From the IMG/VR virus record IMGVR_UViG_3300021375_000006: DNA of 64,000 nucleotides; one strand, given 5' to 3'. Under the pieces are notes generated by a model. The model saw only the letters and a program-made list of their open reading frames with translations. It did not search any database and had not been told where the DNA came from. Origin of the DNA: a virus. Taxonomy: Duplodnaviria; Caudoviricetes. How positions within the stretch are numbered: position 1 is the first letter of the stretch; each line of letters opens with the position of its first letter. Below are positions 1 through 64,000 of this stretch, one piece after another. The position numbers and the translations under genes are program-made.

Positions 1-2
1 TC

Positions 3-785
3 TTTAGTAATGAGGGTGGTTTCATGCCCGGTTCTAACATCATGGCGGCTGGAGCCCCAGGTGTTGGTAAGACTACGGTCCTACTAGAGCTACTACACAA
101 GGTACATGCCACGAACCCGAACAAGCGGGTACTCTTTATTTCTGCGGAAATGAACCAACTAGACATGGCCCGATACCTAAAGCGATTCCCACACTGGGGT
201 CAATTGCCTATTCTCTTCTTGAGTGACTATACAGATCAGAACCCACAGGCTATTATCGAGTCCACCTTAAAGCAGGGTTGGGACCTCGTTCTAACGGATT
301 CTTATACCGAGGTCAATGACACGGTTAAGGAGGAGTGTAACCTAACCCGTAGCAAGACCGAGAAATGGTTCTTGGACCTGATGATTGCCCAAAACCAGGG
401 TAAGAATCGCCGTAAAGTCTACACGACCTTCATCACTATCCTCCAACTCAGTAAGGGTGGTACCTTCGTCGGTTCTAACAAACTGAAGCACATGACGACA
501 GCCATGATGGAACTGAATTGGAAAGGTGGCGAAAACTCTACCCAACGCTATATGGAGTTCAGTAAGAACAGGTTGGGTCAGGTCGGTCAGAAGATGTACT
601 TTAACTTCGACGGTGGGGTTACCTTCGACCAGGCCCGTTACCAACGAGATCTACTGAATGAGGCTATGTTGGCTGAGGAGCGCCAGAAATTGGAGGAAGA
701 GGATGGGGCGTTCGACCGCCTGTTTGGTACCCTAGAGGTAGAACCCGAAGTAGTACAAGAAACAGCTGAGGTGGCAGCCGAATAA
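3..785 (+). CDS. RadA/Sms-like (RecA-superfamily) P-loop ATPase, 5'-truncated by the window edge
   Basis: Walker A GAPGVGKTT, VLFISAEM, Walker B LTDS, SNKLKH...KNRLG. The frame is open upstream of the ATG at 24 (FSNEGGFMPGS, cf. RadA GGIVPGS). Confidence 0.7.
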   Translation, partial: FSNEGGFMPGSNIMAAGAPGVGKTTVLLELLHKVHATNPNKRVLFISAEMNQLDMARYLKRFPHWGQLPILFLSDYTDQNPQAIIESTLKQGWDLVLTDSYTEVNDTVKEECNLTRSKTEKWFLDLMIAQNQGKNRRKVYTTFITILQLSKGGTFVGSNKLKHMTTAMMELNWKGGENSTQRYMEFSKNRLGQVGQKMYFNFDGGVTFDQARYQRDLLNEAMLAEERQKLEEEDGAFDRLFGTLEVEPEVVQETAEVAAE

Positions 786-807
786 CCACTGTTTTTAATT
801 ACACCCA

Positions 808-838
808 GAGGGGCCACTGTGGCAGCAGAGGGCCCCTC
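808..838. other. GC-rich inverted repeat (GAGGGGCC / GGCCCCTC) just downstream of the + strand gene
   Basis: Perfect 8-bp stem, 808-815 with 831-838. No U-tract directly after it. Confidence 0.55.
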
Positions 839-1401
839 GCCATGTGAGTATATGGCCCAGTGCGCGAAGGGGGCCCGTGGGGTTCCCTGGCGCGTGTGTT
901 CGCGCGCTTTTGTTTGACTGGCCGCTACATAACATGAAATCTTACTGAACGTGGGCCCGTCTTGGCTTAAATGTACTATTTATTAGGAAATGTTGGTATA
1001 TATCTACCTTACTGGCCGGTGGCCTTAAGAGCTGGACTGGCTAAACTGGCTTAGAATGGAGATGGTTAGACTATATATTACCTAACTGGCTACAGATTTG
1101 TTCTATCCCCTGTACAGTAATAGACAATACCTATTATACAAAGGCTTATTAGTATCTCTGGTATGTAGTTGTATGGCTCCATTGTGTGGACTGTGTATGT
1201 GGTTTACTTATCTAACCAGTGTAAGAACCTATTCATTACTATATAGAATACTACAAGTACTGAGATAAGTTTGATTGCCATTAACATTATTATTGTGTAT
1301 GTATGGTTTGTGTTCCCCTTTATTACTCTGTAGACTTTGTTTGTCTTGCTTATGGTGTATGTGTAGTTAGAGTTTTGTGGTGCTGTGGCCGCGCGCGTGG
1401 T

Positions 1402-3276
1402 TTAGTCCACGCGTTGAGCTCCGACTTTTAGATTAGTACCACCCACTAGATAATTATCCTTCTCTATAGGCCAGTTAGCATAGGTGTTCCATGTGATAGT
1501 GGACTGCTTAATGACACCATTATTATCAATAAACTCTAGTAGCCACGGGCCTAGGCCAACCTGCTCATGTATCATTATCCCTGGAGTACGCTGGTCATTC
1601 TGTACACCAAACTCGTATTGATTCCCATTAGGTGCTGTGGCTCTAAGTAAAATCATCCCAACGGCAAGACCAATGCCTGCTGCTGGTGAGCCTGCTTCTA
1701 CCGCAGTAATCTCTGCACCTAGTTGTATTGGTCTAGTGTAAATAGTCTGCCCATTTGTATCTACTACCGGGAAACGACTAGCGATCTCCTGTGGTATAGT
1801 TCTCTTCCAATCCATTCCTAAAAAGGCTTTGGCCTGCATTGGCCCTAATTGCCCTGCATCTGCATTGGCTTTTAATTTTGGGATAGATCTGCTTATAGTC
1901 CATAGATTGGCACCTCCACCAAAGGTCTCATACTCTGTATAACCAAAGGTGTAAATACCTACTATATCTCCGTCGGCATTTAAGATTGCAGAGCCTGAAT
2001 TACCACCAATACCTGGAGCATTTAAAAAGAGTGAATCTACTGCCTGCTCTCCTGTTCTAATATTAAAGTGAGCGTCTCTGATTATCCCTGTAGTTAGAGA
2101 ATCTGTATCATATCCAGCCGGGAAACCACACATCCAAACTGTTTGCCCAGTTACTGGTTCTACCTGACTTAATTTTAGTACACGATCCTGTTGAAGTTGT
2201 ATATTAGTTCTAAATAACATTACATCTGCGACCGGGTCATAACTAACTAGTTGTGCCATCTGTCTTAGATCATACCATTCACCTGCATAGCCTACCCAGA
2301 CCTGATCAAAAATAACATGTTGTCCTGCTGTAACTTCAAACCAGTTATGAGCACATGTTAAGAAATACCCAGCACTTAGATCTGTAGGTACACCAAATTC
2401 GTTCTGTTCTAGACTAACCCATTGACCTGAGCCTACATATAATCCTTCACCTGAACCCTTTGTTATCCATACCGGAGATGCTGCATACTGAATTTTATCA
2501 TTATACAGATCTATCATTCTTCTATTCTCTGCTGCTGCAGTAGCTTTACCTAATGCAGCCTCTGTAGTAATATCGAATTCATTGTTTACTCTAATTTGTG
2601 GTAGTTGAATTTTACCGTCCGACATTGTGATTACCTCATCACCAAAGTATAATGAATTGTCTGATAGGTATAAGTGTCTAATTTTGTATTCCGCGTTTCC
2701 TAGATCGTACTGTGCGTTTGTATCTGGTATAATAGATGAGGTCATTGTACCACCCATATCACCTGAAGTACCAGAAGTACCAGATGAACCTGAAGTACCT
2801 GATGAACCAGAAGTTCCAGCAGGACCTGTAGGCCCAGTGGGACCGGTCGAACCAGCTGAACCAGATGAACCTGAAGAACCAGATGAACCTGAAGAACCTG
2901 GAGTACCACTACCACCTGAAGTACCAGAAGTACCTACTGAACCGCCAGTTTCAGTCTCATATTGAATTTGAATTTCGTCTTGACTATCTAATACATAATC
3001 TGCTACATTTGCATCCCAAACTAACTCTGTACCAGCCTCTAATGAACTGGCTGTAACTGCAGAACCATCTTTCTTCCATGAAAAACCAGCCTGTACTCTA
3101 TGCCCATTAACAAATACTTGGATTGCATCTGTTTCTCTAGCTGAATTAGTAATAGTAATACCAGTATCACCATTAATTTGTGTAGTTGTGAAGGTTTCAA
3201 CTATAGTATTGATACCTGTCAAGGCATTAATAGTACTTTGTAAGTTACTTACCTGTTTTACTTTAATTTGAGACAT
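1402..3276 (-). CDS. Fibre-like virion protein with GSSG repeats fused to a trypsin-like (S1C/HtrA-type) protease and a PDZ-like domain
   Basis: GTSGSSG repeats and an IIPDTNAQYDLG fibre motif. Catalytic triad contexts LTCAH, DPVADV, GGNSGS, then GAEITAVEAGSPAA (PDZ-like). Confidence 0.75.
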   Translation of the reverse strand: MSQIKVKQVSNLQSTINALTGINTIVETFTTTQINGDTGITITNSARETDAIQVFVNGHRVQAGFSWKKDGSAVTASSLEAGTELVWDANVADYVLDSQDEIQIQYETETGGSVGTSGTSGGSGTPGSSGSSGSSGSSGSAGSTGPTGPTGPAGTSGSSGTSGSSGTSGTSGDMGGTMTSSIIPDTNAQYDLGNAEYKIRHLYLSDNSLYFGDEVITMSDGKIQLPQIRVNNEFDITTEAALGKATAAAENRRMIDLYNDKIQYAASPVWITKGSGEGLYVGSGQWVSLEQNEFGVPTDLSAGYFLTCAHNWFEVTAGQHVIFDQVWVGYAGEWYDLRQMAQLVSYDPVADVMLFRTNIQLQQDRVLKLSQVEPVTGQTVWMCGFPAGYDTDSLTTGIIRDAHFNIRTGEQAVDSLFLNAPGIGGNSGSAILNADGDIVGIYTFGYTEYETFGGGANLWTISRSIPKLKANADAGQLGPMQAKAFLGMDWKRTIPQEIASRFPVVDTNGQTIYTRPIQLGAEITAVEAGSPAAGIGLAVGMILLRATAPNGNQYEFGVQNDQRTPGIMIHEQVGLGPWLLEFIDNNGVIKQSTITWNTYANWPIEKDNYLVGGTNLKVGAQRVD

Positions 3277-3324
3277 TGTGTGCTAGACATATTTTTGGTT
3301 AATATATCTATCTGACACTTAGAT

Positions 3325-4290
3325 TTAAAAATCTTCAGTCTCTTTGTATGATTCTAGTATTAATTTAAAGTATTGATGTGATGCCCACTTTTCATCTGGC
3401 ATTGGAGATTTAGTAGGATCTGTATTAATATAGAGTCCTTTATAGAATGGACCTCCTGTTTCTTGTTTTGTTACACCCGCATTATGAAAAATAGCATGGC
3501 TTTCCCATTTCTGTACAGGTTGAGTGCCCCATCCGAACTCAAAGTCATCATGACATTGAGTTTCATATCCCATTTTCCAAAGATTCCATAACACTCCCCA
3601 CATATCAGCGCACCAAATTTGAATTTCATGCCATTCTTTATGCTGTTGTTTAATCTCTCTTACTCTTTCGCTAATAATTTTAAATAAATTTTCGCTATCA
3701 TTGTATACTTTTTGCCAAAACTCTGCAGTAATACCAGGTTTTAGTAAATATTGTGCTCCACCTGCTCCTTCTTCACGATTTTCAACCATTTCTTGGTCAA
3801 TTCCTACAATTTCACACATTTCTTCAAAAATACCATGCTTTTTACTTTTAATATATTTAGCACCTACATAAGATATTGTGTCAGAAACAATACAAGTATT
3901 TTTTAAATCTACTGTTAATTTGTCTTCTAATTTAAGAGGTTTTGTTAATGCAATATCACAATCATGGTACATTACATTATGAGCAGTTAACCAAGGGTAT
4001 TTTTGCCAGTGTTTTTGAAGAATATGAGGTCTAATAGATGAGATGTACGAATGAGCGCCTCTTGTATCTTCATAATAAGAAAATAGTACTCCCTTTTTAG
4101 ACCACTTTCTTCCTACTTTTTCAAATCTACTATGAGGACCATCCGGAGCATGCGAACTTACAACATGGACTTTAGACATGTCTATATTTCCGTTTTTTTC
4201 AAAAGAAGCTAGCATTGCATCTACTTGCCAAGAGTAATAAAATGACGCCGGCTGCGCGCAGATCCAGTAAAGATTTTTGTTTTCTGACAT
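3325..4290 (-). CDS. Glycosyltransferase resembling GT95/GT96 (HPAT / peptidyl-serine galactosyltransferase) protein O-glycosyltransferases
   Basis: FYYSWQ, SSIRP, HDCD (DxD) and WCADMW line up with plant YFDWQ, INKP, LDAD and WISEMY motifs (recalled, not searched). Confidence 0.55.
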   Translation of the reverse strand: MSENKNLYWICAQPASFYYSWQVDAMLASFEKNGNIDMSKVHVVSSHAPDGPHSRFEKVGRKWSKKGVLFSYYEDTRGAHSYISSIRPHILQKHWQKYPWLTAHNVMYHDCDIALTKPLKLEDKLTVDLKNTCIVSDTISYVGAKYIKSKKHGIFEEMCEIVGIDQEMVENREEGAGGAQYLLKPGITAEFWQKVYNDSENLFKIISERVREIKQQHKEWHEIQIWCADMWGVLWNLWKMGYETQCHDDFEFGWGTQPVQKWESHAIFHNAGVTKQETGGPFYKGLYINTDPTKSPMPDEKWASHQYFKLILESYKETEDF

Positions 4291-4395
4291 TTTTTAAATT
4301 TTATTTCTAAGGCTTCGAGCTAGTAAGTCATAAATACCTATGTATTTATATAGTTAACTAGTCTATAGCCATCCAGTGGCCTCTGGTGGTGTGAT

Positions 4396-5049
4396 TTACC
4401 ACTCGACGGCACCATCTATTCTTTCATTTTCATCTACCCAAGAAAAAAGTCTGGACTCAAGTACGTCGTGAAGTACGACTGTTTTTTCATCAATTTCCCA
4501 ATTGTAAAAATACTGATAACCGAAGCAAGCAACGTCCGGTTCAATCTTCTGAATTATCTTATCAGAGAAAGATTTACAACCATGTGCCCATGTTATTCTA
4601 TCATAAACTTTTAAAACTTCGTGTATGATTCTAGCATCAGGAGCTGCACCGTATACAGTACAATCTAATAATGTATTATTCTTTTGGGATGGTTTCATAC
4701 CTGAGAAAAAGGTATGTTGTGGCGATAATTGATCTCTTACTATATTAAAAGATTTAACTGGCCTTGCATCTACGTCACAGTAAATACCACCGTAGTCTCT
4801 TAATAATAACAATCTAATTCTATCTGTAATAAAAGCCCACTTATATAGTCCTGGCTCTTTAATATAATTTTGTAAAAAAGGATCGTCCGGATATAATTCT
4901 GTGAAGACTTCATTACCCCAAAGCTTATGCTCATAATCTGGGTTCATGTCTCTCATCTCTTGAACAAATTTCTTACAGTGCTCTGGCAATTCCTTTTCGC
5001 CAACCCAAATTTGATGAATAATCTTTGGGATTTGAATATTGTCTTCCAT
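4396..5049 (-). CDS. GT32-like glycosyltransferase (DxD sugar-binding region)
   Basis: IPKIIHQIW, DYEHKLW, DRIRLLLLRDYGGIYCDVD signature. Confidence 0.8.
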   Translation of the reverse strand: MEDNIQIPKIIHQIWVGEKELPEHCKKFVQEMRDMNPDYEHKLWGNEVFTELYPDDPFLQNYIKEPGLYKWAFITDRIRLLLLRDYGGIYCDVDARPVKSFNIVRDQLSPQHTFFSGMKPSQKNNTLLDCTVYGAAPDARIIHEVLKVYDRITWAHGCKSFSDKIIQKIEPDVACFGYQYFYNWEIDEKTVVLHDVLESRLFSWVDENERIDGAVEW

Positions 5050-5110
5050 ATAATATAACTAGTTAAATAAAATTATCTACTAGTTATATAACCCACTCAT
5101 AAAAAGTTTA

Positions 5111-8100
5111 TTAAAAACATGCCTCACCCTGGCTAATGCTAGCATCCCAGCTGCTACCACCTGAATACCAATAAGGTTGATCTCCTGGGAAGCTTGAATC
5201 CGCTGCTGCTCTAGTAACACTATGACAGAAAGTGTCAGTACCATTTCCAGCATTTCCTCCACAACTCTGACCTCCACCAATTGGTGAAGTTGTAGTGGAT
5301 GCTGCATTACCACACGGCCAATATCTTACTATATTACAAGTACCGGACCTATTATCCAGTGTACTTGCAGTATAAGTATAACACTCTTCATCTACAGTTA
5401 CACTACCACCAATAGTCAAGGTAGCAGATGTGTCAGAAGTAGGAATCTCCCAGTTAAATGAAAATGGAGTATACAAACCTGAACCGGCAGTAGAACCTAT
5501 AGATACATTTGTAATATATGCACTACTCTCTGTTATTGTACTAATAACAGGATCAGTATATAGAGGTTGAGATGCCATTAAGTATCTAGTAAATGCACCT
5601 GTTGTTCCTGGATTACCAGAAACGTCTTCAGTAGTTCTCTCAGCAGCTAACTCATTTGTGCTGCTAGTAATTCTTGCTCCTGTAATAGACTCAGAGTAAT
5701 TAATTGTTAATGTTTGCTCAGAGTATTTTGAAACACCACTTGTAGTAACCGTTGCTGAATAACCAGATGTTGCATTTGAAGGCATTGAAACCGAAATCTC
5801 CACAGTACGAGTATTCAAATCAGCAGACGTTACAGAAACATTACCATTATTAGAGCTAGCCCCAAAGGTTACAAGATCTATACCAGCATCCATTATTATC
5901 GTTTGCTCTAATGTTGTAGAATTTCCTGGTGTAAGATTTACTGTTTGAGTTAGTGTATCGGAACCTGGAGTACCAGACCAAAAAGAACCATTAACTCCAT
6001 TAGACCATGTAATTGTAGCAGGGTATGTAATTAAATTAGAGCTACCCTGTGCCGTAACTGTTGCACTACCTCCACCAGATGGCATAATTACATTACCACT
6101 AATAGACTTACTACCAGGTTGGATAGTGGCAGTAACTGCACTTGTATTCGCACCTGTTTTTGATATATCAGTTATAGAAAAATCATATCCAGTACTAGCA
6201 CTATATGTAGTAGCCCAATCAATATCTGCACCAACAACACCTGTTAATGTATGTGTTGTAATATTTGGAGATACATTACTAATACTGTCATTTGTCGTAA
6301 GTGTAAATGTATGTGATGTTGCCGTTAATGTAGTATTTGCAGTAATTGTACCTGTGCTTGAATTACTAGATCTGGGATCTAAACTAGGCATAGTAAAGTC
6401 TATATCCATACCTTCTCCACCATAATTAGTTTCTGCAATTGTAAAATGACTTGGTTTTGAAATACTGTCAATTTCTGCTGTATAATCTGTAGAATTATTA
6501 GGCTGTACTGCAACCTCTATTCTATTTACAACGGTTCCGGCAACACCACTATAGGTAATTGTTACAGTACCATTAGAATTATTACTACCAGATACTGCGG
6601 TTGCGTTAGATGAAAGAGCTTCACTATAATTATTTACTTTTGATGAGGAGTTATTTGTTTGTACCGTCGCAGTATATGTGTAAATACGCTGTCTAATATC
6701 AGGTGTTACTGTAACTGTTAAGGCACCTCCACCGGAAGGTATACTTGCTGTACCTGATAAGTTAGAAGTATATGTGTTTGGTTCAGTAGCACTTCCGTTT
6801 AAAATACCGGATACGCCTACTGGATCTTCACTTCGCCATAGATAATTTAATGGAGTACTTATTTGTGCACTAGCGCTGACCGGATCTCCAGCTTCACCAG
6901 TAAATGTTTGAGTATATGTAGATGTACTACCATTGCTAAATGTACATGCTGGTGTTGTATTACTAGATGCCATAGACCATGTAACAGTATAAGTATATTC
7001 GTTTGTTGTTTGAGATCCTGTTACTGTCACTATTGCGCTACCACCACCCTGTGGCATTGATGCTAGAACAATATTAAGATCTGTAACTGAATGGTCTGTT
7101 ACGTGATTTCTATTTGAAACTAAATTTCCACTATCATCATTACTTACACCATTCTGTGTTCCACTTGTACCGACATAATATGTAGTATCTGCATCTTGGA
7201 ATGATAGCGGATGTGTTGTAGCGTGGAAACTACCAGTTGTACCAGTATAAGTAATATCTGGCCATGATGCTGTATCTGTATAAGGGTCAACAAACGTTAT
7301 TGTATATGTGTGGACTAATAGACCATCAGATTTACCTGAAACTGCTAGATTACAATCACCACCTCCTGCTGGCATTGTTACAGTACCAGTTACTCTTTTA
7401 TTAGTATTATCTATAGTATATGAAACTGCAGCCGTATCGTTTCCGGATTTGGTTACACCCGTTATATTAAAATCATCATAGTCAAAATCTGCACTAAGCT
7501 GTATTGTAAAATTAAAAGTATCACCAGTATATCCCGTGAATGTTTGTTGATATGGAGCTCCGTCAATTGAAACACCAGTAATAGATTCTGACGCTGTTAA
7601 ATTAAAAGAATATTCTGGTTGATTAACTTGTGCATTTACAAAAATTTCAACTTTACCACCACCAGATGGCATAGCAAAAGTACCTGTTAAGTCTTTATTT
7701 GCATCACTTAAAGTATATTTGTTCTGAAGTGCTAAATATGCGTTAGCACTATCTCCTTGGTGTGTTGCCGTTTTAAGAGTAAAATCATAATCAAGTGGGT
7801 TTGGAGTAAAACTAGAATCAAAGTCAAATTCTGTTCCCGTAGTCCCTGTAAACGTATATTTGTATGCTGATCTTGTATATGTACTAGACACGTTTACCCA
7901 ACCCGAATTTGGTACTTGTGTAACTACACTTGTAAAACCACCAGGTGAGAATGTACTACCATCATCCGCTGTAGTATCTCCAGTTCCGGTTCCTGGTTGA
8001 TCAGTCTCATCACCAACTATAATTAAATCAAAATTCCAATCATTTTCAGATGTAGTACCACTTATTTGTATATTATATTCTCCAGAAGCTTGAATATTAC

Positions 8101-9424
8101 CACTTACCTGAAATTCATCTACTCCTAATAGTCCATTTTGACCAGGTGTACCCTCACCACCATCTGTATATACAGCTATAGAATTTACATTAGCAGCTGA
8201 CCCTGAAACAACAGTAGTAGACGAGTTTGTAATATTATCAATTTCATAATCACCATTTACCGGTGAAATAGAACCTATATATGAAAATGTAGTACCTACA
8301 GTACCTGTAATTTCAATAGTATTAGAATCAACATAATATGCGTTACTAGAAGATACTGCGTCTAATGTTGCATTAGCAACATTTTCTGATAGATTTATCC
8401 TAACTGTATATTCACATGCATCTGAATCAGTCCATGCAGTACCATTCCAATAATAAGCTGTAGTTTGTCCATTTTCTAGATACCATCCAGCTGGTATAGT
8501 TTCACATGTATACACAAATGTTTCAGTACATAATTCAGAAATTGATGTCTCTAAGCCTGTAGTCCAAGTACCGTTAAAATTTAAACTATAATGAGTAGCA
8601 CCTGTTGGTTGTGTGTTGTTTGCTATATAACTATATCTACTATCTGAAGCCTGTGATGAGTTTATCATCACCTGAGCACCTGCATTATTTAGAGCAGGAG
8701 TTAAAGTGTTCTGAAACCATGTTGTAGTATTTTCAGGGTCATCATCAGTTACTAGAATAATTAATTTTTGTACACCTGATCTGAAAGAGCCTGCAAAATC
8801 ATTAGCAACAACTTCGTATGTAGCTTCACCACCACATTCAGTACCTGAGCCTAGTTGCATACCAGTATTACTGTTGGGTTGATCGATTGCGTTTAAGGCA
8901 TTACCAAATGAAGTACTATTACCAACTGTGTTCATTTTTTCTACACAGGTGATAAAGATGTTACCACTACTTGGTCCGTTTGAGTTAGCTACATTAATTT
9001 TTTGACTAGAAGGTAAAGCCTGATAATAACCACTACCGGCGTATGCGGGTGAGGTATTGTTTCTTCCATCGAAAAGAACAAGACCTAATCTGTAGTTTCC
9101 ACTTGAAGCAGTATCAATTGTACTAACTAGGCTATTCAGACCTGTTTTCACACCACTAATGGCACCACTCATCGAATTAGTGTAGTCTACAACAAAGACT
9201 ACATCCATACCATCAGCACATACTCCTCCTTCACCGGCGTTTCCACTTCCTGCGTTTTCTATTATACCACCTAATGTTGTACCATCATCAGAAAAGATAG
9301 CAGCAGGGGCACCTCCTCCGGCACATAATAGACTAGGGTCATTAACGTGATAAGTTACGTTGACCTGATTTTCCGGTTCCGGACAGTCTATTTCATGTAT
9401 AAATCTCTTTACCGATAAAGCCAT
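5111..9424 (-). CDS. Large vWA-domain adhesin/virion protein with a long beta-rich repeat stalk
   Basis: MIDAS-like VVFVVDYTNSMS and FRSGVQKLIILVTDD. More than 1000 aa of T/S/G/N-rich beta-repeats with recurring TGTxG and MPSGGG motifs. Confidence 0.7.
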   Translation of the reverse strand: MALSVKRFIHEIDCPEPENQVNVTYHVNDPSLLCAGGGAPAAIFSDDGTTLGGIIENAGSGNAGEGGVCADGMDVVFVVDYTNSMSGAISGVKTGLNSLVSTIDTASSGNYRLGLVLFDGRNNTSPAYAGSGYYQALPSSQKINVANSNGPSSGNIFITCVEKMNTVGNSTSFGNALNAIDQPNSNTGMQLGSGTECGGEATYEVVANDFAGSFRSGVQKLIILVTDDDPENTTTWFQNTLTPALNNAGAQVMINSSQASDSRYSYIANNTQPTGATHYSLNFNGTWTTGLETSISELCTETFVYTCETIPAGWYLENGQTTAYYWNGTAWTDSDACEYTVRINLSENVANATLDAVSSSNAYYVDSNTIEITGTVGTTFSYIGSISPVNGDYEIDNITNSSTTVVSGSAANVNSIAVYTDGGEGTPGQNGLLGVDEFQVSGNIQASGEYNIQISGTTSENDWNFDLIIVGDETDQPGTGTGDTTADDGSTFSPGGFTSVVTQVPNSGWVNVSSTYTRSAYKYTFTGTTGTEFDFDSSFTPNPLDYDFTLKTATHQGDSANAYLALQNKYTLSDANKDLTGTFAMPSGGGKVEIFVNAQVNQPEYSFNLTASESITGVSIDGAPYQQTFTGYTGDTFNFTIQLSADFDYDDFNITGVTKSGNDTAAVSYTIDNTNKRVTGTVTMPAGGGDCNLAVSGKSDGLLVHTYTITFVDPYTDTASWPDITYTGTTGSFHATTHPLSFQDADTTYYVGTSGTQNGVSNDDSGNLVSNRNHVTDHSVTDLNIVLASMPQGGGSAIVTVTGSQTTNEYTYTVTWSMASSNTTPACTFSNGSTSTYTQTFTGEAGDPVSASAQISTPLNYLWRSEDPVGVSGILNGSATEPNTYTSNLSGTASIPSGGGALTVTVTPDIRQRIYTYTATVQTNNSSSKVNNYSEALSSNATAVSGSNNSNGTVTITYSGVAGTVVNRIEVAVQPNNSTDYTAEIDSISKPSHFTIAETNYGGEGMDIDFTMPSLDPRSSNSSTGTITANTTLTATSHTFTLTTNDSISNVSPNITTHTLTGVVGADIDWATTYSASTGYDFSITDISKTGANTSAVTATIQPGSKSISGNVIMPSGGGSATVTAQGSSNLITYPATITWSNGVNGSFWSGTPGSDTLTQTVNLTPGNSTTLEQTIIMDAGIDLVTFGASSNNGNVSVTSADLNTRTVEISVSMPSNATSGYSATVTTSGVSKYSEQTLTINYSESITGARITSSTNELAAERTTEDVSGNPGTTGAFTRYLMASQPLYTDPVISTITESSAYITNVSIGSTAGSGLYTPFSFNWEIPTSDTSATLTIGGSVTVDEECYTYTASTLDNRSGTCNIVRYWPCGNAASTTTSPIGGGQSCGGNAGNGTDTFCHSVTRAAADSSFPGDQPYWYSGGSSWDASISQGEACF

Positions 9425-9445
9425 ATTAGATTAGTTCACTTATAT

Positions 9446-12400
9446 TTATATTTCCCATTGTAATGACGCCGTATAACCAGAAGCTCCAGTTCCACCGCCA
9501 GTACATTCAATATAAACTGTTCTACCATCTAATACCGTTGCATTTGAAATGCCAGTAGTAATTGTTTTATGTAATGTGGCTGCAGGATGAGTCCATGTCG
9601 CATGTTCCGTTGGTGTATTTCCATTTGAATCAACTGATTTTAACTTAAATGTAGTTTCATCAGAGGCCGCGGCAGCTCCAAAAGATGTTTCAATCTTAAT
9701 TAATGAACTAGAGCCGAAGCTAGATGGTACGTACACAAAGTTTTGTGAAATATTTGCTGCAACAAATGCCTCTGTTCTAGCAATAGGGTTTAATGCTATA
9801 TGTTCATACTGGTATGCAGCTGCTCCTGCTGGTCCCGGAGGGCCTGGAGGGCCTGAAACTTCTGAATCAGCACCTGGAGGGCCTGGAGGGCCTGCAACTT
9901 CTGAAGGAGTACCTGGAGAACCAGATGTACCACTTGAACCACTTGTACCAGATGAACCTGAAGATCCACTTGTACCAGATGAACCAGTACCACCATCTAC
10001 ACCAGATAGACCATCATCACCAGCAACACCACTTGAACCACTTGAACCAGATGAACCACTTGAACCTGAAGATCCACTTGTACCTGAATTACCTGAAGAA
10101 CCTGAAGATCCACTTGAACCAGATGAACCAGATGAACCACTTGTACCTGAATTACCTGAAGAACCAGATGAACCACTTGAACCAGATGAACCTGAAGTTC
10201 CAGGAGCACCTTGTTGACCATCTACACCAGATAAACCTGAAGAACCAGATGAACCTGAAGAACCAGATGATCCGCTTGAACCTGAAGAACCAGATGAACC
10301 ACTTGTACCTGAATTACCTGAAGAACCTGAAGATCCACTTGAACCAGATGAACCAGATGAACCACTTGTACCTGAATTACCTGAAGAACCAGATGAGCCA
10401 CTTGAACCTGAAGATCCACTTGTACCAGGATCTCCTTGTGAGCCTTCTGGACCTTGTTGACCGTCTACACCAGATAAACCTGATGAACCACTAGAGCCAC
10501 TAGAACCTGAAGAACCAGATGAGCCACTTGAACCTGAAGAACCACTTGTACCTGAATCACCTGAAGAACCAGATGAACCAGATGAACCGCTTGAACCTGA
10601 TGAGCCACTTGTACCTGAACCACCGCTTGAACCTGAAGAACCTGATGAACCACTTGATCCACTTGTACCAGGATCTCCTTGTGGACCAACTCCACCATCT
10701 ACACCAGATAGACCGTCATCACCTGATGAACCAGATGAACCAGATGAACCACTTGTACCTGAATCACCAGATGAACCTGAAGAACCTGAAGTTCCAGATG
10801 AACCTGAAGTTCCAGATGAACCGCTTGTACCTGAATCACCAGATGAACCTGATGAACCTGAAGAACCAGAACTACCTGGTAAACCTTGTTGGCCATCTAC
10901 ACCAGATAGACCATCAGCACCGCTTGAGCCGCTTGAGCCGCTCGATCCACTTGAACCATCATTACCAGATGAACCAGATGAACCACTTGTACCTGGTAAA
11001 CCTTGTGGACCTTGAATTGAACCACCAGATACCCATTGAGTACCATCCCATATATGTAATGAGTCATCAGATTGATTTATATAAGCATCACCTTGCGTGT
11101 TACCATTTGGAGGTAATTGACCTACATTTTCAACTGAACCTTGCATTGTTATACCAGTACCTGTTGAACCAGGTGCGCCATCTTGACCAGATGAACCTGA
11201 AGAACCTGAAGAACCACTTGAACCATCTACACCATCTACACCAGATAAACCTGCTGCGCCTTCTTGGCCACTTGAACCTGAAGAACCTGAAGAACCATCA
11301 TTACCAGATGAACCTGAAGAACCAGATGTACCTGAAGAACCGCTTGAACCAGCAGAACCAGTAGGACCTTCCGGACCTTCTGGACCTTGTTGACCATCTA
11401 CACCAGATAGCCCATCGTTACCAGATGAACCGCTTGAGCCACTTGTACCACTTGAACCAGCAGAACCATCGTTACCACTTGAACCTGAAGAACCAGATGA
11501 ACCAGCAGAACCAGTAGGACCTTCCGGACCTTCTGGACCTTGTTGACCATCTACACCAGATAGCCCATCGTTACCAGATGAACCACTTGAACCTGAAGAA
11601 CCAGATGAACCACTTGTACCAGATGAACCGGCAGAACCAGCAGGACCTTCTGGACCTTCTGGACCTTGTTGACCATCTACACCAGATAGTCCATCGTTAC
11701 CAGATGAACCACTTGAACCTGAAGAACCATCGTTACCACTTGAACCTGAAGAACCAGATGTACCGCTTGAGCCTTCTGGACCTGTAGGACCTTCTGGACC
11801 TTGTTGACCATCTACACCAGATAAACCAGCTGCACCGTCTTGACCTGATGAACCTGAAGAACCTGAAGTTCCAGATGAACCAGCAGGACCAACATCTCCT
11901 TCTGGACCTTGTTGACCATCTACACCAGATAAACCATCGTTACCAGATGAACCACTTGAACCTGAAGAACCAGATGAACCACTTGTACCAGATGAACCGG
12001 CAGAACCAGCAGGACCTTCTGGACCTTCTGGACCTTGTTGACCATCTACACCAGATAGTCCATCGTTACCAGATGAACCTGAAGAACCTGAAGTTCCAGA
12101 TGAACCTGAAGTTCCAGATGAACCAACAGGACCTTCTGGGCCTTCTGGGCCTTGTTGACCATCTACACCAGATAAACCAGCTGCACCGTCTTGACCAGAT
12201 GAACCTGAAGAACCTGAAGTTCCAGATGAACCAGCAGGACCAGCATCTCCTTGTGGACCTTGTTGACCATCTACACCAGATAAACCGGCTGCGCCATCTT
12301 GGCCACTAGAACCTGAAGAACCAGATGTACCGCTTGAACCAGCATCTCCTTGTGGACCTTGTTGACCATCTACACCAGATAGGCCATTAGATGCTTGTAC

Positions 12401-13321
12401 TACAATTGTACCAGTCATTGGTTGATGAGCAGTACACTGATATGTATATGTTGGGTGAGCATCATGAGGTATATGCCATACCATCACAGCACCAGCCCCG
12501 TTGATAGGGTTAGCACCTGCTCTAATACCATCTTGTGGAGTTATAGGATTACCTTGTGGGTCTCTAATTTCTAATGGATGATTAGCATCTTCTCTTCTAA
12601 ATGTATACGTTTCACCTCTAGAAACATATATAGTAGGGTTTTGGTTAGCTGCTGCACCACCATGATAATCATCGTCGCTATCTACTTTATAGTATGTAGA
12701 TGTTGGAGCATAAAACTTAAATAGATTACCAGTATTAATAGGTGTACTAAATTCTCCACCTTCTGAATCTGTAATTGTTAATTGACCATCAGCTGGGTTA
12801 TATGAAACACCATCAATACTACTAAATGTTAATTCTACCCATGGATCATTAGCATCTGTAGCCGGAGGTGTATATTGTTCTGGTTCAAAAGTATTAAAAT
12901 CTATTTGATCGCTATAGATACCTGTTGAGTTAGGCTTTAAAAGACCTGCTTTTACCCATTCTGAAAGTCCTTGCCATTCAGTTTCACCTAAAGCCGGAGT
13001 ATTTTCATCGACTGGATTAGCAAAATAACCTTTTGGACAAAGAGTATAAAATTTATTATTCTCTAAAACATAGACTAACATACCGATAGCTCTTCTACCT
13101 GTAGTATATCCACCATCTCCTGATTCTGAGAAACCAGCATGTGTTAAGCTATTACCTTCTTGCCAAACAGGTATTGCATTTCTTTCAGCAATTGTAGTTA
13201 CACTCTGAAAACCACCCTTTAAGTAAATTGGGTGTAAAAGACCTTCCCAAGTCTGTAATGACGCGGTAGGACTTAAAAATCCTGGAAATTGTATGGCTGC
13301 TGATGGGTTTTGAATTGGCAT
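9446..13321 (-). CDS. Collagen-like (Gly-X-Y, Ser-rich) fibre protein with a cupredoxin-like domain
   Basis: About 850 aa of G-S-S/G-T-S triplets punctuated by GLSGVDGQQG units. HPLEI...YQCTAHQPMTG cupredoxin-like segment. Confidence 0.75.
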   Translation of the reverse strand: MPIQNPSAAIQFPGFLSPTASLQTWEGLLHPIYLKGGFQSVTTIAERNAIPVWQEGNSLTHAGFSESGDGGYTTGRRAIGMLVYVLENNKFYTLCPKGYFANPVDENTPALGETEWQGLSEWVKAGLLKPNSTGIYSDQIDFNTFEPEQYTPPATDANDPWVELTFSSIDGVSYNPADGQLTITDSEGGEFSTPINTGNLFKFYAPTSTYYKVDSDDDYHGGAAANQNPTIYVSRGETYTFRREDANHPLEIRDPQGNPITPQDGIRAGANPINGAGAVMVWHIPHDAHPTYTYQCTAHQPMTGTIVVQASNGLSGVDGQQGPQGDAGSSGTSGSSGSSGQDGAAGLSGVDGQQGPQGDAGPAGSSGTSGSSGSSGQDGAAGLSGVDGQQGPEGPEGPVGSSGTSGSSGTSGSSGSSGNDGLSGVDGQQGPEGPEGPAGSAGSSGTSGSSGSSGSSGSSGNDGLSGVDGQQGPEGDVGPAGSSGTSGSSGSSGQDGAAGLSGVDGQQGPEGPTGPEGSSGTSGSSGSSGNDGSSGSSGSSGNDGLSGVDGQQGPEGPEGPAGSAGSSGTSGSSGSSGSSGSSGNDGLSGVDGQQGPEGPEGPTGSAGSSGSSGSSGNDGSAGSSGTSGSSGSSGNDGLSGVDGQQGPEGPEGPTGSAGSSGSSGTSGSSGSSGNDGSSGSSGSSGQEGAAGLSGVDGVDGSSGSSGSSGSSGQDGAPGSTGTGITMQGSVENVGQLPPNGNTQGDAYINQSDDSLHIWDGTQWVSGGSIQGPQGLPGTSGSSGSSGNDGSSGSSGSSGSSGADGLSGVDGQQGLPGSSGSSGSSGSSGDSGTSGSSGTSGSSGTSGSSGSSGDSGTSGSSGSSGSSGDDGLSGVDGGVGPQGDPGTSGSSGSSGSSGSSGGSGTSGSSGSSGSSGSSGSSGDSGTSGSSGSSGSSGSSGSSGSSGSSGLSGVDGQQGPEGSQGDPGTSGSSGSSGSSGSSGNSGTSGSSGSSGSSGSSGSSGNSGTSGSSGSSGSSGSSGSSGSSGSSGLSGVDGQQGAPGTSGSSGSSGSSGSSGNSGTSGSSGSSGSSGSSGSSGNSGTSGSSGSSGSSGSSGSSGVAGDDGLSGVDGGTGSSGTSGSSGSSGTSGSSGTSGSPGTPSEVAGPPGPPGADSEVSGPPGPPGPAGAAAYQYEHIALNPIARTEAFVAANISQNFVYVPSSFGSSSLIKIETSFGAAAASDETTFKLKSVDSNGNTPTEHATWTHPAATLHKTITTGISNATVLDGRTVYIECTGGGTGASGYTASLQWEI
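9826..12388 (-). repeat. Coding low-complexity repeat (GSS/GTS triplets, about 15 GLSGVDG units)
   Basis: Visible 9-nt periodic GAACCAGAT/GAACCTGAA/GAACCACTT units on the + strand. Confidence 0.9.
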
Positions 13322-13339
13322 ATTATCTAATTATTTTGT

Positions 13340-15475
13340 TTAAGCATTTTTAAGATTTAAGTTAAGCGCATCTACGGAGGCTGTTAAACCTACATCATAT
13401 AACCAATAGTCTACTCCTGATATTTGGAAAGATATTCTACCTCCAAAAATAATATCTGCATTTGATGAATCAGGTAACTGGAATAAAGCTGTTGAGGTTG
13501 GATCTCCTGGGAATGATTGTGGAATTGCTATATAGTACCTATTTGCTCTTGCGTTTGGATCTGCATCAAATCCAATTGTACCATTAGGTATAGATGATTG
13601 TGTTAGAGTGTTACCTTGTGGTATATACTCTTCAATGACCGGCACATTATACTGTGTACCTTGGTTTGCAACCATATCAGCCCATATTAAATCAAAGTTT
13701 AAAGTGTATGTATTATCATTTAACCTCCAACCTTCAGCAGTAGGTGCAACTATTAAGTTACCACCGGTTGGATAACCAGCATTAGAACTCCAGTGTAACC
13801 AATGTATTTTTTCAGTTGGAGGCTCCGGAGCTAATGTTGTTGTCGTTGGAGCTGCAGTCGTTGTACTAGTTGTCGTTGTACTAGTTGTCGTTGTACTAGT
13901 TGTTGTAGTAGTTGTACCTGTTGCACTAACTTGGCAGTTTATTGTATTACCGGCGTCATAATATCCAGCAGGTATAATAACATCAACATCATAATTTTGA
14001 GCACCTAACTGGTATATGCTAGGTGTAATACTATCTACTATACCCTCATCTACAGTTGCTGTAACAGGATCACCGACCGCACCTGGTTGTATTGATACAT
14101 TAGCTTCGCTACATGTAAATTGTGGTTGTGTTGTAGTTGTTGTCGCCTGTGAAGTATCATTAATATTCACTCTAACATAATTTTGAGCTATTCCATAAAG
14201 TTCAAGTTCAGTTGTATAAGTATTATCAGTATAAAGTTTCATATCATACTGCTCAACTGGTTCTGTAGTATTATCTGCCTCAATTGTTACACTCCATAGA
14301 GCAGCTGTATTAGCATCTCCTATCGAACCTTGTGTTACTGTTGTAAAACTACCACTTGGGAATACACCTCCATTAAAATCTGCAGGTGATGCAGGTTGAC
14401 CACTTATTAAGATAGAATCAACTCTCCACCATATTTGTTGTCCAGCTGGTATAATATAATTATTAGTTCCAGCTAGTTGCCATTGATATGTTGTACCCTC
14501 ATCATTGGTAACCCAATTACCTATTCCATTATTTTCATTGTTTGGATTGCCATAAGGACCCCACATATATGCCGGAGCTATAGTTGTCGTCGTCGTTGTT
14601 GGCTCTGCAGTCGTTGTTGTAGTCGTTGGTTCAGCTGTAGTTGTTGTCGTTGTTGGTTCAGCTGTAGTTGTTGTCGTTGTTGGTTCAGCAGTCGTCGTAG
14701 TCGTTGCTGGAACTATAGATATTACTACGTTGTAAATACTATTAGGGTTTTGTTCGGCTGTAGTAACTTGCATAACATCACCATTATCAGTTGATATTAT
14801 ATTTGTACTAATTACACCAGAACCTGGAGTATAAGATTCTCCATTTACAGTCATTGTATAAGTATAACCTACTAAACCAGTATGTAAATATGCTACATTA
14901 TATAAAAATGCACCTGTCTGAGTACCTTGGACCTCCTCAAAAGTGACTTGGTTAGATGTTGGACTAGTATCTTCTCTAAAAGTAGATCCTGCTAGATTAC
15001 TTGTATAATTTGTTCTTAATGAATAAAGAACTGTAGTTGTTGTCGTTGTTGGTTCAGCTGTAGTTGTTGTAGTCGTTGGCGCTGCAGTTGTCGTTGTTGG
15101 AGCTGCAGTTGTCGTTGTTGGAGCTGCAGTCGTAGTCGTCGTATTTGGTAACGCTCCTGCTACTGGATTCCAAACAAATTGGCCATTAAAAAGCCCAGCT
15201 GCTTGAAATCTAGGCCAATCAGCATCTAAATTACTAATCTGTGTAAATTCAAGTCTAGAACCTAAATCAGATAGTGCTAGAGTAAGATCATTATTTGACC
15301 CACAAATTCTATAACCATTTAAAGTTTGTTTTTGGTACAGTAAATTATAGTCCATTTCATTATGTGTTAATGGTCTACCTAAATTATGTGGATTTAATGA
15401 GTTATATTCACCTGTTACATTATTAAAATGTAAGCCATGATCAAAACTGTAATCTTCTATTTTATCGAAATGCAT
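13340..15475 (-). CDS. Mucin-like Thr-rich virion fibre/adhesin
   Basis: N-terminal RPLTHNEMDYN fibre-like motif. Several PTTTTTTAE/AP tracts separate globular domains. Confidence 0.65.
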   Translation of the reverse strand: MHFDKIEDYSFDHGLHFNNVTGEYNSLNPHNLGRPLTHNEMDYNLLYQKQTLNGYRICGSNNDLTLALSDLGSRLEFTQISNLDADWPRFQAAGLFNGQFVWNPVAGALPNTTTTTAAPTTTTAAPTTTTAAPTTTTTTAEPTTTTTTVLYSLRTNYTSNLAGSTFREDTSPTSNQVTFEEVQGTQTGAFLYNVAYLHTGLVGYTYTMTVNGESYTPGSGVISTNIISTDNGDVMQVTTAEQNPNSIYNVVISIVPATTTTTAEPTTTTTTAEPTTTTTTAEPTTTTTTAEPTTTTTTIAPAYMWGPYGNPNNENNGIGNWVTNDEGTTYQWQLAGTNNYIIPAGQQIWWRVDSILISGQPASPADFNGGVFPSGSFTTVTQGSIGDANTAALWSVTIEADNTTEPVEQYDMKLYTDNTYTTELELYGIAQNYVRVNINDTSQATTTTTQPQFTCSEANVSIQPGAVGDPVTATVDEGIVDSITPSIYQLGAQNYDVDVIIPAGYYDAGNTINCQVSATGTTTTTTSTTTTSTTTTSTTTAAPTTTTLAPEPPTEKIHWLHWSSNAGYPTGGNLIVAPTAEGWRLNDNTYTLNFDLIWADMVANQGTQYNVPVIEEYIPQGNTLTQSSIPNGTIGFDADPNARANRYYIAIPQSFPGDPTSTALFQLPDSSNADIIFGGRISFQISGVDYWLYDVGLTASVDALNLNLKNA

Positions 15476-15509
15476 CTATTGTACCGTATTTTTATTATAT
15501 ATCTTTATA

Positions 15510-18203
15510 TTATGCTGGTGTAGTCATGTTTATTAACGCAGTTACATACCTTATTGCTGGAGGTTTTGCCACCTGTGTAGGTGCAGTCGCAAGATTATCT
15601 GTATTTATATAAGGGTCCCTGGATCCTGCCATGGATTGGTTGAAAGAATATTCTCCAGTGTTACTCATACCCCAATACCTACCTTGGGTGCTTGTATTAA
15701 AAGAAATCTGAGTAGCGCCATAGTCATTAGAATACCAACCATACGGAGTATATTGGCTATGAGCCATTAGATATTGACCTGTTTGATCTACTTCGACACC
15801 AGTATTAGCTCTTAGACTAGTTCTTGCAGTCCATGTTTGCCCATAATCTGAAGAATAATAACTAGGTTGCTGCCCGGTATTAACCGCGCCTATCAGATAA
15901 ACATATTGGCCATTTCCTGAAACACCTACTGTAAAGATTAGATCTTCAAGACCTATACTTTCTGAAGTAATATCTTGGAAGCTAGCACCATAATCAGCAC
16001 TTCTATATATTATATGGTCGTAGTATTTATTCGGGTCGTTGACAATTGACGTACCTGTTATATAAATGTATTTACCTCCAGAACTTGTTTTTGCTCCATG
16101 CACTAATTGCAAGTCTAATTGAGATAGAGAAAAACTAGCACCATAGTCGGTAGAAATCCAAACATCACCCATATTGTTCACCGACGGGTTTAATACCATA
16201 ACTCGCCCACTAGGTGATATAAAGATATATTCCCAGGTACCTTGTGGAACATCAGGTATTGGCTGCCAAGACACACCTTGATCATAAGTGATTACTGCGC
16301 TACCTCCATTAAATGCGGTAGCAATCATATAATGTAGATCATCAGAGGCTTTAATTATAGCATGACCGGAGCTTGGTAGATTACCAAAAGTCACTGGAGG
16401 GGTAACTGAATCTAAAGTAGAGTCTACCAGATCGAAATAAGGAGCTGTATCAATTTGAGCTATAAACCTAGCATCTCCTGATACTGGCACATAGCCATCA
16501 TCTGTTGGAGCTGCAGTTGTCGTAGTTGTCGTACTAGTCGTACTAGTCGTACTTGTTGAGGTTGTACTAGTCGTTGAAGTCGTACTAGTCGTACTTGTTG
16601 AGGTTGTACTAGTCGTTGTAGTCGTAGGTGCTAAAATTCTAAAATTGACTAAGAATCCTATAGGAGAGAATTCATCATTATCAAATGGGAATTCAGTATC
16701 ATATCCTGAACCGTTCCAACTATATGAACCTGGCATACCACTATAGGCAAATTCACTAGTGTCTTCTGCATTTGCACCTACTGTAAATTTATAGTAATTA
16801 GAAATAGTATCGTTATGGTCAGTTACAAAATAAGGACTGGCACCTACAACTTCATTACCAGCAGGACCATAAATACCACCTACATCCTCTAACCACTTTT
16901 GAGTTACATTAAATCCATTACCTACACCTGCGTTATTATTACATGGAGTACCACCATTAAGCCCTTGGAAATTATCTGTAGCCAGTCGGTATGAGTAAGC
17001 TGCTACACCGGCTTGCATTTGTAATTGAATTCTAGATGTAGTCAATGTAGGCTCAACATGCCAGTAATAAGTTTCACCCGCTTGTAGTGGATAATACCAA
17101 TACTGGTCATTTGACCCCCAACATGTTGGCTCAGTAGACTGATCTTCTAATACAGGATTAATTCTATTAGTTGCTGCTGCATCTGTCGATACTACCCAAT
17201 TAAAATGCTGAAGGGTTGGAGCTGCAGTTGTCGTACTAGTCGTACTAGTCGTACTTGTTGAGGTTGTACTAGTCGTTGTTGTAGTCGTTGGAGCTGCAGT
17301 TGTCGTCGTCGTTGTTGGCGCAGCTGTTGTCGTTGTCGTTGTTGGAGCTGCAGTTGTCGTCGTTGTTGTTGGCGCTGCAGTCGTTGTTGTAGTCGTTGTT
17401 GGCGCTGCAGTCGTTGTTGTAGTCGTTGGTTCAGCTGTAGTTGTTGTAGTCGTTGGTTCAGCTGTAGTTGTTGTCGTTGTTGGCGCTGCAGTCGTTGTTG
17501 TAGTCGTTGGTTCAGCTGTAGTTGTTGTCGTTGGAGCTACAGTTGTAGTCGTTGTAGTTGTGCTAGTAGTTGTAGTTGTACTTGGGTAATCTAAACCACC
17601 TAGATCCCATTTTGCTTTTGGAATTATTTGATTTTCGTAACAATCGTTAACATACAACTCTTCTTTTGTTAAACCTGGTAAACGTTTTGTCTTATTATAT
17701 AATTCTATTAACTCTAAATAGTAATTATTGTATTCTACGTCAATATATTCACATGGACTAACATATCTACCTTGATTTTGAATATATTCTGAGCATTCGT
17801 AGTTATTTTTAACGATATTTAGCCTAGATTGTTGTAAAAATACTGTAGATAATGCATCTTTACTAGTTTTATTTAGTAAATAACCCTCGGCAGACTCAAA
17901 TTCACCCCTTATATTGTTAATAAAAGAGATAAATCTACGATCTGGTAGCTCTACAGTAAATCCAAGTAGTTGCCAAACAGATTCATTACATGTACCACAT
18001 TGACAATCTATATAAAGTAGTTGAAAAGGAAACTCATTATTGATAAAATCGCGCAAAGCATCAATGGATTCGAAACGTCTTTGAGTTTTCGTACCATATT
18101 TTGCAGATTTATTGAATAAAATTTGGCTAATCTTACCCTCATTCAATTCAGTTTTCTGCAACGCACCGAATGCATTAGCTAAACTTATTCTATCAATTAA
18201 CAT
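15510..18203 (-). CDS. Mucin-like Thr-rich protein with a C-terminal BNR/Asp-box beta-propeller
   Basis: Long APTTTTTT tracts. Asp-boxes TYDQGVSW, STDYGASF, SADYGASF, SSDYGQTW, SNDYGAT. Confidence 0.7.
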   Translation of the reverse strand: MLIDRISLANAFGALQKTELNEGKISQILFNKSAKYGTKTQRRFESIDALRDFINNEFPFQLLYIDCQCGTCNESVWQLLGFTVELPDRRFISFINNIRGEFESAEGYLLNKTSKDALSTVFLQQSRLNIVKNNYECSEYIQNQGRYVSPCEYIDVEYNNYYLELIELYNKTKRLPGLTKEELYVNDCYENQIIPKAKWDLGGLDYPSTTTTTSTTTTTTTVAPTTTTTAEPTTTTTTAAPTTTTTTAEPTTTTTTAEPTTTTTTAAPTTTTTTTAAPTTTTTTAAPTTTTTTAAPTTTTTTAAPTTTTTTSTTSTSTTSTTSTTTAAPTLQHFNWVVSTDAAATNRINPVLEDQSTEPTCWGSNDQYWYYPLQAGETYYWHVEPTLTTSRIQLQMQAGVAAYSYRLATDNFQGLNGGTPCNNNAGVGNGFNVTQKWLEDVGGIYGPAGNEVVGASPYFVTDHNDTISNYYKFTVGANAEDTSEFAYSGMPGSYSWNGSGYDTEFPFDNDEFSPIGFLVNFRILAPTTTTTSTTSTSTTSTTSTTSTTSTSTTSTTSTTTTTTAAPTDDGYVPVSGDARFIAQIDTAPYFDLVDSTLDSVTPPVTFGNLPSSGHAIIKASDDLHYMIATAFNGGSAVITYDQGVSWQPIPDVPQGTWEYIFISPSGRVMVLNPSVNNMGDVWISTDYGASFSLSQLDLQLVHGAKTSSGGKYIYITGTSIVNDPNKYYDHIIYRSADYGASFQDITSESIGLEDLIFTVGVSGNGQYVYLIGAVNTGQQPSYYSSDYGQTWTARTSLRANTGVEVDQTGQYLMAHSQYTPYGWYSNDYGATQISFNTSTQGRYWGMSNTGEYSFNQSMAGSRDPYINTDNLATAPTQVAKPPAIRYVTALINMTTPA

Positions 18204-18602
18204 TTATTGCGCGTTTATTATTGATTCACCGATTAAGAATGTAATTACCCCTAATATAGCTGTAAATATTGCCCAGAATACTTTTAAGTAAGTACCTTTC
18301 CACTTGATTAGTTGTTGAACATCATTTTCTAGTTGATCTCTCTCGTACTGTAGCTTTTCATACTCCTCTCTAAACTCGGTATTCTTATTAGTATTAACAA
18401 TTACACCATCAAATGGATTAAGTAGACGCTTCTTTAGATCTTTTACGTCAGCCTTCATGTCTTTTTGATTTTCTAACATGTTTCTCATCTGACTATCCAA
18501 TGCAGCATAGTTCGGGTCCTCCATCTTCTGTTTTAGAGATGAAAAAGCCTGAATTAGGTCTTTTAGTATTTGTTCATTCGTTTTTTCTGTGTTGCTAGAC
18601 AT
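18204..18602 (-). CDS. Coiled-coil protein with a C-terminal transmembrane helix
   Basis: Heptad-rich N-terminus, then VFWAIFTAILGVITFLIG. Confidence 0.55.
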   Translation of the reverse strand: MSSNTEKTNEQILKDLIQAFSSLKQKMEDPNYAALDSQMRNMLENQKDMKADVKDLKKRLLNPFDGVIVNTNKNTEFREEYEKLQYERDQLENDVQQLIKWKGTYLKVFWAIFTAILGVITFLIGESIINAQ

Positions 18603-18605
18603 AGA

Positions 18606-19343
18606 TTATCGCTTGTTTTTTTGTCTTTCTATTTCCATCCACTTCTTACCAATCGGATTAGAGACTGGTTGCTTTAGGAATTTTCTAATCTCTTTCCCGA
18701 CTAGATCAATAGGTGTTGAGTCCCCATATTCAGAATTATCTACAATCTCAAAACGTTTCGCCTTGAATAGTCTCTGAAACTTACCTAGATTCTGTTGCAC
18801 CTCATCCCACATCTTAATTACCATATCTTTAGGTAATTTTCGCGGTCTAGCAGCATTTCTCTCTAGTGCAACTTCTAATGATGTATTAACGAAGATCATA
18901 TAACAATCATAGCCAAGACCTCTTAGTCTTTCAACCTGACCTTCAATCTTCTTATAGTTCTTACCAGTACCATCAATAATCATACCGAGTCTACCAGTAA
19001 TATACATCTCTTGAGTACCCTTGGTTAACTTCTTGGCTCTGTCTCTTAACTGCATGGCTTTATCCCATGAGTCTTCACTACCGTCTTTCATTGACATAAG
19101 GTTAGTCATATCAATACCTGCCTTCTTTAGTAATATCTCGAACGCGGCGTCAGAGTTGACCAGCTTAAGACCATTATCATAAGATACAGTACCAAAATCA
19201 TCAGTCTTAGGTAGGGCGAATAATTCTTTCGCGACGTAAGACTTGCCAGAACCAGGTCCTCCAGCCATAAAGAATGCCTTAAGTATACTAGGGTCATTAA
19301 CTCCTTCTTGTAAGAAGTTTTCAAATGTTTTAAAAATTTTCAT
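18606..19343 (-). CDS. Zeta-toxin-like/AAA_33 P-loop kinase with an N-terminal capsid-targeting-like peptide
   Basis: FMAGGPGSGKS and IIDGTG. N-terminus MKIFKTFENFLQE-G (ATG at 19343). Confidence 0.7.
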   Translation of the reverse strand: MKIFKTFENFLQEGVNDPSILKAFFMAGGPGSGKSYVAKELFALPKTDDFGTVSYDNGLKLVNSDAAFEILLKKAGIDMTNLMSMKDGSEDSWDKAMQLRDRAKKLTKGTQEMYITGRLGMIIDGTGKNYKKIEGQVERLRGLGYDCYMIFVNTSLEVALERNAARPRKLPKDMVIKMWDEVQQNLGKFQRLFKAKRFEIVDNSEYGDSTPIDLVGKEIRKFLKQPVSNPIGKKWMEIERQKNKR

Positions 19344-19384
19344 GTACAACGACTTTTTTACTACTATATTATATATCTAATTCA

Positions 19385-19405
19385 CCGGTCGTTTAATACG
19401 ACCGG
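19385..19405. other. Perfect 8-bp hairpin CCGGTCGT-TTAAT-ACGACCGG at the left edge of the GC-rich island
   Basis: Inverted repeat read directly from the sequence. Confidence 0.7.
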
Positions 19406-19887
19406 AGTGGTTAAAAAAGTGCCAGAAGGGGTCGCGCGCGGGGCAGATTGGGTTCCACCTTGCCTAGGGCGTTATTTTTGTCCACGAAGTGTTCAACGAA
19501 TCAGATTGATGATGACGCGTTACCTCACTGCAACTCCAGTGGCCAGCAGGTGCCTATGTGCTGCAGAGCCTCTGTTACAAGAAGTGCTGCTGTCCACATG
19601 CCGTTCCTCATCTGGATCCGCGTTACCTATCTGCAATTAGTGTCCTCACTGGTATTAAGTGCCCTATCTGCCTTAGGGGTTCGCTGGTCAGGCCAGGCCC
19701 TAAGCGGCCAGCTGGGGCCAGTTGTCTGGAAGGCCAACCTTACTGACAGAAATGAAAAACGCTCCGAATTTTTTTCCCAGTGACCTCAGAGGAATCTGAG
19801 GAATCGTCGCTGATCTCACCACCTAGTCTTGGAGTTCCTTTTAGAATGCGAAGTGCTCAAAGACTCGTGGTGCTGACATTTGCTCAC

Positions 19888-19914
19888 AAAAAAAGCTGCT
19901 CAGAGGCAGCCTTT
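19888..19914 (-). terminator. Rho-independent terminator after 19937..20686
   Basis: Minus strand GCTGC-CTCTGA-GCAGC followed by T7. Confidence 0.75.
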
Positions 19915-19936
19915 AATGTTTTATAGTTAGTTAGAG

Positions 19937-20686
19937 TTACTTAGTCAGGATCCAGCCAATAGCCACATCACCAATAGTCTCTTCAATGTCTGCACTATTT
20001 TCCCAGAATTTTGGATCTGCTATACCATGACGAGTACCTGCTAAATACGTAATCACATATACTGGATATGAGCCGTCTTTAACTAATTCCCATTTATATT
20101 CTTTTTTATAGTCAAGATCTTCTAATTCTTCACCAATTTCTTCAAAAGAATCTGCTTTCTTTACTGCCTTCTTTAAGGCTTTGAGCATTTTCGTAGTCTC
20201 TACGATTGTAGAATACTCATTTACAAATGATTCGAATGTTGGTACGTATTTCATAGTTGTTTGCTTACCTTCATAGACTTCACCGTTTTCCCATATCCAT
20301 AATTCAGTACCATTACCTTCAGTTGCACTTGACATATAAACTGAACCCATGCCACCTTTTAGTTTAACTGGGAAACATGCGCCGGCAGAATCATAACCTT
20401 CTTCTTCTACCCAACGTTTAGCCTCTTCATCATCAACAAAATTACCATCAGCATCGGGCATACCACCTTCTCTATAAAGTACAAAACAATCTTTTGCATT
20501 GATTGTACCTGAGTATAACCACTGATCGCCGTAGTCATCGTCTTCCTCTTTAGGTATTTCTGTATCTCCGAATGAGAAATGAGGAGCTAACTCCATTGCT
20601 TTCTCTTGAGCTTTTCTTTTATTGTTGAATGCGAACATTTCCATTGTGTCGCCATCCTTTTCTGCTATCCAAAATATCTTTGCCAT
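19937..20686 (-). CDS. Acidic hypothetical protein, candidate internal head protein
   Basis: Intact ORF with an internal MKYVPTFESFVNE motif. Confidence 0.6.
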   Translation of the reverse strand: MAKIFWIAEKDGDTMEMFAFNNKRKAQEKAMELAPHFSFGDTEIPKEEDDDYGDQWLYSGTINAKDCFVLYREGGMPDADGNFVDDEEAKRWVEEEGYDSAGACFPVKLKGGMGSVYMSSATEGNGTELWIWENGEVYEGKQTTMKYVPTFESFVNEYSTIVETTKMLKALKKAVKKADSFEEIGEELEDLDYKKEYKWELVKDGSYPVYVITYLAGTRHGIADPKFWENSADIEETIGDVAIGWILTK

Positions 20687-20702
20687 AATTTATATATTGT
20701 TG

Positions 20703-21569
20703 TTACCAACTTGCGGCCCAAACGAATTCGAAGCCATGTTTTTTACAGAAAGGCTCGATTAGATCTGAGATCTTAGCCTGAGCGTTTTCATATTTAGTAT
20801 ATTCTTTTGAAGACATCATTTTATCTGCTGAGTCACCGTACTCATCTGGGTGTCTTAATTCTCTTGGCTCATCTGTCTTGTAATAGACTGCTTTATCACC
20901 CATACTAAGTCTAGGAGATCTAAGTTCAATCCATCTACTAACTTTTCTTGCGTTCTCTTTTGCAATGTTATATTGCTTCATGATTTTTGGCTCTAGTTTA
21001 GCCCACTCTTTTTTAATTTTATCCTGTGCTTTAAATTCAGCTAGGGCAGTCTTTACATCGAATGGTTTACCATGTACTCTCTCGAAGTCATTAAATACAC
21101 CAACAATATCTTCCATAAATTTATCGAATTGAGAGATCGACTGATATGAACCGTGAATTGTGCCCATACCAAACTCTCTTTCTGGCGTACCTGGATCGGA
21201 TGGCTTAATAGTACCATTAAACATTGTTGCAAATGAGTAATTAGGCTGTCTTGTAGAGTTTGCAGAGCTAAACTTAAAAATAGTTTGATTGTAAGATTTA
21301 CCACCTAGTTCAATCGTCACCGTTAGATTACCACCATAATTCCAGGCTGATCTATAAACTGTTGCTTTCATCGACTTAGCGATGTTAGGGATATTAGCTC
21401 TTAAGTATTCTGCTAATTTAATACCTTTACCGAAGTTATAGCTGCCTTGGTAGGCTTTCTTACCTTCTGCTGATTTCTTAGCAATCTTAATAAATTGTCT
21501 TAGAGTATAAGGTTCGCCCTGGTTAAATAGGGGCTCTCTTGTTATTTCGTCGTATAGTAATTCAGCCAT
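20703..21569 (-). CDS. Hypothetical protein
   Basis: Intact 288-aa ORF in a tightly packed operon. Confidence 0.6.
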   Translation of the reverse strand: MAELLYDEITREPLFNQGEPYTLRQFIKIAKKSAEGKKAYQGSYNFGKGIKLAEYLRANIPNIAKSMKATVYRSAWNYGGNLTVTIELGGKSYNQTIFKFSSANSTRQPNYSFATMFNGTIKPSDPGTPEREFGMGTIHGSYQSISQFDKFMEDIVGVFNDFERVHGKPFDVKTALAEFKAQDKIKKEWAKLEPKIMKQYNIAKENARKVSRWIELRSPRLSMGDKAVYYKTDEPRELRHPDEYGDSADKMMSSKEYTKYENAQAKISDLIEPFCKKHGFEFVWAASW

Positions 21570-21575
21570 TGCTTA

Positions 21576-21902
21576 TTATTTATTTAATAATTTTAGTATG
21601 TAATCCATGTTAAGATAGAAAGAATAACCAGCACCTTGATAACTATGGTCCTGTTCAACAGTAAAGCTTTGTCTATATTTCTTTAAGATTCTATTAATAG
21701 TATCTTCAATATCTTTACCAATTGCACTAGGATCACCTATTTCTATTTCTTTATCATTGTCTTTGCCAGTAGAAGCCATGGCTAGAAAGCCACCTTGTCC
21801 ATATCTATAGGAAAGTCTATAGTTAATAACTTTATCGTTAGTAACTACTTGGAAATTCTTCTCGTTTAAAAACTGTTCGAATAATTTTGCTTTAATACCC
21901 AT
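21576..21902 (-). CDS. Hypothetical protein with a capsid-targeting-like N-terminus
   Basis: MGIKAKLFEQFLNE-K. Confidence 0.6.
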   Translation of the reverse strand: MGIKAKLFEQFLNEKNFQVVTNDKVINYRLSYRYGQGGFLAMASTGKDNDKEIEIGDPSAIGKDIEDTINRILKKYRQSFTVEQDHSYQGAGYSFYLNMDYILKLLNK

Positions 21903-22069
21903 TATTTTGATAATACATTTTTACTTAATATTAATGGAGATTTATCTGGTCCAGTTGTAATGTAATAACAAACTTCTCCTTCTGTTATTAATATAGGTTT
22001 ATCCTTAAATGTTTTAGAATAATGCTCTAATACATAAGCCTTTAGGGATTCTACCAGTTTATCTTCCAT
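21902..22069 (-). CDS. Small 55-aa protein missing from the ORF track
   Basis: MEDKLVESLKAYVLEHYSKTFKDKPILITEGEVCYYITTGPDKSPLILSKNVLSK. Fills the gap exactly, with TAATG overlaps at both ends. Confidence 0.6.
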   Translation of the reverse strand: MEDKLVESLKAYVLEHYSKTFKDKPILITEGEVCYYITTGPDKSPLILSKNVLSK

Positions 22070-23532
22070 TATGCTTTCTTCAATTTTTTATCGTGTCCGC
22101 CATCTCTAACCTCTTTTGCAAGATCTTTATCAGCGTTACCCCAAGTACCTTCACCTTTTGTTAAGAATGCATTTACTCTTGCATAACCCCATTGTTGTTG
22201 ATTAGCACCTGGTCTGTGACCTGATTTCCATGCTGCTAGACCTCTTCTCATTACCGCTCTGATAATTCCAATTGGTACACCAGTATCTTCTGCTTTCTTC
22301 TTTAGTGCAGTTTCAATTTTATCATCATCTAGAGGACCTCTATCTGTTGATTTTTGTTCTGTATCATCAGCTTCATGAACTGGGTTTTCAGGAGTAACTG
22401 TTTCGTCTACGATTTCAACTGGCTCTAGGAAAGTACCAATTCTATCATCATAAGACATAACAAACTTCTCACCAGAATCAGTAACATGTTTGTTGAATTT
22501 CTTAATCTTCTTCCAGTCTTTGTTGGTCATCTTCTGAGTTTCTACTACACCATCGTCGCCATCTACAACGTCATAGAGCGTATTTAAGTAGTCCTCTGCC
22601 TTAACTATTTTACCATACATCCAAGCATCTAACCCTTTACCAGCGGCCATTCTATCGCGTAACATGGTAGCATAGTCAATGATTCTCTCTAATTGTGCAA
22701 AAGCCATTTGATCTTGTTGCTCATTAGCTTCTACAATCTCTTCATTGAAGTCTCCGTCATGTGCTAATTTACCTTTAAATCTTTTTAAGGCATCTTCAAT
22801 CTTTTTAACATCTTGTAAATCTAGAGTAACCATTTCCATACCAGCATTATCTGCTACTTGAAGTGCTGGATAATAACTGAATTGTTTTGGTAGTTTACCT
22901 AATTTAAGTTTAGTTTTTAAATACTTTAGGGCTTGTTCTAATCTCTCTTGAGTAAACGGAACACCTTGCATATAGAATAAGCCAGTGCGGCCATCATATC
23001 CCATTGCCATTTCATTTACTTTAGACTCTTCAATAGTATCATCATATAGAGATGATGCCCATTCTTCACTGTCCTTGCTCTTTTTAATCTTAGCACCATA
23101 CTCTTTAAAGAACTTCTTAAGAAAGTCTTCTTTAGATTTTGCTTCACCAGCCATTTGATGAATATCTGACATAGTACCTTCGTCTAGTGCTTCGCTATAT
23201 AGTTTATTGTAGGCTTTAGTGGCTTTAGAAGTTTTTACTTCACCTTTCTCTCTTGCCTCTTCATCACCAGGCATTTCTTTGTAAGCATCTGGATCATCAT
23301 CGTCCATTTTAGCCTGCTTCTTAATTTGATCTTCTTTATCCTCTACCTCATCATCTTCTAGACCTCTGTGATATGGATCCGGGCCTGGTTTTTTATCAGC
23401 TTCATCTATACCTCTACCGTAATGAGAAATATATTCTTCACGAGTCATACCTAATCTTTCTGCGTGAAACTGAATAAAGTCAACGAAGTTGTCCTGCCCA
23501 TTCCAATGTATTGAACCATCTACTATTCCCAT
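22069..23532 (-). CDS. Acidic multi-segment protein with a C-terminal DUF5824-like domain; candidate head protein
   Basis: C-terminal LKKKAEDTG...RRGLAAWKSGHRPGANQQQWGYARVNAFL (domain name recalled, unverified). Many (L/I/V)-x-E sites. Confidence 0.6.
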   Translation of the reverse strand: MGIVDGSIHWNGQDNFVDFIQFHAERLGMTREEYISHYGRGIDEADKKPGPDPYHRGLEDDEVEDKEDQIKKQAKMDDDDPDAYKEMPGDEEAREKGEVKTSKATKAYNKLYSEALDEGTMSDIHQMAGEAKSKEDFLKKFFKEYGAKIKKSKDSEEWASSLYDDTIEESKVNEMAMGYDGRTGLFYMQGVPFTQERLEQALKYLKTKLKLGKLPKQFSYYPALQVADNAGMEMVTLDLQDVKKIEDALKRFKGKLAHDGDFNEEIVEANEQQDQMAFAQLERIIDYATMLRDRMAAGKGLDAWMYGKIVKAEDYLNTLYDVVDGDDGVVETQKMTNKDWKKIKKFNKHVTDSGEKFVMSYDDRIGTFLEPVEIVDETVTPENPVHEADDTEQKSTDRGPLDDDKIETALKKKAEDTGVPIGIIRAVMRRGLAAWKSGHRPGANQQQWGYARVNAFLTKGEGTWGNADKDLAKEVRDGGHDKKLKKA

Positions 23533-23534
23533 AA

Positions 23535-24119
23535 TTACCTTAGTTTTAATTTTGCTTTTTTGAAAGCATCTTTAACTTGTAACATTAACTTATGTTCGTA
23601 ACCTGGACCTCTAAAATCACCACCGATTTCGTATGCTTCTTCTTTTAGTTCATTTGCTAATGCTAGAGCTTTATCATAGAATTCTTGCTCTGCAATATCC
23701 ATTCTACCATCTTCATCATCAGAGATTGTACCATCTGCATTAGCTTCATTTAGGCTGTTGAATTCTTCTAGCTTGTTAGCCTCATCTAAGTTCTCTTTGA
23801 TTTCATTATAGAAACCATCATACTCAGCTTCAATATCCTCGCCGTACACTTTTTGCCAGATTTCAGCAACATCCTTTTTAGTAACCTTGTTCTTGTATTT
23901 ACCAGTTACTTCTTGGTAGAAACCTTGGTATTCATCTTCCATGTCTTCACCATACACGAATTCCCATGCTTTAGCTAGGTCTTTGAATTTATACTTCTTT
24001 GCTTCTTCTAACGATTCGTATGCTGATTTATTGCCACCGCAACCACAGTTACCGCCACATTGGCAAGGATCTTTCTTAGTCTGCTCGAATTCCTCAAGCA
24101 TTGGTAATTTATTAGCCAT
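23535..24119 (-). CDS. Acidic hypothetical protein with an internal tandem duplication
   Basis: Two copies of K.KD.A..W..VYGED.E.EY.GFY.E. Confidence 0.6.
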   Translation of the reverse strand: MANKLPMLEEFEQTKKDPCQCGGNCGCGGNKSAYESLEEAKKYKFKDLAKAWEFVYGEDMEDEYQGFYQEVTGKYKNKVTKKDVAEIWQKVYGEDIEAEYDGFYNEIKENLDEANKLEEFNSLNEANADGTISDDEDGRMDIAEQEFYDKALALANELKEEAYEIGGDFRGPGYEHKLMLQVKDAFKKAKLKLR

Positions 24120-24155
24120 GATATACTTTTATGTTTGTTATTATTATAGTATATA

Positions 24156-24743
24156 TCAATCTAAAAATAACTCTTTGAGATTATGTCTTTCAATGATTTC
24201 TATAAGAGCCTTATCATAATTTTTAGCCTCAGCATAGTTTTTATCTAAATAGTTTAAATACTTCTTTTCAGTACGTAATTTATTTAGATATGCAGCTTGG
24301 TAAAGTGCATAATCCGTTACTGATTCTTTCCAATCATCATAGAATGCATGTCCTAGTTGAGTACCATTTGCTGTAGTAGCTCTGGCTCTAGCCTGCTTCA
24401 TACCAAATAGGTTATGGTTTTCTTGATAGATTCTACTTTCCCAATATCCAGTCTCTAAGATGGATTGAGCTAATACAATATGTGGAAATCTAATATTAAG
24501 TTTTTTGATTTCTTCAACAAGAGCCTCTTGTGAGAATATATCTTCAGGCGAGTCTAAGACAAGTAACTCTGTTTCTATTGGTTCATTTAGGGCTTCTTTA
24601 AAGCCATCTTCATGTGCATTAGAAACCATTGAGGTTAGGGCTATATAGCCGATTACAGCTATTCCAATTAAACTAAGATAGTGTTTTCTTTGTGGAACCA
24701 CTTTTCGATATGAAAGAGATTCTTTACAATAGGTGTATAACAT
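24156..24743 (-). CDS. Glucosaminidase (GH73-like peptidoglycan hydrolase) with a membrane anchor
   Basis: FPHIVLAQSILETG and NHNLFGMK motifs, plus an N-terminal hydrophobic helix. Confidence 0.75.
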   Translation of the reverse strand: MLYTYCKESLSYRKVVPQRKHYLSLIGIAVIGYIALTSMVSNAHEDGFKEALNEPIETELLVLDSPEDIFSQEALVEEIKKLNIRFPHIVLAQSILETGYWESRIYQENHNLFGMKQARARATTANGTQLGHAFYDDWKESVTDYALYQAAYLNKLRTEKKYLNYLDKNYAEAKNYDKALIEIIERHNLKELFLD

Positions 24744-24760
24744 AATAGATTGTTTTATTA

Positions 24761-24807
24761 CAGTACTAATATAACAAAAAAAAGTGACATAAAAAAATAA
24801 AATGGCA
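24761..24807 (-). promoter_or_regulatory. Conserved promoter-like element, copy 1 (TGCC-N6-T7-ATGTCA-N11-TATATTAGTACT)
   Basis: Identical spacing at 24761, 50320 and 58294, each just upstream of a minus-strand ATG. Confidence 0.7.
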
Positions 24808-24847
24808 CTTTTTTTGTAAAAACTTTGTACTGAACCCCCAGTATATG

Positions 24848-25255
24848 CTAAAATTTATCCGAAAGAAGATCTTCTATATCTTCATGGATTTCATCTGCAG
24901 TCACATCAAGTTCTAACATGATGTTTGCTTTGTATACCAATTCCTTCATACCGTTATTAAATACAACGATTGTAGGTACTGATCTTACTTTATATTTCTT
25001 TCTAAGCTCTGGATATTTTTCAATATCTACTCTGTAATATTCTCCGTCTTTAATCTCTTGCCAACCATCAAATGGCTCAACAAAAGAGGCTACAAATTCT
25101 ACAATTACTACACCTGTATTAATTGCTTGATTAAATGAATCTGCAGTTAAATATTTAGGTTCTACATCTGAACTATCATTATTAGTAGGAGTAGCAAAGG
25201 TTGCCATGCCCATAATAGTAAAAGCTAAAAGTAGTATGCTTAATGTCTTTTTCAT
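24848..25255 (-). CDS. Secreted thioredoxin-fold protein lacking CxxC
   Basis: Signal peptide. VIVEFVASF replaces VVDFWAxWC; KYKVRSVPTIVVF is retained. Confidence 0.6.
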   Translation of the reverse strand: MKKTLSILLLAFTIMGMATFATPTNNDSSDVEPKYLTADSFNQAINTGVVIVEFVASFVEPFDGWQEIKDGEYYRVDIEKYPELRKKYKVRSVPTIVVFNNGMKELVYKANIMLELDVTADEIHEDIEDLLSDKF

Positions 25256-25260
25256 AAATC

Positions 25261-26418
25261 TTATCTAAATTGATAGTTCAATCCAGCTTTTGCTGAATAA
25301 ACTTTTCTATCCCAGAATTTCTGGTAGTTACCTTCAATATAAACCCCTAAATTCTTGCTAAGCTTCCAGCCAGTTACTAAACCAACTTGGTAGTCTGTCC
25401 ACTGTGCTTTAGGATCTCCATCTCCAATCCATCTAGCATATCCAAAATCATCATCACCAAATAATTGAGTATGGTATGGAAGTACTGAAGCTGAGAAATG
25501 TACCCAGTTGTTTCTTTCATAGTGATAGAAGTCTAAACCAATTACCGCTGATAAAGTACCTTGATCGTCAATTAGTGCTAATTGTTCTCTATTGTAAGGA
25601 CCTACAACTAGGGGACCAAATCTATTAGCTCTAAAGTCTTGGTCTGTATCTGCAACTCTCTGGCCGTTTGGTGCTGTCCAGTAATAGTCGATTAAGTCTG
25701 TTTCACCATCAAAATCTAAATCAATACCATAAGCATTATCTTGGAAACCATACTCGTATGCTAGTTCCCACCATTGTCTTAGTCTTTCATTACCGAATTC
25801 ATCGATAAATGGAGTTTCTAAGTAATCTCTAATTGGCTCATAACCATAAGGTCTATGGCTTCTTGCTACAGCACCGATTGTAAGATTTAATTTCTTACCG
25901 ATTGGTTTTCTCCATCTTAGGTCAACTGAGTTATATTCTAGGTCAACAAAACCATCGTTTTTAGATTCTAACTTAGCAACCCAATTCTTACCTAAATATC
26001 TTAAGTAAAGGTCTTGGTTTGTAAATTCATTACCGAACTGTCTGTTCCATGTATACTCGAATTTATATTCCCAACCAGATACAGCACCTACAGTTGTATA
26101 AAAACCTTGTTGTTGTTCTTTTCCATCATAGAATACTCCTGGCTTTCTTTCATAATCAAATCTAGCTACCTTTCTAATACCTAAACCGTATGAATAGTTA
26201 GCTTTTCTTTCTGGAGTTACATCGATAACTGCGTTATCTTGGTCTACATAGTAGAATCTCTCTGATGATTGTAGTGGTTGACTAACTTGTCCTACACCAT
26301 AGAAAGTAGAGTATTTAAAGAACTGACCTATATCGATTAATTTCTTTTTAGGTTGTTCTTGAGCTTCCGCAACTTGAAATGTTACCAAAGCTAGTATTAG
26401 TAGTAAAAACTTTTTCAT
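25261..26418 (-). CDS. Probable outer-membrane beta-barrel protein
   Basis: Signal peptide, alternating aromatic strands, C-terminal AGLNYQFR. Confidence 0.55.
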   Translation of the reverse strand: MKKFLLLILALVTFQVAEAQEQPKKKLIDIGQFFKYSTFYGVGQVSQPLQSSERFYYVDQDNAVIDVTPERKANYSYGLGIRKVARFDYERKPGVFYDGKEQQQGFYTTVGAVSGWEYKFEYTWNRQFGNEFTNQDLYLRYLGKNWVAKLESKNDGFVDLEYNSVDLRWRKPIGKKLNLTIGAVARSHRPYGYEPIRDYLETPFIDEFGNERLRQWWELAYEYGFQDNAYGIDLDFDGETDLIDYYWTAPNGQRVADTDQDFRANRFGPLVVGPYNREQLALIDDQGTLSAVIGLDFYHYERNNWVHFSASVLPYHTQLFGDDDFGYARWIGDGDPKAQWTDYQVGLVTGWKLSKNLGVYIEGNYQKFWDRKVYSAKAGLNYQFR

Positions 26419-26421
26419 ATA

Positions 26422-26715
26422 TTATCTATTGTATAATTTATCCTCGATTCTATCAAGTGATTCCTTGATGTCATCGACGTCGTCCTGTGTATCTAAGATA
26501 GTCTGGCGCACCAATTCATCTTTTAGTTCGTACTCAGTTCTGGATATGTTTGGTCTTGGTAGTTCCTTTGCTTCCTCAATTTCAGTACGCAATTCATTTA
26601 TTTGTGCCTGTTGAGCGAACCAAAAAGATACCACAGTAGTAATAGCGATTGCTATACCTACTAGTGTTTTAATTGAAATTTTGAAACCGTAATCTTCGTT
26701 AAGTTCCTTTGCCAT
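26422..26715 (-). CDS. Single-TM coiled-coil protein
   Basis: LVGIAIAITTVVSFWF followed by a coiled coil. Confidence 0.5.
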   Translation of the reverse strand: MAKELNEDYGFKISIKTLVGIAIAITTVVSFWFAQQAQINELRTEIEEAKELPRPNISRTEYELKDELVRQTILDTQDDVDDIKESLDRIEDKLYNR

Positions 26716-26733
26716 TATAGTAAACCTTCTTTT

Positions 26734-26958
26734 TTAGAAGATAAAATCAAATGTCTGCTTCAGTTCCTTTGCATCTTTACTTTCTGGTTCTACATCGAAC
26801 TCAGTATATAGATGTTGATAAATGGCATCCCAATTATCATCGTCGGCTAGACTATCTAATTCTTTCTTGTTTTTCTTTATATATTTCTTAATGTCGGACT
26901 CAATGCCTTCATTAAGATGTTTAAACTCTGTTAGAGTTACAATCTTTTTATTTCTCAT
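26734..26958 (-). CDS. Small protein with a capsid-targeting-like N-terminus
   Basis: MRNKKIVTLTEFKHLNE-G. Confidence 0.55.
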   Translation of the reverse strand: MRNKKIVTLTEFKHLNEGIESDIKKYIKKNKKELDSLADDDNWDAIYQHLYTEFDVEPESKDAKELKQTFDFIF

Positions 26959-27787
26959 CTTTTTGCTCTAGGATTTTTTCAACATCTAATTCTAAGTATG
27001 CTAAATCCTCAGCTTCTTCTAAAGATAATTGTAGGTTTCTATCTTTACCTGCAACTGCATCATCCAATTCTTTTTCTAAGTCAGCTTTTTGTTTATTAAG
27101 CTCTCTTAGTTTTTGCATTAGTTCTTCTTTTCTATCACCTTCCGCGTCTTTCCATTCTTTAACAGTAGTAGACATAGCTAGTACTGTAGCTGCATGGTCT
27201 TTTGAGATCTTATTAATAGATCTGCCTTCATTAAGACCTAATGATTCTTTTAGAGACTCCCAAGTTAATTTTGGCTTCTCTGACTCATAGTATTCATCTT
27301 CATAATCGTCATACTCAGGCTCTTGATACCATGATTGATTTGGATCTGACTCTGCTTCTTTAGTGAAATCATGTCTCTTCCAATTGTATTTTCCATCAGC
27401 AACTAAAGCTGGGAAGAGGACTTTCTTCCCTTTATCTTTAGTCTTTAATTTTTTGAAAGCTAGGCTAATGCCTATGTCTCTCATCTCTTTGCCATAACTC
27501 ATAGCCTTTGAGACTTTTTTGTCTTCCAAGTCTTCTTCTGAATACCCATTCATTTTGGCTAATAACTCATAGTAATCCATGCCACCGAATACACCGTAGC
27601 CTTGATAATGTTTCTCATACCAAGAGTTGCCTTGATTGTCATACATCCATACATCAATAGTATTCTCACGCTCAGATCCAATTTGTTGATCTGTATCGTA
27701 AGTAAACCATGAGAATTGACCTTCGTTTAAAACTTTAGGGTTGTATGGATTAAATGTCTTCTTAGTTAAGTTTACGTAATTAGCCAT
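26948..27787 (-). CDS. Hypothetical phage protein, candidate head protein
   Basis: KVLNE-G near the N-terminus and a second GLNE-G internally. YQGYGVFGGMDYYELLA block. Confidence 0.6.
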   Translation of the reverse strand: MANYVNLTKKTFNPYNPKVLNEGQFSWFTYDTDQQIGSERENTIDVWMYDNQGNSWYEKHYQGYGVFGGMDYYELLAKMNGYSEEDLEDKKVSKAMSYGKEMRDIGISLAFKKLKTKDKGKKVLFPALVADGKYNWKRHDFTKEAESDPNQSWYQEPEYDDYEDEYYESEKPKLTWESLKESLGLNEGRSINKISKDHAATVLAMSTTVKEWKDAEGDRKEELMQKLRELNKQKADLEKELDDAVAGKDRNLQLSLEEAEDLAYLELDVEKILEQKDEK

Positions 27788-27796
27788 AATATAGGT

Positions 27797-28198
27797 TTAT
27801 TTTTTAGGTGATTTTCTTTTCTTTACACCACTACCAGATCCAGATCCAGAAGATACTTTAGTACCCTTCCCTTTTGAAGATCCTTTTGTTGCCTTACCTT
27901 TACCTTTTCCAGAACCAGAAGACTTAGCTGTCTTTTTTCTACCTCTAGAGTTAGTTTTGCCGGCTGCTGCTTCAAACACGTCTTCCGCTTGGTCAACAAG
28001 TTCTTTAGCTGCTTTCTTAACGTCTGCTAATTCTGCTTTTACATTCTTAGCTCTACGCTTTACTTCTTTTGCGACGTCTTCAACGTCATCTGCGATTAAA
28101 TCGCCATCAGCATCTTCGATTTTGCCAGTCTTAATGGCATAGAAATAAACGCCTGCTGCGACGACGAGTAGTCCTAGAATAATTAAAAATGTAGTCAT
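27797..28198 (-). CDS. Membrane-anchored protein with a Lys/Gly/Ser-rich basic tail
   Basis: N-terminal TM helix and a KGKGKATKG...KKRKSPKK tail. Confidence 0.55.
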   Translation of the reverse strand: MTTFLIILGLLVVAAGVYFYAIKTGKIEDADGDLIADDVEDVAKEVKRRAKNVKAELADVKKAAKELVDQAEDVFEAAAGKTNSRGRKKTAKSSGSGKGKGKATKGSSKGKGTKVSSGSGSGSGVKKRKSPKK

Positions 28199-28259
28199 TA
28201 TATAGTTGTTTTTAAATGATTAATACATTATATTTATCTTTCCAATTTTGTTTAAAAGA

Positions 28260-28285
28260 AAAGAGCACTATTTCTAGTGCTCTTT
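28260..28285 (-). terminator. Rho-independent terminator
   Basis: AAAGAGCACTA-GAAA-TAGTGCTCTTT followed by TCTTTT on the minus strand. Confidence 0.8.
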
Positions 28286-28293
28286 AACTGCTT

Positions 28294-28491
28294 TTAAGCT
28301 GGACCTCCGACTCCGAAATAAACCCAAATTGCGTGATCGTCTGCAACGTTTCCGACATCGTCTACATGTTTTTGGTCGTTGAACCAATCATTTAATGTAT
28401 TGACATCTTGTGATTCGTTTAAGGATTGACTTTTGCTTTTTGGCTCGATCTCAGAAGGATTGACAGCTTCTGGATTGAGTTGTTTAGCCAT
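28294..28491 (-). CDS. Small hypothetical protein, monocistronic
   Basis: Own GATATATA motif upstream and a terminator downstream. Contains SLNE-S. Confidence 0.5.
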   Translation of the reverse strand: MAKQLNPEAVNPSEIEPKSKSQSLNESQDVNTLNDWFNDQKHVDDVGNVADDHAIWVYFGVGGPA

Positions 28492-28604
28492 GACCTTAAA
28501 GTTTATTTAATGTTTGAGATATACTCTCATATTATATATCATCTAGACTACAAAAAGTTTATCAAAAAAACCATTTTTTTAAAAATTTAATTTTCTGATA
28601 ACAT

Positions 28605-28636
28605 AAAAAAGCCCAACTCTTTAGAATTGGGCTTTT
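28605..28636 (-). terminator. Rho-independent terminator after 28659..30023
   Basis: AAAAGCCCAATTCTAAAGAGTTGGGCTTTTTT on the minus strand. Confidence 0.75.
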
Positions 28637-28658
28637 AGAATCGGAGTTTTGATACTTT

Positions 28659-30023
28659 TTATAGGTATCTCTCAGCCATACGTTTCCAGTTGCTTAGTCC
28701 TGCCATTTTAAATCCGGCTGCTTTTACAAATGTTCTCATTGAAACGTCTTTAGCTTGCTTCATAAATTCGAAAATCTCTTCTTTATCTTTCATCGGCATA
28801 TCAGTTGGCTCTAAGTGTGGTAAGAGTTTTGCCATTCTTTCCATTAGAGTTGCATCGTCTGGATTCACGTCAATCAAAATCGATCTAGATCTAATTGCTC
28901 CATCTGGATCTGCCTTATCTTTTGGTAAGTTGGAGATGAAAATCACTCTACCAGCAAATTCAAATGTATTAGGTACAATACCTGCTTCTTGCATATTGAA
29001 TTCACCTTCTGGATCCATCTCAAAATCTTTAGGATCGTAAACTGCTTTAGTCTTCTTTAAATATGAAATCTTTCTAACCTTTTTAGTGTCTAATGCAGCC
29101 TTCATTAAGTTTCTACCATTCTCATCTCTAAATACTGCGTCACAATCATCAAATACTAATGTACCATTTCTATATTGGAAAAACTTCTTATACATCATAA
29201 TTACGGATGCGGCTCCTGATACTAATACATAGTCATCATCTTCTACAAGTCCTTCATCTCTTAATGCTCTTTCAACGTTGTAAGTTTTACCTGTACCTGC
29301 TCTACCTGATATGAATAATGAATTGAAAGCACCCGCACCAACGCTTCTTGAGATTTGGTAGATGTCTTCCATTGTTTCTTCTAAGTATTTTACTTTATCA
29401 TCAAGAGTTACTTGGTTTTGCTTTTCAGCAGCAGAAGCTACTGGTACAACACTAACACCCTTCTTAATTCTTGAAATTTGTCTATAAGGTATATCTAGAT
29501 CTACTGAAATAGACTTAACTGAATCACCAGCTGCAAGTCTATCATTTATCTGCTTTAAATCTGCAGTGGATAGGGCTCTAGATTTTGCTTCAGTCACTAA
29601 AGACTCAGCAATAACCTCTTCCATATATTTGTTATCATTTACTAATCTAGCAAACTCATCTAATAATTTTACGATAGGTAATTTATTGTGTCCTGACTCT
29701 AAGCTAAAATCTGCGTTAGACTTTGAAGCGTCTGAAAAGAACTGTAATGAACCGATAATACCAGCTACACCAGATGTATTGTCTGATACTCTAAATGCTT
29801 GTGCACCTTTATCTGAGTAAAACATAACACCAGTGTTCTCTTGTCCATCGATAGTTGCAGTTACTGCAAATGGAAATTTCTTAAACTTTAAGCCTGTTTT
29901 CTTATTAACATATTTAGCTACAATATCTGCTGCTTTAGATAGAGCTGGTTTTACATACTCTACTTTAGCTGCAAATGCATTAGCCTCGTTAATAAATTCT
30001 GATAAGTTTGGTAATCTGTTCAT
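28659..30023 (-). CDS. AAA+ ATPase with a capsid-targeting-like N-terminus
   Basis: ISGRAGTGKT, LVFDDCD, AIRSRS. Starts MNRLPNLSEFINE-A. Confidence 0.75.
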   Translation of the reverse strand: MNRLPNLSEFINEANAFAAKVEYVKPALSKAADIVAKYVNKKTGLKFKKFPFAVTATIDGQENTGVMFYSDKGAQAFRVSDNTSGVAGIIGSLQFFSDASKSNADFSLESGHNKLPIVKLLDEFARLVNDNKYMEEVIAESLVTEAKSRALSTADLKQINDRLAAGDSVKSISVDLDIPYRQISRIKKGVSVVPVASAAEKQNQVTLDDKVKYLEETMEDIYQISRSVGAGAFNSLFISGRAGTGKTYNVERALRDEGLVEDDDYVLVSGAASVIMMYKKFFQYRNGTLVFDDCDAVFRDENGRNLMKAALDTKKVRKISYLKKTKAVYDPKDFEMDPEGEFNMQEAGIVPNTFEFAGRVIFISNLPKDKADPDGAIRSRSILIDVNPDDATLMERMAKLLPHLEPTDMPMKDKEEIFEFMKQAKDVSMRTFVKAAGFKMAGLSNWKRMAERYL

Positions 30024-30034
30024 AATCTATTTTA

Positions 30035-31180
30035 TCACTTATTTAATGATATTTTCCAAGCATCAGAAGTTGGTTTATCCTGCCAGCTTGGTTGGGTATA
30101 TTTTACATTCTTACTAAGCCAAGATGTCATATTATTAGAAGAACTAACTGGTAAGTAAGCTAATTTTTTAGCATTTGGTTCTATTAAGAATATTCCATTA
30201 AAATACTCTTGTGATTGGTAATACAAAATGTTTTGCCACATTAGAGCGTAGTTCAACATAGTGTCATCTTTAGGAGACCCATCTGCATTTACATATTTCT
30301 TAAAAGCATCAACTACACCATTTCTAATAGAACTATTTGCATTAATCCAAATACCGGATGAGCTGCAGAACATAGTATCTGCTAATAATTCAAAAACCTC
30401 GTTAAGATCTACACCCTCCTTAACGCAGGCTTTAAACATCTCGTAAAAAGTACTTCTACCTCCTTTTAGAAAGTTAAATCCTTGGATAGTTTTTTTATTG
30501 GCTCTATCCATACTGAATTTAGACCATACAAATATATTAATTTGTCTTTTTCCAAACTCTTTAAAGAAATGCAATATTGCCTGCTGTCCAGTACCAAATC
30601 CGTTTTGGGTGTTCAATCTTGCATCTTTTGCTTTTACTTCGTATGGCTTTCCGTTAACATTAACATCACCAACAGAAGCGTTAGTTGCACCATTTACCAT
30701 AAATCCTAAAAACAATTCACCTCTACCAACGCCTTTACCAGATTTTTGTTTACCTGCCATTGAGAATATTTCACCTACAACCTTTTTAGGTAAACCAAAA
30801 TCCTTTTCCATTTGAGAAGGTACATCAGTAGGTGAAGTCATTTCAGTAAAGTAGTCCACATCTACCGGATTCTTAATATAATCAATAAAGGATTTTAATG
30901 ATTCCTCAGATTCCTTTTGTAATAGTTTCTCAATATTACCCCAGTCACCATCACTAAAACCTTTAGTCTCTACAAAATAAGTCTTAATCTCTGAAATAGG
31001 ACCAAAATTATCAATATAATCCGCAGTATCTGTTAATTTATCTGAAATAATCTTCTTCTTGGCATCGTCCATTGCGTCAATCTCAGATGATTTAGAAGTA
31101 ATTCTATCTAAAGCCTTCTGAAAATCTTCGTTTAGCAGAGCTGCCGCGAATCTTGCTCTATAGTCTCCTTGTGTTGCCAT
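30035..31180 (-). CDS. Putative PD-(D/E)XK nuclease-fold protein
   Basis: GVGRGE...GDVNVNGKPYEVKA motif. N-terminal LLNE-D. Confidence 0.5.
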   Translation of the reverse strand: MATQGDYRARFAAALLNEDFQKALDRITSKSSEIDAMDDAKKKIISDKLTDTADYIDNFGPISEIKTYFVETKGFSDGDWGNIEKLLQKESEESLKSFIDYIKNPVDVDYFTEMTSPTDVPSQMEKDFGLPKKVVGEIFSMAGKQKSGKGVGRGELFLGFMVNGATNASVGDVNVNGKPYEVKAKDARLNTQNGFGTGQQAILHFFKEFGKRQINIFVWSKFSMDRANKKTIQGFNFLKGGRSTFYEMFKACVKEGVDLNEVFELLADTMFCSSSGIWINANSSIRNGVVDAFKKYVNADGSPKDDTMLNYALMWQNILYYQSQEYFNGIFLIEPNAKKLAYLPVSSSNNMTSWLSKNVKYTQPSWQDKPTSDAWKISLNK

Positions 31181-31182
31181 GT

Positions 31183-31791
31183 TTAATATTTAGGTTTTTT
31201 TGCCTTCTTAGTATATATCTTTATGTTATCATACTCCTTCTCGAGAGATTTAACCAGCTTTAGATTAGCCACATCGTCATCGTAGAACTTAAAGTCAGTA
31301 TAACCCATGTTGATATATGTTTCAAATGCCTGTTTCTTTCTGTCAGCAATATTACCTGTAAATCCATGGACATTATCTGAAATAGCAAATATTAAGTCTT
31401 TGTCAATTCTAAATCCAACATGTTCTCTTAGCCACTTGTAAATCATCTCTCTGTCATCTCTAGCAGTTACAATACCGACTGCAATACCCTTCTTATAGTT
31501 TCTTTTGAAAATGTTTAAGTAGTATTCAATCAGCTTACCTGCTTTCATGATTTCAATATCAGAGAAATCAGTAAAGTCTAACTCATGTTGTTTCTTAGCT
31601 TCAAATTCGTTGAATTCTTCTGGAGTTAATGAGAAGCACTTGCCTGTGAAATGGTCACACACTTTAATCTTCGCGTCTGTAATCACTAGAGTGTCATCTA
31701 AGTCAAAGACCACGATCTCTGATTTAGAATAAGGTTTCTCTGTTACAAGAAAAGCCTCGAATGTTTTAATATGTTTCACTTGGCGTAACAA
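31183..31791 (-). CDS. HAD-superfamily phosphatase with a capsid-targeting-like N-terminus (probable GTG start at 31779)
   Basis: VVFDLDDTL, VTAR, FYDDD. Begins (M)KHIKTFEAFLVTE-K. Confidence 0.75.
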   Translation of the reverse strand: MLRQVKHIKTFEAFLVTEKPYSKSEIVVFDLDDTLVITDAKIKVCDHFTGKCFSLTPEEFNEFEAKKQHELDFTDFSDIEIMKAGKLIEYYLNIFKRNYKKGIAVGIVTARDDREMIYKWLREHVGFRIDKDLIFAISDNVHGFTGNIADRKKQAFETYINMGYTDFKFYDDDVANLKLVKSLEKEYDNIKIYTKKAKKPKY

Positions 31792-32503
31792 CTCCTCTTT
31801 TTTGTACTACTTTAGCTGACATTTCATTTGCATATTTAATTGAATGTTCTACATCTTTACTGTTAACATATTCAATTGCAAATGCTGCAACAAAAGTATC
31901 GCCGGCACCAGAAACATCAATAGTCTCTTGTGGTCTAGGGCTTGGGAATAGTTTATCTTGATATTCGGCGCCCTTTGCACCTAGAGTCGTAATAATGCCT
32001 GGATGTTCCAGCTTATTATTATTTATCCTTTCAGATTCATTTAATTTAATAAATGTATAATTAGCCATCATTTTATTAGTTAAAGGTCTCTTACTATCAA
32101 TAATTGATAACGGAGCCATTAAACCAATATCATAGATGTCTTTGTTAGACAAGAAGCCTTTATTATAGTCACTGACTATCACTAGGTCATACCCCTCTAA
32201 GTAGGTTAGGTCTTTATCAAATGTAGAAATCTGCTCTTCACCCTCATCGTATCTGATGAACATGTGGTTAGATTTCTTTTCTACGAATCTTGTTTTTGTA
32301 ATCTGTTCTGATTGAGTCCATAACTCAATATTGGCATCGGGGGCAATAGCCAAGCAATTAGCCATTGTATTGCCTGCCATCCCTGGATTTTCTATAGTTT
32401 CTACAGGAGTAATAACAGGTACTGGCGCTTCAGGGGACAGACGTCCCACATTACCGTATATAAATCTATCGGTACAGCTATCTCCTATAATTAATATTTT
32501 CAT
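31766..32503 (-). CDS. hldA: D-glycero-D-manno-heptose-7-phosphate kinase (HldE/RfaE kinase domain, PfkB family)
   Basis: IIGDSCTDRFIYG, RLSPEAPVPV, SDYNKG, DVSGAGDT. Confidence 0.85.
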   Translation of the reverse strand: MKILIIGDSCTDRFIYGNVGRLSPEAPVPVITPVETIENPGMAGNTMANCLAIAPDANIELWTQSEQITKTRFVEKKSNHMFIRYDEGEEQISTFDKDLTYLEGYDLVIVSDYNKGFLSNKDIYDIGLMAPLSIIDSKRPLTNKMMANYTFIKLNESERINNNKLEHPGIITTLGAKGAEYQDKLFPSPRPQETIDVSGAGDTFVAAFAIEYVNSKDVEHSIKYANEMSAKVVQKRGVVTPSETY

Positions 32504-32865
32504 CCTTGGGAATCTCCTTTGCGAATTCTGTAGCTATCTTCATCGAAGTGTTGTGTTGATACTTCAAATATTTCTGAGCCATCTTCTAGTGCTACTAACT
32601 GATGTGGTTGGCCTCTTTCAATGGTGATACATGCACCTTCTTTTACTATTGTAGAATCTTCTACTGCACCTTCGGTATCAATCCAGATATATTCAAATGA
32701 ACCCTTACCAACATACCAAGACTCTTTCTTAATAATATGATAATGCATTGAGAATCTACTACCCTTCTTATGAAATCTTAGTAATTTTCCACAATACTCT
32801 TCGTCGTTGTGAATCCAAATCTCTTCGCCCCATGCTTTAGGTACTATTTTAGGTTGTACTATCAT
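32500..32865 (-). CDS. Cupin sugar-phosphate isomerase-like protein
   Basis: VPKAWGEEIW, SMHYH..K.E, GQPH, IFEVST cupin motifs. Confidence 0.7.
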   Translation of the reverse strand: MIVQPKIVPKAWGEEIWIHNDEEYCGKLLRFHKKGSRFSMHYHIIKKESWYVGKGSFEYIWIDTEGAVEDSTIVKEGACITIERGQPHQLVALEDGSEIFEVSTQHFDEDSYRIRKGDSQG

Positions 32866-33581
32866 AATTCTTCTATTCTTTTTGCTTTGTCATCAATAAC
32901 CAAGTCAAAGCTGGGTTTTGTTTCTAAACCTGACTCAGACCAACCCACCACTAAGTTATTGTACTTACATCCCCATTCATTGAGTTGTGCCGTTGTCAAA
33001 TTAGTTAAATCTCTTTTTGAATGACCACCTCTAGCTGTCCAATATGTAATATGCCAGCCAGCTTCATATAGTTTATTTATTTTGCTTATATTAGTCGCAT
33101 TAGGTTTAGCATTTTGATATACTCTTTTACCCTCGTAGAAACAAATGGTTTCATCTATATCAACGTATGCCTTCTTTTGATCAGTATTATATAATTTGCT
33201 TTCTAGTACCTCAGTGGTCGAGTAGTCGCCTATTCGATCAAAGAAAACTACTTCACCAGCATGTTCTGCGCCTACGATTTCTTTGCCCTTCCAATCAGAG
33301 CCCACTACCATTACATCTGGTTTGAATTTAGCCACTAGATCAATTAGACCCTGTTTAGTATCAAAGGTCTCTACTAGATCAATATATTGAATGGATTCTA
33401 GAGCGAACTTTCTATCCTCTAGTTTATTATGAGGTCTATCTGGGCCCTTTGCCCTAGCCACCTTTTCGTCTGAGTCAATGCCTACAATAACTTTATCGCC
33501 TAATTCACTGGCAAATTTAAAGAGCTCAAAGTGACCTCTATGTAGAACATCAAAACATCCATTAACCCAAACTCTTTTCAT
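32862..33581 (-). CDS. hldC: Heptose-1-phosphate nucleotidyltransferase (HldE/RfaE domain II) fused to a C-terminal HAD phosphatase domain
   Basis: NGCFDVLHRGH, VGIDSD, VVGSDW, GDYSTT, then YVDIDETI, YWTARG, IDDKA. Confidence 0.8.
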   Translation of the reverse strand: MKRVWVNGCFDVLHRGHFELFKFASELGDKVIVGIDSDEKVARAKGPDRPHNKLEDRKFALESIQYIDLVETFDTKQGLIDLVAKFKPDVMVVGSDWKGKEIVGAEHAGEVVFFDRIGDYSTTEVLESKLYNTDQKKAYVDIDETICFYEGKRVYQNAKPNATNISKINKLYEAGWHITYWTARGGHSKRDLTNLTTAQLNEWGCKYNNLVVGWSESGLETKPSFDLVIDDKAKRIEEL

Positions 33582-33616
33582 ATCTCTGCATTTACAGGGT
33601 TTATATGGTTAAAAAC

Positions 33617-34540
33617 CTAATTGTTTCCTCTAGAACCTGAAGATCTGCTGCGTGAATTACTACTTGAAGAAGAACTAGAACGTCTAGTAGGTGGAGGTGT
33701 TGTAGATCTAACGTTATTAGTACTTCTATTGTTAACGTTATTTGGTACTCTAGGTTTCCAGTTATTGTTTCTTGTATTATTAGGATTTACTCTAATATTA
33801 TTGTTATTATCATTAGGTCTTCTATAGATTCTTACAGTCTCACCATTATCTCTAATGATTACATTATTATCCGGGTTAATTCTAGGATTATTGTATGATC
33901 TTACTGTACGAGTATTATTACTATTAGTTCTACGTCTATTAACATTAGACTCAATTGTAGAATTAGTTCTATTAGAGACTATGCTACTACCTCTTCTACC
34001 ATTTACATAAACGGTATTGGGTCTATTTCTATGTTGCCATGCATAGTTGTTCATTCTCCATCTCCAGTTCCAGTCATTGTAATATCCATTCCAGCCATAG
34101 TAACTATTCCAACCCCAGCCCCAGTGAGCATTGCCCATCCAGTTATTATATCCCCATCTATCATATCCAAATAGTGACCATCTATGTGGTGTGAAACCCC
34201 ATACCCAGTCATTCCACATTTGATCTCTATTCCAGTAGTAGCCATAATAAGGGCTGTTCCAACCATATCTAGTACCTAATAATCTATTATTCCAATCAAA
34301 TGATCTAGGTTGACTTAGAGCATATTGTGCAAAGTCATATCTAAATTGAAAATCTGTTCTTAATCTATTTCTAAATTGAAATTCATTTAGGGTATCAATA
34401 GCTACATCATCTGAAACCACTATATAATTTTCATCATCATATATTGGGTCATAATTAAGTGTTGATACGTGCCAGTTAACTCCACATGATGTTAATAAAA
34501 CTAGTGATAGAATTGTAAGTAATCTTTTAAGTGTTTTCAT
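33617..34540 (-). CDS. Bacteroidota-type lipoprotein with a W/Y/G/N-rich region and a disordered R/S/N tail
   Basis: Lipobox LLTS-C and low-complexity composition. Confidence 0.6.
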   Translation of the reverse strand: MKTLKRLLTILSLVLLTSCGVNWHVSTLNYDPIYDDENYIVVSDDVAIDTLNEFQFRNRLRTDFQFRYDFAQYALSQPRSFDWNNRLLGTRYGWNSPYYGYYWNRDQMWNDWVWGFTPHRWSLFGYDRWGYNNWMGNAHWGWGWNSYYGWNGYYNDWNWRWRMNNYAWQHRNRPNTVYVNGRRGSSIVSNRTNSTIESNVNRRRTNSNNTRTVRSYNNPRINPDNNVIIRDNGETVRIYRRPNDNNNNIRVNPNNTRNNNWKPRVPNNVNNRSTNNVRSTTPPPTRRSSSSSSSNSRSRSSGSRGNN

Positions 34541-34554
34541 ATATTTGTTTTATG

Positions 34555-34878
34555 TTATTTTTCTTTGTATTCCTGAAATGCTTCACTATTTGGTAGATCT
34601 TTCTCTATTTGTAAAGACCATAGTGAGCTATTTGGGACTACGAACTTTCTTCCATGGCCATAAACATAAAACGTAGTTTTCCAAATAGTTTGTCTAACTA
34701 TTCTTGCTTTCTTTGTACCTTTAATATAGACTACGTCATCTATATCAAAATCAGTACCCATCAAAAACTTCATACCGCTAAAAAAGTTGGCTATTGCATC
34801 TTTAAATGCTAAACCAGCTAAAGCAGCGATTGTTAACCAACCCCATTCTCCAATATACTGTGATAATAACTCTTCCAC
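34555..34878 (-). CDS. Minimal MscS-like membrane protein
   Basis: GLAFKDAIANFFSG...FDIDDVVYI...VVPNSSL matches the MscS TM3/beta-domain pattern. Confidence 0.6.
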   Translation of the reverse strand: MEELLSQYIGEWGWLTIAALAGLAFKDAIANFFSGMKFLMGTDFDIDDVVYIKGTKKARIVRQTIWKTTFYVYGHGRKFVVPNSSLWSLQIEKDLPNSEAFQEYKEK

Positions 34879-35372
34879 TATATTAATCCTTTGTTTGTTA
34901 GATTCTGCAGTAAACTGTATTGACTAATCATTACATGTTTTACCGCTTCATCTCTATTCATAAATACAGCTCGGTCTACTTCTTTTAACTGTAGTTGGCC
35001 CTTAGGAATTTCTAATCCTTTCAGACCGATTTCCGCTAGATCTTTTATCTCTACAATATAGTAGTGTACAACCTTGTTATATTTGTACTTTCTACTGGTA
35101 ACTGTAAACGTAAAAGCATCTTTATTGATTAAAGATTTAGGTACTTTAATACCAAACTCTTCTCTAGTCTCTCTGATTGCTGCATCTAAAATTGATTCTC
35201 CTTCATCAATTCCACCCTTTGAAATACCATACGATGCTAGCTTCTTTCTGCCAGTGCTATGTCCTAATAGAACTTTGCCATCATGTACAATGGCCAAACC
35301 TGCAGACCGTCTCTCTTCCAGAAACTTCTTAGCCTCGTTAATATAGTTATCAAAGTTTGCAATTCTTTTCAT
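34878..35372 (-). CDS. NUDIX hydrolase with a capsid-targeting-like N-terminus
   Basis: GGIDEGESILDAAIRETREEFG Nudix box. Starts MKRIANFDNYINE-A. Confidence 0.8.
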   Translation of the reverse strand: MKRIANFDNYINEAKKFLEERRSAGLAIVHDGKVLLGHSTGRKKLASYGISKGGIDEGESILDAAIRETREEFGIKVPKSLINKDAFTFTVTSRKYKYNKVVHYYIVEIKDLAEIGLKGLEIPKGQLQLKEVDRAVFMNRDEAVKHVMISQYSLLQNLTNKGLI

Positions 35373-35662
35373 TATTTACTTTCTTCGTCGATCCTTTTAA
35401 TTTCTTCTTGTAGTTCGTGTATTCTCCATTCAAAGTCGAATAACTCTTGTCTACTTATTCTGTTATTTTTAAAAGATCGTTGTGCTCTCTTGTATTCTTG
35501 CGTTAATCTTTTTAATTCTTTTTGAAGAGAAGATCTAGCCTGGCCCGCTTGACTTGCCGTGACATTAAATTCTTTCTTTCTTGGGTTTGTTGTTCTCTGC
35601 TTGGGTGTAACCACCATATCGAAGTCCGAGAACAATGTTAGGAATTTATCAACGTTGTCCAT
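35372..35662 (-). CDS. Hypothetical coiled-coil protein
   Basis: Intact ORF with a stop/start overlap and an upstream GATATATA motif. Confidence 0.5.
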   Translation of the reverse strand: MDNVDKFLTLFSDFDMVVTPKQRTTNPRKKEFNVTASQAGQARSSLQKELKRLTQEYKRAQRSFKNNRISRQELFDFEWRIHELQEEIKRIDEESK

Positions 35663-35711
35663 TTCTTGAGCGTTTTATTTGAGTAGGTTGCCCCCTACAT
35701 AGTATATATCG

Positions 35712-36311
35712 TTATTTGATAAGAAACTCCCAGAACGAACGCCCAGTAGTATCTTCATTAGGAAAGTCAAACGATAAAGTTCTCTCCTTACCATTTTCAG
35801 TCCAGGTAATAGACTTAACAAAACTAGCAGGTATTCTAGCAGGATCTGAATTAGTTGTCCATTTATCTGAGAAGAATAATTCAATTCTAACTTCAATATC
35901 ATCGTAGATACCTGAAAGGTTTCTCTCGAATCTCTCTAGTGCAGCCCAGGCACCTCTATTTAGTCCCTGGTGTTGTAATGCACAGTTTGCATAACTAAAT
36001 GTTTCTTTTAACCATTTTTCAGAACATGCGAAAGTATTTGCTGGAGCCATGTGCCCCTTATCATATACATTAGCACTATAATCTGAACTAGAAGAACCAT
36101 TTAAACCAGGATAGGCTTTAAATGAAATCCCATCTCTATCATAAGTAGGTGATTCTGGTTTACAGAAGATAGTGTATTCAACAATCATTGGTTGTTGGTA
36201 TTCCTCATTGTATATAGATGTGTATATGTCTGTTTTAATTTCTTTAGTTTGCGCAAAAGCCACAATGTTAAAGAAGATTAAACAAAATATGATTGATATT
36301 AATTTTTTCAT
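35712..36311 (-). CDS. Secreted DNA/RNA non-specific endonuclease (NucA/EndA family)
   Basis: Signal peptide. YDKGHMAPA, TFSYAN, QHQGLNRGAW. Confidence 0.85.
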   Translation of the reverse strand: MKKLISIIFCLIFFNIVAFAQTKEIKTDIYTSIYNEEYQQPMIVEYTIFCKPESPTYDRDGISFKAYPGLNGSSSSDYSANVYDKGHMAPANTFACSEKWLKETFSYANCALQHQGLNRGAWAALERFERNLSGIYDDIEVRIELFFSDKWTTNSDPARIPASFVKSITWTENGKERTLSFDFPNEDTTGRSFWEFLIK

Positions 36312-36532
36312 TTTAATAAAGGTCTTAAATAATTATTAATTTTTGCTAAAACATAAGAAGATTCATTTCTAGTTGGATAACATGCATCCCATAAAGATTG
36401 TTTTGGAAAATCAGGATCGTCTTGTGTTTTAGCCCACTTTTTTGCAGCTTCAAAATCTACAACTGACCAGCCAAACTCTCTTGTAGGAGTGGCTACAAAA
36501 CCTCTCTTAATTTTTCTTATTAGTTTTTTCAT
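36308..36532 (-). CDS. Hypothetical protein
   Basis: Intact ORF in the operon. Confidence 0.45.
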   Translation of the reverse strand: MKKLIRKIKRGFVATPTREFGWSVVDFEAAKKWAKTQDDPDFPKQSLWDACYPTRNESSYVLAKINNYLRPLLK

Positions 36533-36737
36533 CTTTCTTAGTTTTTATTTTTGGTTCGCTAATTATTTTAACGTAACTATCTTTTGCTTTTTTAACACAC
36601 TTTGCACAAAATGGTGTATAATAACCCACTTCATCCGGTTTAGCCCAGTTGCCTGACTTACCGACTGTGTACATTTCTTTATCTGGAAAGTCGCCCAAAC
36701 AATTTGAGCATACTGTCATTCTTACAGCTCTAGGCAT
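36507..36737 (-). CDS. Small Zn-finger-like protein
   Basis: CSNC...CAKC. Confidence 0.45.
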   Translation of the reverse strand: MPRAVRMTVCSNCLGDFPDKEMYTVGKSGNWAKPDEVGYYTPFCAKCVKKAKDSYVKIISEPKIKTKKDEKTNKKN

Positions 36738-37638
36738 CTCTCTGTTCTTTTATCCATTGTAGAACATTAACACTAGGCCTCCACTCTAACATCTGTGTAA
36801 TTAATGATATATCTGCTCTCGATCTTTTCGGTTCTTCTCGCTCTTCGATATGTACAATCTCACCACCGAATTGCTCTGCTATTTCTAGAATTTCAGTCTC
36901 TTCACCATAGGCAACGTTCCAGATCGGCATTGACTCAAATCCACCATTAGGTCTGGTTAGTGCTGCAAAACAGGCTTCTACTACATCACCAACATAGACA
37001 AAGTCTCTGGTTTGTCTGCCATCACCTGTGACAGTGATAGGTTGATATGATTCAAACTGTTTCTTAAAGATAGGAATGGCACTAACATAGCCCACGTCGT
37101 CTGGTTGACCTTCTCCAAATACATTAAAGAATCTTAAGGCTGCACATTGAGTATCTATAGTATGATATTGTTCTAATAGAGATTCCATCTCTAGTTTATA
37201 CTCAGCATACGGAGACATTGGTGCTGGAGTAGCCTGTTCGTTGAATGGTATATCTTGGCTATCACCGTAGACTGCGGCCGTTGAGGCTGCAACGATAGAT
37301 TTGGCACCTCTTTCTGTTGCCCATCTAAATACTCTTTCTGAACCACCGAATATACCTCTAAAATACTTCTCCCAATCTTCTAGTGACTCTTGTACTGAAA
37401 CCGGTGAAGCTAGATGTAATACATAGTCTATATTTTTAATATCTGGCATTGGACCGGCTGCAATATCACATTCATAAACCTTTAATCCAGCTGGTAGATT
37501 ACCAGACGGTAGAGTTAAATTCTCTAGTTTACCTGTGTAAAAATTATCAAGTACTGTAACCTGCCATCCACGTTCTAGTGCTTGCCAAACCGCGTGATGT
37601 CCAATAAATCCGGCGCCGCCTGTTATTACTATATGCAT
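36730..37638 (-). CDS. NAD-dependent nucleotide-sugar epimerase/dehydratase (GalE-like extended SDR)
   Basis: TGGAGFIG, ASTAAVYG, PYAEYK, RFFNVFG, TRDFVYV. Confidence 0.85.
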   Translation of the reverse strand: MHIVITGGAGFIGHHAVWQALERGWQVTVLDNFYTGKLENLTLPSGNLPAGLKVYECDIAAGPMPDIKNIDYVLHLASPVSVQESLEDWEKYFRGIFGGSERVFRWATERGAKSIVAASTAAVYGDSQDIPFNEQATPAPMSPYAEYKLEMESLLEQYHTIDTQCAALRFFNVFGEGQPDDVGYVSAIPIFKKQFESYQPITVTGDGRQTRDFVYVGDVVEACFAALTRPNGGFESMPIWNVAYGEETEILEIAEQFGGEIVHIEEREEPKRSRADISLITQMLEWRPSVNVLQWIKEQRDA

Positions 37639-37644
37639 TTTTTA

Positions 37645-37890
37645 TTATTTAGTTCTTCTATTATATAGCTCATCTAAGAGCATTTTGTAAAGTCTTTCAA
37701 CGGAAATAAAAGATTCGCTTAGTTCATTAGTTCTAAATACTGACATATCATATTTACGATTAAGTAACTGGCCCCATGTTTGACCATACTTATCATATTG
37801 ATCTCCCCATTTAAGAGACCAATTAAGATATTCTGCATTTAGCCGTGACCATGATAAATCTAGCTTTTCCATCTTCATACTTCTATCCAA
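37645..37890 (-). CDS. Hypothetical protein
   Basis: Intact ORF in the operon. Confidence 0.45.
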   Translation of the reverse strand: MDRSMKMEKLDLSWSRLNAEYLNWSLKWGDQYDKYGQTWGQLLNRKYDMSVFRTNELSESFISVERLYKMLLDELYNRRTK

Positions 37891-37893
37891 TAA

Positions 37894-38760
37894 TTATACA
37901 AGCCATTCTCTCAAAGTTTCAAAAACCTTTTCAGGAGTAATTGCTTTATGACATTCAAATTCTCTATCAGTATCAGCATGTTTTGGACACCAATACCAAT
38001 TGCTACCATCAAATTTTTCTGTATGCCAACATCCATGACAGACAGATTCATCTGTTATTCTTTTATAGTCCTCTATTGATAGATCAAATTCATTCCAATC
38101 TTTTGTAAAATTAGAAATCATTACTACAGGTTTACCTAAAGCATGTGCTACCCAAGCCAAACCAGACGAAGGTCCAATATAAAACTTAGAATGCCATATC
38201 CAATTAATAACCTCTTTTAAATCTACAAAAACCTTATGGGCCTCTTCAGGCAATCCATTCCAATGTGGAGGTTTACCAAATAGTTCATGGTTTGATAAAC
38301 AAACAGGTGTTGTACCTGTAGTTTTTATCATCTTACATAATTCATTCCAATTAGTAGCAAGAGTTTGACCTTCTCGACCATCTGTAGAATTCCAATATTT
38401 TAATTGGGATGTACTATGAACACCAAACGTAACATAAGGTTGTTCCATTGGCCTATCCTTTAATATACGATCTATTTTAGGTCTAATATATGCTGGGTTT
38501 TCAAAACCTAATTGCTCTGCATAACCAGCTTGAATAGCTTTATCAAATTTATACCATATTCTAATAATATCTTCCTCTTGCCAACCATCTAACGTATCAG
38601 TAAAAAGAATACTTGGATAACTCCACTTAAATAAATCTTTAAAAATAAGATTAGTCTTAACTGTAACTGGAGTATCATGCTGTTCAGACCATAGTTGAAC
38701 ATAGGGTAATGCAGCAACCAGATCTCCTAATGAATGGCTATTTAAGTCAATTAGTTTCAT
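37894..38760 (-). CDS. Aah/TibC-like (BAHT-family) protein O-heptosyltransferase
   Basis: SLGD, HSTSQLKYWN, FYIGPSSGLAWVAHALGKPVVMIS and the iron-finger CHGCW...WCPKH...FEC. Confidence 0.75.
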   Translation of the reverse strand: MKLIDLNSHSLGDLVAALPYVQLWSEQHDTPVTVKTNLIFKDLFKWSYPSILFTDTLDGWQEEDIIRIWYKFDKAIQAGYAEQLGFENPAYIRPKIDRILKDRPMEQPYVTFGVHSTSQLKYWNSTDGREGQTLATNWNELCKMIKTTGTTPVCLSNHELFGKPPHWNGLPEEAHKVFVDLKEVINWIWHSKFYIGPSSGLAWVAHALGKPVVMISNFTKDWNEFDLSIEDYKRITDESVCHGCWHTEKFDGSNWYWCPKHADTDREFECHKAITPEKVFETLREWLV

Positions 38761-39580
38761 GTAAATAGTTTAAGTAATCTTGTAAACCTTCTTCCAATTG
38801 AAATTCAGGTCTCCATTTTGGCATCCATTTACCTCTATCACTACATGTGAAATACTGATAGCCTTTAGGTATCTTTTCTTCTGGGTGATATTTATATGGT
38901 ATATCCATGATTTCCATCTTCTCTTCAAACTCTCTAGCCTGACCACTACCCACTTCAAACCAATTACCCCACAGATCATCGACAAAGGCTCTAGAGCCAT
39001 TCTTAAATGCAAAGATATTAGCTGATACTACATCTTTAATATAGACAAAATCTCTAAGTGGTTTGTTTCTAAATAGTTTTACTTCTTCTCCAGCTTGGTG
39101 TCTTTTAAACATCTGATATGCAACTGATGCCATTCTACCTTTATCCTCTTCACCTGGACCATATACATTAAAGTATCTTAATGCAATTCCACCGTTCGAG
39201 ATTACATAACCCTCGCCAGCATATTTTGACCAACCATATAGATTAGCTGGATATTCTTTATTTGTACCATAGTTTGCAGCAGAAGAAGAGTAGATTAGTT
39301 TTACCTGATTTTGTTTACATAGATCAGTCAGATATTTTGTCACCTCGTAATTAAGTAACATCATATAATTAACATCTTGCTCTAGTGTATCTGAACATGC
39401 ACCGACATGAAAACAAGCATCTAGTTTTAGTGCAAAGATTTCATTTAGGTTTAACTTCCAGTTATCTTTTAGATCTCTCTCTTCAAATGTAACTACTTCC
39501 CAACCCTGTTTTTCTAATTCTGCCTTTAGGCTTCTACCAATAAATCCTTCCGTACCTGTAACTAATGCTTTCATATCCAA
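38747..39580 (-). CDS. hldD: ADP-L-glycero-D-manno-heptose 6-epimerase
   Basis: FHVGACSDT, YSSSAANYG, NLYGWSK, RYFNVYGPGEEDKGRMASV, RDFVYIKDV. Confidence 0.85.
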   Translation of the reverse strand: MDMKALVTGTEGFIGRSLKAELEKQGWEVVTFEERDLKDNWKLNLNEIFALKLDACFHVGACSDTLEQDVNYMMLLNYEVTKYLTDLCKQNQVKLIYSSSAANYGTNKEYPANLYGWSKYAGEGYVISNGGIALRYFNVYGPGEEDKGRMASVAYQMFKRHQAGEEVKLFRNKPLRDFVYIKDVVSANIFAFKNGSRAFVDDLWGNWFEVGSGQAREFEEKMEIMDIPYKYHPEEKIPKGYQYFTCSDRGKWMPKWRPEFQLEEGLQDYLNYLHETN

Positions 39581-41847
39581 TTATCTTGTTTTAATTTTTG
39601 CCAAACATATTCTGGTGTAATTGTTTTTGTACATTCAAAATGTCTAGGTGTATCTTTGTGTTCTGGACACCAGTTCCAGTCACCTCTATCAAATACACGA
39701 TAGGTCCAACAGCCTGAACATACATTTGTATTAATAATTCTAATAGCTGGTTCAAATTCAATAAAAGACCAAGTAAATCCACTAATTAAACAGACTTTTA
39801 CGTCTAATGCCCATGCTAACCAGCTTAAACCAGAACCAATACCAATAAAATAACCACTGGCTCTCATCTGTTGACCTACTTTAAAAAGAGAAGATTCAGA
39901 ACCATCTGATACTCTTTCTATATTCTGTAAATGAGTAGTTTCTTTTGAACAATAATGTACATCCCAGTTTTGTGTTTTAAATTCATTTATTAAATCTTGC
40001 CAACCAGTTGGATGTTGCCATTCTTTAGCACCAGCAGTTCCTCGAGGGCCAATACAAACTGATGAATTATCTTTATCTTCTATTAAAGTATTTTGATAAA
40101 ATATAGGTGCCATCTTAGGTTTACGTTCCATATAAAAGATTCCTAAACGATCAGCTGCAATCGCACCAATCGGAACTGTTCTCCAATCTCTCTTATGCTT
40201 ATGTTTTACTGAAGGTTGATTATCTTCTTGATAAACACCTAAAGTCTGCCAATTCTGTGGCCAATATTCATGTGGAGAAACTGGTATAATACCTATCTTC
40301 CTATAATAACTCCAATCAAATAAATCTTGATGGTATAACCTAACATAAATAGTATCGTAATCTCTTTGTTGTTTTAGTTCTTCTACTTGACCCATCCAAC
40401 TAATTGTATCTCCTAATGAACTAGACTCGAATTGAATACCTATTTCCCTTTCTTCTGGTTTTAATACCTGTACTATTTGATTAGTTTTTTTCTTAACAAT
40501 ACGGCATTCCCATCTTTCATACCAATCCATTGCGTAGCGAGACCATAAATTTTCAAATAGATCTACCTTTAGATACATTTTATCTTTTAGCCAAAATTGA
40601 GCCTCGTATGATTTATCTTCAGGTGCCCAATCACAATGTAGTTCTGGTCCTGATCTATGATAAAATCTACAAATAGGTTTATTACCAACTCTATCTATAG
40701 TATATCTAAATTGCCTAAAGAAAGAATACCAATTACCATCAGGCCATAGTCGCTCTGTTTGATTAATAAGTATATTTGTCCATTCGTTTAAATCATACTC
40801 TGTAGTTTTAACTTGAGTGGCATCATTAAAAACCAACATACTAAATCTTTGAAAATCATTACCTACTTTACTAGGAATTGAGCTTAAATTATCATTAGCC
40901 CAAGCTACGATTATATTATTATGTGGTTGGTTAAATTTAATATTTTTACTTGGATATAAAAAATTAATTTTATCCTTTTGTTGTTGTGTAATCTCAGTTT
41001 CAGTATAAACAGAGAACTCTTTTATATCATTTAACCATTCACATGCCTGGATAGCAGAAGTAATATGCCAAACATCTTCATATAAAAATAAAGTATTATG
41101 TGGTTTTGATGATTCGATAAGAGGTTTTGCATTAATATTAAATTCTGCATGTTCTTGTTCTGTCATACTACCAGAGTCAGAACCTGGCCTTCTAACGTAC
41201 GTATATAAATTTCTAGGTATATGTACATGTTTACCTCTTGCTGTATTGTAGAATAAAAAGAATGTATCTGTGGATGTTTTGCACTCTTTAACAATAGGTA
41301 ATTTACTAACATCTGGTTTACGCATTGCTCGACCATGGCCAAACATTTTTTGAGTATTTCTATTTGAATAGATTTCCCAAAATTCTGAATTATGTCTAAA
41401 ATTCCACTCTAGGGCAAGATCGTCTGCTGGTTGTACTAATGACCATTGTTCTAAATCTCCATCAGGTGTTGTTTGAAAATAATCTGAAAATATAGAATAG
41501 ACTTGTGGATACGCTTGAAAATGATTATCATATATTTCAAATAATTCTTTATCTAAAATATCATCCGTATCTAAATCAAAATAGTAATCATATTCTAAAT
41601 GTTGAAATGTATTTTGGTATAAATAAAGTTCTCTTCTATTTTCTAAATGATAATAAATAATTCTTTTATCATTTAATTCTTCAACTCTCTTTCTTAATCT
41701 ACGTCTAAACTCAGGATCTTTAGATCCATCATCAGCTACGATTAATAACCAATCATTATGTGTTTGTTTTAATACATTATCGAATGTCAAGTCGATATGT
41801 TCGTCTGGATTATTATGAAAACTGGCTACTGCTAAAAACCTACCCAT
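39571..41847 (-). CDS. GT2-like domain fused to an Aah/TibC-like heptosyltransferase domain
   Basis: N-terminal ADDGS and DLDTDD. C-terminal SSLGDTISW, FIGIGSGLSWLAWAL, CSGCW...WCPEH...HFECTKTIT. Confidence 0.75.
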   Translation of the reverse strand: MGRFLAVASFHNNPDEHIDLTFDNVLKQTHNDWLLIVADDGSKDPEFRRRLRKRVEELNDKRIIYYHLENRRELYLYQNTFQHLEYDYYFDLDTDDILDKELFEIYDNHFQAYPQVYSIFSDYFQTTPDGDLEQWSLVQPADDLALEWNFRHNSEFWEIYSNRNTQKMFGHGRAMRKPDVSKLPIVKECKTSTDTFFLFYNTARGKHVHIPRNLYTYVRRPGSDSGSMTEQEHAEFNINAKPLIESSKPHNTLFLYEDVWHITSAIQACEWLNDIKEFSVYTETEITQQQKDKINFLYPSKNIKFNQPHNNIIVAWANDNLSSIPSKVGNDFQRFSMLVFNDATQVKTTEYDLNEWTNILINQTERLWPDGNWYSFFRQFRYTIDRVGNKPICRFYHRSGPELHCDWAPEDKSYEAQFWLKDKMYLKVDLFENLWSRYAMDWYERWECRIVKKKTNQIVQVLKPEEREIGIQFESSSLGDTISWMGQVEELKQQRDYDTIYVRLYHQDLFDWSYYRKIGIIPVSPHEYWPQNWQTLGVYQEDNQPSVKHKHKRDWRTVPIGAIAADRLGIFYMERKPKMAPIFYQNTLIEDKDNSSVCIGPRGTAGAKEWQHPTGWQDLINEFKTQNWDVHYCSKETTHLQNIERVSDGSESSLFKVGQQMRASGYFIGIGSGLSWLAWALDVKVCLISGFTWSFIEFEPAIRIINTNVCSGCWTYRVFDRGDWNWCPEHKDTPRHFECTKTITPEYVWQKLKQDNWI

Positions 41848-42862
41848 TTCTTACTTCCATTATTTTATTAAACACTTGATCTGGACCTGGTTGACACTTA
41901 AATTCAGAATACCCTTCTAAACAAGATGGATAATAAGGTAAGTTATTTATAGACTTCCAATGTTTAACTGAATATTTAGGATCTGTAGCACAAAATATTT
42001 TACAATCACTACCTACAAAATGAAATTTATAGTCTTGTGATGCATATCTATATGGTGCAGTCTTTCTTGGATCGATAGATGCGCCTATTTGAAATATATG
42101 AGAATCTGTACACCCTGCTAAGTGGATTGGACCAGCATCAAAAGAAACTAATCCAAATGCATTATTTAAAACATGGTACAATTCAGAAATTGGTCTAAAT
42201 ACAGATGCTTCTTCTTGTTTACCTGGTGTATCATCACCATAATTATAGTCAATACCATTTAGATCTACTAGCCCTTTTACAATTTCACCTTCTGAAGTCC
42301 CCTCTCTATGAGCTTTACCGATCAAGACTATCTTCATATCGGTATGTTCTTTAATTAGATCAACTAGTCTTTGCCAGTGTTCTAATGGCCAAGTTCTATT
42401 AGGCCAATTCTCAGTAGGGTGGATAACAATACAGTTATCGTCAATCTTTAATGAGTCTTCAGTTTGTTCTTCTGGAAAATAGTCATAGTGTAAATCTTCA
42501 GGGTAAAGTGAAATACCTAGGCCTAAAGCGTGGTGTTGTCTCGCTTCAAAATTACTTAATTTAATTTGTACTCTACTATCTCTCTCCTGGTCTTGCCACA
42601 TGTTTCTATTTCCTTTAATCCAATGATTATAGGTTTCAAAAATCTCAGTATAGCCTTCAGGATCTTCATCTGTATATTTTAGTAATTTATCAACATAGGG
42701 AGATCTTTCGTAAATATCTGTGCGTCTACACATTACATCTACTTTATGCCCATAAGACTCCGCTGCTTTACGTACAGTTGGAGTAGAGCATATTGTGTCG
42801 CCCAATGCAGGGCAACTAACTTTAATTAAAACTTTAGAACTATTTCCAGGTAGGTCTATCAC
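41840..42862 (-). CDS. GT9-family heptosyltransferase-like protein with four C-terminal Cys
   Basis: ALGDTICSTP, VIHP, RTWPLEHW, SFDAGPIHLA, CKIFC...C...C. Confidence 0.7.
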   Translation of the reverse strand: MIDLPGNSSKVLIKVSCPALGDTICSTPTVRKAAESYGHKVDVMCRRTDIYERSPYVDKLLKYTDEDPEGYTEIFETYNHWIKGNRNMWQDQERDSRVQIKLSNFEARQHHALGLGISLYPEDLHYDYFPEEQTEDSLKIDDNCIVIHPTENWPNRTWPLEHWQRLVDLIKEHTDMKIVLIGKAHREGTSEGEIVKGLVDLNGIDYNYGDDTPGKQEEASVFRPISELYHVLNNAFGLVSFDAGPIHLAGCTDSHIFQIGASIDPRKTAPYRYASQDYKFHFVGSDCKIFCATDPKYSVKHWKSINNLPYYPSCLEGYSEFKCQPGPDQVFNKIMEVRNG

Positions 42863-43257
42863 TTATATTCTTCATAAGACTTCTCTTCGACTAGAAGAGA
42901 GCCAGTTAAAAGATTGATCTTTTTCTTCACCTCCGCTCTCTCGTCGTTAGTAAAATAAACAGATCTTGCTAATTCAACAAAGTCATCTTCGAAATCTTTC
43001 TTAGACTCATGTACTCTAATGTGGTCTTCTATATTCCATAACGTTTGATTAATGTCCTGTAAGTCTTTATGTAACTTTTTCATCTCTGGACGATCTAGTT
43101 CACTTAGAGCCTCGTACATATTATGAACAATAGGTGCTAATACATCGTACTCTGTTTGTACGTTTTTTAATTTGGCTTCATCTTTAATTTGTTCTAATTT
43201 GATAGCCAAAATAGTGAGTTTGTCTAGAATCTCACCGTTTGATACTTCTATTTTCAT
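42859..43257 (-). CDS. DUF6165-like protein (usually found beside glycosyltransferases)
   Basis: EVSNGEILDKLTILAIK...LWNIED...ELARSVYFTNDER...EEKSY (family recalled, unverified). Confidence 0.65.
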   Translation of the reverse strand: MKIEVSNGEILDKLTILAIKLEQIKDEAKLKNVQTEYDVLAPIVHNMYEALSELDRPEMKKLHKDLQDINQTLWNIEDHIRVHESKKDFEDDFVELARSVYFTNDERAEVKKKINLLTGSLLVEEKSYEEYK

Positions 43258-43268
43258 CTATTAATTAT

Positions 43269-44231
43269 TTAAAGTGTTAATAACATATTTATTAACTCAG
43301 TCTGTGGTTGAACATCATCTTTATCAGTTCTAACCTGTCCATGAGTTAAAAGCCCTTGAACTTTACCAGAGCAAGCTAGATCTGAGTATTCAAAAGCTCT
43401 ACCTAAATCAGCAGGATTTGGTTTTGCTATACCATAAGGTGTAGGTCCAACTCCTAATTTCTTTAGTTCATCAATTATACCAACATGCAAATCAATACCA
43501 TGCTTCTCTGATAATAATATGAGTAAAGCTTTTAAAGATTCAATTTGCTTTGCAGAATATCTATGGAAGTAGAGTTGACCCTTATATTTATGATCTAATG
43601 TACATACTTGATCTGGGTGTACCTCTGCATTATACCATGTGTAATATTTACCATCCTTTTGTGTTAATCTACCAGCAGAACAAAGCTCAATTGAGATTGA
43701 GCCTCTATGCATTGTACCAGATTTGGTTTTACCTAAGTGGTAACCCCAATATTCATCTTTGAATGCCTGTAGAATTCTACCATCATATTTAGTTTCATCT
43801 ACACCAGAAGCAGGTAGTCCACCAATTACATAATGAGTTCCTATTCTACCTCTTTGGTCTCTACCCCATTGGTCGATAACTTTATATGGATTATGTCTTC
43901 CTGCTGTATGGTGAATGAATATCCACTTTTTTGCTGTTTCTTGTTTCACATATTCACCATCTGGTAATGGATATTGTTCAATCCATGTTGCACCAGTTGT
44001 AATATCTGTATCTGCTTCTAATTCATGTGGATTTAATCCTAGCTTCTTCCATGTCATTGGGCCTATAATACCATCTCCCTTCAAGCCATTATCAATTTGA
44101 AATGCTTTTACAGCATCTCTAGTTCTAGGTCCAAATACTCCATCTACTCTAAGCCCAAGCCTTTCTTGTATATCCTCAACTAAATCACCAGAATGACCCT
44201 GTTTTAATACGTATTTACTTTGCTTTGACAT
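43269..44231 (-). CDS. N-acetylmuramoyl-L-alanine amidase with a peptidoglycan-binding domain (endolysin-like)
   Basis: VDGVFGPRT..AVKAFQ...GDGIIGPMTW PG-binding domain. FIHHTAG, SISIEL, HGQV..DKDD. Confidence 0.8.
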   Translation of the reverse strand: MSKQSKYVLKQGHSGDLVEDIQERLGLRVDGVFGPRTRDAVKAFQIDNGLKGDGIIGPMTWKKLGLNPHELEADTDITTGATWIEQYPLPDGEYVKQETAKKWIFIHHTAGRHNPYKVIDQWGRDQRGRIGTHYVIGGLPASGVDETKYDGRILQAFKDEYWGYHLGKTKSGTMHRGSISIELCSAGRLTQKDGKYYTWYNAEVHPDQVCTLDHKYKGQLYFHRYSAKQIESLKALLILLSEKHGIDLHVGIIDELKKLGVGPTPYGIAKPNPADLGRAFEYSDLACSGKVQGLLTHGQVRTDKDDVQPQTELINMLLTL

Positions 44232-44641
44232 ATTTCTTTAGTTTTTATTTCTAATTTATTTATCACTCTTAATAAATCAGCATCACTAGTAGTTTCATGT
44301 TTGAATGTAAACACTTCCTTCATCCCTACTTTTTCATAGATTCTAAAAGATATTAAATATGAAGGTTTTACTTTTAATCTATCTTTCATAAAACTAATTG
44401 TTTCTGCCTGAATTCTAGCCGGACCAGAATAGGCAAACTTAGTTTTAATTTTAGCTGAGCATTGATAAGTATCATGGTCTAGTTCCATGAAATATTGTTC
44501 TTCCTTTATTTCATTAGCTATTAAGTAAAGTCTATGTAGTATACTTGGGTGCTCTCCGCTTAAAACTTTTATTAGAGTTTCTTTATCTAGTGCTTTAGTA
44601 ATAAATTTTTTACTTAAATTTATTTTAATTCTATTTACCAT
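44204..44641 (-). CDS. Hypothetical protein
   Basis: Intact ORF in the operon. Confidence 0.5.
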   Translation of the reverse strand: MVNRIKINLSKKFITKALDKETLIKVLSGEHPSILHRLYLIANEIKEEQYFMELDHDTYQCSAKIKTKFAYSGPARIQAETISFMKDRLKVKPSYLISFRIYEKVGMKEVFTFKHETTSDADLLRVINKLEIKTKEICQSKVNTY

Positions 44642-46394
44642 CTCGTTTCTTTAAAAAATCAATCTTATCCTGTTCTGCTTTCTTACGCATAGCCTCGTCG
44701 AATAATTCATCTTCACTACGTTCATTCGATACATCTTCAGTAGGTGTAATTGGTTTAGGTGCAATTACGTCTTTTTCTACTTCAGGTGTTTCTGGTAAGT
44801 GTGGTGTCTCAATTTTTTGTACAGTTGGAGGATATGTACCAAAGTCATTTGGTAAATTCTTTACAACTGCTGCAACTGATGTTGGATTAGTTTCATTAGG
44901 AAATTCACTATTAGATATTTCTTCTGGGTCGATTACCTCAATCTCTTTTTCTGCTGCTGCGATTTCTTCATCTTCTGCCATAAATACATCTTCTTCAAGA
45001 CCATCAACCATATCATTAAGTACCTGATCTAGTGCATGATCTTCATCCCATTCTTCTTCTGGCTCATGACGATCAACCGCTACATCGTAAGGATCTTGAA
45101 TACCTATGGCATCATTCTCATCCATCTTCTTTTGAAAGTCCATAAAGCCAGATTCTTTATCATTAGTCAGACCACCGATAGTATGAATTTTATCATCTTC
45201 CTCTGACCACGGCCCAGGTTTATCCATTTCCTCTAAGAAATCTTGAATTTCTGAATCGTCGTCCTCATTAGACCATGGTAAATCTCTAAAATCATCTAAA
45301 TCATCTTCAACTACACCTTTTGCTAATTCATCTGCAACTTGCGCCCAACGTTTAGCATTTTCTTTATCTATGTTAATATCAGCTGGTGGTTTAGGTTTTG
45401 CATATTGATCTGCGGTACTCCCATCTGTCCAACCAGAGTCATCATAATTATCATCATAATATCTCTCTGCAGCTCTACTTAATGCCTCATTTGGTTCTGG
45501 AAAATCATCATCGTTAAAGTCCTCTTCATTAAATTCATCAGTTAATGTAGGCTCGTATGGAGTTTCTTCATCTTCTGGTCTTTTAGGATTAGCCTTATCA
45601 AATGCAAAGTTGGCTGCAATTACCATAGAGATAGCTAGTGGATCGAATACAAAGATAATTATTAGGAGAAGTATATTAATAATCTTATCCATTGGTGCGC
45701 CTGTAAGGCCTGATAAATATTGTAGTGGTCCTAACTCACCAACAGTATCTGCTTCATTTTGTATCTCTAAGATTTTTAATTTAAGAGTCTGTAGTGAATC
45801 TGCTGCTACTTCTCTTTTCGCTTGAACAGCATTCCTGTTACCCTCTTCCACTTCAATTCTACTCTGTGCCAAACGTAGTTCAGATGTGGATATTGTGGTT
45901 CTAACGCCTCCAACCACCGAGGTGTCTCGTACCTGGATTTGTTGAGACCTAGCATTGGAAAGAGTACTAATGTTATTAGAAATTCTTTCAAGTTCTTGAT
46001 CGTATCTAGTAACGTCTGCTTCATAGAATTGTGCTTTATTATCTAAGAATTCTATCTGGTTCTGTTGAACTACTAATTTCTGATAGGTTTCTTGATATGC
46101 AGCAGATAGGAAGCCATAGATACCCATTGATGTAATAAGTACTAAGACTGTTGCTGCTATTGTTAGATAGGTTCTTAACCATTTGTTAATACTATCCCAA
46201 TATTGATATAATAGAGATGCAATTACTAGTTTACCGAATTCTAATGAACCGGCCATGATAATTACTTCTAATTGTGCCCCTGCAAATAATTTTGATAAAC
46301 CACTTACCGAATAGAATGCTGCTGATGCCGAAATTGACAAGGCAGAGAATGCTATTATGAATGGAAAGAAGTTTCTCTTTAATGATTTAAACAT
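44631..46394 (-). CDS. Multi-TM/coiled-coil membrane protein with an acidic cytoplasmic tail
   Basis: Three N-terminal TM helices, a coiled coil, a fourth TM (LLIIIFVFDPLAI) and a D/E-rich C-terminus. Confidence 0.6.
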   Translation of the reverse strand: MFKSLKRNFFPFIIAFSALSISASAAFYSVSGLSKLFAGAQLEVIIMAGSLEFGKLVIASLLYQYWDSINKWLRTYLTIAATVLVLITSMGIYGFLSAAYQETYQKLVVQQNQIEFLDNKAQFYEADVTRYDQELERISNNISTLSNARSQQIQVRDTSVVGGVRTTISTSELRLAQSRIEVEEGNRNAVQAKREVAADSLQTLKLKILEIQNEADTVGELGPLQYLSGLTGAPMDKIINILLLIIIFVFDPLAISMVIAANFAFDKANPKRPEDEETPYEPTLTDEFNEEDFNDDDFPEPNEALSRAAERYYDDNYDDSGWTDGSTADQYAKPKPPADINIDKENAKRWAQVADELAKGVVEDDLDDFRDLPWSNEDDDSEIQDFLEEMDKPGPWSEEDDKIHTIGGLTNDKESGFMDFQKKMDENDAIGIQDPYDVAVDRHEPEEEWDEDHALDQVLNDMVDGLEEDVFMAEDEEIAAAEKEIEVIDPEEISNSEFPNETNPTSVAAVVKNLPNDFGTYPPTVQKIETPHLPETPEVEKDVIAPKPITPTEDVSNERSEDELFDEAMRKKAEQDKIDFLKKRDGK

Positions 46395-46410
46395 AACTTT
46401 AGTTTTTAGT

Positions 46411-46770
46411 TTACCACTTACCTAATGGACATACAGATCCAGGTGAAAGTGCTTTAGCTGCTAATCTACAACCACAACCCCTCGTTGGTGCGCCAGTAAC
46501 TACATGAATACCCTCTTTATGTGGATTACATGTACCACCATCTCTCATATCACATGAATGACAGATATTTAATCTTGTTTCTGACTCATGTTTTAATTCT
46601 GGCTCTAAATCTACAAAATGAGATTTAACTAAATTACCCCATCCAGTTAAAATCTGTTCAATTTGACTGGGTTTTTTCTTTTGTGCAGGTGTTAAAGGTG
46701 CAGGTTTATATACATCTTTTTTGACATTACCCACAAAACCATACTTATTTGTTTTTCTTTCTATTGCCAT
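46411..46770 (-). CDS. Cys-rich small phage protein
   Basis: CHSC...C...GCGC...CPLGKW. Confidence 0.55.
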   Translation of the reverse strand: MAIERKTNKYGFVGNVKKDVYKPAPLTPAQKKKPSQIEQILTGWGNLVKSHFVDLEPELKHESETRLNICHSCDMRDGGTCNPHKEGIHVVTGAPTRGCGCRLAAKALSPGSVCPLGKW

Positions 46771-46773
46771 AAT

Positions 46774-47532
46774 CTATATATTATGTTTATCTTTAAACAT
46801 CTTCCTACGTTTAATAAACTCCTTTGCATAGAACTCTAAGTCTGATTGAGTTAGAGTAAACTTTTGAGGTAAATTATCATCCTCATTAGCAATCCATATC
46901 TCTGCACCATCTGCTTTATTTCCTGTCATATCCCAATACGCAATAAAATATGCAGAGGCTTGAAGGTAGTAATCAACAACCCATTCTTCTCTCTTAGGTC
47001 TTCTACTATTCTTATAGTCAATAATTTTAATTTGACCATCTGTTACTTTTGAGATATTATCTACTGTACCTGCCCAGCCGCCGCCTTTAGTAGTCCATAA
47101 GAAAGTCTCTGCTTCTAGGACTTCTAAGATCTGATCAAAATAGTCTGATGAATTAGACCAGAATTTATAGAAGAATTTCCATGCCTCTTCTAAATAGAGT
47201 TGACCGTTTTCATCATCTTTAAACTCATTGACCTCATCATCATCTTTTGCAACCTCTTTTAGTTGCGTTAGACGCTCCATGGCTTCACCAGAGGTCTCAG
47301 TTTTGTATAACTCAATAAGTCTGTGCATTATTGTACCACGAGACATACTAAGACTAGAGATACGATTAGCCTCTTTTTCACCCACTCTCTTCTTCCACTT
47401 CTCGAGACCAGACATATCTTTTGTCTGCCCCAATATAGTAGTAACCGAAGGTAGTTTCGCGATTACGTTTCCACCCTCGGTAACCTCATAAAATCTGAGA
47501 CCGTTCTCTTGTACTCTTTTTATTTCTGCCAT
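46774..47532 (-). CDS. PD-(D/E)XK exonuclease (RecB/Cas4-like fold)
   Basis: LPSVTTILG, RGTIMH, WAGTVD, IIDYKNS, YYLQASAY. Confidence 0.8.
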   Translation of the reverse strand: MAEIKRVQENGLRFYEVTEGGNVIAKLPSVTTILGQTKDMSGLEKWKKRVGEKEANRISSLSMSRGTIMHRLIELYKTETSGEAMERLTQLKEVAKDDDEVNEFKDDENGQLYLEEAWKFFYKFWSNSSDYFDQILEVLEAETFLWTTKGGGWAGTVDNISKVTDGQIKIIDYKNSRRPKREEWVVDYYLQASAYFIAYWDMTGNKADGAEIWIANEDDNLPQKFTLTQSDLEFYAKEFIKRRKMFKDKHNI

Positions 47533-48020
47533 TATAGTCCTGCTAATCCCAGTAGTTTAGTAAATAATTCTGTAACGTGGTGGAAATTTATATAGATTAC
47601 TCTACCTATTAAAAAGAAACCGAATAAAACTAGTGAAGTTTTTACAATATTACCTAAGATTGCAAAGAGTCCAAATGCATCATATTGCGGCCACATTACA
47701 ACTAGGTACGAAGCTGAATTAGGTATTTTTGCCATCTCTGGGTAAATAATATCTGAAATGCCTAATTCATTCATAACTGGACCCCATTTACCTAATTGTT
47801 GCATTACGTAGGCCTGTTGGACTTGGGGTGCTGCTCCTTGTACTTCTTCTGGCATATTAACTACACCGTATATTCTACCTAACCAGTCTACTCTTAGATC
47901 TTGGTTATTTAATTTTTGTGTATTACCCTTTTGTTTAGCAGTACGTCTAAATATCCACCAGATTCTAATTTCTGCATAGAGTTCGGACCAATACGAGAAT
48001 GTATTTGTGAACCAGTTCAT
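47532..48020 (-). CDS. Membrane-associated hypothetical protein
   Basis: C-terminal hydrophobic segments. Confidence 0.5.
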   Translation of the reverse strand: MNWFTNTFSYWSELYAEIRIWWIFRRTAKQKGNTQKLNNQDLRVDWLGRIYGVVNMPEEVQGAAPQVQQAYVMQQLGKWGPVMNELGISDIIYPEMAKIPNSASYLVVMWPQYDAFGLFAILGNIVKTSLVLFGFFLIGRVIYINFHHVTELFTKLLGLAGL

Positions 48021-48023
48021 ATA

Positions 48024-48317
48024 TTAATTTTTAGAGAATTCTTTTAATTGTTCTACTGACATTGCGCCTGATTGTCTTGCAACAACTTCGCCATCTTCAA
48101 ATAGAATAAATGTAGGGATAGATCTAATCCCGTATTTAGAAGCAATATCAGTCTCTTCATCTACATTAATTTTTACAACTTCTACTGCTTCGTCTTCTGC
48201 GCTGTACTTTTCTAACACAGGCATCATCATTTTACAGGGGCCACACCATTGTGCCCAAAAATCTACTATTACTTTACCTTCTTGTGGAATCATAATTCTG
48301 GGTTTATTCCGGCCCAC
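48024..48317 (-). CDS. trxA: Thioredoxin
   Basis: VDFWAQWCGPCK and GIRSIPT. Confidence 0.9.
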   Translation of the reverse strand: MGRNKPRIMIPQEGKVIVDFWAQWCGPCKMMMPVLEKYSAEDEAVEVVKINVDEETDIASKYGIRSIPTFILFEDGEVVARQSGAMSVEQLKEFSKN

Positions 48318-48508
48318 TCTATAAGCAAACCTTTATCTGTTAATTCAATATATTTATCATACTTAATACTGACCTGAATTTGGTCTGCTACTACTGCAAC
48401 ACTAGTATATTCAACTGCGTTCTCAAAAACATCTTCAATTAACGGAGAGTTAATGTTTTTATTGAGTTGCTCTAGATAATCTTTACCTATCCAAATTAAT
48501 ATATGCAT
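48290..48508 (-). CDS. Hypothetical protein
   Basis: Intact ORF between trxA and the GT25 gene. Confidence 0.4.
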   Translation of the reverse strand: MHILIWIGKDYLEQLNKNINSPLIEDVFENAVEYTSVAVVADQIQVSIKYDKYIELTDKGLLIEWAGINPEL

Positions 48509-48529
48509 AATTTTAAATTTAGTTATTCA

Positions 48530-49360
48530 TTATACTGAATTTTGGTCCGTTGTTTCATTATCATACCAAAACCTATCCATCCAAGAATAAACATTATCTG
48601 AATCCTTGTCATTATGTTGTTCAATCGCATTATAGGTTGTTGTAAAAACATTAAGGTCTTTAAATTGATGGTTAATCCAAACGTCAATAGGTCCTTTAAT
48701 TGGAGTTTTTTTGCGTAGTTTACGAACACCTCGATCACTTAATAAATAGCCACTAAGCCACCATACGCCATTCTTTAATTTTTCTAAATTTACAGAATAT
48801 TTTTCTGCTGTATAACCTACAGTTGCTGGTAAAATAGAGAAGTAAACCATATCCCAATCTTCTGGTAATTCTTTAAAAACAGAATTAAATGTCTTTGAAA
48901 ATCCAACTTCAAATGTTATATCATCTTCAAGAAAAAGAGCTGCCTTGCCTTTAGATTCTATAAATTTATCCCACATTGCAATATGTCCAAGTGAAATAGC
49001 TATCTCTGATTTAGAACATGATAGAATTTGTTTTCTATAATGATTAATATTATCACTAAATGCCGGATCTGGTTCTATTGTATATTGCCAATTAAAATCA
49101 TAGTCTTTAAGTACTAGACTCTTATCCCAATCGTCTACATCATCTCCCCAAAAAGCCTTTTGCCAAGTTACAAAATCAGCCAGAGTTTGATCTCCATCTG
49201 TTTTAACTCGATCAAGCTGTTTTATTAAGGCCTCTTTTCGATCTTTCCTATGCTCTAAATTTAACACATAGACCTGATCTATATTTTTAGTATTTAATAG
49301 AGTGTTTTTACCAAATAGACCTGCTATTCTTTTTATCAGAGTTGTAGTCCCTCTACTCAT
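48530..49360 (-). CDS. GT25-family glycosyltransferase
   Basis: YVLNLEHRKDR, EIAISLGH, FLEDD, GYLLS..G. Confidence 0.75.
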   Translation of the reverse strand: MSRGTTTLIKRIAGLFGKNTLLNTKNIDQVYVLNLEHRKDRKEALIKQLDRVKTDGDQTLADFVTWQKAFWGDDVDDWDKSLVLKDYDFNWQYTIEPDPAFSDNINHYRKQILSCSKSEIAISLGHIAMWDKFIESKGKAALFLEDDITFEVGFSKTFNSVFKELPEDWDMVYFSILPATVGYTAEKYSVNLEKLKNGVWWLSGYLLSDRGVRKLRKKTPIKGPIDVWINHQFKDLNVFTTTYNAIEQHNDKDSDNVYSWMDRFWYDNETTDQNSV

Positions 49361-49374
49361 GTGGTTGATATTTG

Positions 49375-49446
49375 TAGCCCCTAGGAGAATCGAACTCCTC
49401 TTTCCAGGATGAAAACCTGGCGTCCTAACCGATAGACGAAGGGGCC
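49375..49446 (-). tRNA. trnE: tRNA-Glu (UUC)
   Basis: GGCCCCT acceptor, CCAGG-TT-TTC-AT-CCTGG anticodon arm, GTTCGATTC T-loop. CCA not fully encoded. Confidence 0.95.
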
Positions 49447-49453
49447 ATAGTTG

Positions 49454-49526
49454 TTGGGCCGCAGGGGCTCGAACCCCGACTCTTCTGGACCAAAACCAGA
49501 CGTGTTGCCAGTTACACCACAGCCCA
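49454..49526 (-). tRNA. trnQ: tRNA-Gln (UUG)
   Basis: TGGGCTG acceptor, TCTGG-TT-TTG-GT-CCAGA, GTTCGAGCC. Confidence 0.95.
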
Positions 49527-49530
49527 ATTA

Positions 49531-49899
49531 TTAATTATATAATGGAGCCTTCTTTTGTTTCTTTAAGTATTGTCTATAATTAACAACAGCTCTACTTAGG
49601 ATTTCCATCCTCTGTTCTGGGTCCATGACCATTGTTCTAGTTTTTGTGTAGTAAGTATTACCATCAAAAGAACTAGTCCATGGATGTAGTTTAGTAGGAT
49701 TTAACTGGTAGATTGATCTGTTCTTATAGATCGTACCATAAGAAGTCTTGTGAGTCTTCGTATAGGCTCTACGGATATAACCATTCTCATAAGAGAGATA
49801 GTCACAGTTTGAGATTGGGTCATGATAACATACTGTACCATGATCTGCTTGTGCTTGAGAAGTTAATTCAATACACTTAAGTGCTTGTAGTTTATTCAT
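49531..49899 (-). CDS. Hypothetical protein
   Basis: Intact ORF. Confidence 0.55.
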   Translation of the reverse strand: MNKLQALKCIELTSQAQADHGTVCYHDPISNCDYLSYENGYIRRAYTKTHKTSYGTIYKNRSIYQLNPTKLHPWTSSFDGNTYYTKTRTMVMDPEQRMEILSRAVVNYRQYLKKQKKAPLYN

Positions 49900-49900
49900 A

Positions 49901-50077
49901 TTATTTTATTTCGTTAGACTGATGCATTCTAAAACCAAGAATGGGTGTATGACCTACCAATTCGTTCTTCCTCTTTTCTATCATATCTCTTGTTAGAATT
50001 AAAGTTTCAACGTCTTTCTCGGTCTTCACCCAATCTGTGAATAAATACGTCAGTAATTTTGCTTTTAATTTTTTCAT
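49901..50077 (-). CDS. Small 58-aa protein missing from the ORF track
   Basis: MKKLKAKLLTYLFTDWVKTEKDVETLILTRDMIEKRKNELVGHTPILGFRMHQSNEIK. Fills the gap between neighbours. Confidence 0.55.
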   Translation of the reverse strand: MKKLKAKLLTYLFTDWVKTEKDVETLILTRDMIEKRKNELVGHTPILGFRMHQSNEIK

Positions 50078-50078
50078 A

Positions 50079-50306
50079 TTAAAGGTTATCTCTTACTGAG
50101 TTTTTAAGTAACATTTGAGAAGTAGGAGCGATTCCAAAACTAACCCAATTGTCAGAGTCATTAAATTGTTTTCTACAATGGTCCATGGTGTCCTCAGACC
50201 AGTCTAAATGGTTTCCTGCAACATCAGTTACTGGATGCCAAACGCTTTCCCAACCATCACTTAAGAAGGTTACCCAAGCTTTTTCTACGTTTAAATTTAG
50301 TATCAT
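50079..50306 (-). CDS. Hypothetical protein
   Basis: Intact ORF directly downstream of the conserved promoter element. Confidence 0.55.
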   Translation of the reverse strand: MILNLNVEKAWVTFLSDGWESVWHPVTDVAGNHLDWSEDTMDHCRKQFNDSDNWVSFGIAPTSQMLLKNSVRDNL

Positions 50307-50319
50307 ATCGTTTTAATTA

Positions 50320-50381
50320 TAGTACTAATATACGAAAAATAATTGACATAAAAAAATCTAGAGGCAATTATTTTGCAAAAA
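50320..50381 (-). promoter_or_regulatory. Conserved promoter-like element, copy 2
   Basis: Same spacing as copies 1 and 3. Also shares GCAAAATAATTGCC with copy 3. Confidence 0.7.
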
Positions 50382-50946
50382 GTTTGTCTAGTGGATAAAG
50401 ATTATCCTCTGACTCGGCTCTTTCTGGATGCCATTGTACTGCCCAGATCTTTCTGCTCTCGTCTACGATCGCTTCTGGAATACCACCACCAATATGAGTT
50501 ACTGTAAAGTTATCTGCAACTTTAGCACAGTATTGATGATGTCTTGAATTAACGGTTGTAGTATTTCCGTCTCTATCTGTAATAATATGTTGTCGTGAAG
50601 GTCTAGTGGCATGTGATACATTATCTGAAAAGTCTGCAGCTGCATGAGCCTCTACTATTTCATCATCTATATTCTCTACCACACCACCAAAAAAGTGGTT
50701 AAGGATTTGCATGCCACGGCAAACTCCAATAATAGGTTGCTTATTTGCAATAGCCTCTTGAATCCACCTGAATTCTCTAATATCTCTATCTTTATCTTTA
50801 CCAATATCAGCACCACCTGCTAGAATAAGTGGTCCCGTAATAGGTTGGTTATCTAAAACCTCTGGTTCAAATCCATATCGGGTTAACCATTCAATAAATG
50901 CTGTTTTTTCGGAAGGTCCTTTCGGTGGCGCTAGATAAACTTTCAT
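50368..50946 (-). CDS. Class I glutamine amidotransferase-like (peptidase C26) protein
   Basis: LAGGADI, GVCRGMQ, VNSRHHQ, VQWHPE. Confidence 0.85.
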   Translation of the reverse strand: MKVYLAPPKGPSEKTAFIEWLTRYGFEPEVLDNQPITGPLILAGGADIGKDKDRDIREFRWIQEAIANKQPIIGVCRGMQILNHFFGGVVENIDDEIVEAHAAADFSDNVSHATRPSRQHIITDRDGNTTTVNSRHHQYCAKVADNFTVTHIGGGIPEAIVDESRKIWAVQWHPERAESEDNLYPLDKLFAK

Positions 50947-51107
50947 ATCGTTAAAAAGATGGGAGTCTTAGAACCTGAGTCTTACATTTCCATTGCCTAG
51001 GATGTTAAAAATGCTCTGTTCATAGACTCCCTCTTTGGAGGGAAGGTAATACTAAGTCGCCTTAATATAGTGGTGCGCTTGTGTGAAATTATTCCCTCTT
51101 ATTTTTG

Positions 51108-51179
51108 AGCGAAAGACGAGGATTGAACTCGCGACCCTCACCTTGGCAAGGTGATGCTCTACCGCTGAGCTACTTTCGC
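51108..51179 (-). tRNA. trnG: tRNA-Gly (GCC)
   Basis: GCGAAAG acceptor, TCACC-TT-GCC-AA-GGTGA, GTTCAATCC. Confidence 0.95.
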
Positions 51180-51253
51180 AATTGTAGGTCATCGCTTAAC
51201 CTACGGTGAGTGTACCTTTCACCTTGTTCCCTCTCGGTACTACGATTTTTTTG

Positions 51254-51327
51254 TGGAGAATAACGGAGTCGAACCGTTGACCTCCTGCGTGCAAGGCAGG
51301 CGCTCTAGCCAGCTGAGCTAATTCCCC
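51254..51327 (-). tRNA. trnA: tRNA-Ala (UGC)
   Basis: GGGGAAT acceptor, CCTGC-CT-TGC-AC-GCAGG, GTTCGACTC. Confidence 0.95.
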
Positions 51328-51333
51328 ATCGCA

Positions 51334-51645
51334 TTATTCTGCGTCAGGTACATAAACAGCTGCTCTGCCTTCTATGTCTGCCATTAAAGCTGTAACTTGG
51401 TCTTTTGTATAAGCTGATAACCACGCGCTATCATCTTGTTGTGTTACGCCATCAAAGACTTTACAATCAAATGCGTTGTAAGCATCTGCGCTAGCCTCTA
51501 CTGTTAATTCTGCTGCAGCTTCTGGATCTAGAGAAACTCTAGGTGGTCCTGCTGTTACATGAATTTGAAAAAAGTTATCAAAAACGTAATTTGATTCAAA
51601 TCCATTTTCTAAAGGTTTAAATACTAAGTCTGTAAACTGTGCCAT
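51334..51645 (-). CDS. Hypothetical acidic protein inside the RNA cluster
   Basis: Intact 103-aa ORF. Confidence 0.55.
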   Translation of the reverse strand: MAQFTDLVFKPLENGFESNYVFDNFFQIHVTAGPPRVSLDPEAAAELTVEASADAYNAFDCKVFDGVTQQDDSAWLSAYTKDQVTALMADIEGRAAVYVPDAE

Positions 51646-51669
51646 AATTATATTAATTGTTTTTAATTT

Positions 51670-52072
51670 AAAAAAGAGGATCGTGTGCTAGAGTATACCA
51701 GCTCTAGAAGATCGTTCTATTGTATATATTACTGCATACCAACTAACTCTACTATTATTTCGAGTTCTACTCAAGATGGTTAATCTCGTTGTAGCGCCAC
51801 AATGGCTTTAGTTGTACCTTATCCCCTATAGAATAGGATTATTCGGTCACTAGGCAAGGCTTCCTCTCGGGTACTTGCAATGCTCTTCGTGAAATAGGTT
51901 TAGTTGTCTATTTCCCGATCTACCATCTTCTACTCTGTCGAGTCTCAATCACTCACTTTCGCAATTGAGCCGAAACTTGTTCGGTGTCAGATGTGCCTTA
52001 ACCCCTCTCACGTCAGGGTTTTTTCGGCCACACACTCACTCTCCGTCTGATCAGGAGTTCGAGTGCCTCTTT
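51670..52072 (-). ncRNA. Candidate large structured non-coding RNA (~400 nt), family unassigned
   Basis: No ORF, raised GC, many nested helices with GNRA loops, an 8-bp long-range helix, and 5' GAGG / 3' CCTC-U6 closure. Lies in the tRNA cluster. Confidence 0.65.
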
Positions 52073-52077
52073 TAATA

Positions 52078-52111
52078 TGTTAAAGAACTTTTATGCGAAT
52101 TGGGGTTTCGC
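52078..52111 (-). promoter_or_regulatory. boxB-like hairpin followed by a boxA-like antitermination site (GTTCTTTAACA)
   Basis: GCGAA-ACCCCAA-TTCGC at 52095-52111, then GTTCTTTAACA at 52078-52088 (rrn boxA is TGCTCTTTAACA). Confidence 0.55.
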
Positions 52112-52291
52112 TTACCCTTGCTTATTCTTGTTGCTTACGTAAACTCTTACGTCTTGTGCAACACCTTTGATAGTTTGCATTGCTTTACGTACTCTTGTAC
52201 CTGCAGCTTTGTTTCCCTTTTCGTCGAATTTTACCGCGTCATCTTGGATGCTTTCGATAGCTTCTGTAATTTGATTTAATAATTCTTGCAT
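52112..52291 (-). CDS. Bacteroidota-type histone H1-like (Hc1-like) small basic protein, missing from the ORF track
   Basis: Translated by hand: MQELLNQITEAIESIQDDAVKFDEKGNKAAGTRVRKAMQTIKGVAQDVRVYVSNKNKQG. GNKAAGTR.RK is the family signature. Confidence 0.8.
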   Translation of the reverse strand: MQELLNQITEAIESIQDDAVKFDEKGNKAAGTRVRKAMQTIKGVAQDVRVYVSNKNKQG

Positions 52292-52346
52292 GTTTTGCTT
52301 TTTAAAATTTCTAATGTTTATACTTGGTTTATTGTATTTGTTTCAG

Positions 52347-52721
52347 TTATTCTGACTTTAAAGTATTATGTCTTCCGTTGAAACCGCCGTATTTTGTGTA
52401 TTCTTCATCTACCTCACCAATATCAAACCACTCAGTTGAGTACTTGTCTGTGGTTGATGAGTAAATATCCATGTCACCTTCAAATAGAAGTGATATTTGA
52501 TCTGCTAAATCTGTTTTATCTAAAGATTCTAATTGGTCACAGATGTCATACCAATCTTCATAATAGAGTTCTTGAATATACTCTACGAATTCTTGTTCTG
52601 ATTCAACATCTCCTTCATAAGGAAAATCTGGTAGATCTGTAAAATCTACAGGGTCTAGATCGACTGCGTCGTTAGCTTCCCAGTTCGTGTATTTTTCACA
52701 CTTTCTAATTTGAAATGCCAT
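52347..52721 (-). CDS. Acidic hypothetical protein
   Basis: Intact ORF. Confidence 0.55.
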   Translation of the reverse strand: MAFQIRKCEKYTNWEANDAVDLDPVDFTDLPDFPYEGDVESEQEFVEYIQELYYEDWYDICDQLESLDKTDLADQISLLFEGDMDIYSSTTDKYSTEWFDIGEVDEEYTKYGGFNGRHNTLKSE

Positions 52722-52766
52722 ATTTGTAATAATTTAGTAGTTATATGATATTGTTTTGTGATAGTT

Positions 52767-53123
52767 TCAAGCTAGGGTCTTAATAAAATGAAGTGTCCAA
52801 GCAATTAGTCCATTTAATTGTAGAGCTACTAGGTTCCATTGCTTTCTAAAAGTAACTTGAATTAGGACAAAGATAAATCCTAAGATAAAGAGAATAGGTT
52901 CTACAGTCCATTGACCTGCCATTAAGAATCCAGCACCCATATAACCTACTCGGCTTGCCATTCTCTCTGCTGGGCTTAATTTCTTTTGTTGTACTAGGTA
53001 TCTTAAGAAAGATCTCCACCAACGATACTCACATGATTTGCAAGTCTTCTTCTGATCATGTTTGAACTTCGATGTGGGTAATTTCTTACCACACTTGTTG
53101 CATTTCCTACCACTCATTCTCAT
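52767..53123 (-). CDS. Zn-finger plus small multi-TM protein
   Basis: CNKC...CKSC followed by hydrophobic helices. Confidence 0.5.
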   Translation of the reverse strand: MRMSGRKCNKCGKKLPTSKFKHDQKKTCKSCEYRWWRSFLRYLVQQKKLSPAERMASRVGYMGAGFLMAGQWTVEPILFILGFIFVLIQVTFRKQWNLVALQLNGLIAWTLHFIKTLA

Positions 53124-53218
53124 TAAAATATCAGCCGTAATATATTTGACCAGATGAAATATGTAATCGTTAAAATTGCAGACCAGGCGATAATCTTAGC
53201 CCAATTGTACCTTTTCAT
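53123..53218 (-). CDS. 31-aa membrane peptide missing from the ORF track
   Basis: MKRYNWAKIIAWSAILTITYFIWSNILRLIF. TAATG overlaps at both ends. Confidence 0.5.
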   Translation of the reverse strand: MKRYNWAKIIAWSAILTITYFIWSNILRLIF

Positions 53219-53409
53219 TACTCAAGATTTTGTCTAATGTTTTCTAATTGTAAGACTATTTTATCATAACAGTCTTTACATAACTGCCCCGCACCTTCAA
53301 TATAGTAGTCTCGGTATTCAATAGAAGTATCGTGAGAATATTTAGTTTCAGCTTCACATGAAATGCAAAGGTCTTTATTGTTCTCACTTACATATAATTT
53401 TTCTGCCAT
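53218..53409 (-). CDS. Small Cys-motif protein
   Basis: CISC...CKDC. Confidence 0.5.
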   Translation of the reverse strand: MAEKLYVSENNKDLCISCEAETKYSHDTSIEYRDYYIEGAGQLCKDCYDKIVLQLENIRQNLE

Positions 53410-53458
53410 AATGCTAAACTTTAAGTATTATACTTTTAATTTTTAAAAAGTTTATTTA

Positions 53459-53953
53459 TTAATCCCACCAATGTTGGATATTATGTTCTATGTATCTCCA
53501 TAATATTTTATGTGCTCGAGCCTGTTTTGCTCTAGACTCCCACATTAGTGCATTCTTTTCTCCATCGATTAAATTAATATCTGCTTCTGTATAGTCTTCC
53601 TCCCACTTTTCAACCATTGAGTAATATGGATCTCCGTTTTTATCTAGACTATCTAGCTCTTCAAATTCAAAAGAGGATTTACCATACTTTTCCTCCATTT
53701 GTTTAATATACTCAAATGCATATTCTTCATCATAAACCCTTTCCATTAACTCTACTGCGGTGCGAATTCTTGAGGCTGTTTGTTTTCTATTTAGTGAGCG
53801 CCCTCTATGTTCAATCTCATGTGCAGTTCTTTTTAACTGATGTTGAAATAATTCTATAGCATAGTGATAATCCCAATCATAACCTTTCCAGATAATAGGT
53901 AAGAAATCTGCCACTCTTTTAATTTGTCTCCACTTTCTTTTAAACCAATACAT
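53459..53953 (-). CDS. Hypothetical phage protein
   Basis: Intact ORF. Confidence 0.55.
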   Translation of the reverse strand: MYWFKRKWRQIKRVADFLPIIWKGYDWDYHYAIELFQHQLKRTAHEIEHRGRSLNRKQTASRIRTAVELMERVYDEEYAFEYIKQMEEKYGKSSFEFEELDSLDKNGDPYYSMVEKWEEDYTEADINLIDGEKNALMWESRAKQARAHKILWRYIEHNIQHWWD

Positions 53954-53954
53954 A

Positions 53955-54164
53955 CTAATATTTTGTTGCTATTTTTTGATATGCTGCAAAAAGATGGTCC
54001 GCTGCCTTCTCTACTTCACCTCTTGCTTCCTTCTCTATTTTTAATACTGGGTGTTGAATTAAAGTTTCATCAATTAAACCTAATACTATATTTAAAGTAT
54101 GTACTACCTCATGATAATGAAAATCATCTAATTCTAAGTCTCCTATTTTTTTCTTGCTACTCAC
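53955..54164 (-). CDS. Hypothetical protein
   Basis: Intact ORF in the operon. Confidence 0.45.
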   Translation of the reverse strand: MSSKKKIGDLELDDFHYHEVVHTLNIVLGLIDETLIQHPVLKIEKEARGEVEKAADHLFAAYQKIATKY

Positions 54165-55992
54165 TTTTAATCCACATTTTATTATTAATAACTAATACGT
54201 CTACATCAGATTCTTGGAATAGTCTCATGGCATCCTCTGGGGTTTCTACTATTGGTTCTCCTTTTACATTTAAAGATGTATTTATTACTATAGGAATACC
54301 TGATATACTTTCAAATCTCTCAATTAGCTCATATAGTTTAGAATTGTGCCCTTTAGTTAGAGTCTGTACTCTAGCAGTATTATCAATATGAACTGCTGAT
54401 GGAATTTCAAATGGCCTCTTACATGGAACTGTATGTAACATAAAAGGTGAGTCAAAATCCATAACAAACCAGTCTTGTGCTTTTTCTTGTAATACAATTG
54501 GAGCAAATGGCCTATACCACTCTCTAAATTTAACTCTAGAATTTAGTATGTCCTTCATTTCTGGATTTTTAGGTGATGTGATAAAAGATCTATGCCCTAA
54601 TGCTCTAGGACCATTTTCAGATCTACCATCAAACCAACATATAATTTTATCTTCATTTAACTGCTCAGCAATAAAATCTAAATCTAATGGTTGACTGCCT
54701 TCAAGATAACTATCATCCCATGTTAATCCTGTATATGCTAACTCAGATGTACTATAATCTTGTCGAGGTACACCTAGTGTATAATGTAAATACCAAAGGG
54801 CTCCTCCTGCAGATGTGCCATCGTCTCCACATGCTGGGAACATGTGCATTTTATCAAAATCAGTTTCTGTATGAATTTTATAGTTTGCGTTACAATTTAA
54901 GAATGTACCACCGGCAACGCACAGATTTCCATCATTAAATTTTTCAGTCTCTTCATATAGATCTTGTGTATATTTTACTAAAGATCTCTCTGTAATAAAT
55001 TGAATAGTGGCTGCAATATCCATAGCCTCTTGTGTGGTTGACTCTTCTTTAAGAAAGGGGAATTGCCACATTCTATTAAAAGAATTGTGGCCTGGTTCTT
55101 CTGCTAATACCTCTGGTCTTTGTTGCCTTTTTTCTAATGGGAACCTACCACTTATTTGAGAGAATAACCAGTCAATATATCTCCACTCTTCTCGCTCTAT
55201 TTTCCTATTGAATTGAGGTTCTGTCCACTCTTCCCACTTATCATAGGCTTCTCTTTTTATTCTACCGTATGCTGCTAATCCCATTAAAGTCCCTGCCTTT
55301 AATGTACCTGGACCTATTCCTAAATATTCTGTCGCAACATCATAAAAATTGCCTAGCATATAGCCTGGATTTCTAAAGAAGTGTAATTGAGTATCATCAC
55401 CTACCCAATATCCACTACAGGCTAAATCGTGGTGCATAGATGCGTCTACTGTAAAAATAGAAGCCTTGTTAAAATTAGAAGTAAAAAATGCAGAAGCTGC
55501 GTGTGCTGCATGGTGGTCTACAAAATGACCGTTAAAAGTTTTATCTACACCGTCTATTCTAATATTAAGTGCAAAACCTTTCGCTAAGTTAATATCTTCA
55601 GATCCGTATGGTAATAATGTTCTTTGTATTAGATTAGGTAGTGTGAATCCCCATTCTGTTTTCTCAGGCCTAGGCTCTCCTTCAATATGATTTAAAATAG
55701 GAGTTTCGGCAGACCAACTACCAAATGTAGTTAATGGGTATCTAGTATCATAGGGAGAGTATATTGACATCCAAGGCGCTAGTTCTTTTACCCAAGCAGT
55801 TAATGTAATAAAGTCAATATCTTCTAGTTTAACATCCCAGCCATTTAAAAAGAACTCTAATTGTTCTTTAGTAATGTACATGTCTTTTTTAATTCTAGAT
55901 AAACGTTCTACTGAAGTTGTAGCTACAAGCTTATCATCTTTTATTAAAGAAATAGCAGCATCGTGGCCTAAATGAATTCCAACTATAATCAT
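54157..55992 (-). CDS. O-carbamoyltransferase (NodU/CmcH/TobZ family)
   Basis: GIHLGHDAA, VERLSRIK, DHHAAHAASAF, GTLMGLAAYG, AGGTFLNC, GPRALGHRS, RVKFREWYRPFAP, NTSLN. Confidence 0.9.
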   Translation of the reverse strand: MIIVGIHLGHDAAISLIKDDKLVATTSVERLSRIKKDMYITKEQLEFFLNGWDVKLEDIDFITLTAWVKELAPWMSIYSPYDTRYPLTTFGSWSAETPILNHIEGEPRPEKTEWGFTLPNLIQRTLLPYGSEDINLAKGFALNIRIDGVDKTFNGHFVDHHAAHAASAFFTSNFNKASIFTVDASMHHDLACSGYWVGDDTQLHFFRNPGYMLGNFYDVATEYLGIGPGTLKAGTLMGLAAYGRIKREAYDKWEEWTEPQFNRKIEREEWRYIDWLFSQISGRFPLEKRQQRPEVLAEEPGHNSFNRMWQFPFLKEESTTQEAMDIAATIQFITERSLVKYTQDLYEETEKFNDGNLCVAGGTFLNCNANYKIHTETDFDKMHMFPACGDDGTSAGGALWYLHYTLGVPRQDYSTSELAYTGLTWDDSYLEGSQPLDLDFIAEQLNEDKIICWFDGRSENGPRALGHRSFITSPKNPEMKDILNSRVKFREWYRPFAPIVLQEKAQDWFVMDFDSPFMLHTVPCKRPFEIPSAVHIDNTARVQTLTKGHNSKLYELIERFESISGIPIVINTSLNVKGEPIVETPEDAMRLFQESDVDVLVINNKMWIKSE

Positions 55993-56028
55993 ATTTCAAT
56001 TTTACTTTATTGTAATATTAATAATATG

Positions 56029-56058
56029 AAAAAAGTGGAGTTTGTTTACTCCACTTTT
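56029..56058 (-). terminator. Rho-independent terminator
   Basis: AAAAGTGGAGT-AAACAA-ACTCCACTTTTTT. Confidence 0.8.
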
Positions 56059-56061
56059 AAA

Positions 56062-56250
56062 TTAATTTGCCTTCCAGACTAATAGTAGACTTTCTAGTTG
56101 TTTTTCGTCTAAGTCATAGAGTCTTACGGAATTGCAAGGTACATCTTTCATTCTAAAAAGATGCTCAATATCTAAAATTAGTTTTGCTTTATAGTTTAAA
56201 GAGTCTAGTAGATTTTGTTCTACTTCGTTTAGTTTTGTAGTATTTGCCAT
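56062..56250 (-). CDS. Hypothetical protein
   Basis: Intact ORF. Confidence 0.45.
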   Translation of the reverse strand: MANTTKLNEVEQNLLDSLNYKAKLILDIEHLFRMKDVPCNSVRLYDLDEKQLESLLLVWKAN

Positions 56251-56252
56251 AA

Positions 56253-56477
56253 TTAAAAGGGTAATTCTTCGTTTCTTAGTTTTTCGTACTTTAATTCCTT
56301 AATATCTACTTCTTGTACGTTTAGGGAAGCAAAAGGTGTTCTATGTAATTTAGTGACATCCCATTGTTGATTTGGGTGCAACATATTCTGGTTTCTTGCA
56401 ATAAGTTCTGCCTTAGAGTAAGCGTGTTTATCGTTATCTCCTTCGACATAAACTTCAAAAGTTACTGTGTATCTCAT
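56253..56477 (-). CDS. Hypothetical protein
   Basis: Intact ORF. Confidence 0.5.
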   Translation of the reverse strand: MRYTVTFEVYVEGDNDKHAYSKAELIARNQNMLHPNQQWDVTKLHRTPFASLNVQEVDIKELKYEKLRNEELPF

Positions 56478-56593
56478 TAGTTTATCATTTTTAAAAGGTT
56501 AGAAATAAGTAGTGTCATGTAGAGTCCGAATGCCGTGATAAGCACAATATCTACACTGTCGATTTTTTTGATTATGGTTTTTATTTTGTTCAT
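56477..56593 (-). CDS. 38-aa membrane peptide missing from the ORF track
   Basis: MNKIKTIIKKIDSVDIVLITAFGLYMTLLISNLLKMIN. TAATG overlap with the downstream gene. Confidence 0.45.
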   Translation of the reverse strand: MNKIKTIIKKIDSVDIVLITAFGLYMTLLISNLLKMIN

Positions 56594-56602
56594 ATATTTA
56601 AT

Positions 56603-57898
56603 TTAAAAAGTTCTTACTCCGTCGTAAACTGCTTTAATAACTGGGAACCTCAATGAGTATTCTCCTGACTTGCTTTGAGATTCTTCAAAGTATTGTACGG
56701 TAATCTGCTTCCCTAGAATCTCGTTAGGGTTAGCGAAGTAATAGCGTCTCTGTTCGTGACTAAAGCCACTACCGACGCGTACCTGATTTCCTTTATGTTC
56801 GATGATAACATTCTTTAGCATCAGTTCCTCGACCTCTGCACCATCGACAATAACTCTATGGACGTCATTCTCAAGATCGACTACAATATACTCATCGTCA
56901 AACATTTGTTTTACTTTCAAGATCTCATCAGATCTTTTACCCTTATAGGCTGCATCTTTACGAAGCATTAGGCCTTCCCAGCCATTAGCTTTAGATTCTG
57001 CCATCATCTCCGAGAAGATCTGATCGTTACAGATTTGTTGCGGTAAAACTCCGATTAGTGTTAGACCCTTACCTAGACTCAAATCAAGTAGATCTGTAAT
57101 TCTTTGGCCGAATGTAACCTCTGAAGTTTTAGAGTTGAAATCTTCCATTGACAACATGTCAAACATCCAGTAGTATGGTTTTACAATAGTATGGTCTTTA
57201 CGTTTGATTTCTTTAATGATACCAGCAAAGTCTTCGTTACCATTCTGGTCTACGATACAAACTTCGCCATCAAGAACTGTATTCTTTAAACCAAGTGCTT
57301 TAATATCTAGTTTCAGATGATCAAGTGTCAAGAATTCTTTACCTTGACGTGAGAAGAACTTAGGCTCTCCGGAGGCATCAATAACTGTAAGACATCTTAC
57401 ACCATCCAGTTTTCTTGAGACGAACCAACGATCTTCCCAGTTAACTTTCTTTTGAGTCTTCTCATCAAATGCTTTGGCAAGTGCCACATCAAATGTAGGA
57501 ATAAGTCCTGGTTTTACCTTGTTAATCATAGAAGCAGTTGACCTAGTCTTTAGGTTTCTGTCAATGATGTTAAAAATAAGATCTTTGTAAATATAGTTCT
57601 CATGTACAAATCTATTCACGTTAGCGATTGCTGCGTGACCTGTACAAACTCTATTATTCAGATCATCTAGTAAAGTAAAAATACTTCCATAAGTATTAGG
57701 ATGTCCCATGAGATCTGAATTCTTCTTGCAGTTAGCAGAAGTAACACCATATTGTTTGTAGGTGTCATAAGTATAATTAAGTGCTTTACATACTGACTCG
57801 TATTGAGTATATGTTTTTAGCACTTCTAATTTGTCTGAGTTAGAGTTCGTAGCATTTGATGCTTCGACGAAATCTGAAATAAGTTGAAAATCTGTCAT
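56603..57898 (-). CDS. lig: ATP-dependent DNA ligase
   Basis: SRKLDGVR (motif I), VLDGE, WEGLMLR, ILKVK, GSGFS, SLRFP. Confidence 0.9.
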   Translation of the reverse strand: MTDFQLISDFVEASNATNSNSDKLEVLKTYTQYESVCKALNYTYDTYKQYGVTSANCKKNSDLMGHPNTYGSIFTLLDDLNNRVCTGHAAIANVNRFVHENYIYKDLIFNIIDRNLKTRSTASMINKVKPGLIPTFDVALAKAFDEKTQKKVNWEDRWFVSRKLDGVRCLTVIDASGEPKFFSRQGKEFLTLDHLKLDIKALGLKNTVLDGEVCIVDQNGNEDFAGIIKEIKRKDHTIVKPYYWMFDMLSMEDFNSKTSEVTFGQRITDLLDLSLGKGLTLIGVLPQQICNDQIFSEMMAESKANGWEGLMLRKDAAYKGKRSDEILKVKQMFDDEYIVVDLENDVHRVIVDGAEVEELMLKNVIIEHKGNQVRVGSGFSHEQRRYYFANPNEILGKQITVQYFEESQSKSGEYSLRFPVIKAVYDGVRTF

Positions 57899-57904
57899 AT
57901 TATA

Positions 57905-58288
57905 TTATATAAAAAGTTTGTAATCTTGTTCCGACGCGATAGCTTCTAACTCAAATGGATGTGTGTCATATTCATAACCGTCGTCATAGAGTCTTTTCAT
58001 TTCTTCACCGTCTTGTAAATAATGTGTGTATTCATGTAGAAGAGACTCGATAACCCATTGTTTACTTTTAGCCTCTGGCCAGTAAACCCAAATAGTGTTA
58101 GACTCTCTTTCGAATTCTGCATGTGGACTACATTCACCTTCTGCATCTTCTTCGCCAGTTAATCTAGCGTAGATGTTATGATGTAGCTTAACTTCTGGAA
58201 ATTCACTGTGATATTTAGAAATACCGTAGTGTTCTTTTACCTTTGGGTAAACTTCGTCGATGATATGTTTTACTTTGTTCTTGTCCAT
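57905..58288 (-). CDS. Zincin-like metallopeptidase
   Basis: LLHEYTHYLQ and HPFELEA. Confidence 0.65.
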   Translation of the reverse strand: MDKNKVKHIIDEVYPKVKEHYGISKYHSEFPEVKLHHNIYARLTGEEDAEGECSPHAEFERESNTIWVYWPEAKSKQWVIESLLHEYTHYLQDGEEMKRLYDDGYEYDTHPFELEAIASEQDYKLFI

Positions 58289-58293
58289 AATTA

Positions 58294-58350
58294 CAGTACT
58301 AATATAATCAATTTTTCTGACATAAAAAAATGTTTTGGCAATTATTTTGC
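58294..58350 (-). promoter_or_regulatory. Conserved promoter-like element, copy 3
   Basis: Same fixed spacing as copies 1 and 2. Confidence 0.7.
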
Positions 58351-58380
58351 AAAAAAAAAGCCCAGCGTTAACTGGGCTTT
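58351..58380 (-). terminator. Rho-independent terminator
   Basis: AAAGCCCAG-TTAACG-CTGGGCTTTTTTTTT. Confidence 0.8.
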
Positions 58381-58401
58381 AAAATTGTGATTAGCTTAGT
58401 A

Positions 58402-58626
58402 TTACTTCTTGTCGAATACTTTCCACAGGATAAGTAAAGCAACTAAGCCAACGAATCCGCCATCACCAAGAGATTTTACAATCTCCATAACATTTCCTAC
58501 AACATTAGTTCCGAAAACACCTACGCCGAATACTACTTCAACTAAAATGCTAAGTGAAACAAATGATACTAGGATTGTAGATAGGCCACCTAAAAAGTCG
58601 CCTACTTTTCCAAATATGTCTTTCAT
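58402..58626 (-). CDS. Small two-TM membrane protein (holin-like?)
   Basis: Two hydrophobic helices and a basic C-terminus. Confidence 0.5.
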   Translation of the reverse strand: MKDIFGKVGDFLGGLSTILVSFVSLSILVEVVFGVGVFGTNVVGNVMEIVKSLGDGGFVGLVALLILWKVFDKK

Positions 58627-58669
58627 GATTTTGTGATTTATTTAAAGCCCCGTCCCCCGAGTCTCTAAA

Positions 58670-58918
58670 TTACGCTTCTCCTTCTGAGTCTTTTTTCTTA
58701 CCGAAGATTTTATCAGCAGATGCTAACCCTAAACCACCAATACAAATTGCTGCAACAGCATTTACAATTGTAGGTTCTACTGGGTACTCGGTATAAAGGT
58801 TAATCATTAAAGCAGCACATAAAGTAATACCGCTTAATATTCCGATAAACCTTTTAGATGAAGGTGTTCCTTTCTCGTCTTTCAGAAGTCCTGAAAGCCA
58901 GTTGATTATCTTTTTCAT
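58670..58918 (-). CDS. Small two-TM membrane protein (holin-like?)
   Basis: PSSKRF followed by two TM helices. Adjacent to a cell-wall enzyme. Confidence 0.5.
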   Translation of the reverse strand: MKKIINWLSGLLKDEKGTPSSKRFIGILSGITLCAALMINLYTEYPVEPTIVNAVAAICIGGLGLASADKIFGKKKDSEGEA

Positions 58919-58965
58919 TTAGGCTAGATATATTTTTTAAGGTTTCCCCTGTTATCTATATATCT

Positions 58966-59577
58966 TTAAGAAATGTCATTCGAGTTGATTAGAGTATATG
59001 TGAACGAATTGCTCCATCTATCTCTAGCCTTATACATTACATTCATAAAATCGTAGAAATCATCTTCTTTCGAGAATACTTGACATCCAGCTGACCATTT
59101 GTCAACTTGAACTGAGCCACTTTTCCATGAACCAGCCTTATGGATATTAATACCATAAACACCCTCATGTACATTCTCTTCAATTAAATCATACTCATCA
59201 TCCATGTTTTTGTCTCTGTAAACTTTTACAGGACCCTTTTGACATAGAGCTTCATATTTACCTTGATGTTTTCTAATCATGTGTGAGCCTCTGTATTGAC
59301 CCTCTTTTAAAATAGCAACGCCATCTTTGTTTAATAAGTGTTCTGCCCAATACTTGCCTGGATCGGTAGTACATTTCCAGCAGTTAAAATGCCAATTGCC
59401 GCTATCATCTTTATATGAGATAGTCATACAATCGTCAAATTTGTTTGTAATTTCATCGCCAGTCGCTGCATTTCTCACTCCTACGATGTTTACGTTGTAG
59501 GCACCATTGTGAAAATACTTATGTCCTAAGCTTTCCATTGCTTTTTCAATTTGTTCTCTTGTGTAGCAAGTTTCCAT
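58966..59577 (-). CDS. YkuD/L,D-transpeptidase-like cell-wall enzyme
   Basis: TTDPG and GINIHKAG...WSAGCQV (H-x(n)-S-x-G-C). Confidence 0.6.
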   Translation of the reverse strand: METCYTREQIEKAMESLGHKYFHNGAYNVNIVGVRNAATGDEITNKFDDCMTISYKDDSGNWHFNCWKCTTDPGKYWAEHLLNKDGVAILKEGQYRGSHMIRKHQGKYEALCQKGPVKVYRDKNMDDEYDLIEENVHEGVYGINIHKAGSWKSGSVQVDKWSAGCQVFSKEDDFYDFMNVMYKARDRWSNSFTYTLINSNDIS

Positions 59578-59579
59578 AA

Positions 59580-59942
59580 TTATTGTGTTTGATTTTGTTT
59601 AGCTCTAGCCTCTTTACAGTCTTCACATTGGCATAAATTAGGATCTGCTATAGTGGCCGGTTTATTATTTATTGGTTTTGGATTTACAGCATCTATTTTA
59701 TCTAAAAGCTGTTTATCTGCAGTATGGTCTTTAAACCAAAAGTCAATTACTTTACTAAAACCACCAATTAAGGCACCTAGTAATAACATTAGAACTTCTT
59801 TCCAGTCCGTATCTAGTTTATGATCGCCTAACATTGCATGTTCGATACCTATTAGAACTAGTAGAAAAGATGCTACAATTACGATACTGAGGAAAGTTCT
59901 ACCCCAAAATTCTTTCTTAATTATACTTACAAATGGATTCAT
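59580..59942 (-). CDS. Two-TM membrane protein
   Basis: Two hydrophobic helices, IDFWF, C-terminal CQCEDC. Confidence 0.5.
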   Translation of the reverse strand: MNPFVSIIKKEFWGRTFLSIVIVASFLLVLIGIEHAMLGDHKLDTDWKEVLMLLLGALIGGFSKVIDFWFKDHTADKQLLDKIDAVNPKPINNKPATIADPNLCQCEDCKEARAKQNQTQ

Positions 59943-59969
59943 AATATAAGGTTATATTATTATATATCT

Positions 59970-60410
59970 CTATTTTATAGACTTCTCGATGGCCTTTTTA
60001 ACAGCAGATGCAAATGTAGTTTTACTGAATTCTAACTCATCGTTATTCAGATCAATAAAAGTAGCCTTAACTGTAGATTTAGCCTTGCCTTCTACCTCAA
60101 TTATCTTACCATCCATATAGACTAATAGAGTAACGATAGTCTTTTTACTGACTTTAGTCCATGGACCTATTTCTATCCCAGTTGTTGGCGCTTCGATTGA
60201 GGTTACTTGTACTTCAACTGGTTTTCCATCCATACATAGGTCATATTTGTCTGAGATAATATCTTCCATCATCTGCTTAATACCAAATGTAATTCGCCTT
60301 TGACTGATTTCTTCCATTTCAACTGTGGTTGTTACGGCTTTAACAGTATAACAATCTTGTGCGAATAACATAGTTGGGATTAAGAATAAGAGTAGTAATA
60401 GCTTTTTCAT
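59970..60410 (-). CDS. Secreted protein, probable distant paralog of the CsgG-like protein
   Basis: Signal peptide. C-terminal FSKTTFASAVKKAIE parallels FNQSTIGIATKKALE in 62200..62904. Confidence 0.55.
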   Translation of the reverse strand: MKKLLLLLFLIPTMLFAQDCYTVKAVTTTVEMEEISQRRITFGIKQMMEDIISDKYDLCMDGKPVEVQVTSIEAPTTGIEIGPWTKVSKKTIVTLLVYMDGKIIEVEGKAKSTVKATFIDLNNDELEFSKTTFASAVKKAIEKSIK

Positions 60411-60869
60411 AGTTAAAATCTGATTTTTATATTGCTAACTTAACACCTACATTAAGGTAGTTTAAATTTCTATTAATTTGCAATATTCTACTTGTAACCC
60501 AAATAGATTTATATAATTTAATGTCTCCCCCATATTGTGCAAGCATAAAACCACTATCATTATTTATTCTATATAGAGGACCTGCAAATAGCTTAACTCT
60601 TTTAATAGGTTGATATTGATAGCTGAAAAAGGTATATGCCGCATTTTTGTGTCCTTCGCCCATAAGATGAAAACCAAGAGACATATTATTCCAATCTGTT
60701 GAAAAAGCCATACCAGATGCATGGAAGCAACTAACCCATGCTACTGTAAATTCCACGTCATCATTAGCTTCCCAATTTGTAACTTTATGATATGGCGAAC
60801 AATCTTGTGCGAATAACATGGTTGGGATTAAGAATAAGAGTAGTAATAGCTTTTTCATAATTAAAATCT
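60351..60869. repeat. 71-bp direct repeat (60351-60421 and 60799-60869), 2 mismatches
   Basis: Aligned by eye. Covers the upstream junction and the signal-peptide codons of two adjacent genes. Confidence 0.9.
60427..60858 (-). CDS. Small outer-membrane beta-barrel-like protein
   Basis: Signal peptide, amphipathic strands, ends LNVGVKLAI. Confidence 0.5.
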   Translation of the reverse strand: MKKLLLLLFLIPTMLFAQDCSPYHKVTNWEANDDVEFTVAWVSCFHASGMAFSTDWNNMSLGFHLMGEGHKNAAYTFFSYQYQPIKRVKLFAGPLYRINNDSGFMLAQYGGDIKLYKSIWVTSRILQINRNLNYLNVGVKLAI

Positions 60870-62219
60870 TATTTTACCACCGGTTAATACTTGATAGTTG
60901 AGGGCATTTCCGCCTGATTGCCAAACTCCAGTAAAACTGATATTATATTTGAATGTTTTTGTAATTTGAATATCCCAAGAGCTAAATGGTACAATTAATA
61001 GACCTGGATCCCACCATTTACCTTCATAGTATTGAGTAAACGGAGAGTAGACTCCTAGAATAAGTGCTGATGTTGTAATCTTTGGCGTCACTCTAAAGTT
61101 TCTGTGTACACCACCGACTGCTGATAAGTTTTGTAGACCTCTTTCACCTAATTTACCTATTGTAAAATTTAAACCAGCCATACCAGTATATTTCTTCTTG
61201 CCGAACTTAAATGATTCTAGGGCTGTGGTTGTATTTAGATGATTTTGATTGAAATCTGTCATAGTAGTATTTGCCGCTACTAGATTGAATGTTCTTTTAG
61301 GATTAATCCATGATTTATAGAGAGTTAAACTGAAATCATTCGTCACAGTTGTATATGTGAATAGTGCTCCCTGAATTTTATTTTGTTTTGTATTGGCATG
61401 AGTAATAGAACCGACTACTTTTACTTGGCGACCATTTGAGTTATCTCTATTATCAATAACTACAATATCACCAGATGCAATTAAAGAACCTGAATTTTTA
61501 TTAGCTTCTGCACTTCCATCACCGCCATCTATTGCATTTGAGACAGAATTTGCTAGTGACATGGTCATCGCACCTTCTTTTGATTCCTCTTCAGTTCCAC
61601 CTTCAGCGCCGCCTGTTGAGTTGCCACTTCCACCTGTATTACCTTGTCCACCACTAGTTTGACTAGAACCAGAACCACTGGATTGCCCTGAACTAGTTCC
61701 TGAGCCTCCACTTTCGCCACTTTGGCTACCGGAAGTACCAGATTGACTACCAGAACTACCAGATTGACTAGAATTATTACCATCTTCGCCCTCTTCATCT
61801 TCACCTGCAGCATTATCAATAGCTTCTGCGACTGGAACTGAAGATGCAGAAATAGCCTGAGGTATCATATCTCCACCTAATACTCCCATGATATTTGTAA
61901 TTACTCCAATAGTATTTTGAACCACTGCTGAAGTAGTAGTATTTTGAATAACTTGAGATACAGATTCGCATGGACTCGAACCATTTGCTTGTGAAACTAA
62001 ATCCATCCATGAATCAAAAGTACCATTTGTAAAATCAGCTTGTGTAAATGTCTGTACATTACCAAAATAATTTAGGGCAATAGAGTTACTAGAACCCATT
62101 TGAATAGTCTGTTGAGTCAGAGTACATGGATCTGTAAATGTATAAGACCACTGGCCATAACTGACTAGAGGTGCTAAGAATAACAGAAGTGTAATTATTT
62201 TATTCTTCAAATATGCCAC
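60861..62219 (-). CDS. Secreted protein with a Ser/Gly-rich linker and a C-terminal beta-barrel
   Basis: Signal peptide, SGSSGSQSG linker, strands ending GGKIRF. Confidence 0.6.
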   Translation of the reverse strand: MAYLKNKIITLLLFLAPLVSYGQWSYTFTDPCTLTQQTIQMGSSNSIALNYFGNVQTFTQADFTNGTFDSWMDLVSQANGSSPCESVSQVIQNTTTSAVVQNTIGVITNIMGVLGGDMIPQAISASSVPVAEAIDNAAGEDEEGEDGNNSSQSGSSGSQSGTSGSQSGESGGSGTSSGQSSGSGSSQTSGGQGNTGGSGNSTGGAEGGTEEESKEGAMTMSLANSVSNAIDGGDGSAEANKNSGSLIASGDIVVIDNRDNSNGRQVKVVGSITHANTKQNKIQGALFTYTTVTNDFSLTLYKSWINPKRTFNLVAANTTMTDFNQNHLNTTTALESFKFGKKKYTGMAGLNFTIGKLGERGLQNLSAVGGVHRNFRVTPKITTSALILGVYSPFTQYYEGKWWDPGLLIVPFSSWDIQITKTFKYNISFTGVWQSGGNALNYQVLTGGKIRF

Positions 62220-62904
62220 GCTTAATCATTCTTTTTACAATACGAGCTGAGGCAGATTCTAACGCTTTCTTAGTTGCAATACCAATTGTTGATTGATTGA
62301 ACTTGACTTCATTGTCTTCACCAATTTGAGTTCTTTTAATCGTGACTGCTTCACCGCTTCCACTTCCAGTAAAAATAGTTCCAGTCTCGGCATTGACAAA
62401 TCTTACTTGCATACCAATAATAGTTTTTAGAACAGTCTTTACTCCATCGACTGTCACCTCTTCTTCCTCAGAAATTGAGTAGTCATATATTTCTACATAT
62501 ACAAAATACTCTGCTAACACAACATTACCTATAACTTGAATATCATTTGCTGATATACCTTTCGCTGCAGCTTGATGTTGCTTAACCATTCTCTGTTTGA
62601 TTTCTTCTTTATCTTCTGTAAATAGAAATCTATCTGTCCACTCTAAATAAGACAGAGTTATATTACTAACACCTAAACCTACTCTATTCTCTCTCAATTC
62701 TGGATAGAATTCATATAGTTCTGGTGTAAAGCCTATGTTTAAAACTTGAATAGGCAATTGATAATCTAACATATAGTCAGATACCTCATCGATGTCTGCT
62801 TTTTGTTCAAAACTAGCTTTATAGTCTTCAGTCTCAGTTTTACCTATTTGAGCATGAACTGTAAATGTAGCTAACAAAAAGACCAGTGTGAATAATCTTA
62901 CCAT
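62200..62904 (-). CDS. CsgG/HfaB-like envelope protein
   Basis: Signal peptide. IGMQVRFVNAETGTIFTGSGSGEA resembles the CsgG-family VDLRLVDxxTG. Confidence 0.6.
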   Translation of the reverse strand: MVRLFTLVFLLATFTVHAQIGKTETEDYKASFEQKADIDEVSDYMLDYQLPIQVLNIGFTPELYEFYPELRENRVGLGVSNITLSYLEWTDRFLFTEDKEEIKQRMVKQHQAAAKGISANDIQVIGNVVLAEYFVYVEIYDYSISEEEEVTVDGVKTVLKTIIGMQVRFVNAETGTIFTGSGSGEAVTIKRTQIGEDNEVKFNQSTIGIATKKALESASARIVKRMIKRGIFEE

Positions 62905-63164
62905 GTTATTTCGTCTTCTTTCTTTTCTACCTCTTTAATAATCACTTTGGGCTCTTTCTTTTCCACTATATTATTAATGATAATTTGTGGTTGAGCCGGA
63001 ATGCTATCTTGTACTACAACTGGTGTAGGTTCCTCTTTTGGAGATAACCAACCTTCCATGTTAGTAATAAAGATACCAAAACCAGCGGCGATGACTAGGC
63101 CAACGCCGGCTATGATTTGATTTTTAATTTCAGAAAAGAATTTGTTTTCTTTTTTATCTGACAT
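62898..63164 (-). CDS. Single-TM protein with a Pro/Lys-rich stalk
   Basis: IIAGVGLVIAAGFGIFI, then EPTPVVVQ. Confidence 0.5.
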   Translation of the reverse strand: MSDKKENKFFSEIKNQIIAGVGLVIAAGFGIFITNMEGWLSPKEEPTPVVVQDSIPAQPQIIINNIVEKKEPKVIIKEVEKKEDEITW

Positions 63165-63169
63165 TCTTC

Positions 63170-63364
63170 TTAGTTTATTTTTAAAGTACTAAATATCACA
63201 TAAGTTATTAATGTAAATAGTAGACCATTCATGATCTTCTCATCAGCTTCTCTTTGTGTTAGTAATACTTTTTTCTCGCAACATCCATCTGAAGCGGGCT
63301 TTGTAGACCCACATCCAAATAGTAGTATTGAACTTAACGACAGTGCAATCATCTTCTTTCTCAT
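63170..63364 (-). CDS. Small lipoprotein with a C-terminal TM helix
   Basis: Lipobox LLFG-C. Confidence 0.5.
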   Translation of the reverse strand: MRKKMIALSLSSILLFGCGSTKPASDGCCEKKVLLTQREADEKIMNGLLFTLITYVIFSTLKIN

Positions 63365-63371
63365 AATTAAG

Positions 63372-64000
63372 TTATTTTTTTATAGTTTTAAATGTTTTGA
63401 CGAATTTACCATTAGTTACTTGTAGAAGATAAACTCCTTGTGGTAGTGTAGACAAATCCATTTGGAATTGTACCCATCCTGCAAAGAATGTTCTTTTACT
63501 TCTAAGATATTCTACGTTGCTATAGTTTACTACTCTAACAATATAGTCGCCATTATCTGGTACTGTTAGGTCAAATGTAATTGGACCTATTGTTGGAACT
63601 GGATAAACCATTCCATAAATACCATCAGCAGGTCTAGTATCAAAGGCCATCATTCGTTTATTCACATAGCCATCTGTGTTTTCAACGTCAATGTCCATAC
63701 CTAATTCTGTTCCAGCTGTTTTTCTACCAATCGTAATTGGAATTTCTGTCCAATTTTGATCGATAACTTTAAATCTTACCGTAAACAATTCTGTTGTATT
63801 GCTTATAGTAAAACTACCGAAGGAAGCATCATAACCGCCCCATCTAACAGTTTCGCCTTCCCAGTCCATGGTATATGTTAACCACTCTTGAGCTTTAGGC
63901 GTCACAGTAATCGATACAAACTCTAAATAGTTTTTATCGTAGTTCAATGCGAATTCTAGACTACCAACATCCTCACCTGTAGTTTCTATTTCTACCGGTA
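63372..64000 (-). CDS. Cohesin-like domain plus T9SS type-A C-terminal sorting domain; 5'-truncated by the window edge
   Basis: Frame open to the edge (PVEIETTGEDVGSLEFALNYDKNYLEF). Ends DLSTLPQGVYLLQVTNGKFVKTFKTIKK. Confidence 0.75.
   Translation of the reverse strand, partial: PVEIETTGEDVGSLEFALNYDKNYLEFVSITVTPKAQEWLTYTMDWEGETVRWGGYDASFGSFTISNTTELFTVRFKVIDQNWTEIPITIGRKTAGTELGMDIDVENTDGYVNKRMMAFDTRPADGIYGMVYPVPTIGPITFDLTVPDNGDYIVRVVNYSNVEYLRSKRTFFAGWVQFQMDLSTLPQGVYLLQVTNGKFVKTFKTIKK

What the first reader, a model, noticed from the sequence alone, without database searches (positions are those of the whole stretch)
18606..35372. A catalogue of enzymes tagged with a T4-like capsid-targeting/prohead-cleavage peptide
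Seen: unrelated ORFs share an N-terminal motif ending in Glu. MKIFKTFENFLQE (kinase, 19343), LFEQFLNE (21902), LTEFKHLNE (26958), KVLNE (27787), LSEFINE (AAA ATPase, 30023), ALLNE (nuclease-like, 31180), IKTFEAFLVTE (HAD, 31779), IANFDNYINE (NUDIX, 35372). Established: T4 internal proteins carry the capsid-targeting sequence MKTYQEFIAE, which gp21 removes after (I/L)-x-E. Inference: the tag marks a large set of packaged proteins, possibly injected with the DNA, so the cargo can be read from sequence. A kinase, phosphatase, NUDIX, ATPase and nuclease suggest an immediate nucleotide-signal or anti-defence toolkit.
Basis: partly seen in the sequence, partly recalled or inferred. Interest (0 to 1): 0.85.

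Follow-up and report, generated by a model that had tools for sequence, protein, structure and literature searches.

The report
Capsid-loading tags on phage enzymes
A cluster of unrelated enzymes in an uncultured marine T4-like jumbo phage each start with a 13-residue tag that closely resembles the peptide phage T4 uses to load proteins into its head and then cuts off, so the phage probably injects a ready-made enzyme kit with its DNA, though no experiment has shown this.

Summary
All eight N-termini are at the stated coordinates. Five are canonical tags of the form M-K-x-Φ-K-x-F-E-x-F-Φ-N-E with the Glu at residue 13 or 14: the kinase, the 108-aa protein, the ATPase, the HAD protein and the NUDIX protein. 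Three are degenerate; homologues show that two of these derive from canonical tags.

A scoring matrix trained only on relatives puts 5 of the 6 best hits among 19,800 window positions at N-termini. Shuffled proteins give 0.05.

The spacing matches the T4 capsid-targeting sequence: aromatic at -6 and -3, Leu/Ile/Val at -2, Glu at 0. Related phages encode a T4-type head protease (Peptidase_S77) next to the portal and Gp23 genes. Their head-core protein starts ..KTFEDFIAE, against T4's KTYQEFIAE.

The tag is a detachable module. NUDIX homologues occur with and without it, and the tagless forms start where cleavage is predicted. Tagged genes lie behind the same late promoter as the head genes.

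Published mass spectrometry of phage Atu_ph07 finds the kinase homologue in virions, apparently processed.

Packaging in this phage is inferred, not shown, and the anti-defence role is speculative. This scan has reported similar tag sets in other T4-related jumbo phages.

The parts
18606..19343 (-). P-loop kinase (Zeta_toxin/AAA_33; weak similarity to polynucleotide kinase) with a canonical 13-residue tag MKIFKTFENFLQE|G
   Evidence: Pfam and PHROGs. PSSM score 14.7 with Glu at residue 13. All 120 close homologues are tagged. Melnitz, HTVC008M and RsoM2USA homologues are tagged, and the Atu_ph07 homologue is a virion protein.
19370..19377 (-). Late-promoter-like GATATATA box 27 nt upstream of the kinase start
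   Evidence: The same box precedes the portal, core, protease and other head genes in L188. All 9 of 9 window copies are on the coding strand.
19937..20686 (-). 249-aa two-module protein: N-terminal MAKIFWIAE| plus a complete internal tag MKYVPTFESFVNE| at residues 145-157
   Evidence: PSSM score 19.2, the only strong internal hit in the window. Pfam and PHROGs find nothing.
21576..21902 (-). 108-aa protein with the best-scoring canonical tag, MGIKAKLFEQFLNE|K
   Evidence: PSSM score 22.0 with Glu at residue 14. This family was not in the training set.
22069..23532 (-). 487-aa protein with C-terminal DUF5824 and several internal x-N-E junctions (candidate polyprotein); no N-terminal tag here
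   Evidence: Pfam. The L173 homologue starts MRFIRDFKQFITE|. A DUF5824 gene sits next to the kinase in HTVC008M.
23535..24119 (-). 194-aa acidic protein directly behind a late-promoter box (24150-24157); internal ..EEFNSLNE|A at residue 125
26734..26958 (-). 74-aa protein with a degenerate tag, ..LTEFKHLNE|G
   Evidence: Not canonical by PSSM. No homologue evidence.
26948..27787 (-). 279-aa protein with a degenerate tag ..PKVLNE|GQFSW and a second LNE|G at residue 187
   Evidence: The L173 homologue has the canonical MKYIKSRIDFINE, then ..NNLNE|GQFSW. The presequences are unrelated but the junction is conserved.
28294..28491 (-). 65-aa protein behind a late-promoter box (28533-28540); ..SQSLNE|S at residue 26
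   Evidence: Weak PSSM score of 5.2.
28659..30023 (-). 454-aa P-loop ATPase (C-terminal half resembles T4 NrdC.11, PHROG 1250) with the tag MNRLPNLSEFINE|A
   Evidence: All 13 distinct relatives keep a Φ-x-x-Φ-[LIV]-x-E|A tag while its sequence varies. In relatives the gene sits beside the head module.
30035..31180 (-). 381-aa protein with an invariant E155/D172/E181-x-K183 (PD-(D/E)xK-like) motif and a degenerate tag ..RARFAAALLNE|D; late-promoter box at 31212-31219
   Evidence: Of 47 homologues, the distant ones start MLKFKEFxEWLNE|A. AF2 gives pLDDT 88 with residues 1-15 below 50. No PDB fold match.
31183..31779 (-). 198-aa HAD-type phosphatase (DLDDT motif; resembles the T4 Pnk phosphatase domain) with the tag MKHIKTFEAFLVTE|K from a GTG start
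   Evidence: Pfam below cut-off. PHROG 415 at 2.6e-10. PSSM 11.4. JGI gene calls use the same start.
34878..35372 (-). 164-aa NUDIX hydrolase with the tag MKRIANFDNYINE|A; second gene of a unit starting at the late-promoter box 35703-35710
   Evidence: Pfam. There are 48 or more tagged and 23 tagless homologues, and the tagless forms start where cleavage is predicted.

Best explanation
The 18.6-35.4 kb stretch is a variable 'cargo island' of a roughly 254-kb marine T4-like jumbo phage, probably of a Bacteroidota host. Its genes carry a 13-14-residue N-terminal address peptide that works like the T4 capsid-targeting sequence.

Inferred mechanism: late in infection the tagged proteins are made from the same promoter type as the head genes. 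The amphipathic tag (aromatic at -6 and -3) binds the scaffold core while the prohead assembles. The Peptidase_S77 head protease then cuts after the Glu of Φ-[LIV]-x-E. The tag leaves, and the mature enzymes stay in the head with the DNA and enter the next cell with it. The enzymes are the kinase, the HAD phosphatase, the NUDIX hydrolase, the PD-(D/E)xK-like protein, the NrdC.11-like ATPase and small proteins. Two-module proteins such as 19937-20686 would be cut into pieces.

Shown: the motif, its enrichment, its modularity, its presence on head proteins of relatives, the protease in the clade, and late-promoter linkage. Inferred: binding, cleavage, packaging, injection, and what the enzymes do.
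For: 1. Match to T4. The T4 sequence is MKTYQEFIAE. Positions 4 and 7 serve targeting, positions 8 and 10 serve processing, and gp21 cuts after L/I-x-E (PMC8442874; PMC9026906). The window tags have F/Y/L at -6, F/Y at -3, L/I/V at -2 and E at 0.

2. Head proteins carry the motif. A head-core protein between portal and protease starts MKNDFKIIKTFEDFIAE|D. The major capsid protein starts MANLINE|A. The protease-scaffold has an internal VKDFSNYLAE.

3. The protease is present. Peptidase_S77 scores above cut-off in 5 of 5 related IMG/VR records and in L186, beside Portal_T4 and Gp23.

4. Enrichment statistics.

5. Conservation of pattern, not sequence: ATPase 13 of 13, core protein 13 of 15, and all 120 close kinase homologues. 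The degenerate tags of the 381-aa and 279-aa families trace to canonical ones.

6. Modularity. The NUDIX family has tagged and tagless members. In 40 of 48 tagged forms the tag Glu lies 5 residues before the conserved body motif. In 20 of 23 tagless forms the start Met lies those same 5 residues before it.

7. Late-promoter box GATATATA. It is 9 of 9 on the coding strand and 19-42 nt upstream of starts, including the kinase, the 381-aa/ATPase unit, the NUDIX unit and 24119. The same box precedes the head genes in L188.

8. Published virion proteome of Atu_ph07. gp53, a 779-aa fusion containing the kinase homologue, gave 31 unique peptides and 45.5% coverage. It is an 87-kDa product but was most abundant in gel band 9, where about 21-kDa proteins run (PMC6102473 Table S5). 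gp53-62 all start M[KR]WxQL[NT]E and all were detected in virions. [LIV][NQTA]E within the first 25 residues occurs in 15 of 45 virion proteins against 7 of 87 others (p = 4e-4).
Against: There are no proteomic, N-terminal sequencing or packaging data for this phage or its near relatives.

I could not place the protease and capsid genes on the window's own contig. The link rests on relatives, on near-identical population contigs and on unverified first-stage notes.

The minimal rule [LIV]-x-E is not enriched, and three of the eight tags are degenerate.

The Atu_ph07 statistic is dominated by one paralogue family. Collapsed, it is about 7 of 37 against 7 of 87 (my estimate, not computed, and probably not significant). 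That virion preparation was only PEG-purified. The Atu_ph07 virion NUDIX gp257 has no obvious tag.

Untagged sugar-nucleotide genes share the late unit with tagged genes, so late transcription is not specific to tagged genes. T4 NrdC.11 itself is not a known virion protein (my own knowledge). A 51-kDa ATPase and ten or more different cargo species would need considerable head space.
Confidence: 0.62

Rival explanations
1. The peptide is a protease-removable or regulatory propeptide without capsid delivery. For example, it might keep the enzymes inactive or unstable until late infection, or hold them to some other assembly. The proteins would act inside the producing cell and would not be injected.
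For: Cleavage-site-like ending and late-promoter context. Tagless, presumably cytoplasmic NUDIX homologues exist. Untagged metabolic genes share the operons. T4 NrdC.11 is not a known virion protein (my own knowledge).
Against: In T4 the S77 protease acts inside the prohead (PMC9026906), so a substrate must already be inside. The aromatic positions that serve targeting in T4 are conserved here, not only the cleavage residues. The Atu_ph07 kinase fusion is found in virions.
Confidence: 0.15
2. The motif is a by-product. AT-rich 5' codon usage (K, N, F, I, E, L) might combine with descent from one shuffled 5' gene segment to produce look-alike N-termini with no function as an address.
For: All tag residues have AT-rich codons. 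P0050 carries the 381-aa protein's tag on an unrelated body, which indicates recombination of 5' ends. The region is hypervariable between relatives.
Against: Shuffling residues 2-25 within each protein, which keeps N-terminal composition, gives 4.2 +/- 2.0 families against 13 observed; PSSM hits are 0.05 against 5. The Glu is fixed at residue 13 or 14. The pattern is conserved while the residues vary across orthologues down to 38% identity. No canonical tag occurs in the window genes outside 18.6-35.4 kb or in the 92 ORFs called in the same-genome flank loci.
Confidence: 0.06
3. The peptide is an address for something other than the capsid. It could be a degron or adaptor-binding helix for a host or phage protease or chaperone, or a signal for membrane or other localisation.
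For: It is a short N-terminal amphipathic helix predicted with low confidence and detached from the fold (pLDDT below 50 for residues 1-15). No experiment distinguishes the possible destinations.
Against: The same motif sits on the head-core protein, the capsid protein and the protease-scaffold of relatives. True secreted proteins in the window use ordinary signal peptides instead. The tag is near-identical to the experimentally defined T4 sequence.
Confidence: 0.08

Closest known systems
Phage T4 capsid-targeting sequence on internal proteins IPI, IPII, IPIII (and the Alt propeptide), removed by the gp21 prohead protease
   Same: An N-terminal peptide with aromatic residues at -6 and -3, Ile/Leu at -2 and Glu at the cut site. 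It sits on otherwise unrelated proteins, in a phage with T4-type portal, Gp23 capsid protein and Peptidase_S77 protease. The head-core protein of close relatives reads KTFEDFIAE, against T4's KTYQEFIAE.
   Different: The tag is 13-14 residues, not 10, with consensus MK-x-Φ-K-x-F-E-x-F-Φ-N-E and a strong preference for Asn at -1. The cargo is mostly recognisable enzymes (kinase, HAD, NUDIX, ATPase, nuclease-like) rather than small basic proteins. The genes are clustered in one variable island. The protease is fused to the scaffold. Nothing has been tested experimentally.
Propeptide-processed head and ejection proteins of giant phages phiKZ, 201phi2-1 and SPN3US
   Same: Many (tens of) head-internal proteins are cut after Glu by a diverged gp21-like protease, and large enzymes are delivered with the DNA.
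   Different: Those phages use S/A/G-x-E sites with few other determinants and long propeptides, with no short shared address peptide (PMC9026906). Here the motif is a defined short tag of the T4 type.
Agrobacterium jumbo phage Atu_ph07 virion proteins gp53-gp62 (Attai et al. 2018, PMC6102473)
   Same: It is a T4-core jumbo phage. The proteins start with a shared tag ending L-[NT]-E. They are detected in virions by mass spectrometry. gp53 contains a homologue (41% identity) of the window's kinase behind a ..VTE|G junction and appears processed.
   Different: The tag sequence differs (M[KR]WxQL[NT]E, 8 residues). Most members are one paralogue family. The paper does not discuss a tag or cleavage (my reading of its text).

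Membership tests
T4-type capsid-targeting sequence / gp21 propeptide system | Short N-terminal peptide with hydrophobic or aromatic residues at the T4 positions 4 and 7 (-6, -3), L/I at -2 and Glu at the cleavage position | tested here: met
   Five canonical tags with Glu at residue 13 or 14, plus one internal copy. PSSM and regex tests. T4 rules from PMC9026906 and PMC8442874. Three of the eight listed tags meet only the L-N-E part.
T4-type capsid-targeting sequence / gp21 propeptide system | A gp21-type (Peptidase_S77) prohead protease encoded by the same phage | tested here: inconclusive
   Found above cut-off in 5 of 5 related IMG/VR records (ATPase 60-65% identical) and in L186/L188, contigs that carry exactly the N-terminal strings that first-stage notes report for this genome. 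Not placed on the window's own contig: the genome is not held and the contig walk stalled.
T4-type capsid-targeting sequence / gp21 propeptide system | The same motif on bona fide head-core and capsid proteins | tested here: met
   Core protein 13 of 15 variants, all capsid-protein variants ([LI][LI]NE|A or KINE|A), and an internal site in the protease-scaffold. All of these are in relatives.
T4-type capsid-targeting sequence / gp21 propeptide system | The tag is transferable and modular: unrelated cargo, and dispensable for the fold | tested here: met
   Unrelated Pfam families carry it. The NUDIX family has tagged and tagless members with matching junctions. The same tag sits on a different body in P0050. 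The tag has pLDDT below 50 in the AF2 model.
T4-type capsid-targeting sequence / gp21 propeptide system | Late expression together with head genes | tested here: met
   The GATATATA box lies upstream of the head genes in L188 and upstream of the tagged units in the window, 9 of 9 on the coding strand. The promoter function itself is inferred.
T4-type capsid-targeting sequence / gp21 propeptide system | Cleavage after the Glu, and presence of the mature protein in virions | not testable with these tools
   Only indirect support: the Atu_ph07 gp53 kinase fusion is in virions and runs far below its full size (PMC6102473 Table S5).
NUDIX hydrolase (PF00293) | Pfam domain above the gathering score | tested here: met
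   46.2 bits against a cut-off of 21.1, residues 21-143.
P-loop kinase, Zeta_toxin/AAA_33 | Pfam domains above the gathering score, with a Walker A motif | tested here: met
   45.4 bits against 22.3 and 40.6 against 27. GGPGSGKS follows the tag. The substrate is unknown; similarity to polynucleotide kinase is weak (PHROG 505).
HAD phosphatase | Family profile above cut-off, and a DxDxT nucleophile motif | tested here: inconclusive
   Pfam hits are below cut-off (17.7-18.8 bits). PHROG 415 'polynucleotide kinase' scores 2.6e-10. The FDLDDT motif is visible in the sequence.
PD-(D/E)xK nuclease (381-aa protein) | Restriction-endonuclease-like fold with catalytic D...(D/E)xK | tested here: inconclusive
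   E155, D172 and E181-V-K183 are invariant in 32 homologues. Atlas feature hits to restriction enzymes reach only 0.79. Foldseek and VIA-align found no fold match for the body.

The most novel reading that the evidence does not exclude
The tag is a plug-and-play address that lets this phage lineage turn any enzyme into an injected effector by recombining a 40-bp 5' module onto it. The island would then be a fast-evolving, sequence-readable catalogue of pre-made first-minute effectors. One possible set is an RNA/DNA end-healing pair split into kinase and HAD phosphatase, a NUDIX enzyme acting on caps or signalling nucleotides, a nuclease and an ATPase, all aimed at host defence systems. The same reading rule would apply across marine and freshwater T4-related jumbo phages.
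Probability: 0.3. Interest if true: 0.8.

Novelty: new variant of a known kind. Interest (0 to 1): 0.6.

Why it matters
If the tag works as in T4, the set of proteins a phage injects with its DNA can be read directly from metagenomic sequence. Injected proteins are the first actors of an infection and a likely reservoir of anti-defence functions. This lineage is very abundant in marine metagenomes: the kinase alone has more than 7,800 homologues in the protein collection. The tag would also give a candidate peptide for loading foreign proteins into capsids of non-enterobacterial phages. Finally, it suggests how effectors are gained and lost, because tagged and tagless versions of the same enzyme coexist.

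Tried and rejected
- Megablast of the region against GenBank phages found no match.
- An exact 40-mer from the window was not in IMG/VR.
- No whole genome is held, and metagenome records cannot be searched by handle.
- Five large IMG/VR contigs found through the capsid N-terminus pattern lacked the ATPase and were not used as relatives.
- tblastn of the 117-aa head-core protein against phages found no match.
- I tried to link the window physically to the head module. Look-ups of three window proteins failed or gave short contigs, and walking along ENA contig k141_1450256 gained only about 10 kb in two steps, so I stopped.
- The canonical T4 late promoter TATAAATA is not associated with gene starts here; GATATATA is.
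- For the 381-aa protein, the sequence search of the PDB, Foldseek and VIA-align gave no fold for the body. Only its N-terminal helical hairpin matched, and non-specifically.
- The GC-rich spacer at 19390-19880 has no Rfam family and no unusual folding energy.
- The bare rule [LIV]-x-E was rejected as a useful predictor because it is not enriched.
- Not attempted: calibrating the pattern on the T4 proteome, and a complex prediction of tag with scaffold (the tag is too short for that tool).

Full report
**What the window is.** Almost all genes lie on the minus strand, G+C is about 35%, and there are four tRNA genes. No GenBank phage is similar at the DNA level. The ATPase gene has 48 relatives in IMG/VR at 60-83% identity on contigs up to 179 kb. 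In those contigs it lies beside T4-type genes: clamp, gp46/47, portal and Gp23. The window's own proteins occur on metagenome contigs up to 254,553 bp. Two ENA contigs from one sample, of 157 kb and 94 kb, together cover about that length. Genes just beyond the window carry type IX secretion sorting domains (CHU_C, Por_Secre_tail), which points to a Bacteroidota host. The object is therefore an uncultured marine T4-related jumbo phage.

**The observation.** All eight N-termini exist at the stated starts. Pfam confirms the kinase (Zeta_toxin/AAA_33) and NUDIX. HAD and AAA are supported only below cut-off, helped by PHROGs. The ATPase's C-terminal half matches the T4 NrdC.11 family in about 1,300 T4-like phages.

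**Enrichment.**
- [LIV]NE ends in the first 25 residues 4.8 times more often than elsewhere (p = 6e-4).
- At the level of 179 protein families (window plus relatives), 13 carry it N-terminally. Shuffling each N-terminus gives 4.2 +/- 2.0, reversed sequences give 2, and C-termini give 4.
- A PSSM built only from relatives' tags ranks the 108-aa protein, the ATPase, NUDIX, the kinase and HAD among the six best of about 19,800 positions. Each has its Glu at residue 13 or 14. The sixth hit is an internal copy with its own Met in 19937-20686. Shuffled proteins give 0.05 N-terminal hits.
- No canonical tag occurs in the rest of the window or in the 92 ORFs called in the same-genome flank loci. The tags therefore define an island at 18.6-35.4 kb.
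- The bare L/I/V-x-E rule is not enriched, and three of the eight tags are degenerate.

**Relation to the T4 signal.** T4 internal proteins start MKTYQEFIAE. Residues 4 and 7 serve targeting, residues 8 and 10 serve processing, and gp21 cuts after L/I-x-E (PMC8442874; PMC9026906). The window tags place F/Y/L at -6, F/Y at -3, L/I/V at -2 and E at 0, which is the same register.

Using strings from first-stage notes on other windows of this genome, I recovered metagenome contigs with a T4-type head module. Pfam identifies Portal_T4, a 772-aa protein with Peptidase_S77 at residues 22-138, and Gp23. Between portal and protease lies a 117-aa acidic protein that starts MKNDFKIIKTFEDFIAE|D. That matches six of nine residues of the T4 signal. 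The capsid protein starts MANLINE|A, and the protease-scaffold has an internal VKDFSNYLAE. Five of five related IMG/VR records also hold Peptidase_S77.

I could not place this module on the window's own contig. Those contigs do share a 37-nt intergenic repeat with the window at 90-97% identity.

**Conservation and modularity.**
- All 13 distinct ATPase variants keep the pattern while the residues change: LSEFVNE, FNQFINE, KYDQYLNE, FESFINE.
- All 120 close kinase homologues are tagged. So are the kinases of Methylophilales phage Melnitz, Pelagibacter phage HTVC008M and Ralstonia phage RsoM2USA.
- The degenerate tag of the 381-aa protein becomes a canonical MLKFKEFxEWLNE|A in distant homologues.
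- The 279-aa protein and its L173 homologue have unrelated presequences, but both end LNE|GQFSW.
- The NUDIX family is a natural experiment. At least 48 members have the tag and 23 are tagless 149-aa forms. The tagless start Met lies 5 residues before the conserved body motif, which is the same distance as from the tag Glu in the tagged forms.
- In the AF2 model of the 381-aa protein, residues 1-15 have pLDDT below 50 while the body averages 88.

**Timing.** GATATATA(A) precedes the portal, core, protease-scaffold and other structural genes in L188. In the window all nine copies are on the coding strand. Eight of them lie 19-42 nt upstream of a start: the kinase, 24119, 28491, the 381-aa/ATPase unit, the unit containing NUDIX, and two structural-looking units. 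A different repeat resembling an early promoter precedes 24743, 50306 and 58288, and an RNaseH-like gene in L188. Untagged sugar-nucleotide genes share one late unit, so late transcription is necessary for the model but not specific to tagged genes.

**Experimental precedent.** In the T4-core jumbo phage Atu_ph07, the kinase homologue (41% identity) is one module of the 779-aa gp53. Its sequence runs MKWNDLNE|A.., then ..SEVTE|GVNDK.., followed by two more modules. Table S5 of Attai et al. lists gp53 with 31 unique peptides and 45.5% coverage. It was most abundant in gel band 9, where about 21-kDa proteins run, although the product is 87 kDa (PMC6102473). gp53-62 all begin M[KR]WxQL[NT]E and all were detected in virions. 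Head-module proteins gp199, 200, 204-206, 213 and 215 also begin with tags ending [NT]E or LLE.

In the first 99 kb of that genome the motif marks 15 of 45 virion proteins against 7 of 87 others (p = 4e-4). Nine of the 15 are one paralogue family, so the independent signal is weak. The paper does not mention a tag or cleavage.

**Verdict.** The most likely reading (about 0.6) is a T4-type capsid-targeting and propeptide system, in a 13-residue variant, on a variable set of enzymes. Binding to the scaffold, cleavage, packaging and injection are inferred. The proposed anti-defence or nucleotide-signal role is untested. The kinase and HAD protein weakly resemble the two halves of T4 polynucleotide kinase, and the 381-aa protein has a PD-(D/E)xK-like invariant motif but no fold match.

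The rivals are a propeptide without delivery, a compositional or recombinational by-product, or an address for another destination. Each is less likely for the reasons given in its own section. Similar tag sets have been reported by this scan for other T4-related jumbo phages. I found no paper describing such tags outside the T-even phages among the open-access texts searched.

Noticed in passing
window 19390-19880 (-): A roughly 480-nt non-coding spacer that looks much more G+C-rich than the 35% genome (GC not computed for this stretch alone). It lies between a terminator-like hairpin after gene 20686 and the kinase's late-promoter box. There is no Rfam family (best E = 0.07), the folding energy is not unusual (z = 0.27), and the same 593-nt gap is conserved in JGI contig L004.
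   Followed up: partly
window 24762-24815, 50317-50357, upstream of 58288; L008 13598-16016 (4 copies); L188 17620-17656: A 37-41-nt intergenic repeat, TTTTTTATGTCA..TATATTAGTACTGTAAT, sits 20-30 nt before starts of non-structural genes (RNaseH-like, the ligase operon, glucosaminidase). It is probably the early promoter of this lineage and is 90-97% identical between contigs.
   Followed up: partly
L186 7533-9851; L188 10417-12570: The head protease (Peptidase_S77, residues 22-138) is fused to a long scaffold-like region. The ORF is 705-772 aa and its length varies between population variants. A canonical tag-like site lies at residue 327.
   Followed up: partly
P0050 (homologue search of window 30035-31180): A 368-aa protein carries almost the same first 17 residues as the window's 381-aa protein (MATQGDYRARFAAALNE) on a body that is only 29% identical over half its length. 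This suggests that tags are exchanged by recombination.
   Followed up: no
window 31766-33581 (-): Untagged PfkB-kinase, cupin and cytidylyltransferase genes sit between the tagged NUDIX and HAD genes. They look like a phage-encoded sugar-nucleotide (heptose-like) pathway.
   Followed up: no
window 15510-18203 (-): An 897-aa protein with long Thr/Ala/Pro-rich linkers and repeated SxDxGxxW-like (BNR/Asp-box-like) motifs. It is probably a fibre or surface protein, and its TELNE at residue 22 is probably not a tag.
   Followed up: no
L199 4463-9533 (same genome, about 64-72 kb in window coordinates): Phage genes with CHU_C and Por_Secre_tail (type IX secretion sorting) and cohesin domains. These imply a Bacteroidota host and proteins exported by the host's secretion system.
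   Followed up: no
window about 51200 and about 57600; window about 340: Several independent metagenome assemblies break at the same places: the tRNA-Gly/Ala region, a second point 6 kb further on, and inside the DnaB-like gene in the G+C-rich first 800 bases. This hints at population-variable or repeated segments there.
   Followed up: no
L197 43318-49507 and L207 (Atu_ph07 gp53-62, gp199-215): Ten neighbouring Atu_ph07 virion proteins share the start M[KR]WxQL[NT]E and a Y-R-G-containing N-terminal domain. Its NUDIX gp257 is a virion protein by mass spectrometry (4 peptides, 43% coverage) but has no obvious tag.
   Followed up: partly

Follow-up and report, generated by a model that had tools for sequence, protein, structure and literature searches.

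A jumbo phage gene cluster pairing ADP-heptose donor genes with TibC/Aah-like transferases: a putative system for O-glycosylation of virion fibres

The window analysed here, a 64,000-nucleotide stretch of a marine jumbo phage (Duplodnaviria; Caudoviricetes; IMG/VR record IMGVR_UViG_3300021375_000006), carries predicted ADP-heptose donor genes together with two relatives of the protein glycosyltransferases TibC and Aah, all on the minus strand. The cluster spans positions 31766-43257, and the stop and start codons of its genes mostly overlap. The first-pass annotation had described a single 11.5-kb cluster; profile matches recover every component it listed, in place and on the minus strand, but the genes fall into two parts, a donor block and a transferase block, with five apparently unrelated genes at 33617-36311 between them. 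Sequence or structure comparison establishes the family assignments given below and the conserved catalytic residues. The matches to the equivalog NCBIfam profiles used (TIGR02197, TIGR02198, TIGR02199 and TIGR04414) all fall below the curated cut-offs, so these proteins are divergent members of their families. A gene at 31183..31791 on the same strand overlaps the kinase gene and encodes a HAD-superfamily protein with weak Pfam matches (Acid_phosphat_B and DUF2608, E about 1e-3), possibly an extra sugar phosphatase.

The donor block begins with a PfkB kinase of HldE/HldA type (31766..32503, 245 residues). Its best NCBIfam match is TIGR02198 (110 bits, cut-off 345), it matches phrog_8133 (1.7e-70), its N-terminus matches the Burkholderia heptose-7-P kinase 4e84 (6.5e-12), and it contains a GAGD motif. 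We propose that it is a heptose-7-phosphate 1-kinase. The next gene (32500..32865) encodes a 121-residue cupin with a Cupin_2 match and an HxH..E..H metal site, which scores 41.2 against a WbuC-like cupin profile, just below the cut-off of 42. A PDB fold search is non-discriminating for this protein; PMI cupin domains of ManC/AlgA/XanB (TM 0.77–0.83) take all of the top 17 places among the Swiss-Prot structural matches of its AlphaFold model (pLDDT 90). The third gene (32862..33581) fuses an HldC-type adenylyltransferase (residues 1–128; best match TIGR02199, 107 bits, cut-off 181.5) to a mini-HAD domain (residues 134–239, about 110 residues) with the motifs DIDET...TARGG...K..DD and a match to the capsule phosphatase-like 9iqw at 3e-9. 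The fusion also matches phrog_7878 and phrog_1238. Its first half is proposed to be of heptose-1-P type, and the mini-HAD domain to take the role of GmhB. An HldD-like ADP-heptose 6-epimerase (38747..39580; TIGR02197, 192 bits, cut-off 274.6) has as its best four PDB matches ADP-L-glycero-D-manno-heptose 6-epimerases without exception (8.9e-30) and keeps the Ser/Tyr/Lys motifs (SSAANYG, YGWSK). Its gene overlaps both TibC-like genes (37894..38760 and 39571..41847).

No GmhA/SIS isomerase is present. The closest likeness of the cupin is to type II phosphomannose isomerase domains, and by this fold similarity it may replace GmhA as a candidate sedoheptulose-7-P isomerase; its relatives always occur within the cyanophage heptose cassette. 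Donor synthesis had earlier been called self-contained. Homologues are found for four of the five steps, but with GmhA missing the description depends on the cupin or on a host enzyme. Sedoheptulose-7-P would be converted to D-glycero-D-manno-heptose-7-P by the PMI-like cupin, or otherwise by a host enzyme, phosphorylated at C1 by the PfkB kinase, relieved of its 7-phosphate by the mini-HAD domain and activated by the HldC-like domain to ADP-D,D-heptose, which the HldD-like enzyme would convert to ADP-L,D-heptose. ADP-heptose as the predicted product is supported by the homology of these four steps and by the overlap of the HldD-like gene with the TibC-like genes.

The short TibC/Aah-like glycosyltransferase (37894..38760, 288 residues) and the C-terminal domain (residues 435–753) of a 758-residue fusion protein (39571..41847) match TIGR04414 hepto_Aah_TibC at 175 and 170 bits, respectively. 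The profile check suggested earlier for the autotransporter heptosyltransferase family thus finds both proteins, but both below the cut-off of 200. In the PDB, the short protein matches TibC (4rap) with an E-value of 3.5e-29 and the fusion domain matches TibC with 2.6e-31. The first match of the AlphaFold model of the short protein (pLDDT 83.5) is TibC (E 6e-18, TM 0.76), followed by WaaF and WaaC. The fusion protein starts with a GT2 domain (PF00535, 9e-9), which is joined to the TibC-like domain by a middle region. Asp-110, Thr-226, Lys-230, Trp-305 and the four iron-finger cysteines defined in TibC (PMC4358343) have equivalents in both phage domains: D13, T117, K121, W203 and C241/C244/C258/C270 in the short protein, and D480, T604, K608, W676 and C710/C713/C727/C739 in the fusion, so the four-Cys finger recognized at first reading is borne out in both. 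The contacts with heptose O4 (Trp) and the β-phosphate (Thr, Lys) are invariant across the TibC-like family. Pro-300 gives TibC its D,D-heptose specificity; the phage domains have a small residue there (S198 in the short protein, Gly in the fusion), as does Aah, which accepts L,D-heptose. This is consistent with the position of the HldD-like gene, which overlaps the genes of both. Arg-286, which contacts adenine in TibC, is replaced by Val in one phage domain and deleted in the other, leaving the nucleotide of the donor less than certain. The phage domains also do not conserve the hydrophobic tip of the thumb (Phe-265/Val-266), on which the TibC dodecamer depends, and a dodecamer is accordingly doubtful. 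The 288-residue protein has no N-terminal β-barrel, the deletion of which inactivates TibC on TibA.

Phage DNA glycosyltransferases also have the GT-B fold, and jumbo phages often modify their own DNA. The transferases could use a heptose nucleotide donor to glycosylate modified phage bases, or another non-protein target, and so evade host restriction, and a nuclease and a NUDIX gene do sit between the two blocks. We consider this highly improbable. In sequence and in structure, a protein O-heptosyltransferase is the best match, with its substrate-binding iron finger kept; no base-hydroxymethylation genes are seen in the scanned ORFs, and the association with collagen-like genes described below would be left unexplained.

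Three further genes complete the transferase block. The product of 36730..37638 is a GalE-like NAD-dependent sugar-nucleotide 4-epimerase (PF01370, 1.3e-46), from which the GT2 domain may receive a UDP-sugar; it is a second SDR but not an HldD, its best match being TIGR01179 galE (139 bits). A divergent GT9 glycosyltransferase (41840..42862; PF01075, 37.9 bits, cut-off 22) matches the heptosyltransferase I profile at 2.6e-7 and has no match among PDB sequences; we propose that it is a chain-extending heptosyltransferase. The last gene (42859..43257) encodes a DUF6165 protein (PF19662, 55.5 bits, cut-off 27). In a survey of 80 IMG/VR viral loci with a TibC-like gene, a GT9-like gene lies beside the TibC-like gene in 35 and DUF6165 occurs in 34, where its gene usually overlaps the stop codon of the TibC-like gene. 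The Atlas clusters of DUF6165 are for the most part from Uroviricota. DUF6165 is a conserved companion of TibC-like genes, found mostly in viruses.

The best candidate acceptor is a collagen-like tail-fibre protein of 1291 residues (9446..13321, minus strand; PHROG tail-fibre families, E down to 4e-134). About 780 of its residues form Gly-X-Y repeats, with GSS making up 43% and GTS 10% of the triplets. It lies about 25 kb from the transferases; taken alone, a spacing of this size carries no significance in a jumbo phage. The second candidate (1402..3276, minus strand, 624 residues; Pfam Collagen and the trypsin-like domain Trypsin_2) has a short collagen stretch at residues 112–177 with an S+T fraction of 0.50. 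In the survey, which covered collagen-like fibres only, a collagen-like ORF was sought within 10 kb of the TibC-like gene and found in 47 of the 80 loci. Its repeat is Ser/Thr-rich (S+T at least 0.45) in 40 of these 47, compared with 8 of 118 random viral collagen loci (p=4e-23, with loci from related phages not independent). After dereplication, 16 of 19 clusters at 70% identity (p=2e-12) and five of six at 50% identity (p=3e-5) are Ser/Thr-rich. The triplets of the neighbouring collagen-like ORFs are 44% GTS and 37% GSS with a median proline of 0, and many of these ORFs lie 1–700 bp from the TibC-like gene. In the reverse direction, TibC-like genes occur in two of seven Ser/Thr-rich-collagen records and in none of seven large ordinary-collagen records. 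Within 20 kb, a related phage contig of 310 kb carries HldD, a short TibC-like gene, a fusion of GT4 with a TibC-like domain, the cupin-NT-kinase genes and a giant PT/ST-linker protein. Comparative genomics thus associates TibC-like genes with Ser/Thr-rich collagen-like genes, the co-occurrence across phages that the first-pass annotation had suggested looking for.

Such a collagen lies within 10 kb in just 16 of the 39 TibC-like clusters that remain after dereplication, which means that there must be further acceptors. The enzymes of this phage may glycosylate a different phage protein or use a nucleotide sugar other than ADP-heptose. The non-collagen fibres (5111-9424, 13340-15475 and 15510-18203), PT-linker proteins or capsid decoration proteins might be acceptors; the other fibre genes of the window have 25–27% Ser+Thr, and a giant PT/ST-linker protein adjoins the cluster in the related phage contig L207. 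On the donor side, the Arg-286 contact is lost, heptose synthesis genes are near the TibC-like gene in just 2–4 of the 80 loci, and three complete phage genomes of 317–322 kb with TibC-like genes have neither a cupin nor a close HldD. We nevertheless judge this explanation unlikely, given the invariant heptose O4 and β-phosphate contacts, the overlapping HldD-like gene and the specific GSS/GTS richness of the adjoining collagens; phages without the cassette could take ADP-heptose from hosts with LPS heptose.

A T9SS sorting domain encoded in the window points to a Bacteroidota host, and a Flavobacteriaceae MAG carries a contig related to this phage. In none of 101 sampled genomes of that family, the likely host family, does an HldC match pass the cut-off. 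The earlier argument that ADP-heptose is reported absent from the LPS of several Bacteroidota holds in part; with no recognizable ADP-heptose adenylyltransferase in the sampled genomes, heptose-accepting LPS cores are not expected there. This weighs against remodelling of the host surface, in which ADP-heptose and the GT9 and TibC-like transferases would modify host LPS/LOS, capsule or surface proteins, blocking superinfection or changing the envelope. GT9 is classically an LPS-core family, the window encodes envelope-directed proteins with the T9SS domain, over half of the dereplicated TibC-like clusters lack a Ser/Thr-rich collagen within 10 kb, and a host-surface or 'LPS' function was proposed for the homologous cassette of P-SSM2 (Sullivan 2005, PMC1079782). 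However, that cassette lies between two tail-fibre genes, TibC-type enzymes are cytoplasmic protein glycosyltransferases, and the GSS/GTS collagen-like fibre association is hard to account for, which leaves surface remodelling with a distinctly low probability.

We regard phage-encoded O-glycosylation of virion-fibre proteins with a self-made ADP-heptose donor as the probable function of the cluster, with moderate confidence. The first-pass annotation had arrived at the same reading, which the collagen co-occurrence and the donor-gene homology now support. In the host cytoplasm, the two TibC/Aah-like domains would transfer heptose to Ser/Thr in the Pro-free GSS/GTS triplets of collagen-like fibres, the GT9 and GT2 domains, with UDP-sugar from the GalE-like epimerase, would probably lengthen the glycan, and DUF6165 would act as a conserved accessory protein. 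A literature search found no publication on phage-made ADP-heptose for virion fibre O-glycosylation and none that describes heptose or a BAHT-type enzyme on a virus particle.

The cyanophage 'LPS gene' cassette (P-SSM2 PSSM2_309-313, T4-GC 304-308; also in S-CAM1, S-SM2, S-SSM7 and P-TIM68; PMC1079782, PMC3037559) shares five genes with the window at 45–50% amino-acid identity: adenylyltransferase, PfkB kinase, mini-HAD, cupin and HldD-like epimerase. Both have a carbamoyltransferase close to the cassette, and the complete P-SSM2 genome, like the window, has no SIS/GmhA domain. In the window, unlike in the cyanophages, the adenylyltransferase and mini-HAD are fused, the epimerase is placed with the transferases, and the cassette comes together with TibC-like transferases, for which tblastn gave no match in the cyanophage records. 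Compared with the bacterial ADP-L-glycero-β-D-manno-heptose pathway (GmhA, HldE or HldA+HldC, GmhB, HldD), four of five steps have phage homologues with intact motifs in one-to-one order. The fifth slot holds a PMI-like cupin instead of SIS-type GmhA, the phosphatase is a minimal HAD in place of GmhB, the kinase has about 70 residues fewer than the HldE kinase domain, and the product would serve protein glycosylation, not the LPS core.

TibC/Aah (BAHT family, TIGR04414; PDB 4RAP/4RB4; PMC4358343) share with the phage transferases the GT-B core, catalytic Asp, Thr/Lys, Trp and four-Cys finger, and TibC is their best match in sequence (E about 1e-30) and structure (TM 0.76), the small residue at the Pro-300 position being Aah-like. 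TibC/Aah and, by prediction, the phage proteins are cytoplasmic and hyperglycosylate Ser of long repetitive fibrous proteins. Unlike TibC/Aah, the latter are phage-encoded, have DUF6165 as a partner and are often fused to GT2, GT4 or FkbM domains; no autotransporter gene is present with the system, and the acceptor is likely to be a collagen-like triple-helix protein, not a β-helical autotransporter. Bacillus anthracis BclA carries O-glycans on Thr of collagen triplets (PMC6222408), and in the Pro-poor cuticle collagen of a vent worm glycosylated Thr is described as stabilizing, taking the role of hydroxyproline (Mann 1996, pmid 8757292, as cited in PMC11923368). Both are Gly-X-Y proteins with Thr O-glycans, like the proposed phage fibre, but with a rhamnose/anthrose oligosaccharide or galactose from other transferases, and neither heptose nor a phage is involved. 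Mycobacteriophages and giant viruses likewise encode glycosyltransferases and sugar-nucleotide enzymes with which they decorate the structural proteins of their particles. These systems (giant-virus glycans are reviewed in PMC9614988) differ from the one proposed here in their GT families, sugars and acceptor sequences.

The genes of the cluster at 31766-43257 follow one another on the minus strand, and in most of them stop and start codons overlap. Profile searches of this interval recovered every component named in the first-pass annotation, which had read it as one cluster for phage ADP-heptose synthesis and fibre heptosylation. The donor block consists of a 245-aa PfkB kinase (31766-32503) that scores highest in NCBIfam with TIGR02198, the HldE kinase domain (110 bits, cut-off 345), a 121-aa cupin (32500-32865) and a 239-aa adenylyltransferase-HAD fusion (32862-33581) whose N-terminal half best matches TIGR02199, the HldE adenylyltransferase domain (107 bits, cut-off 181.5). 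The transferase block comprises a 288-aa TibC/Aah-like protein (37894-38760), an HldD-like epimerase (38747-39580; TIGR02197, 192 bits, cut-off 274.6), a 758-aa protein (39571-41847) with an N-terminal GT2 domain and a TibC/Aah-like domain at residues 439-753, a GT9 protein (41840-42862; PF01075) and a DUF6165 protein (42859-43257). The equivalog scores of the cluster proteins are all below the curated cut-offs, and these proteins are therefore divergent relatives of those families. One assignment is corrected: the profile search shows that the gene at 36730-37638 is GalE-like, not HldD. The genes of the proposed single cluster are there, but 33617-36311 separates the donor block from the transferase block. 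The five minus-strand genes in this interval encode a 307-aa protein without assignment, a 107-aa fragment resembling the beta-domain of mechanosensitive channels, a NUDIX hydrolase with ADP-sugars as possible substrates, a 96-aa coiled-coil-like protein and a DNA/RNA non-specific endonuclease. In four metatranscriptome libraries, one of them DNase-treated, contigs of 90-100% identity span most of the cluster, which suggests that it is transcribed, DNA carry-over being possible in such libraries.

The likeliest mechanism, and on balance a probable one, is that the phage makes ADP-L,D-heptose, that the two TibC-like domains O-link heptose in the cytoplasm to Ser/Thr of Pro-free collagen-like fibres, and that the GT9 and GT2 domains would extend the glycan. 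The TibC-like domains were compared with the bacterial autotransporter heptosyltransferase (BAHT) family by the curated TIGR04414 cut-off of 200 bits and by the defining features in the TibC structure paper (PMC4358343). The family search proposed earlier gave TIGR04414 as the best match by far for both domains (E 1.6e-51 for the 288-aa protein, 6e-50 for the 758-aa protein), but the scores of 175.4 and 170.3 bits do not reach the cut-off. Alignment to TibC (PDB 4RAP/4RB4) has E-values of 3.5e-29 and 2.6e-31, respectively. The catalytic base Asp-110 of TibC is conserved as D13 in the 288-aa protein and D480 in the 758-aa protein, the beta-phosphate contacts Thr-226/Lys-230 as T117/K121 and T604/K608, and the heptose-O4 contact Trp-305 as W203 and W676; the counterparts of all four are invariant among 18 aligned family members. 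The four-Cys iron finger (Cys-339, 342, 358 and 370) is also kept, as C241/C244/C258/C270 and C710/C713/C727/C739, and in the sequence alignment these predicted iron ligands are invariant in the family. In the AlphaFold model of the 288-aa protein (pLDDT 83.5), the top Foldseek matches are 21 TibC chains (E 6e-18, TM 0.74-0.77), followed by WaaF and WaaC.

Other features of TibC are not conserved. The 288-aa protein lacks the N-terminal beta-barrel (TibC residues 1-97), starting at TibC residue 98-100, and the alignment of the 758-aa protein begins only at TibC residue 63; deletion of the beta-barrel inactivates TibC on TibA (PMC4358343). The hydrophobic thumb tip Phe-265/Val-266, which TibC needs to form its dodecamer (PMC4358343), is not kept, and Pro-His stands at that place in the 288-aa protein. 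A scan of about 60 window ORFs, some 50 of them with Pfam and the others with NCBIfam or PHROGs, found no autotransporter domain. Considering the features kept, the features missing and the fold match, we place the window proteins in a distinct, short phage-type branch related to BAHT and do not claim strict membership. The 288-aa protein has hundreds of metagenome homologues of about 294 aa at about 50% identity; a scan of viral contigs with its single sequence gave no match, an alignment-based scan of IMG/VR gave at least 575 TibC-like relatives, and a DNA-level search of the phage collection gave short conserved patches only. An exact 50-mer taken from the window had no occurrence in viral contigs.

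The nucleotide pocket bears on the identity of the donor. Arg-286 of TibC contacts adenine N1 and confers ADP specificity (PMC4358343). In the TibC alignments no counterpart was found, its position being taken by Val in the 288-aa protein and by a deletion in the 758-aa protein, and this column is variable across the phage family. Use of a different donor, or of a different phage acceptor, is a reading that we judge rather unlikely. The donor-specificity site, Pro-300 in TibC, is Ser (S198) in the 288-aa protein and Gly in the 758-aa protein. Aah has Ser here and accepts ADP-L,D-heptose, and the P300S mutant of TibC uses both donors (PMC4358343). A small residue at this position agrees with the overlap of the HldD-like gene with both TibC-like genes. 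An HldD-type C6 epimerase makes sense only on heptose, which counts against a hexose pathway.

The acceptor was surveyed in the best 80 of the at least 575 IMG/VR TibC-like loci, each taken with its 10-kb flanks. An ORF was called collagen-like if it had 8 or more consecutive Gly-X-Y triplets, and a repeat with S+T of at least 0.45, the possible maximum being 0.67, was called Ser/Thr-rich. Among these best 80 loci, 47 contain a collagen-like ORF, and in 40 of the 47 the repeat is Ser/Thr-rich. The TibC-linked repeats have a median proline content of 0, with 44% GTS and 37% GSS triplets, and the gap between the collagen-like and TibC-like genes is often 1-700 bp. The control was drawn with the composition-neutral DNA pattern (GGN N6)x10, which gave 119 viral stretches, 118 with a collagen-like ORF; S+T is at least 0.45 in only 8 of these 118. 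The difference is significant for all loci (40/47 versus 8/118, Fisher test, p=4e-23) and after clustering of the TibC-like proteins at 70% identity (16/19, p=2e-12) or 50% identity (5/6, p=3e-5), each compared with the same control of 8/118, so that the co-occurrence of TibC-like genes with Ser-rich collagens across phages, earlier proposed as a check, is borne out. In the reverse search of whole records, a TibC-like gene is present in two of seven records with Ser/Thr-rich collagens, the sole complete record among them, and in none of seven large records with ordinary collagens; the numbers are small and point the same way as the locus survey. Beside this pairing with fibre genes, DNA modification or glycosylation as the role of these enzymes seems to us very improbable.

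Within the window, the 1291-aa tail-fibre-like protein encoded at 9446-13321 has about 780 residues of triplets, mainly GSS and GTS, and a second, shorter Ser/Thr-rich collagen stretch lies at 1402-3276. Among these fibre genes, a 217-aa glycosyltransferase (4396-5049, minus strand) matches the DXD sugar-binding region PF04488 (2.5e-12) and, more weakly, the catalytic glycosyltransferase domain of TcdA/TcdB, and is an additional candidate for fibre glycosylation. In the cultured Microcystis phage Mel-JY01 (L006, PP395634.1), a 1226-aa FkbM/TibC-like fusion is preceded, about 1.7 kb upstream, by a GSS/GTS collagen ORF. This open frame of more than 1000 aa of triplets (L006:2-3052, plus strand) is missing from the GenBank annotation, where an opposite-strand ORF (739-2298) and a short ORF (2519-3052) are called instead; a 'structural protein' gene and the FkbM/TibC-like fusion lie just downstream. 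A related 310-kb phage contig (L207) carries within 20 kb HldD, a short TibC-like gene, a GT4+TibC-like fusion, cupin-NT-kinase genes and a giant protein with PT/ST linkers. The latter, of 3106 aa, starts at L207:18573-20363 (plus strand) beside the heptose/TibC-like cluster with long Pro-Thr/Pro-Ser linker repeats (TPSVTPTNSV...), and is a mucin-like candidate acceptor. Glycosylated triplets have precedents: BclA carries O-glycans on Thr of its collagen triplets (PMC6222408), and in the vent-worm cuticle collagen, as reported through a later paper (Mann 1996, cited in PMC11923368), glycosylated Thr holds the stabilizing positions. By analogy with these precedents, it is plausible that heptosylation aids triple-helix stability.

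The donor route was first described as self-contained. Homologues for four of its steps are present, the four genes corresponding to HldA, GmhB, HldC and HldD, but Pfam and NCBIfam scans of the ORFs in the window, which took in all but a few of at least 100 aa (e.g. 46411-46770 and 49531-49899), found no SIS/GmhA isomerase. The kinase and adenylyltransferase have intact motifs in divergent sequences; a TagD-type cytidylyltransferase model scores 74 bits on the latter. The C-terminal half of the fusion (residues 134-239) carries HAD motifs I-III as DIDET, TARGG and K..DD. It matches the capsule phosphatase-like structure 9iqw (134 aa, E 3e-9) and, weakly, TIGR01689; the domain is a minimal HAD related to capsule phosphatases and no orthologue of GmhB. 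The top four PDB matches of the epimerase are HldD enzymes (8.9e-30 to 1.8e-26), and the catalytic Ser/Tyr/Lys motifs are kept.

The other four genes of the cassette being placed, only the cupin remains for the GmhA step. It keeps its metal ligands, and its homologues, at 75-85% identity across marine metagenomes, are often named automatically "mannose-6-phosphate isomerase-like". In the Swiss-Prot model library, the top 17 matches of its AlphaFold model (pLDDT 90) are all phosphomannose isomerase (PMI) cupin domains (ManC, AlgA and XanB; TM 0.77-0.83, rmsd 1.3-3.6 Å). The consistent PMI signal comes from this library only; the PDB search is non-discriminating, finding oxalate decarboxylase, quercetinase, PMI, lyxose isomerase, CapF and KdgF alike, with the archaeal PMI 7zvy (112 aa) matching across the full length. 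A PMI converts a ketose phosphate into a manno-configured aldose phosphate, which makes it a reasonable inference that the cupin may convert sedoheptulose-7-P to D-glycero-D-manno-heptose-7-P. The complete genome of P-SSM2, which bears the same cassette, contains no SIS domain. In three complete TibC-like-bearing phages of 317-322 kb neither the cupin nor a close HldD was found, and the replacement of GmhA is therefore not judged from them.

By tblastn and phmmer, the window kinase, adenylyltransferase, mini-HAD, cupin and epimerase have homologues, at 45-50% amino acid identity, in a five-gene cassette of T4-like cyanophages, carried by P-SSM2 (PSSM2_309-313), S-CAM1, S-CAM3, S-SM2, S-SSM7 and P-TIM68. 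Matches to the cupin were confined to 35 records of cyanophages or marine viruses, and the cassette adjoins it in each. These are the cyanophage "LPS genes", whose function has been an open question since 2005 (PMC1079782); co-occurrence of T4-GC 304, 305, 307 and 308 was noted in 2010 (PMC3037559). Remodelling of the host surface is a role that we consider improbable for the window genes; in P-SSM2 two tail-fibre genes flank the cassette. Two PHROG names in this set look like misnomers, phrog_1238 ("phosphoheptose isomerase") being the mini-HAD phosphatase domain and phrog_7851 ("cysteine dioxygenase") the PMI-like cupin, and both have been carried into RefSeq cyanophage annotations. A variant of the cassette on two ENA contigs (L209, 22.6 kb; L210, 64.8 kb) has in addition an RmlC-like dTDP-sugar isomerase, two more SDRs, a CmcI-type methyltransferase, GT1 and GT2, which suggests that some phages make modified heptoses, perhaps deoxy or methylated. 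A Nol-like carbamoyltransferase directly adjoins the cassette in P-SSM2 and S-CAM1, making glycan carbamoylation possible; the window has a NodU-like carbamoyltransferase at 54157-55992 (minus strand, 173 bits).

Fibre heptosylation, as we prefer to read the cluster, would involve further partners. Among the best 80 of the at least 575 loci, GT9-like genes occur in 35 and DUF6165 in 34, and the DUF6165 start codon usually overlaps the TibC-like stop codon. DUF6165 clusters in the ESM Atlas are for the most part viral. Complex prediction for TibC-like residues 430-758 with DUF6165 returned a score of 0.00, which bears on binding in neither direction. The GT9 protein scores 37.9 bits with PF01075, above the gathering threshold of 22, over profile positions 83-160 only, and has no sequence match in the PDB. 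A GT25-family glycosyltransferase is encoded at 48530-49360 (minus strand; PF01755, 3.8e-13), a family that includes the animal collagen galactosyltransferases. Heptose synthesis genes lie near TibC-like genes in only 2-4 of the same best 80 loci and were not found in the three complete TibC-like-bearing jumbo phages; if heptose is the donor, most such phages would thus depend on ADP-heptose of the host.

The window DNA recurs in metagenomes of seawater and other marine samples in many studies. The protein encoded at 63372-63947 (minus strand) carries a T9SS type A sorting domain (TIGR04183, 27.5 bits, cut-off 23), which points, by sequence, to a Bacteroidota host and would imply that a phage protein is exported through the host T9SS. 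An 83%-identical T9SS-domain protein is found on a contig of 248,233 bp (CBFHJJ010000001.1) binned into a Flavobacteriaceae MAG; the contig, as long as a jumbo phage genome, may belong to a phage and have been binned with bacterial sequence. It carries no TibC-like gene and is therefore no useful proxy for the window cluster. None of 101 genomes sampled from the family of this MAG has an HldC match over the cut-off (best score 81 bits), in keeping with a host lacking ADP-heptose synthesis, the host assignment being indirect. Such a host would explain why the phage brings the pathway. The window also encodes a Zeta-toxin/AAA_33-like kinase (18606-19349) and two cell-wall hydrolases, an endo-beta-N-acetylglucosaminidase (24156-24743) and a lysin with peptidoglycan-binding and amidase_2 domains (43269-44231), all on the minus strand.

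To our knowledge, the TibC/Aah family has been described from a handful of enterobacterial adhesin systems only, and in our full-text literature search no publication connected TibC-like enzymes or heptose with phage particles or collagen-like proteins. What is new here is a phage-encoded donor pathway, nearly complete and coupled to transferases, the tie between the window genes and the cyanophage cassette with the cupin-for-GmhA hypothesis, and a cultured phage in which the model is testable. If the model is true, the family, with its at least 575 IMG/VR matches, is a widespread phage tool that places a bacterial-type sugar on the collagen-like fibres of phage particles, where heptose could affect how the fibres fold, how stable they are, how they bind receptors and resist proteases, and whether grazers or immune systems recognize them. 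The long-unexplained cyanophage heptose cassette would gain a function, and a cupin would be suggested as a non-orthologous substitute for GmhA. A broader proposal is offered tentatively, as we think it could well be wrong: heptosylated Ser/Thr would replace hydroxyproline in a large, unrecognized class of Pro-free GSS/GTS phage collagens, through the action of a phage-specific TibC/Aah branch with DUF6165; hosts without ADP-heptose would account for a GmhA-independent donor pathway with a PMI-type cupin as isomerase; and the cyanophage 'LPS genes', a 20-year-old puzzle, would serve virion glycosylation, not host LPS synthesis. The model can be tested directly, Mel-JY01 having the same pairing of TibC-like and GSS/GTS collagen genes; E. 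coli is a natural source of ADP-heptose.

Two known systems are close to the window cluster. The cyanophage cassette T4-GC 304-308 has the same five genes co-located, with significant pairwise similarity to those of the window. In the BAHT systems the acceptor is an autotransporter of the AIDA-I/TibA type, whereas the window has collagen-like fibre genes instead.

Follow-up and report, generated by a model that had tools for sequence, protein, structure and literature searches.

A cupin gene in a viral heptose cassette as a candidate non-orthologous substitute for the sedoheptulose-7-phosphate isomerase GmhA

The stretch of marine phage DNA analyzed here (64,000 nucleotides, hereafter the window) carries on its minus strand, at 32500..32865, a gene with an ATG start whose product is a single-domain cupin of 121 aa with a 3His-1Glu metal site, a candidate sedoheptulose-7-P isomerase. 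The plus-strand tetranucleotide tcat, found at 32862-32865 and again at 32500-32503, reads as ATGA on the coding strand. At the first of these sites the start of the cupin gene overlaps the stop of the transferase gene upstream, and at the second the start of the kinase gene downstream overlaps the stop of the cupin gene. The initial annotation had claimed this frame, its identity as a cupin and its overlaps with both neighbors, and all three were borne out: the frame is present exactly, on the minus strand and with 121 aa, the protein is a cupin by profile score, motifs and modeled all-beta fold (see below), and the overlapping partners are a nucleotidyltransferase-HAD fusion and a short kinase, both of the HldE type.

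The fusion protein (33581..32862, minus strand, 239 aa) is proposed to catalyze steps 4 and 3 of the pathway set out below. Its residues 1-128 are of the HldE domain II (rfaE-domain-II-like) type (TIGR02199, 107 bits, which is under the curated equivalog cut-off; PF01467, 58.6 bits), and approximately residues 130-239 form a HAD phosphatase domain with a DIDET motif. This C-terminal part matches phrog_1238, for which the label "phosphoheptose isomerase" is wrong. The kinase (32503..31766, minus strand, 245 aa) is a short pfkB protein of the HldE domain I (rfaE-domain-I-like) type, the proposed heptose-7-P 1-kinase of step 2. It scored 110.5 bits against TIGR02198, again under the equivalog cut-off, vs. 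45 bits for ribokinase, and 238 bits against phrog_8133; its relatives occur in 578 viral stretches. A second HAD-like protein (31183..31791, minus strand, 202 aa) has a DLDDT motif, weak Pfam matches to HAD IIIB and DUF2608, and matches to phrog_415 and phrog_1238. It is a candidate alternative or additional phosphatase, and its gene is kept directly after the kinase gene in contigs with an identical cupin.

Upstream on the same strand lie genes expected to act on an activated sugar. The product of 38747..39580 is an HldD-like SDR protein, homologous to ADP-L-glycero-D-manno-heptose 6-epimerase (Pfam Epimerase), with full-length identity of 33% to E. coli RfaD (E = 6e-40), while a second NAD-dependent sugar-nucleotide epimerase/dehydratase of the SDR type (36730..37638; PF01370, 159 bits; PF16363, 120 bits) has an RfaD identity of only 26%. 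A GT9-family glycosyltransferase (heptosyltransferase family) is encoded at 41840..42862 (PF01075, 37.9 bits, cut-off 22); it aligns with E. coli WaaC (E = 2e-6) and is probably the enzyme that consumes the NDP-heptose. Next to it, a 758-aa protein (39571..41847, minus strand) combines an N-terminal GT2 domain (PF00535, 35.9 bits) with a weak GT9-like C-terminal part (PF01075, 16.1 bits, under the cut-off), and a 288-aa protein (37894..38760, minus strand) has a sub-threshold GT9-like signal (PF01075, 17.3 bits vs. a cut-off of 22). Since the kinase and transferase match the HldE domains best, an HldD homolog is present and the GT9 protein scores above its cut-off, we conclude that the sugar of this cassette is a heptose. 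The link of a nearby NUDIX hydrolase (34878..35372, minus strand; PF00293, 46.2 bits) to the cassette is uncertain. NUDIX genes also adjoin the cupin gene in two cellular loci (L111 and L116), and a PAP2 gene takes the place of the NUDIX gene in otherwise near-identical contigs.

The cupin scored 29.7 bits against Pfam Cupin_2 (PF07883), for which the gathering cut-off is 27.2. Cupin motif 1 (G35-x5-H41-x-H43-x4-E48-x6-G55) and His88 of motif 2 are invariant in 39 homologs, and H41, H43, E48, and H88 form the predicted 3His-1Glu metal site. K10, K27, K46, and R113 are invariant as well. The AlphaFold2 model is an all-beta barrel (mean pLDDT 91.6), and a Foldseek search of solved chains with this model returned at least 500 matches at E <= 0.001, with cupins making up the matches listed. 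The best 17 structural matches in Swiss-Prot were the phosphomannose isomerase (PMI) domains of AlgA, XanB, and ManC, which aligned over 113-119 residues with rmsd values of 1.2-3.4 Å (1.2-1.4 Å in 10 of the 17). The RPWG and S-x-Q/H-x-H-x2-R/K-x-E-x-W motifs and the last His also align with E. coli ManC, with weak statistics (hhalign E = 0.009). Among solved structures compared by VIA-align, the CapF cupin domain had the best Z-score (15.9), a statistical tie with PMI (14.7); the scores of CapF, KdgF, PMI, and lyxose isomerase lie within less than 2 of each other. The fold also closely resembles that of small archaeal PMIs and D-lyxose/mannose isomerases.

Family profiles place the protein near several cupin groups. 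The nearest curated family is WbuC (TIGR04366), missed narrowly at 41.2 bits vs. a cut-off of 42. The type II PMI profile PF01050 gave no match to the window cupin at E <= 0.01, TIGR01479 gave a sub-threshold 15.5 bits (E = 0.0056), and the D-lyxose isomerase profile PF07385 gave 16.4 bits vs. a cut-off of 20.8. More distant relatives (L224 and G033) and fused CPR forms do reach PF01050, and Lyx_isomer was called on 45-63% of the members of sister clusters. When the family profile was searched against the sequences of solved structures, no match was significant (best E = 0.068). In the tree, a long branch leads to the separate clade of the cupin family, which lies far from the ManC PMI domain (97/94). 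The cupin matches phrog_7851 at 126.6 bits; this family, labeled "cysteine dioxygenase," is the same viral family as the cupin itself. The B. subtilis cysteine dioxygenase is one among many equally distant cupin fold matches, and the genomic context offers no support for a dioxygenase. Homology to the SIS-fold GmhA (TIGR00441) was not found: the protein is a cupin, and its relation to GmhA would be one of functional analogy at most.

As the initial annotation had stated, there is no sign of an SIS-fold gmhA in the window: queried by tblastn with E. coli GmhA and with an SIS protein from a phage, the 64 kb yielded no match better than E = 3.7, and among all 506 six-frame ORFs the highest score for a small GmhA HMM was 8 bits. 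The close relatives in IMG/VR have completeness values of only 4-50%, and their missing gmhA says little. GmhA was, however, absent from all 30 kinase- or cupin-bearing viral contigs that were searched whole, complete genomes included. These comprise five complete cupin phages of 214-276 kb (E <= 0.01) and 25 further kinase contigs (E <= 0.001). All five complete phages have a heptose-7-P kinase, of the pfkB type in four and the HddA type in one. The GenBank phages follow the same pattern, with the cupin in 35 records, the short kinase in 31 (all within those 35) and GmhA in 13, none of which is shared with the cupin records. One kinase phage (G027, 91% complete) has neither cupin nor gmhA.

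The linkage of the cupin gene to the other cassette genes is widespread. As query, a single kinase protein retrieved only 12 viral loci, and kinase loci were therefore collected with an alignment of kinases. Within 10 kb of the kinase in 80 kinase-anchored viral loci, there were 42 with a cupin, 50 with a transferase, 31 with a HAD gene, and none with an SIS gene. The cupin, kinase, transferase, and HAD genes stay linked although they are arranged in at least four different orders across these loci. When loci were anchored on the cupin instead, about 30 of 80 had at least one of the kinase, transferase, and HAD genes in their 8-kb flanks; in many large phages the cupin and kinase genes are separated by tens of kb, and the cupin gene has UvdE, ThyA, or deformylase genes as neighbors.

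Two cyanophages are instructive in this respect. The operon of P-SSM2, a phage of marine picocyanobacteria, has the order transferase-kinase-HAD-cupin (the cupin gene being PSSM2_312) and is of the beta type (pfkB/cytidylyltransferase), whereas the module of SynMITS9220M01, with an HddC-like transferase, a cupin, and an HddA kinase (287 bits), is of the alpha type (HddA/HddC). The kinases and transferases of these two modules are non-homologous, yet their cupins are sisters in the tree (100/99). The steps that alpha- and beta-type modules share are those of the isomerase and the phosphatase, and the occurrence of sister cupins in both therefore argues that the cupin acts at the common first step. 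SynMITS9220M01 also has a second GHMP kinase, next to which a weak GmhA-like SIS protein (47 bits) is encoded. The cyanophage protein labeled "phosphoheptose isomerase" was considered as a hidden gmhA and rejected; it is a member of HAD family phrog_1238, with no relation to the cupin.

The distribution in CPR bacteria is complementary to that of gmhA. A strong HldE kinase was found in 24 of the 301 CPR genomes that were sampled; gmhA is present in 20 of the 24, right beside the HldE kinase in 19 of those 20. Among the four kinase-positive genomes that lack gmhA, one (G114) has a cupin in the gmhA slot of a cupin-kinase-GmhB-transferase operon, in which GmhB scored 181 bits vs. a cut-off of 178, and in another (G276) the kinase and cupin are fused, with GT9 and SDR genes of that gene cluster lying approximately 2-3 kb from the fusion. 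Such PfkB-cupin fusions, of 430-470 aa, make up at least 108 CPR protein clusters. At two loci on contigs of ~1.1 Mb, the kinase-cupin fusion is followed either by HAD, transferase, and GT9 genes or by a transferase-HAD fusion, SDR, and GT9 genes, and no SIS gene was found at either locus; the transferase-HAD fusion here is built as in the window and adjoins the kinase-cupin fusion. In one CPR genome the cupin is fused to a HAD phosphatase, and HldE kinases scoring 275-315 bits are among the neighbors of the cupin. Homologs with 40-47% identity also occur in genomes with neither type of heptose kinase and no gmhA, namely two Poseidonibacter genomes and the CPR genomes G200 and G181. Poseidonibacter, a potential cultured test case, was set aside as support for a role in heptose synthesis: its cupin gene lies beside a cytidylyltransferase gene and gmhA is missing, but there is no HldE/HddA kinase and no GT9, and this cupin may represent a different use of the family.

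Taken together, the conserved linkage, the fusions to the kinase, the occupation of the gmhA slot, the absence of GmhA, and the PMI-like fold support the proposal of the initial annotation that the cupin replaces GmhA, as judged by comparative genomics. We consider it probable that the protein belongs with the type II PMIs as a metal-dependent aldose-ketose isomerase and converts sedoheptulose-7-P to D-glycero-D-manno-heptose-7-P. In the order of steps that we propose, the cupin would isomerize sedoheptulose-7-phosphate of the host to D-glycero-D-manno-heptose-7-phosphate (the reaction of GmhA, EC 5.3.1.28), the short HldE-type kinase would produce heptose-1,7-bisphosphate, the HAD domain fused to the transferase would take off the 7-phosphate, and the HldE-type nucleotidyltransferase would form NDP-heptose, probably ADP-heptose. 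The sugar would next serve the HldD-like epimerase and GT9-type glycosyltransferases, whose genes lie 4-10 kb upstream. As four domain types cover the four steps, we propose that the phage can make activated heptose without heptose genes of the host. With slightly more caution, we also favor the broader view that GmhA is not the universal entry enzyme and that heptose cassettes in marine T4-like and jumbo phages, with those of cultured cyanophages such as P-SSM2, start as a rule with an independent, metal-dependent cupin class of isomerase, which would also serve many CPR/Patescibacteria, often fused to the kinase. A point against replacement of GmhA by the cupin is that the host, Flavobacteriia-like in this case, may supply GmhA.

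The same host supply, or supply from another phage gene, is part of an explanation that we consider unlikely, in which the cupin, as a sugar-nucleotide or heptose-phosphate epimerase akin to CapF, RmlC, or WbuC, would change the configuration of the finished NDP-heptose. The top position of the CapF domain among solved structures and the proximity of WbuC among curated families fit an epimerase, as do the two SDR enzymes encoded 4-7 kb away, which are possible makers of keto-intermediates. Cupin C3/C5 epimerases acting on GDP-heptoses also exist in Campylobacter. However, the differences in Z-score that separate CapF from KdgF, PMI, and lyxose isomerase are small, and the cupin accompanies the kinase, HAD, and transferase genes even where there is no SDR gene nearby. 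Fusion to the kinase, an enzyme of an early step, would be unexpected for an epimerase of the finished product, as would residence in the gmhA operon slot of genomes without gmhA, and the sharing of sister cupins by alpha- and beta-type modules is unlikely for an enzyme that recognizes both nucleotide and anomer.

It is very unlikely, in our estimation, that the cupin is an ordinary PMI, converting fructose-6-P to mannose-6-P and feeding mannose into the cassette or the GDP-mannose pools of the host. This reading draws on the PMI domains as the closest reviewed folds, on the JGI label of the homologs ("mannose-6-phosphate isomerase-like") and on the matches of distant relatives and fused CPR forms to PF01050. 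Its difficulty is the company the gene keeps, which is specific to heptose (GmhB in G114, HldE kinases, HldD, GT9 heptosyltransferases), in an operon with no phosphomannomutase or GDP-mannose pyrophosphorylase; in addition, the cupin is distributed in complement to gmhA, not manA, and its clade is far from the ManC domain. A promiscuous enzyme could nevertheless carry out both this reaction and the isomerization of sedoheptulose-7-P. The least probable of the alternatives is that the cupin has an unrelated role, as a dioxygenase, small-molecule sensor, or hydrolase, and that its linkage to the cassette has other causes. Dioxygenases and decarboxylases, which are present among the fold matches, also have 3His-1Glu sites; in many phages the gene sits beside UvdE, ThyA, or deformylase genes, and some homologs occur in genomes without a heptose kinase. 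Against this, the "cysteine dioxygenase" label of the PHROG comes from generic cupin similarity only, and an unrelated role is difficult to reconcile with repeated independent fusions to the kinase, HAD, and transferase and with the replacement of gmhA in place.

Heptose synthesis is textbook biochemistry of the bacterial envelope; its first step is regarded as always requiring GmhA, which has also been investigated as a target for anti-virulence agents. If our assignment is correct, the cupin adds a new, non-homologous family to EC 5.3.1.28. It would account for the ability of phages to assemble activated heptose from a central metabolite when their hosts may produce no heptose at all, and would complete the heptose pathway in many CPR genomes in which metabolic reconstruction would otherwise regard it as broken. 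It would also correct widespread mislabels in cyanophages, in which "cysteine dioxygenase" or "putative nucleotidyltransferase" stands for the cupin and "phosphoheptose isomerase" for the HAD phosphatase. Our search of the literature for a cupin heptose or sedoheptulose isomerase, or for a non-orthologous GmhA, found no prior description. According to commentaries on Tang et al. (2024), the viral heptose enzymes in that study were found by homology to the classical four, and the phosphatase was reported as missing in viruses.

With GmhA (SIS, TIGR00441) the cupin would share the reaction and the place in the pathway, and in CPR bacteria it is found at, or fused at, the position of gmhA next to the HldE kinase. 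There is no relation in sequence or fold, GmhA being an SIS alpha/beta domain and the cupin a beta-barrel with a 3His-1Glu site. With the C-terminal isomerase domains of type II PMI/GDP-mannose pyrophosphorylases (AlgA, XanB, ManC/CpsB; PF01050), it shares the fold and aligned motifs (K/R-x-W-G, S-x-H/Q-x-H-x2-K/R-x-E-x-W and the final His). Their chemistry, from a ketose phosphate to a manno-configured aldose phosphate, is of the same type as the reaction proposed here. Unlike those domains, the window cupin stands alone at 121 aa, has 19-25% identity to them, belongs to a separate clade and occurs in a heptose rather than a mannose context. The archaeal cupin PMIs (Thermococcus, PDB 7zvy and 7zvm; ~110 aa) and the lyxose isomerases (~180 aa) are likewise single-domain isomerases of manno/lyxo-sugars (Z 14.0-14.7, with 14.0 to the D-lyxose/D-mannose isomerase 7nzo, PF07385), although their identity to the window cupin is 14-22% and lyxose isomerases use unphosphorylated sugars.

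The CapF/WbjC cupin domain and WbuC, from L-FucNAc clusters, resemble the window cupin as best-scoring structure and nearest curated family, respectively, and in belonging to gene clusters for surface sugars. The CapF cupin domain is an NDP-sugar epimerase domain, and the substrate of CapF, following a dehydratase step, is a UDP-4-keto sugar, whereas the genomic partners of the viral cupin are the kinase, phosphatase, and transferase of heptose synthesis. The window or relatives contain homologs of the kinase, phosphatase, transferase, and epimerase of the classical bacterial pathways to ADP-L-glycero-beta-D-manno-heptose (GmhA, HldE, GmhB, and HldD) and GDP-D-glycero-alpha-D-manno-heptose (GmhA, HddA, GmhB, and HddC). 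The viral cassette differs from these pathways in that the transferase is fused to a HAD domain and not to the kinase, in that the kinase is cut to 245 aa and, as we propose, in that the first enzyme has been replaced by a cupin.

Nearly all genes in the window lie on the minus strand, including a head-to-tail run of four ORFs (33581..31183), the second of which encodes the 121-aa cupin (32500..32865). It follows a 239-aa transferase-HAD fusion whose residues 1-128 form an HldE-type heptose-1-P adenylyltransferase domain (TIGR02199, 107 bits, versus only 74 bits for glycerol-3-P cytidylyltransferase) and which ends in a HAD domain bearing a DIDET motif. Downstream are a 245-aa pfkB kinase (31766-32503) matching the heptose-7-P kinase domain of HldE (TIGR02198, 110 bits, versus 45 bits for ribokinase) and, last, a second HAD-like protein. 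The cupin gene overlaps both of its neighbors, as the initial annotation had noted, with an ATGA at the transferase stop/cupin start and another at the cupin stop/kinase start. Further upstream on the same strand are two SDR enzymes, one an HldD homologue (33% identity to E. coli HldD over the full length, E = 6e-40), a GT9-family (heptosyltransferase-family) protein that exceeds the Pfam cut-off and aligns with WaaC, and two GT9-like proteins with weaker matches. Judged from sequence, the window encodes a predicted kinase, phosphatase, transferase and 6-epimerase, and likely heptosyltransferases. The reported lack of a SIS-fold gmhA in the 64-kb window was borne out, as no SIS-fold isomerase was found either by tblastn, for which E. 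coli GmhA and a SIS protein from a phage served as queries, or by a small GmhA HMM searched against all 506 six-frame ORFs.

The phage kinase, with 245 aa, is shorter by ~70 residues than domain I of HldE (315 aa) and belongs to a large viral family (phrog_8133) with relatives encoded by 578 IMG/VR stretches; the short form is also present in a Patescibacteria genome. Directly upstream of the cassette is a gene for a 307-aa protein (33617-34540) with a lipoprotein-like signal (LLTSC) and a low-complexity body extremely rich in Asn, Trp and Arg, for which no family match was found. Upstream on the same strand is a NUDIX gene (34878-35372), shared with locus L243, that is swapped for a PAP2 phosphatase gene in other contigs with an identical cupin (L242, L244 and L245, at 7330-7971 and equivalents); the cellular loci L111 and L116 likewise have a NUDIX gene beside the cupin. 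A DUF6165 protein (42859-43257, 55.5 bits) marks the end of the glycosyltransferase block, a position kept in the identical-cupin contigs.

Relatives of the cupin are encoded by 268 IMG/VR stretches. In the nearest of these (72-87% identity) the transferase, HAD, cupin and kinase adjoin in variable order, and more distant relatives (58-67%) adjoin genes for UvdE, thymidylate synthase or deformylase. Five of the distant relatives are on complete genomes (214-276 kb); an HldE-type transferase match is present in each genome, the short pfkB kinase in four and an HddA-type kinase (335 bits) in the fifth, and gmhA is absent from all five. A survey anchored on the kinase (alignment A2) and covering the best 80 loci of the 578 stretches found at least four gene orders. 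The cupin was within 10 kb of the kinase in 42 loci, the transferase in 50 and the HAD in 31; no locus had a SIS gene within this distance. No gmhA was found in the 25 kinase contigs without a nearby cupin; of the four with a completeness of at least 82%, three carry a cupin elsewhere and one has neither gene. The 35 GenBank phage records with the cupin are all cyanomyoviruses or marine single-cell viruses and include all 31 records with the short kinase, and there is no overlap with the 13 records that have GmhA-like genes. Cyanophage P-SSM2 has a plain four-gene operon, transferase-kinase-HAD-cupin, in which the HAD is annotated as "phosphoheptose isomerase" and the cupin as "cysteine dioxygenase."

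The isomerase label is wrong, as phrog_1238 and the cyanophage genes that bear it (P-SSM2, S-SM2, S-CAM1, S-CAM3, S-T4 and Sf-CH8) are HAD-type phosphatase domains; examples are at 32862-33260 in the window (the C-terminal half of the transferase gene), L222:4658-5002 and L081:3055-3405. Viral contigs also contain other fusions, such as a 383-aa protein in which an FkbM-type methyltransferase is joined to a cupin of this family (L037:7911-9062). A 643-aa triple fusion (L223:3058-4989) in a 266-kb IMG/VR genome (G033) combines a PMI-type cupin (PF01050) at its N terminus with an NTP_transferase and an APH-like kinase, adjoins a collagen-repeat protein and a HAD, and looks like another one-protein sugar-activation route.

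The strongest test of the cupin replacing GmhA comes from cellular genomes. In 301 sampled genomes of the phylum Patescibacteria, which are metagenome bins and may be incomplete, a strong HldE kinase (199-376 bits) was found in 24. Twenty of these have gmhA (140-208 bits), immediately adjoining the kinase in 19, and the other four have none at E <= 1 beyond trivial SIS matches. Two of the four have the cupin. In the first (G114), one operon encodes the cupin (52% identity to that of the window; family profile 136 bits), HldE kinase (275 bits), GmhB (181 bits; curated cut-off 178) and transferase. In the second (G276), a single 439-aa protein comprises the kinase (315 bits) and a C-terminal cupin, and the gene cluster also includes, at a distance of ~2-3 kb, an SDR and a GT9 heptosyltransferase. 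None of the four genomes with an ortholog-grade cupin (>100 bits) has gmhA. Kinase-cupin fusions form at least 108 protein clusters, mainly from Parcubacteria-type CPR bacteria and mostly of 430-470 aa, with PfkB and Cupin_2 and, in most, PF01050. One such fusion, on a 1.1-Mb contig, precedes genes for a HAD, a cytidylyltransferase-like enzyme and a GT9 protein; another precedes a transferase-HAD fusion like that of the window, with SDR and GT9 genes next in line. No SIS gene is near either locus. A full-length HldE adjoins a HAD-cupin fusion in a Shapirobacteria genome.

In cyanophage SynMITS9220M01 (L082, 8902-11263, and L083), the cupin lies between an NTP_transferase-fold enzyme, with HddC among its best matches (60 bits), and a GHMP kinase that is clearly HddA-like (287 bits versus 99 for the next family), with GDP-mannose-dehydratase-like and reductase genes downstream. 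This gene content is that of a GDP-heptose route of the alpha-anomer type, with a kinase and a transferase that have no homology to their counterparts in the window. Its cupin is sister to that of P-SSM2 (tree support 100/99). The only steps common to the alpha and beta routes are those of the isomerase and the phosphatase, the latter covered by HAD domains. Another GHMP kinase in the same phage adjoins a weak GmhA-like SIS gene (47 bits), and a pfkB kinase and a HAD accompany an NTP_transferase-RpiB fusion. The phage may therefore run three isomerase/kinase/phosphatase/transferase modules, each with a different isomerase fold (cupin, RpiB or SIS). This gene set weakens the strict mutual exclusion of cupin and gmhA, but fits the cupin filling the isomerase slot.

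The cupin is a minimal form with a perfect motif 1 and the histidine of motif 2. Across 39 homologues there is no variation at H41, H43, E48 and H88, nor at K10, W12, G13, E15, K27, K46, H106 and D110-S-Y-R113. Its AlphaFold2 model is confident (pLDDT 91.6), and the best 17 structural matches among reviewed proteins are all C-terminal isomerase domains of type II phosphomannose isomerase/GDP-mannose pyrophosphorylase (AlgA, XanB, ManC; 113-119 residues, rmsd 1.2-3.4 A, ten at 1.2-1.4 A). A statistically weak profile alignment with E. coli ManC (E = 0.009) pairs K10-x-W-G with R-P-W-G and S-M-H-Y-H-I-I-K-K-E-S-W with S-V-Q-M-H-H-H-R-A-E-H-W, and places H88 opposite the last His of ManC. Matches to solved structures are effectively tied (CapF cupin domain, Z 15.9; KdgF, 15.1; Thermococcus phosphomannose isomerase, 14.7; D-lyxose/mannose isomerase, 14.0), and the sequence is below every specific family threshold (WbuC, 41.2 versus 42 bits; Lyx_isomer, 16.4 versus 20.8; PF01050, no match). 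The modeled fold therefore suggests a sugar isomerase or epimerase cupin and nothing finer. The family is nearly all viral in the ESM Atlas, and our tree places the cupins of phages, those standing alone in CPR genomes and those fused to the kinase in a single clade (97/94), well separated from the ManC isomerase domain.

The similarity to CapF and WbuC, tied with others, is what would point to an NDP-heptose epimerase. However, with sister cupins in alpha and beta routes, an enzyme that acts on the completed nucleotide sugar would need to tolerate differing nucleotides and anomers, and we consider this role unlikely. That the cupin is an ordinary phosphomannose isomerase seems to us slightly less likely again, although such an enzyme could, through promiscuity, partly coexist with the replacement of GmhA. 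Homologues of 40-47% identity are found in genomes without a heptose kinase of either kind (Poseidonibacter and the CPR genomes G200 and G181), and the family may therefore have more than one use; an unrelated role for the window cupin is nevertheless the least probable of these alternatives. In Poseidonibacter isolates (L113:3964-4804 and L115:7980-8811) the cupin (40-43% identity) adjoins a cytidylyltransferase-like gene and a GT1 glycosyltransferase, and gmhA, HldE or HddA kinase and GT9 are all absent from these genomes; this may be a different pathway with the same pair.

Four domain types recur, fused in several pairings and matching a four-step pathway, and three are recognizable as kinase, phosphatase and transferase. 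The fourth, the cupin, has the fold and motifs of enzymes converting a ketose phosphate to a manno-configured aldose phosphate and occupies the place of gmhA in sister genomes. Given this combination, the most economical reading, and one we think probable, is that the cupin would be a non-orthologous replacement of GmhA at the first step of heptose synthesis. The new first enzyme proposed in the initial annotation thus gains from linkage, fusions, fold and the gmhA slot in CPR genomes, and its activity is a predicted one.

We found no proposal of a cupin phosphoheptose isomerase in the literature. According to commentaries on it, a 2024 cross-kingdom survey of heptose enzymes searched for homologues of the four classical enzymes and reported the phosphatase as missing in viruses, which the HAD domain fused to the transferase here would account for. 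Both the pathway and the isomerase fold are known, and what would be new is the family at the first step.
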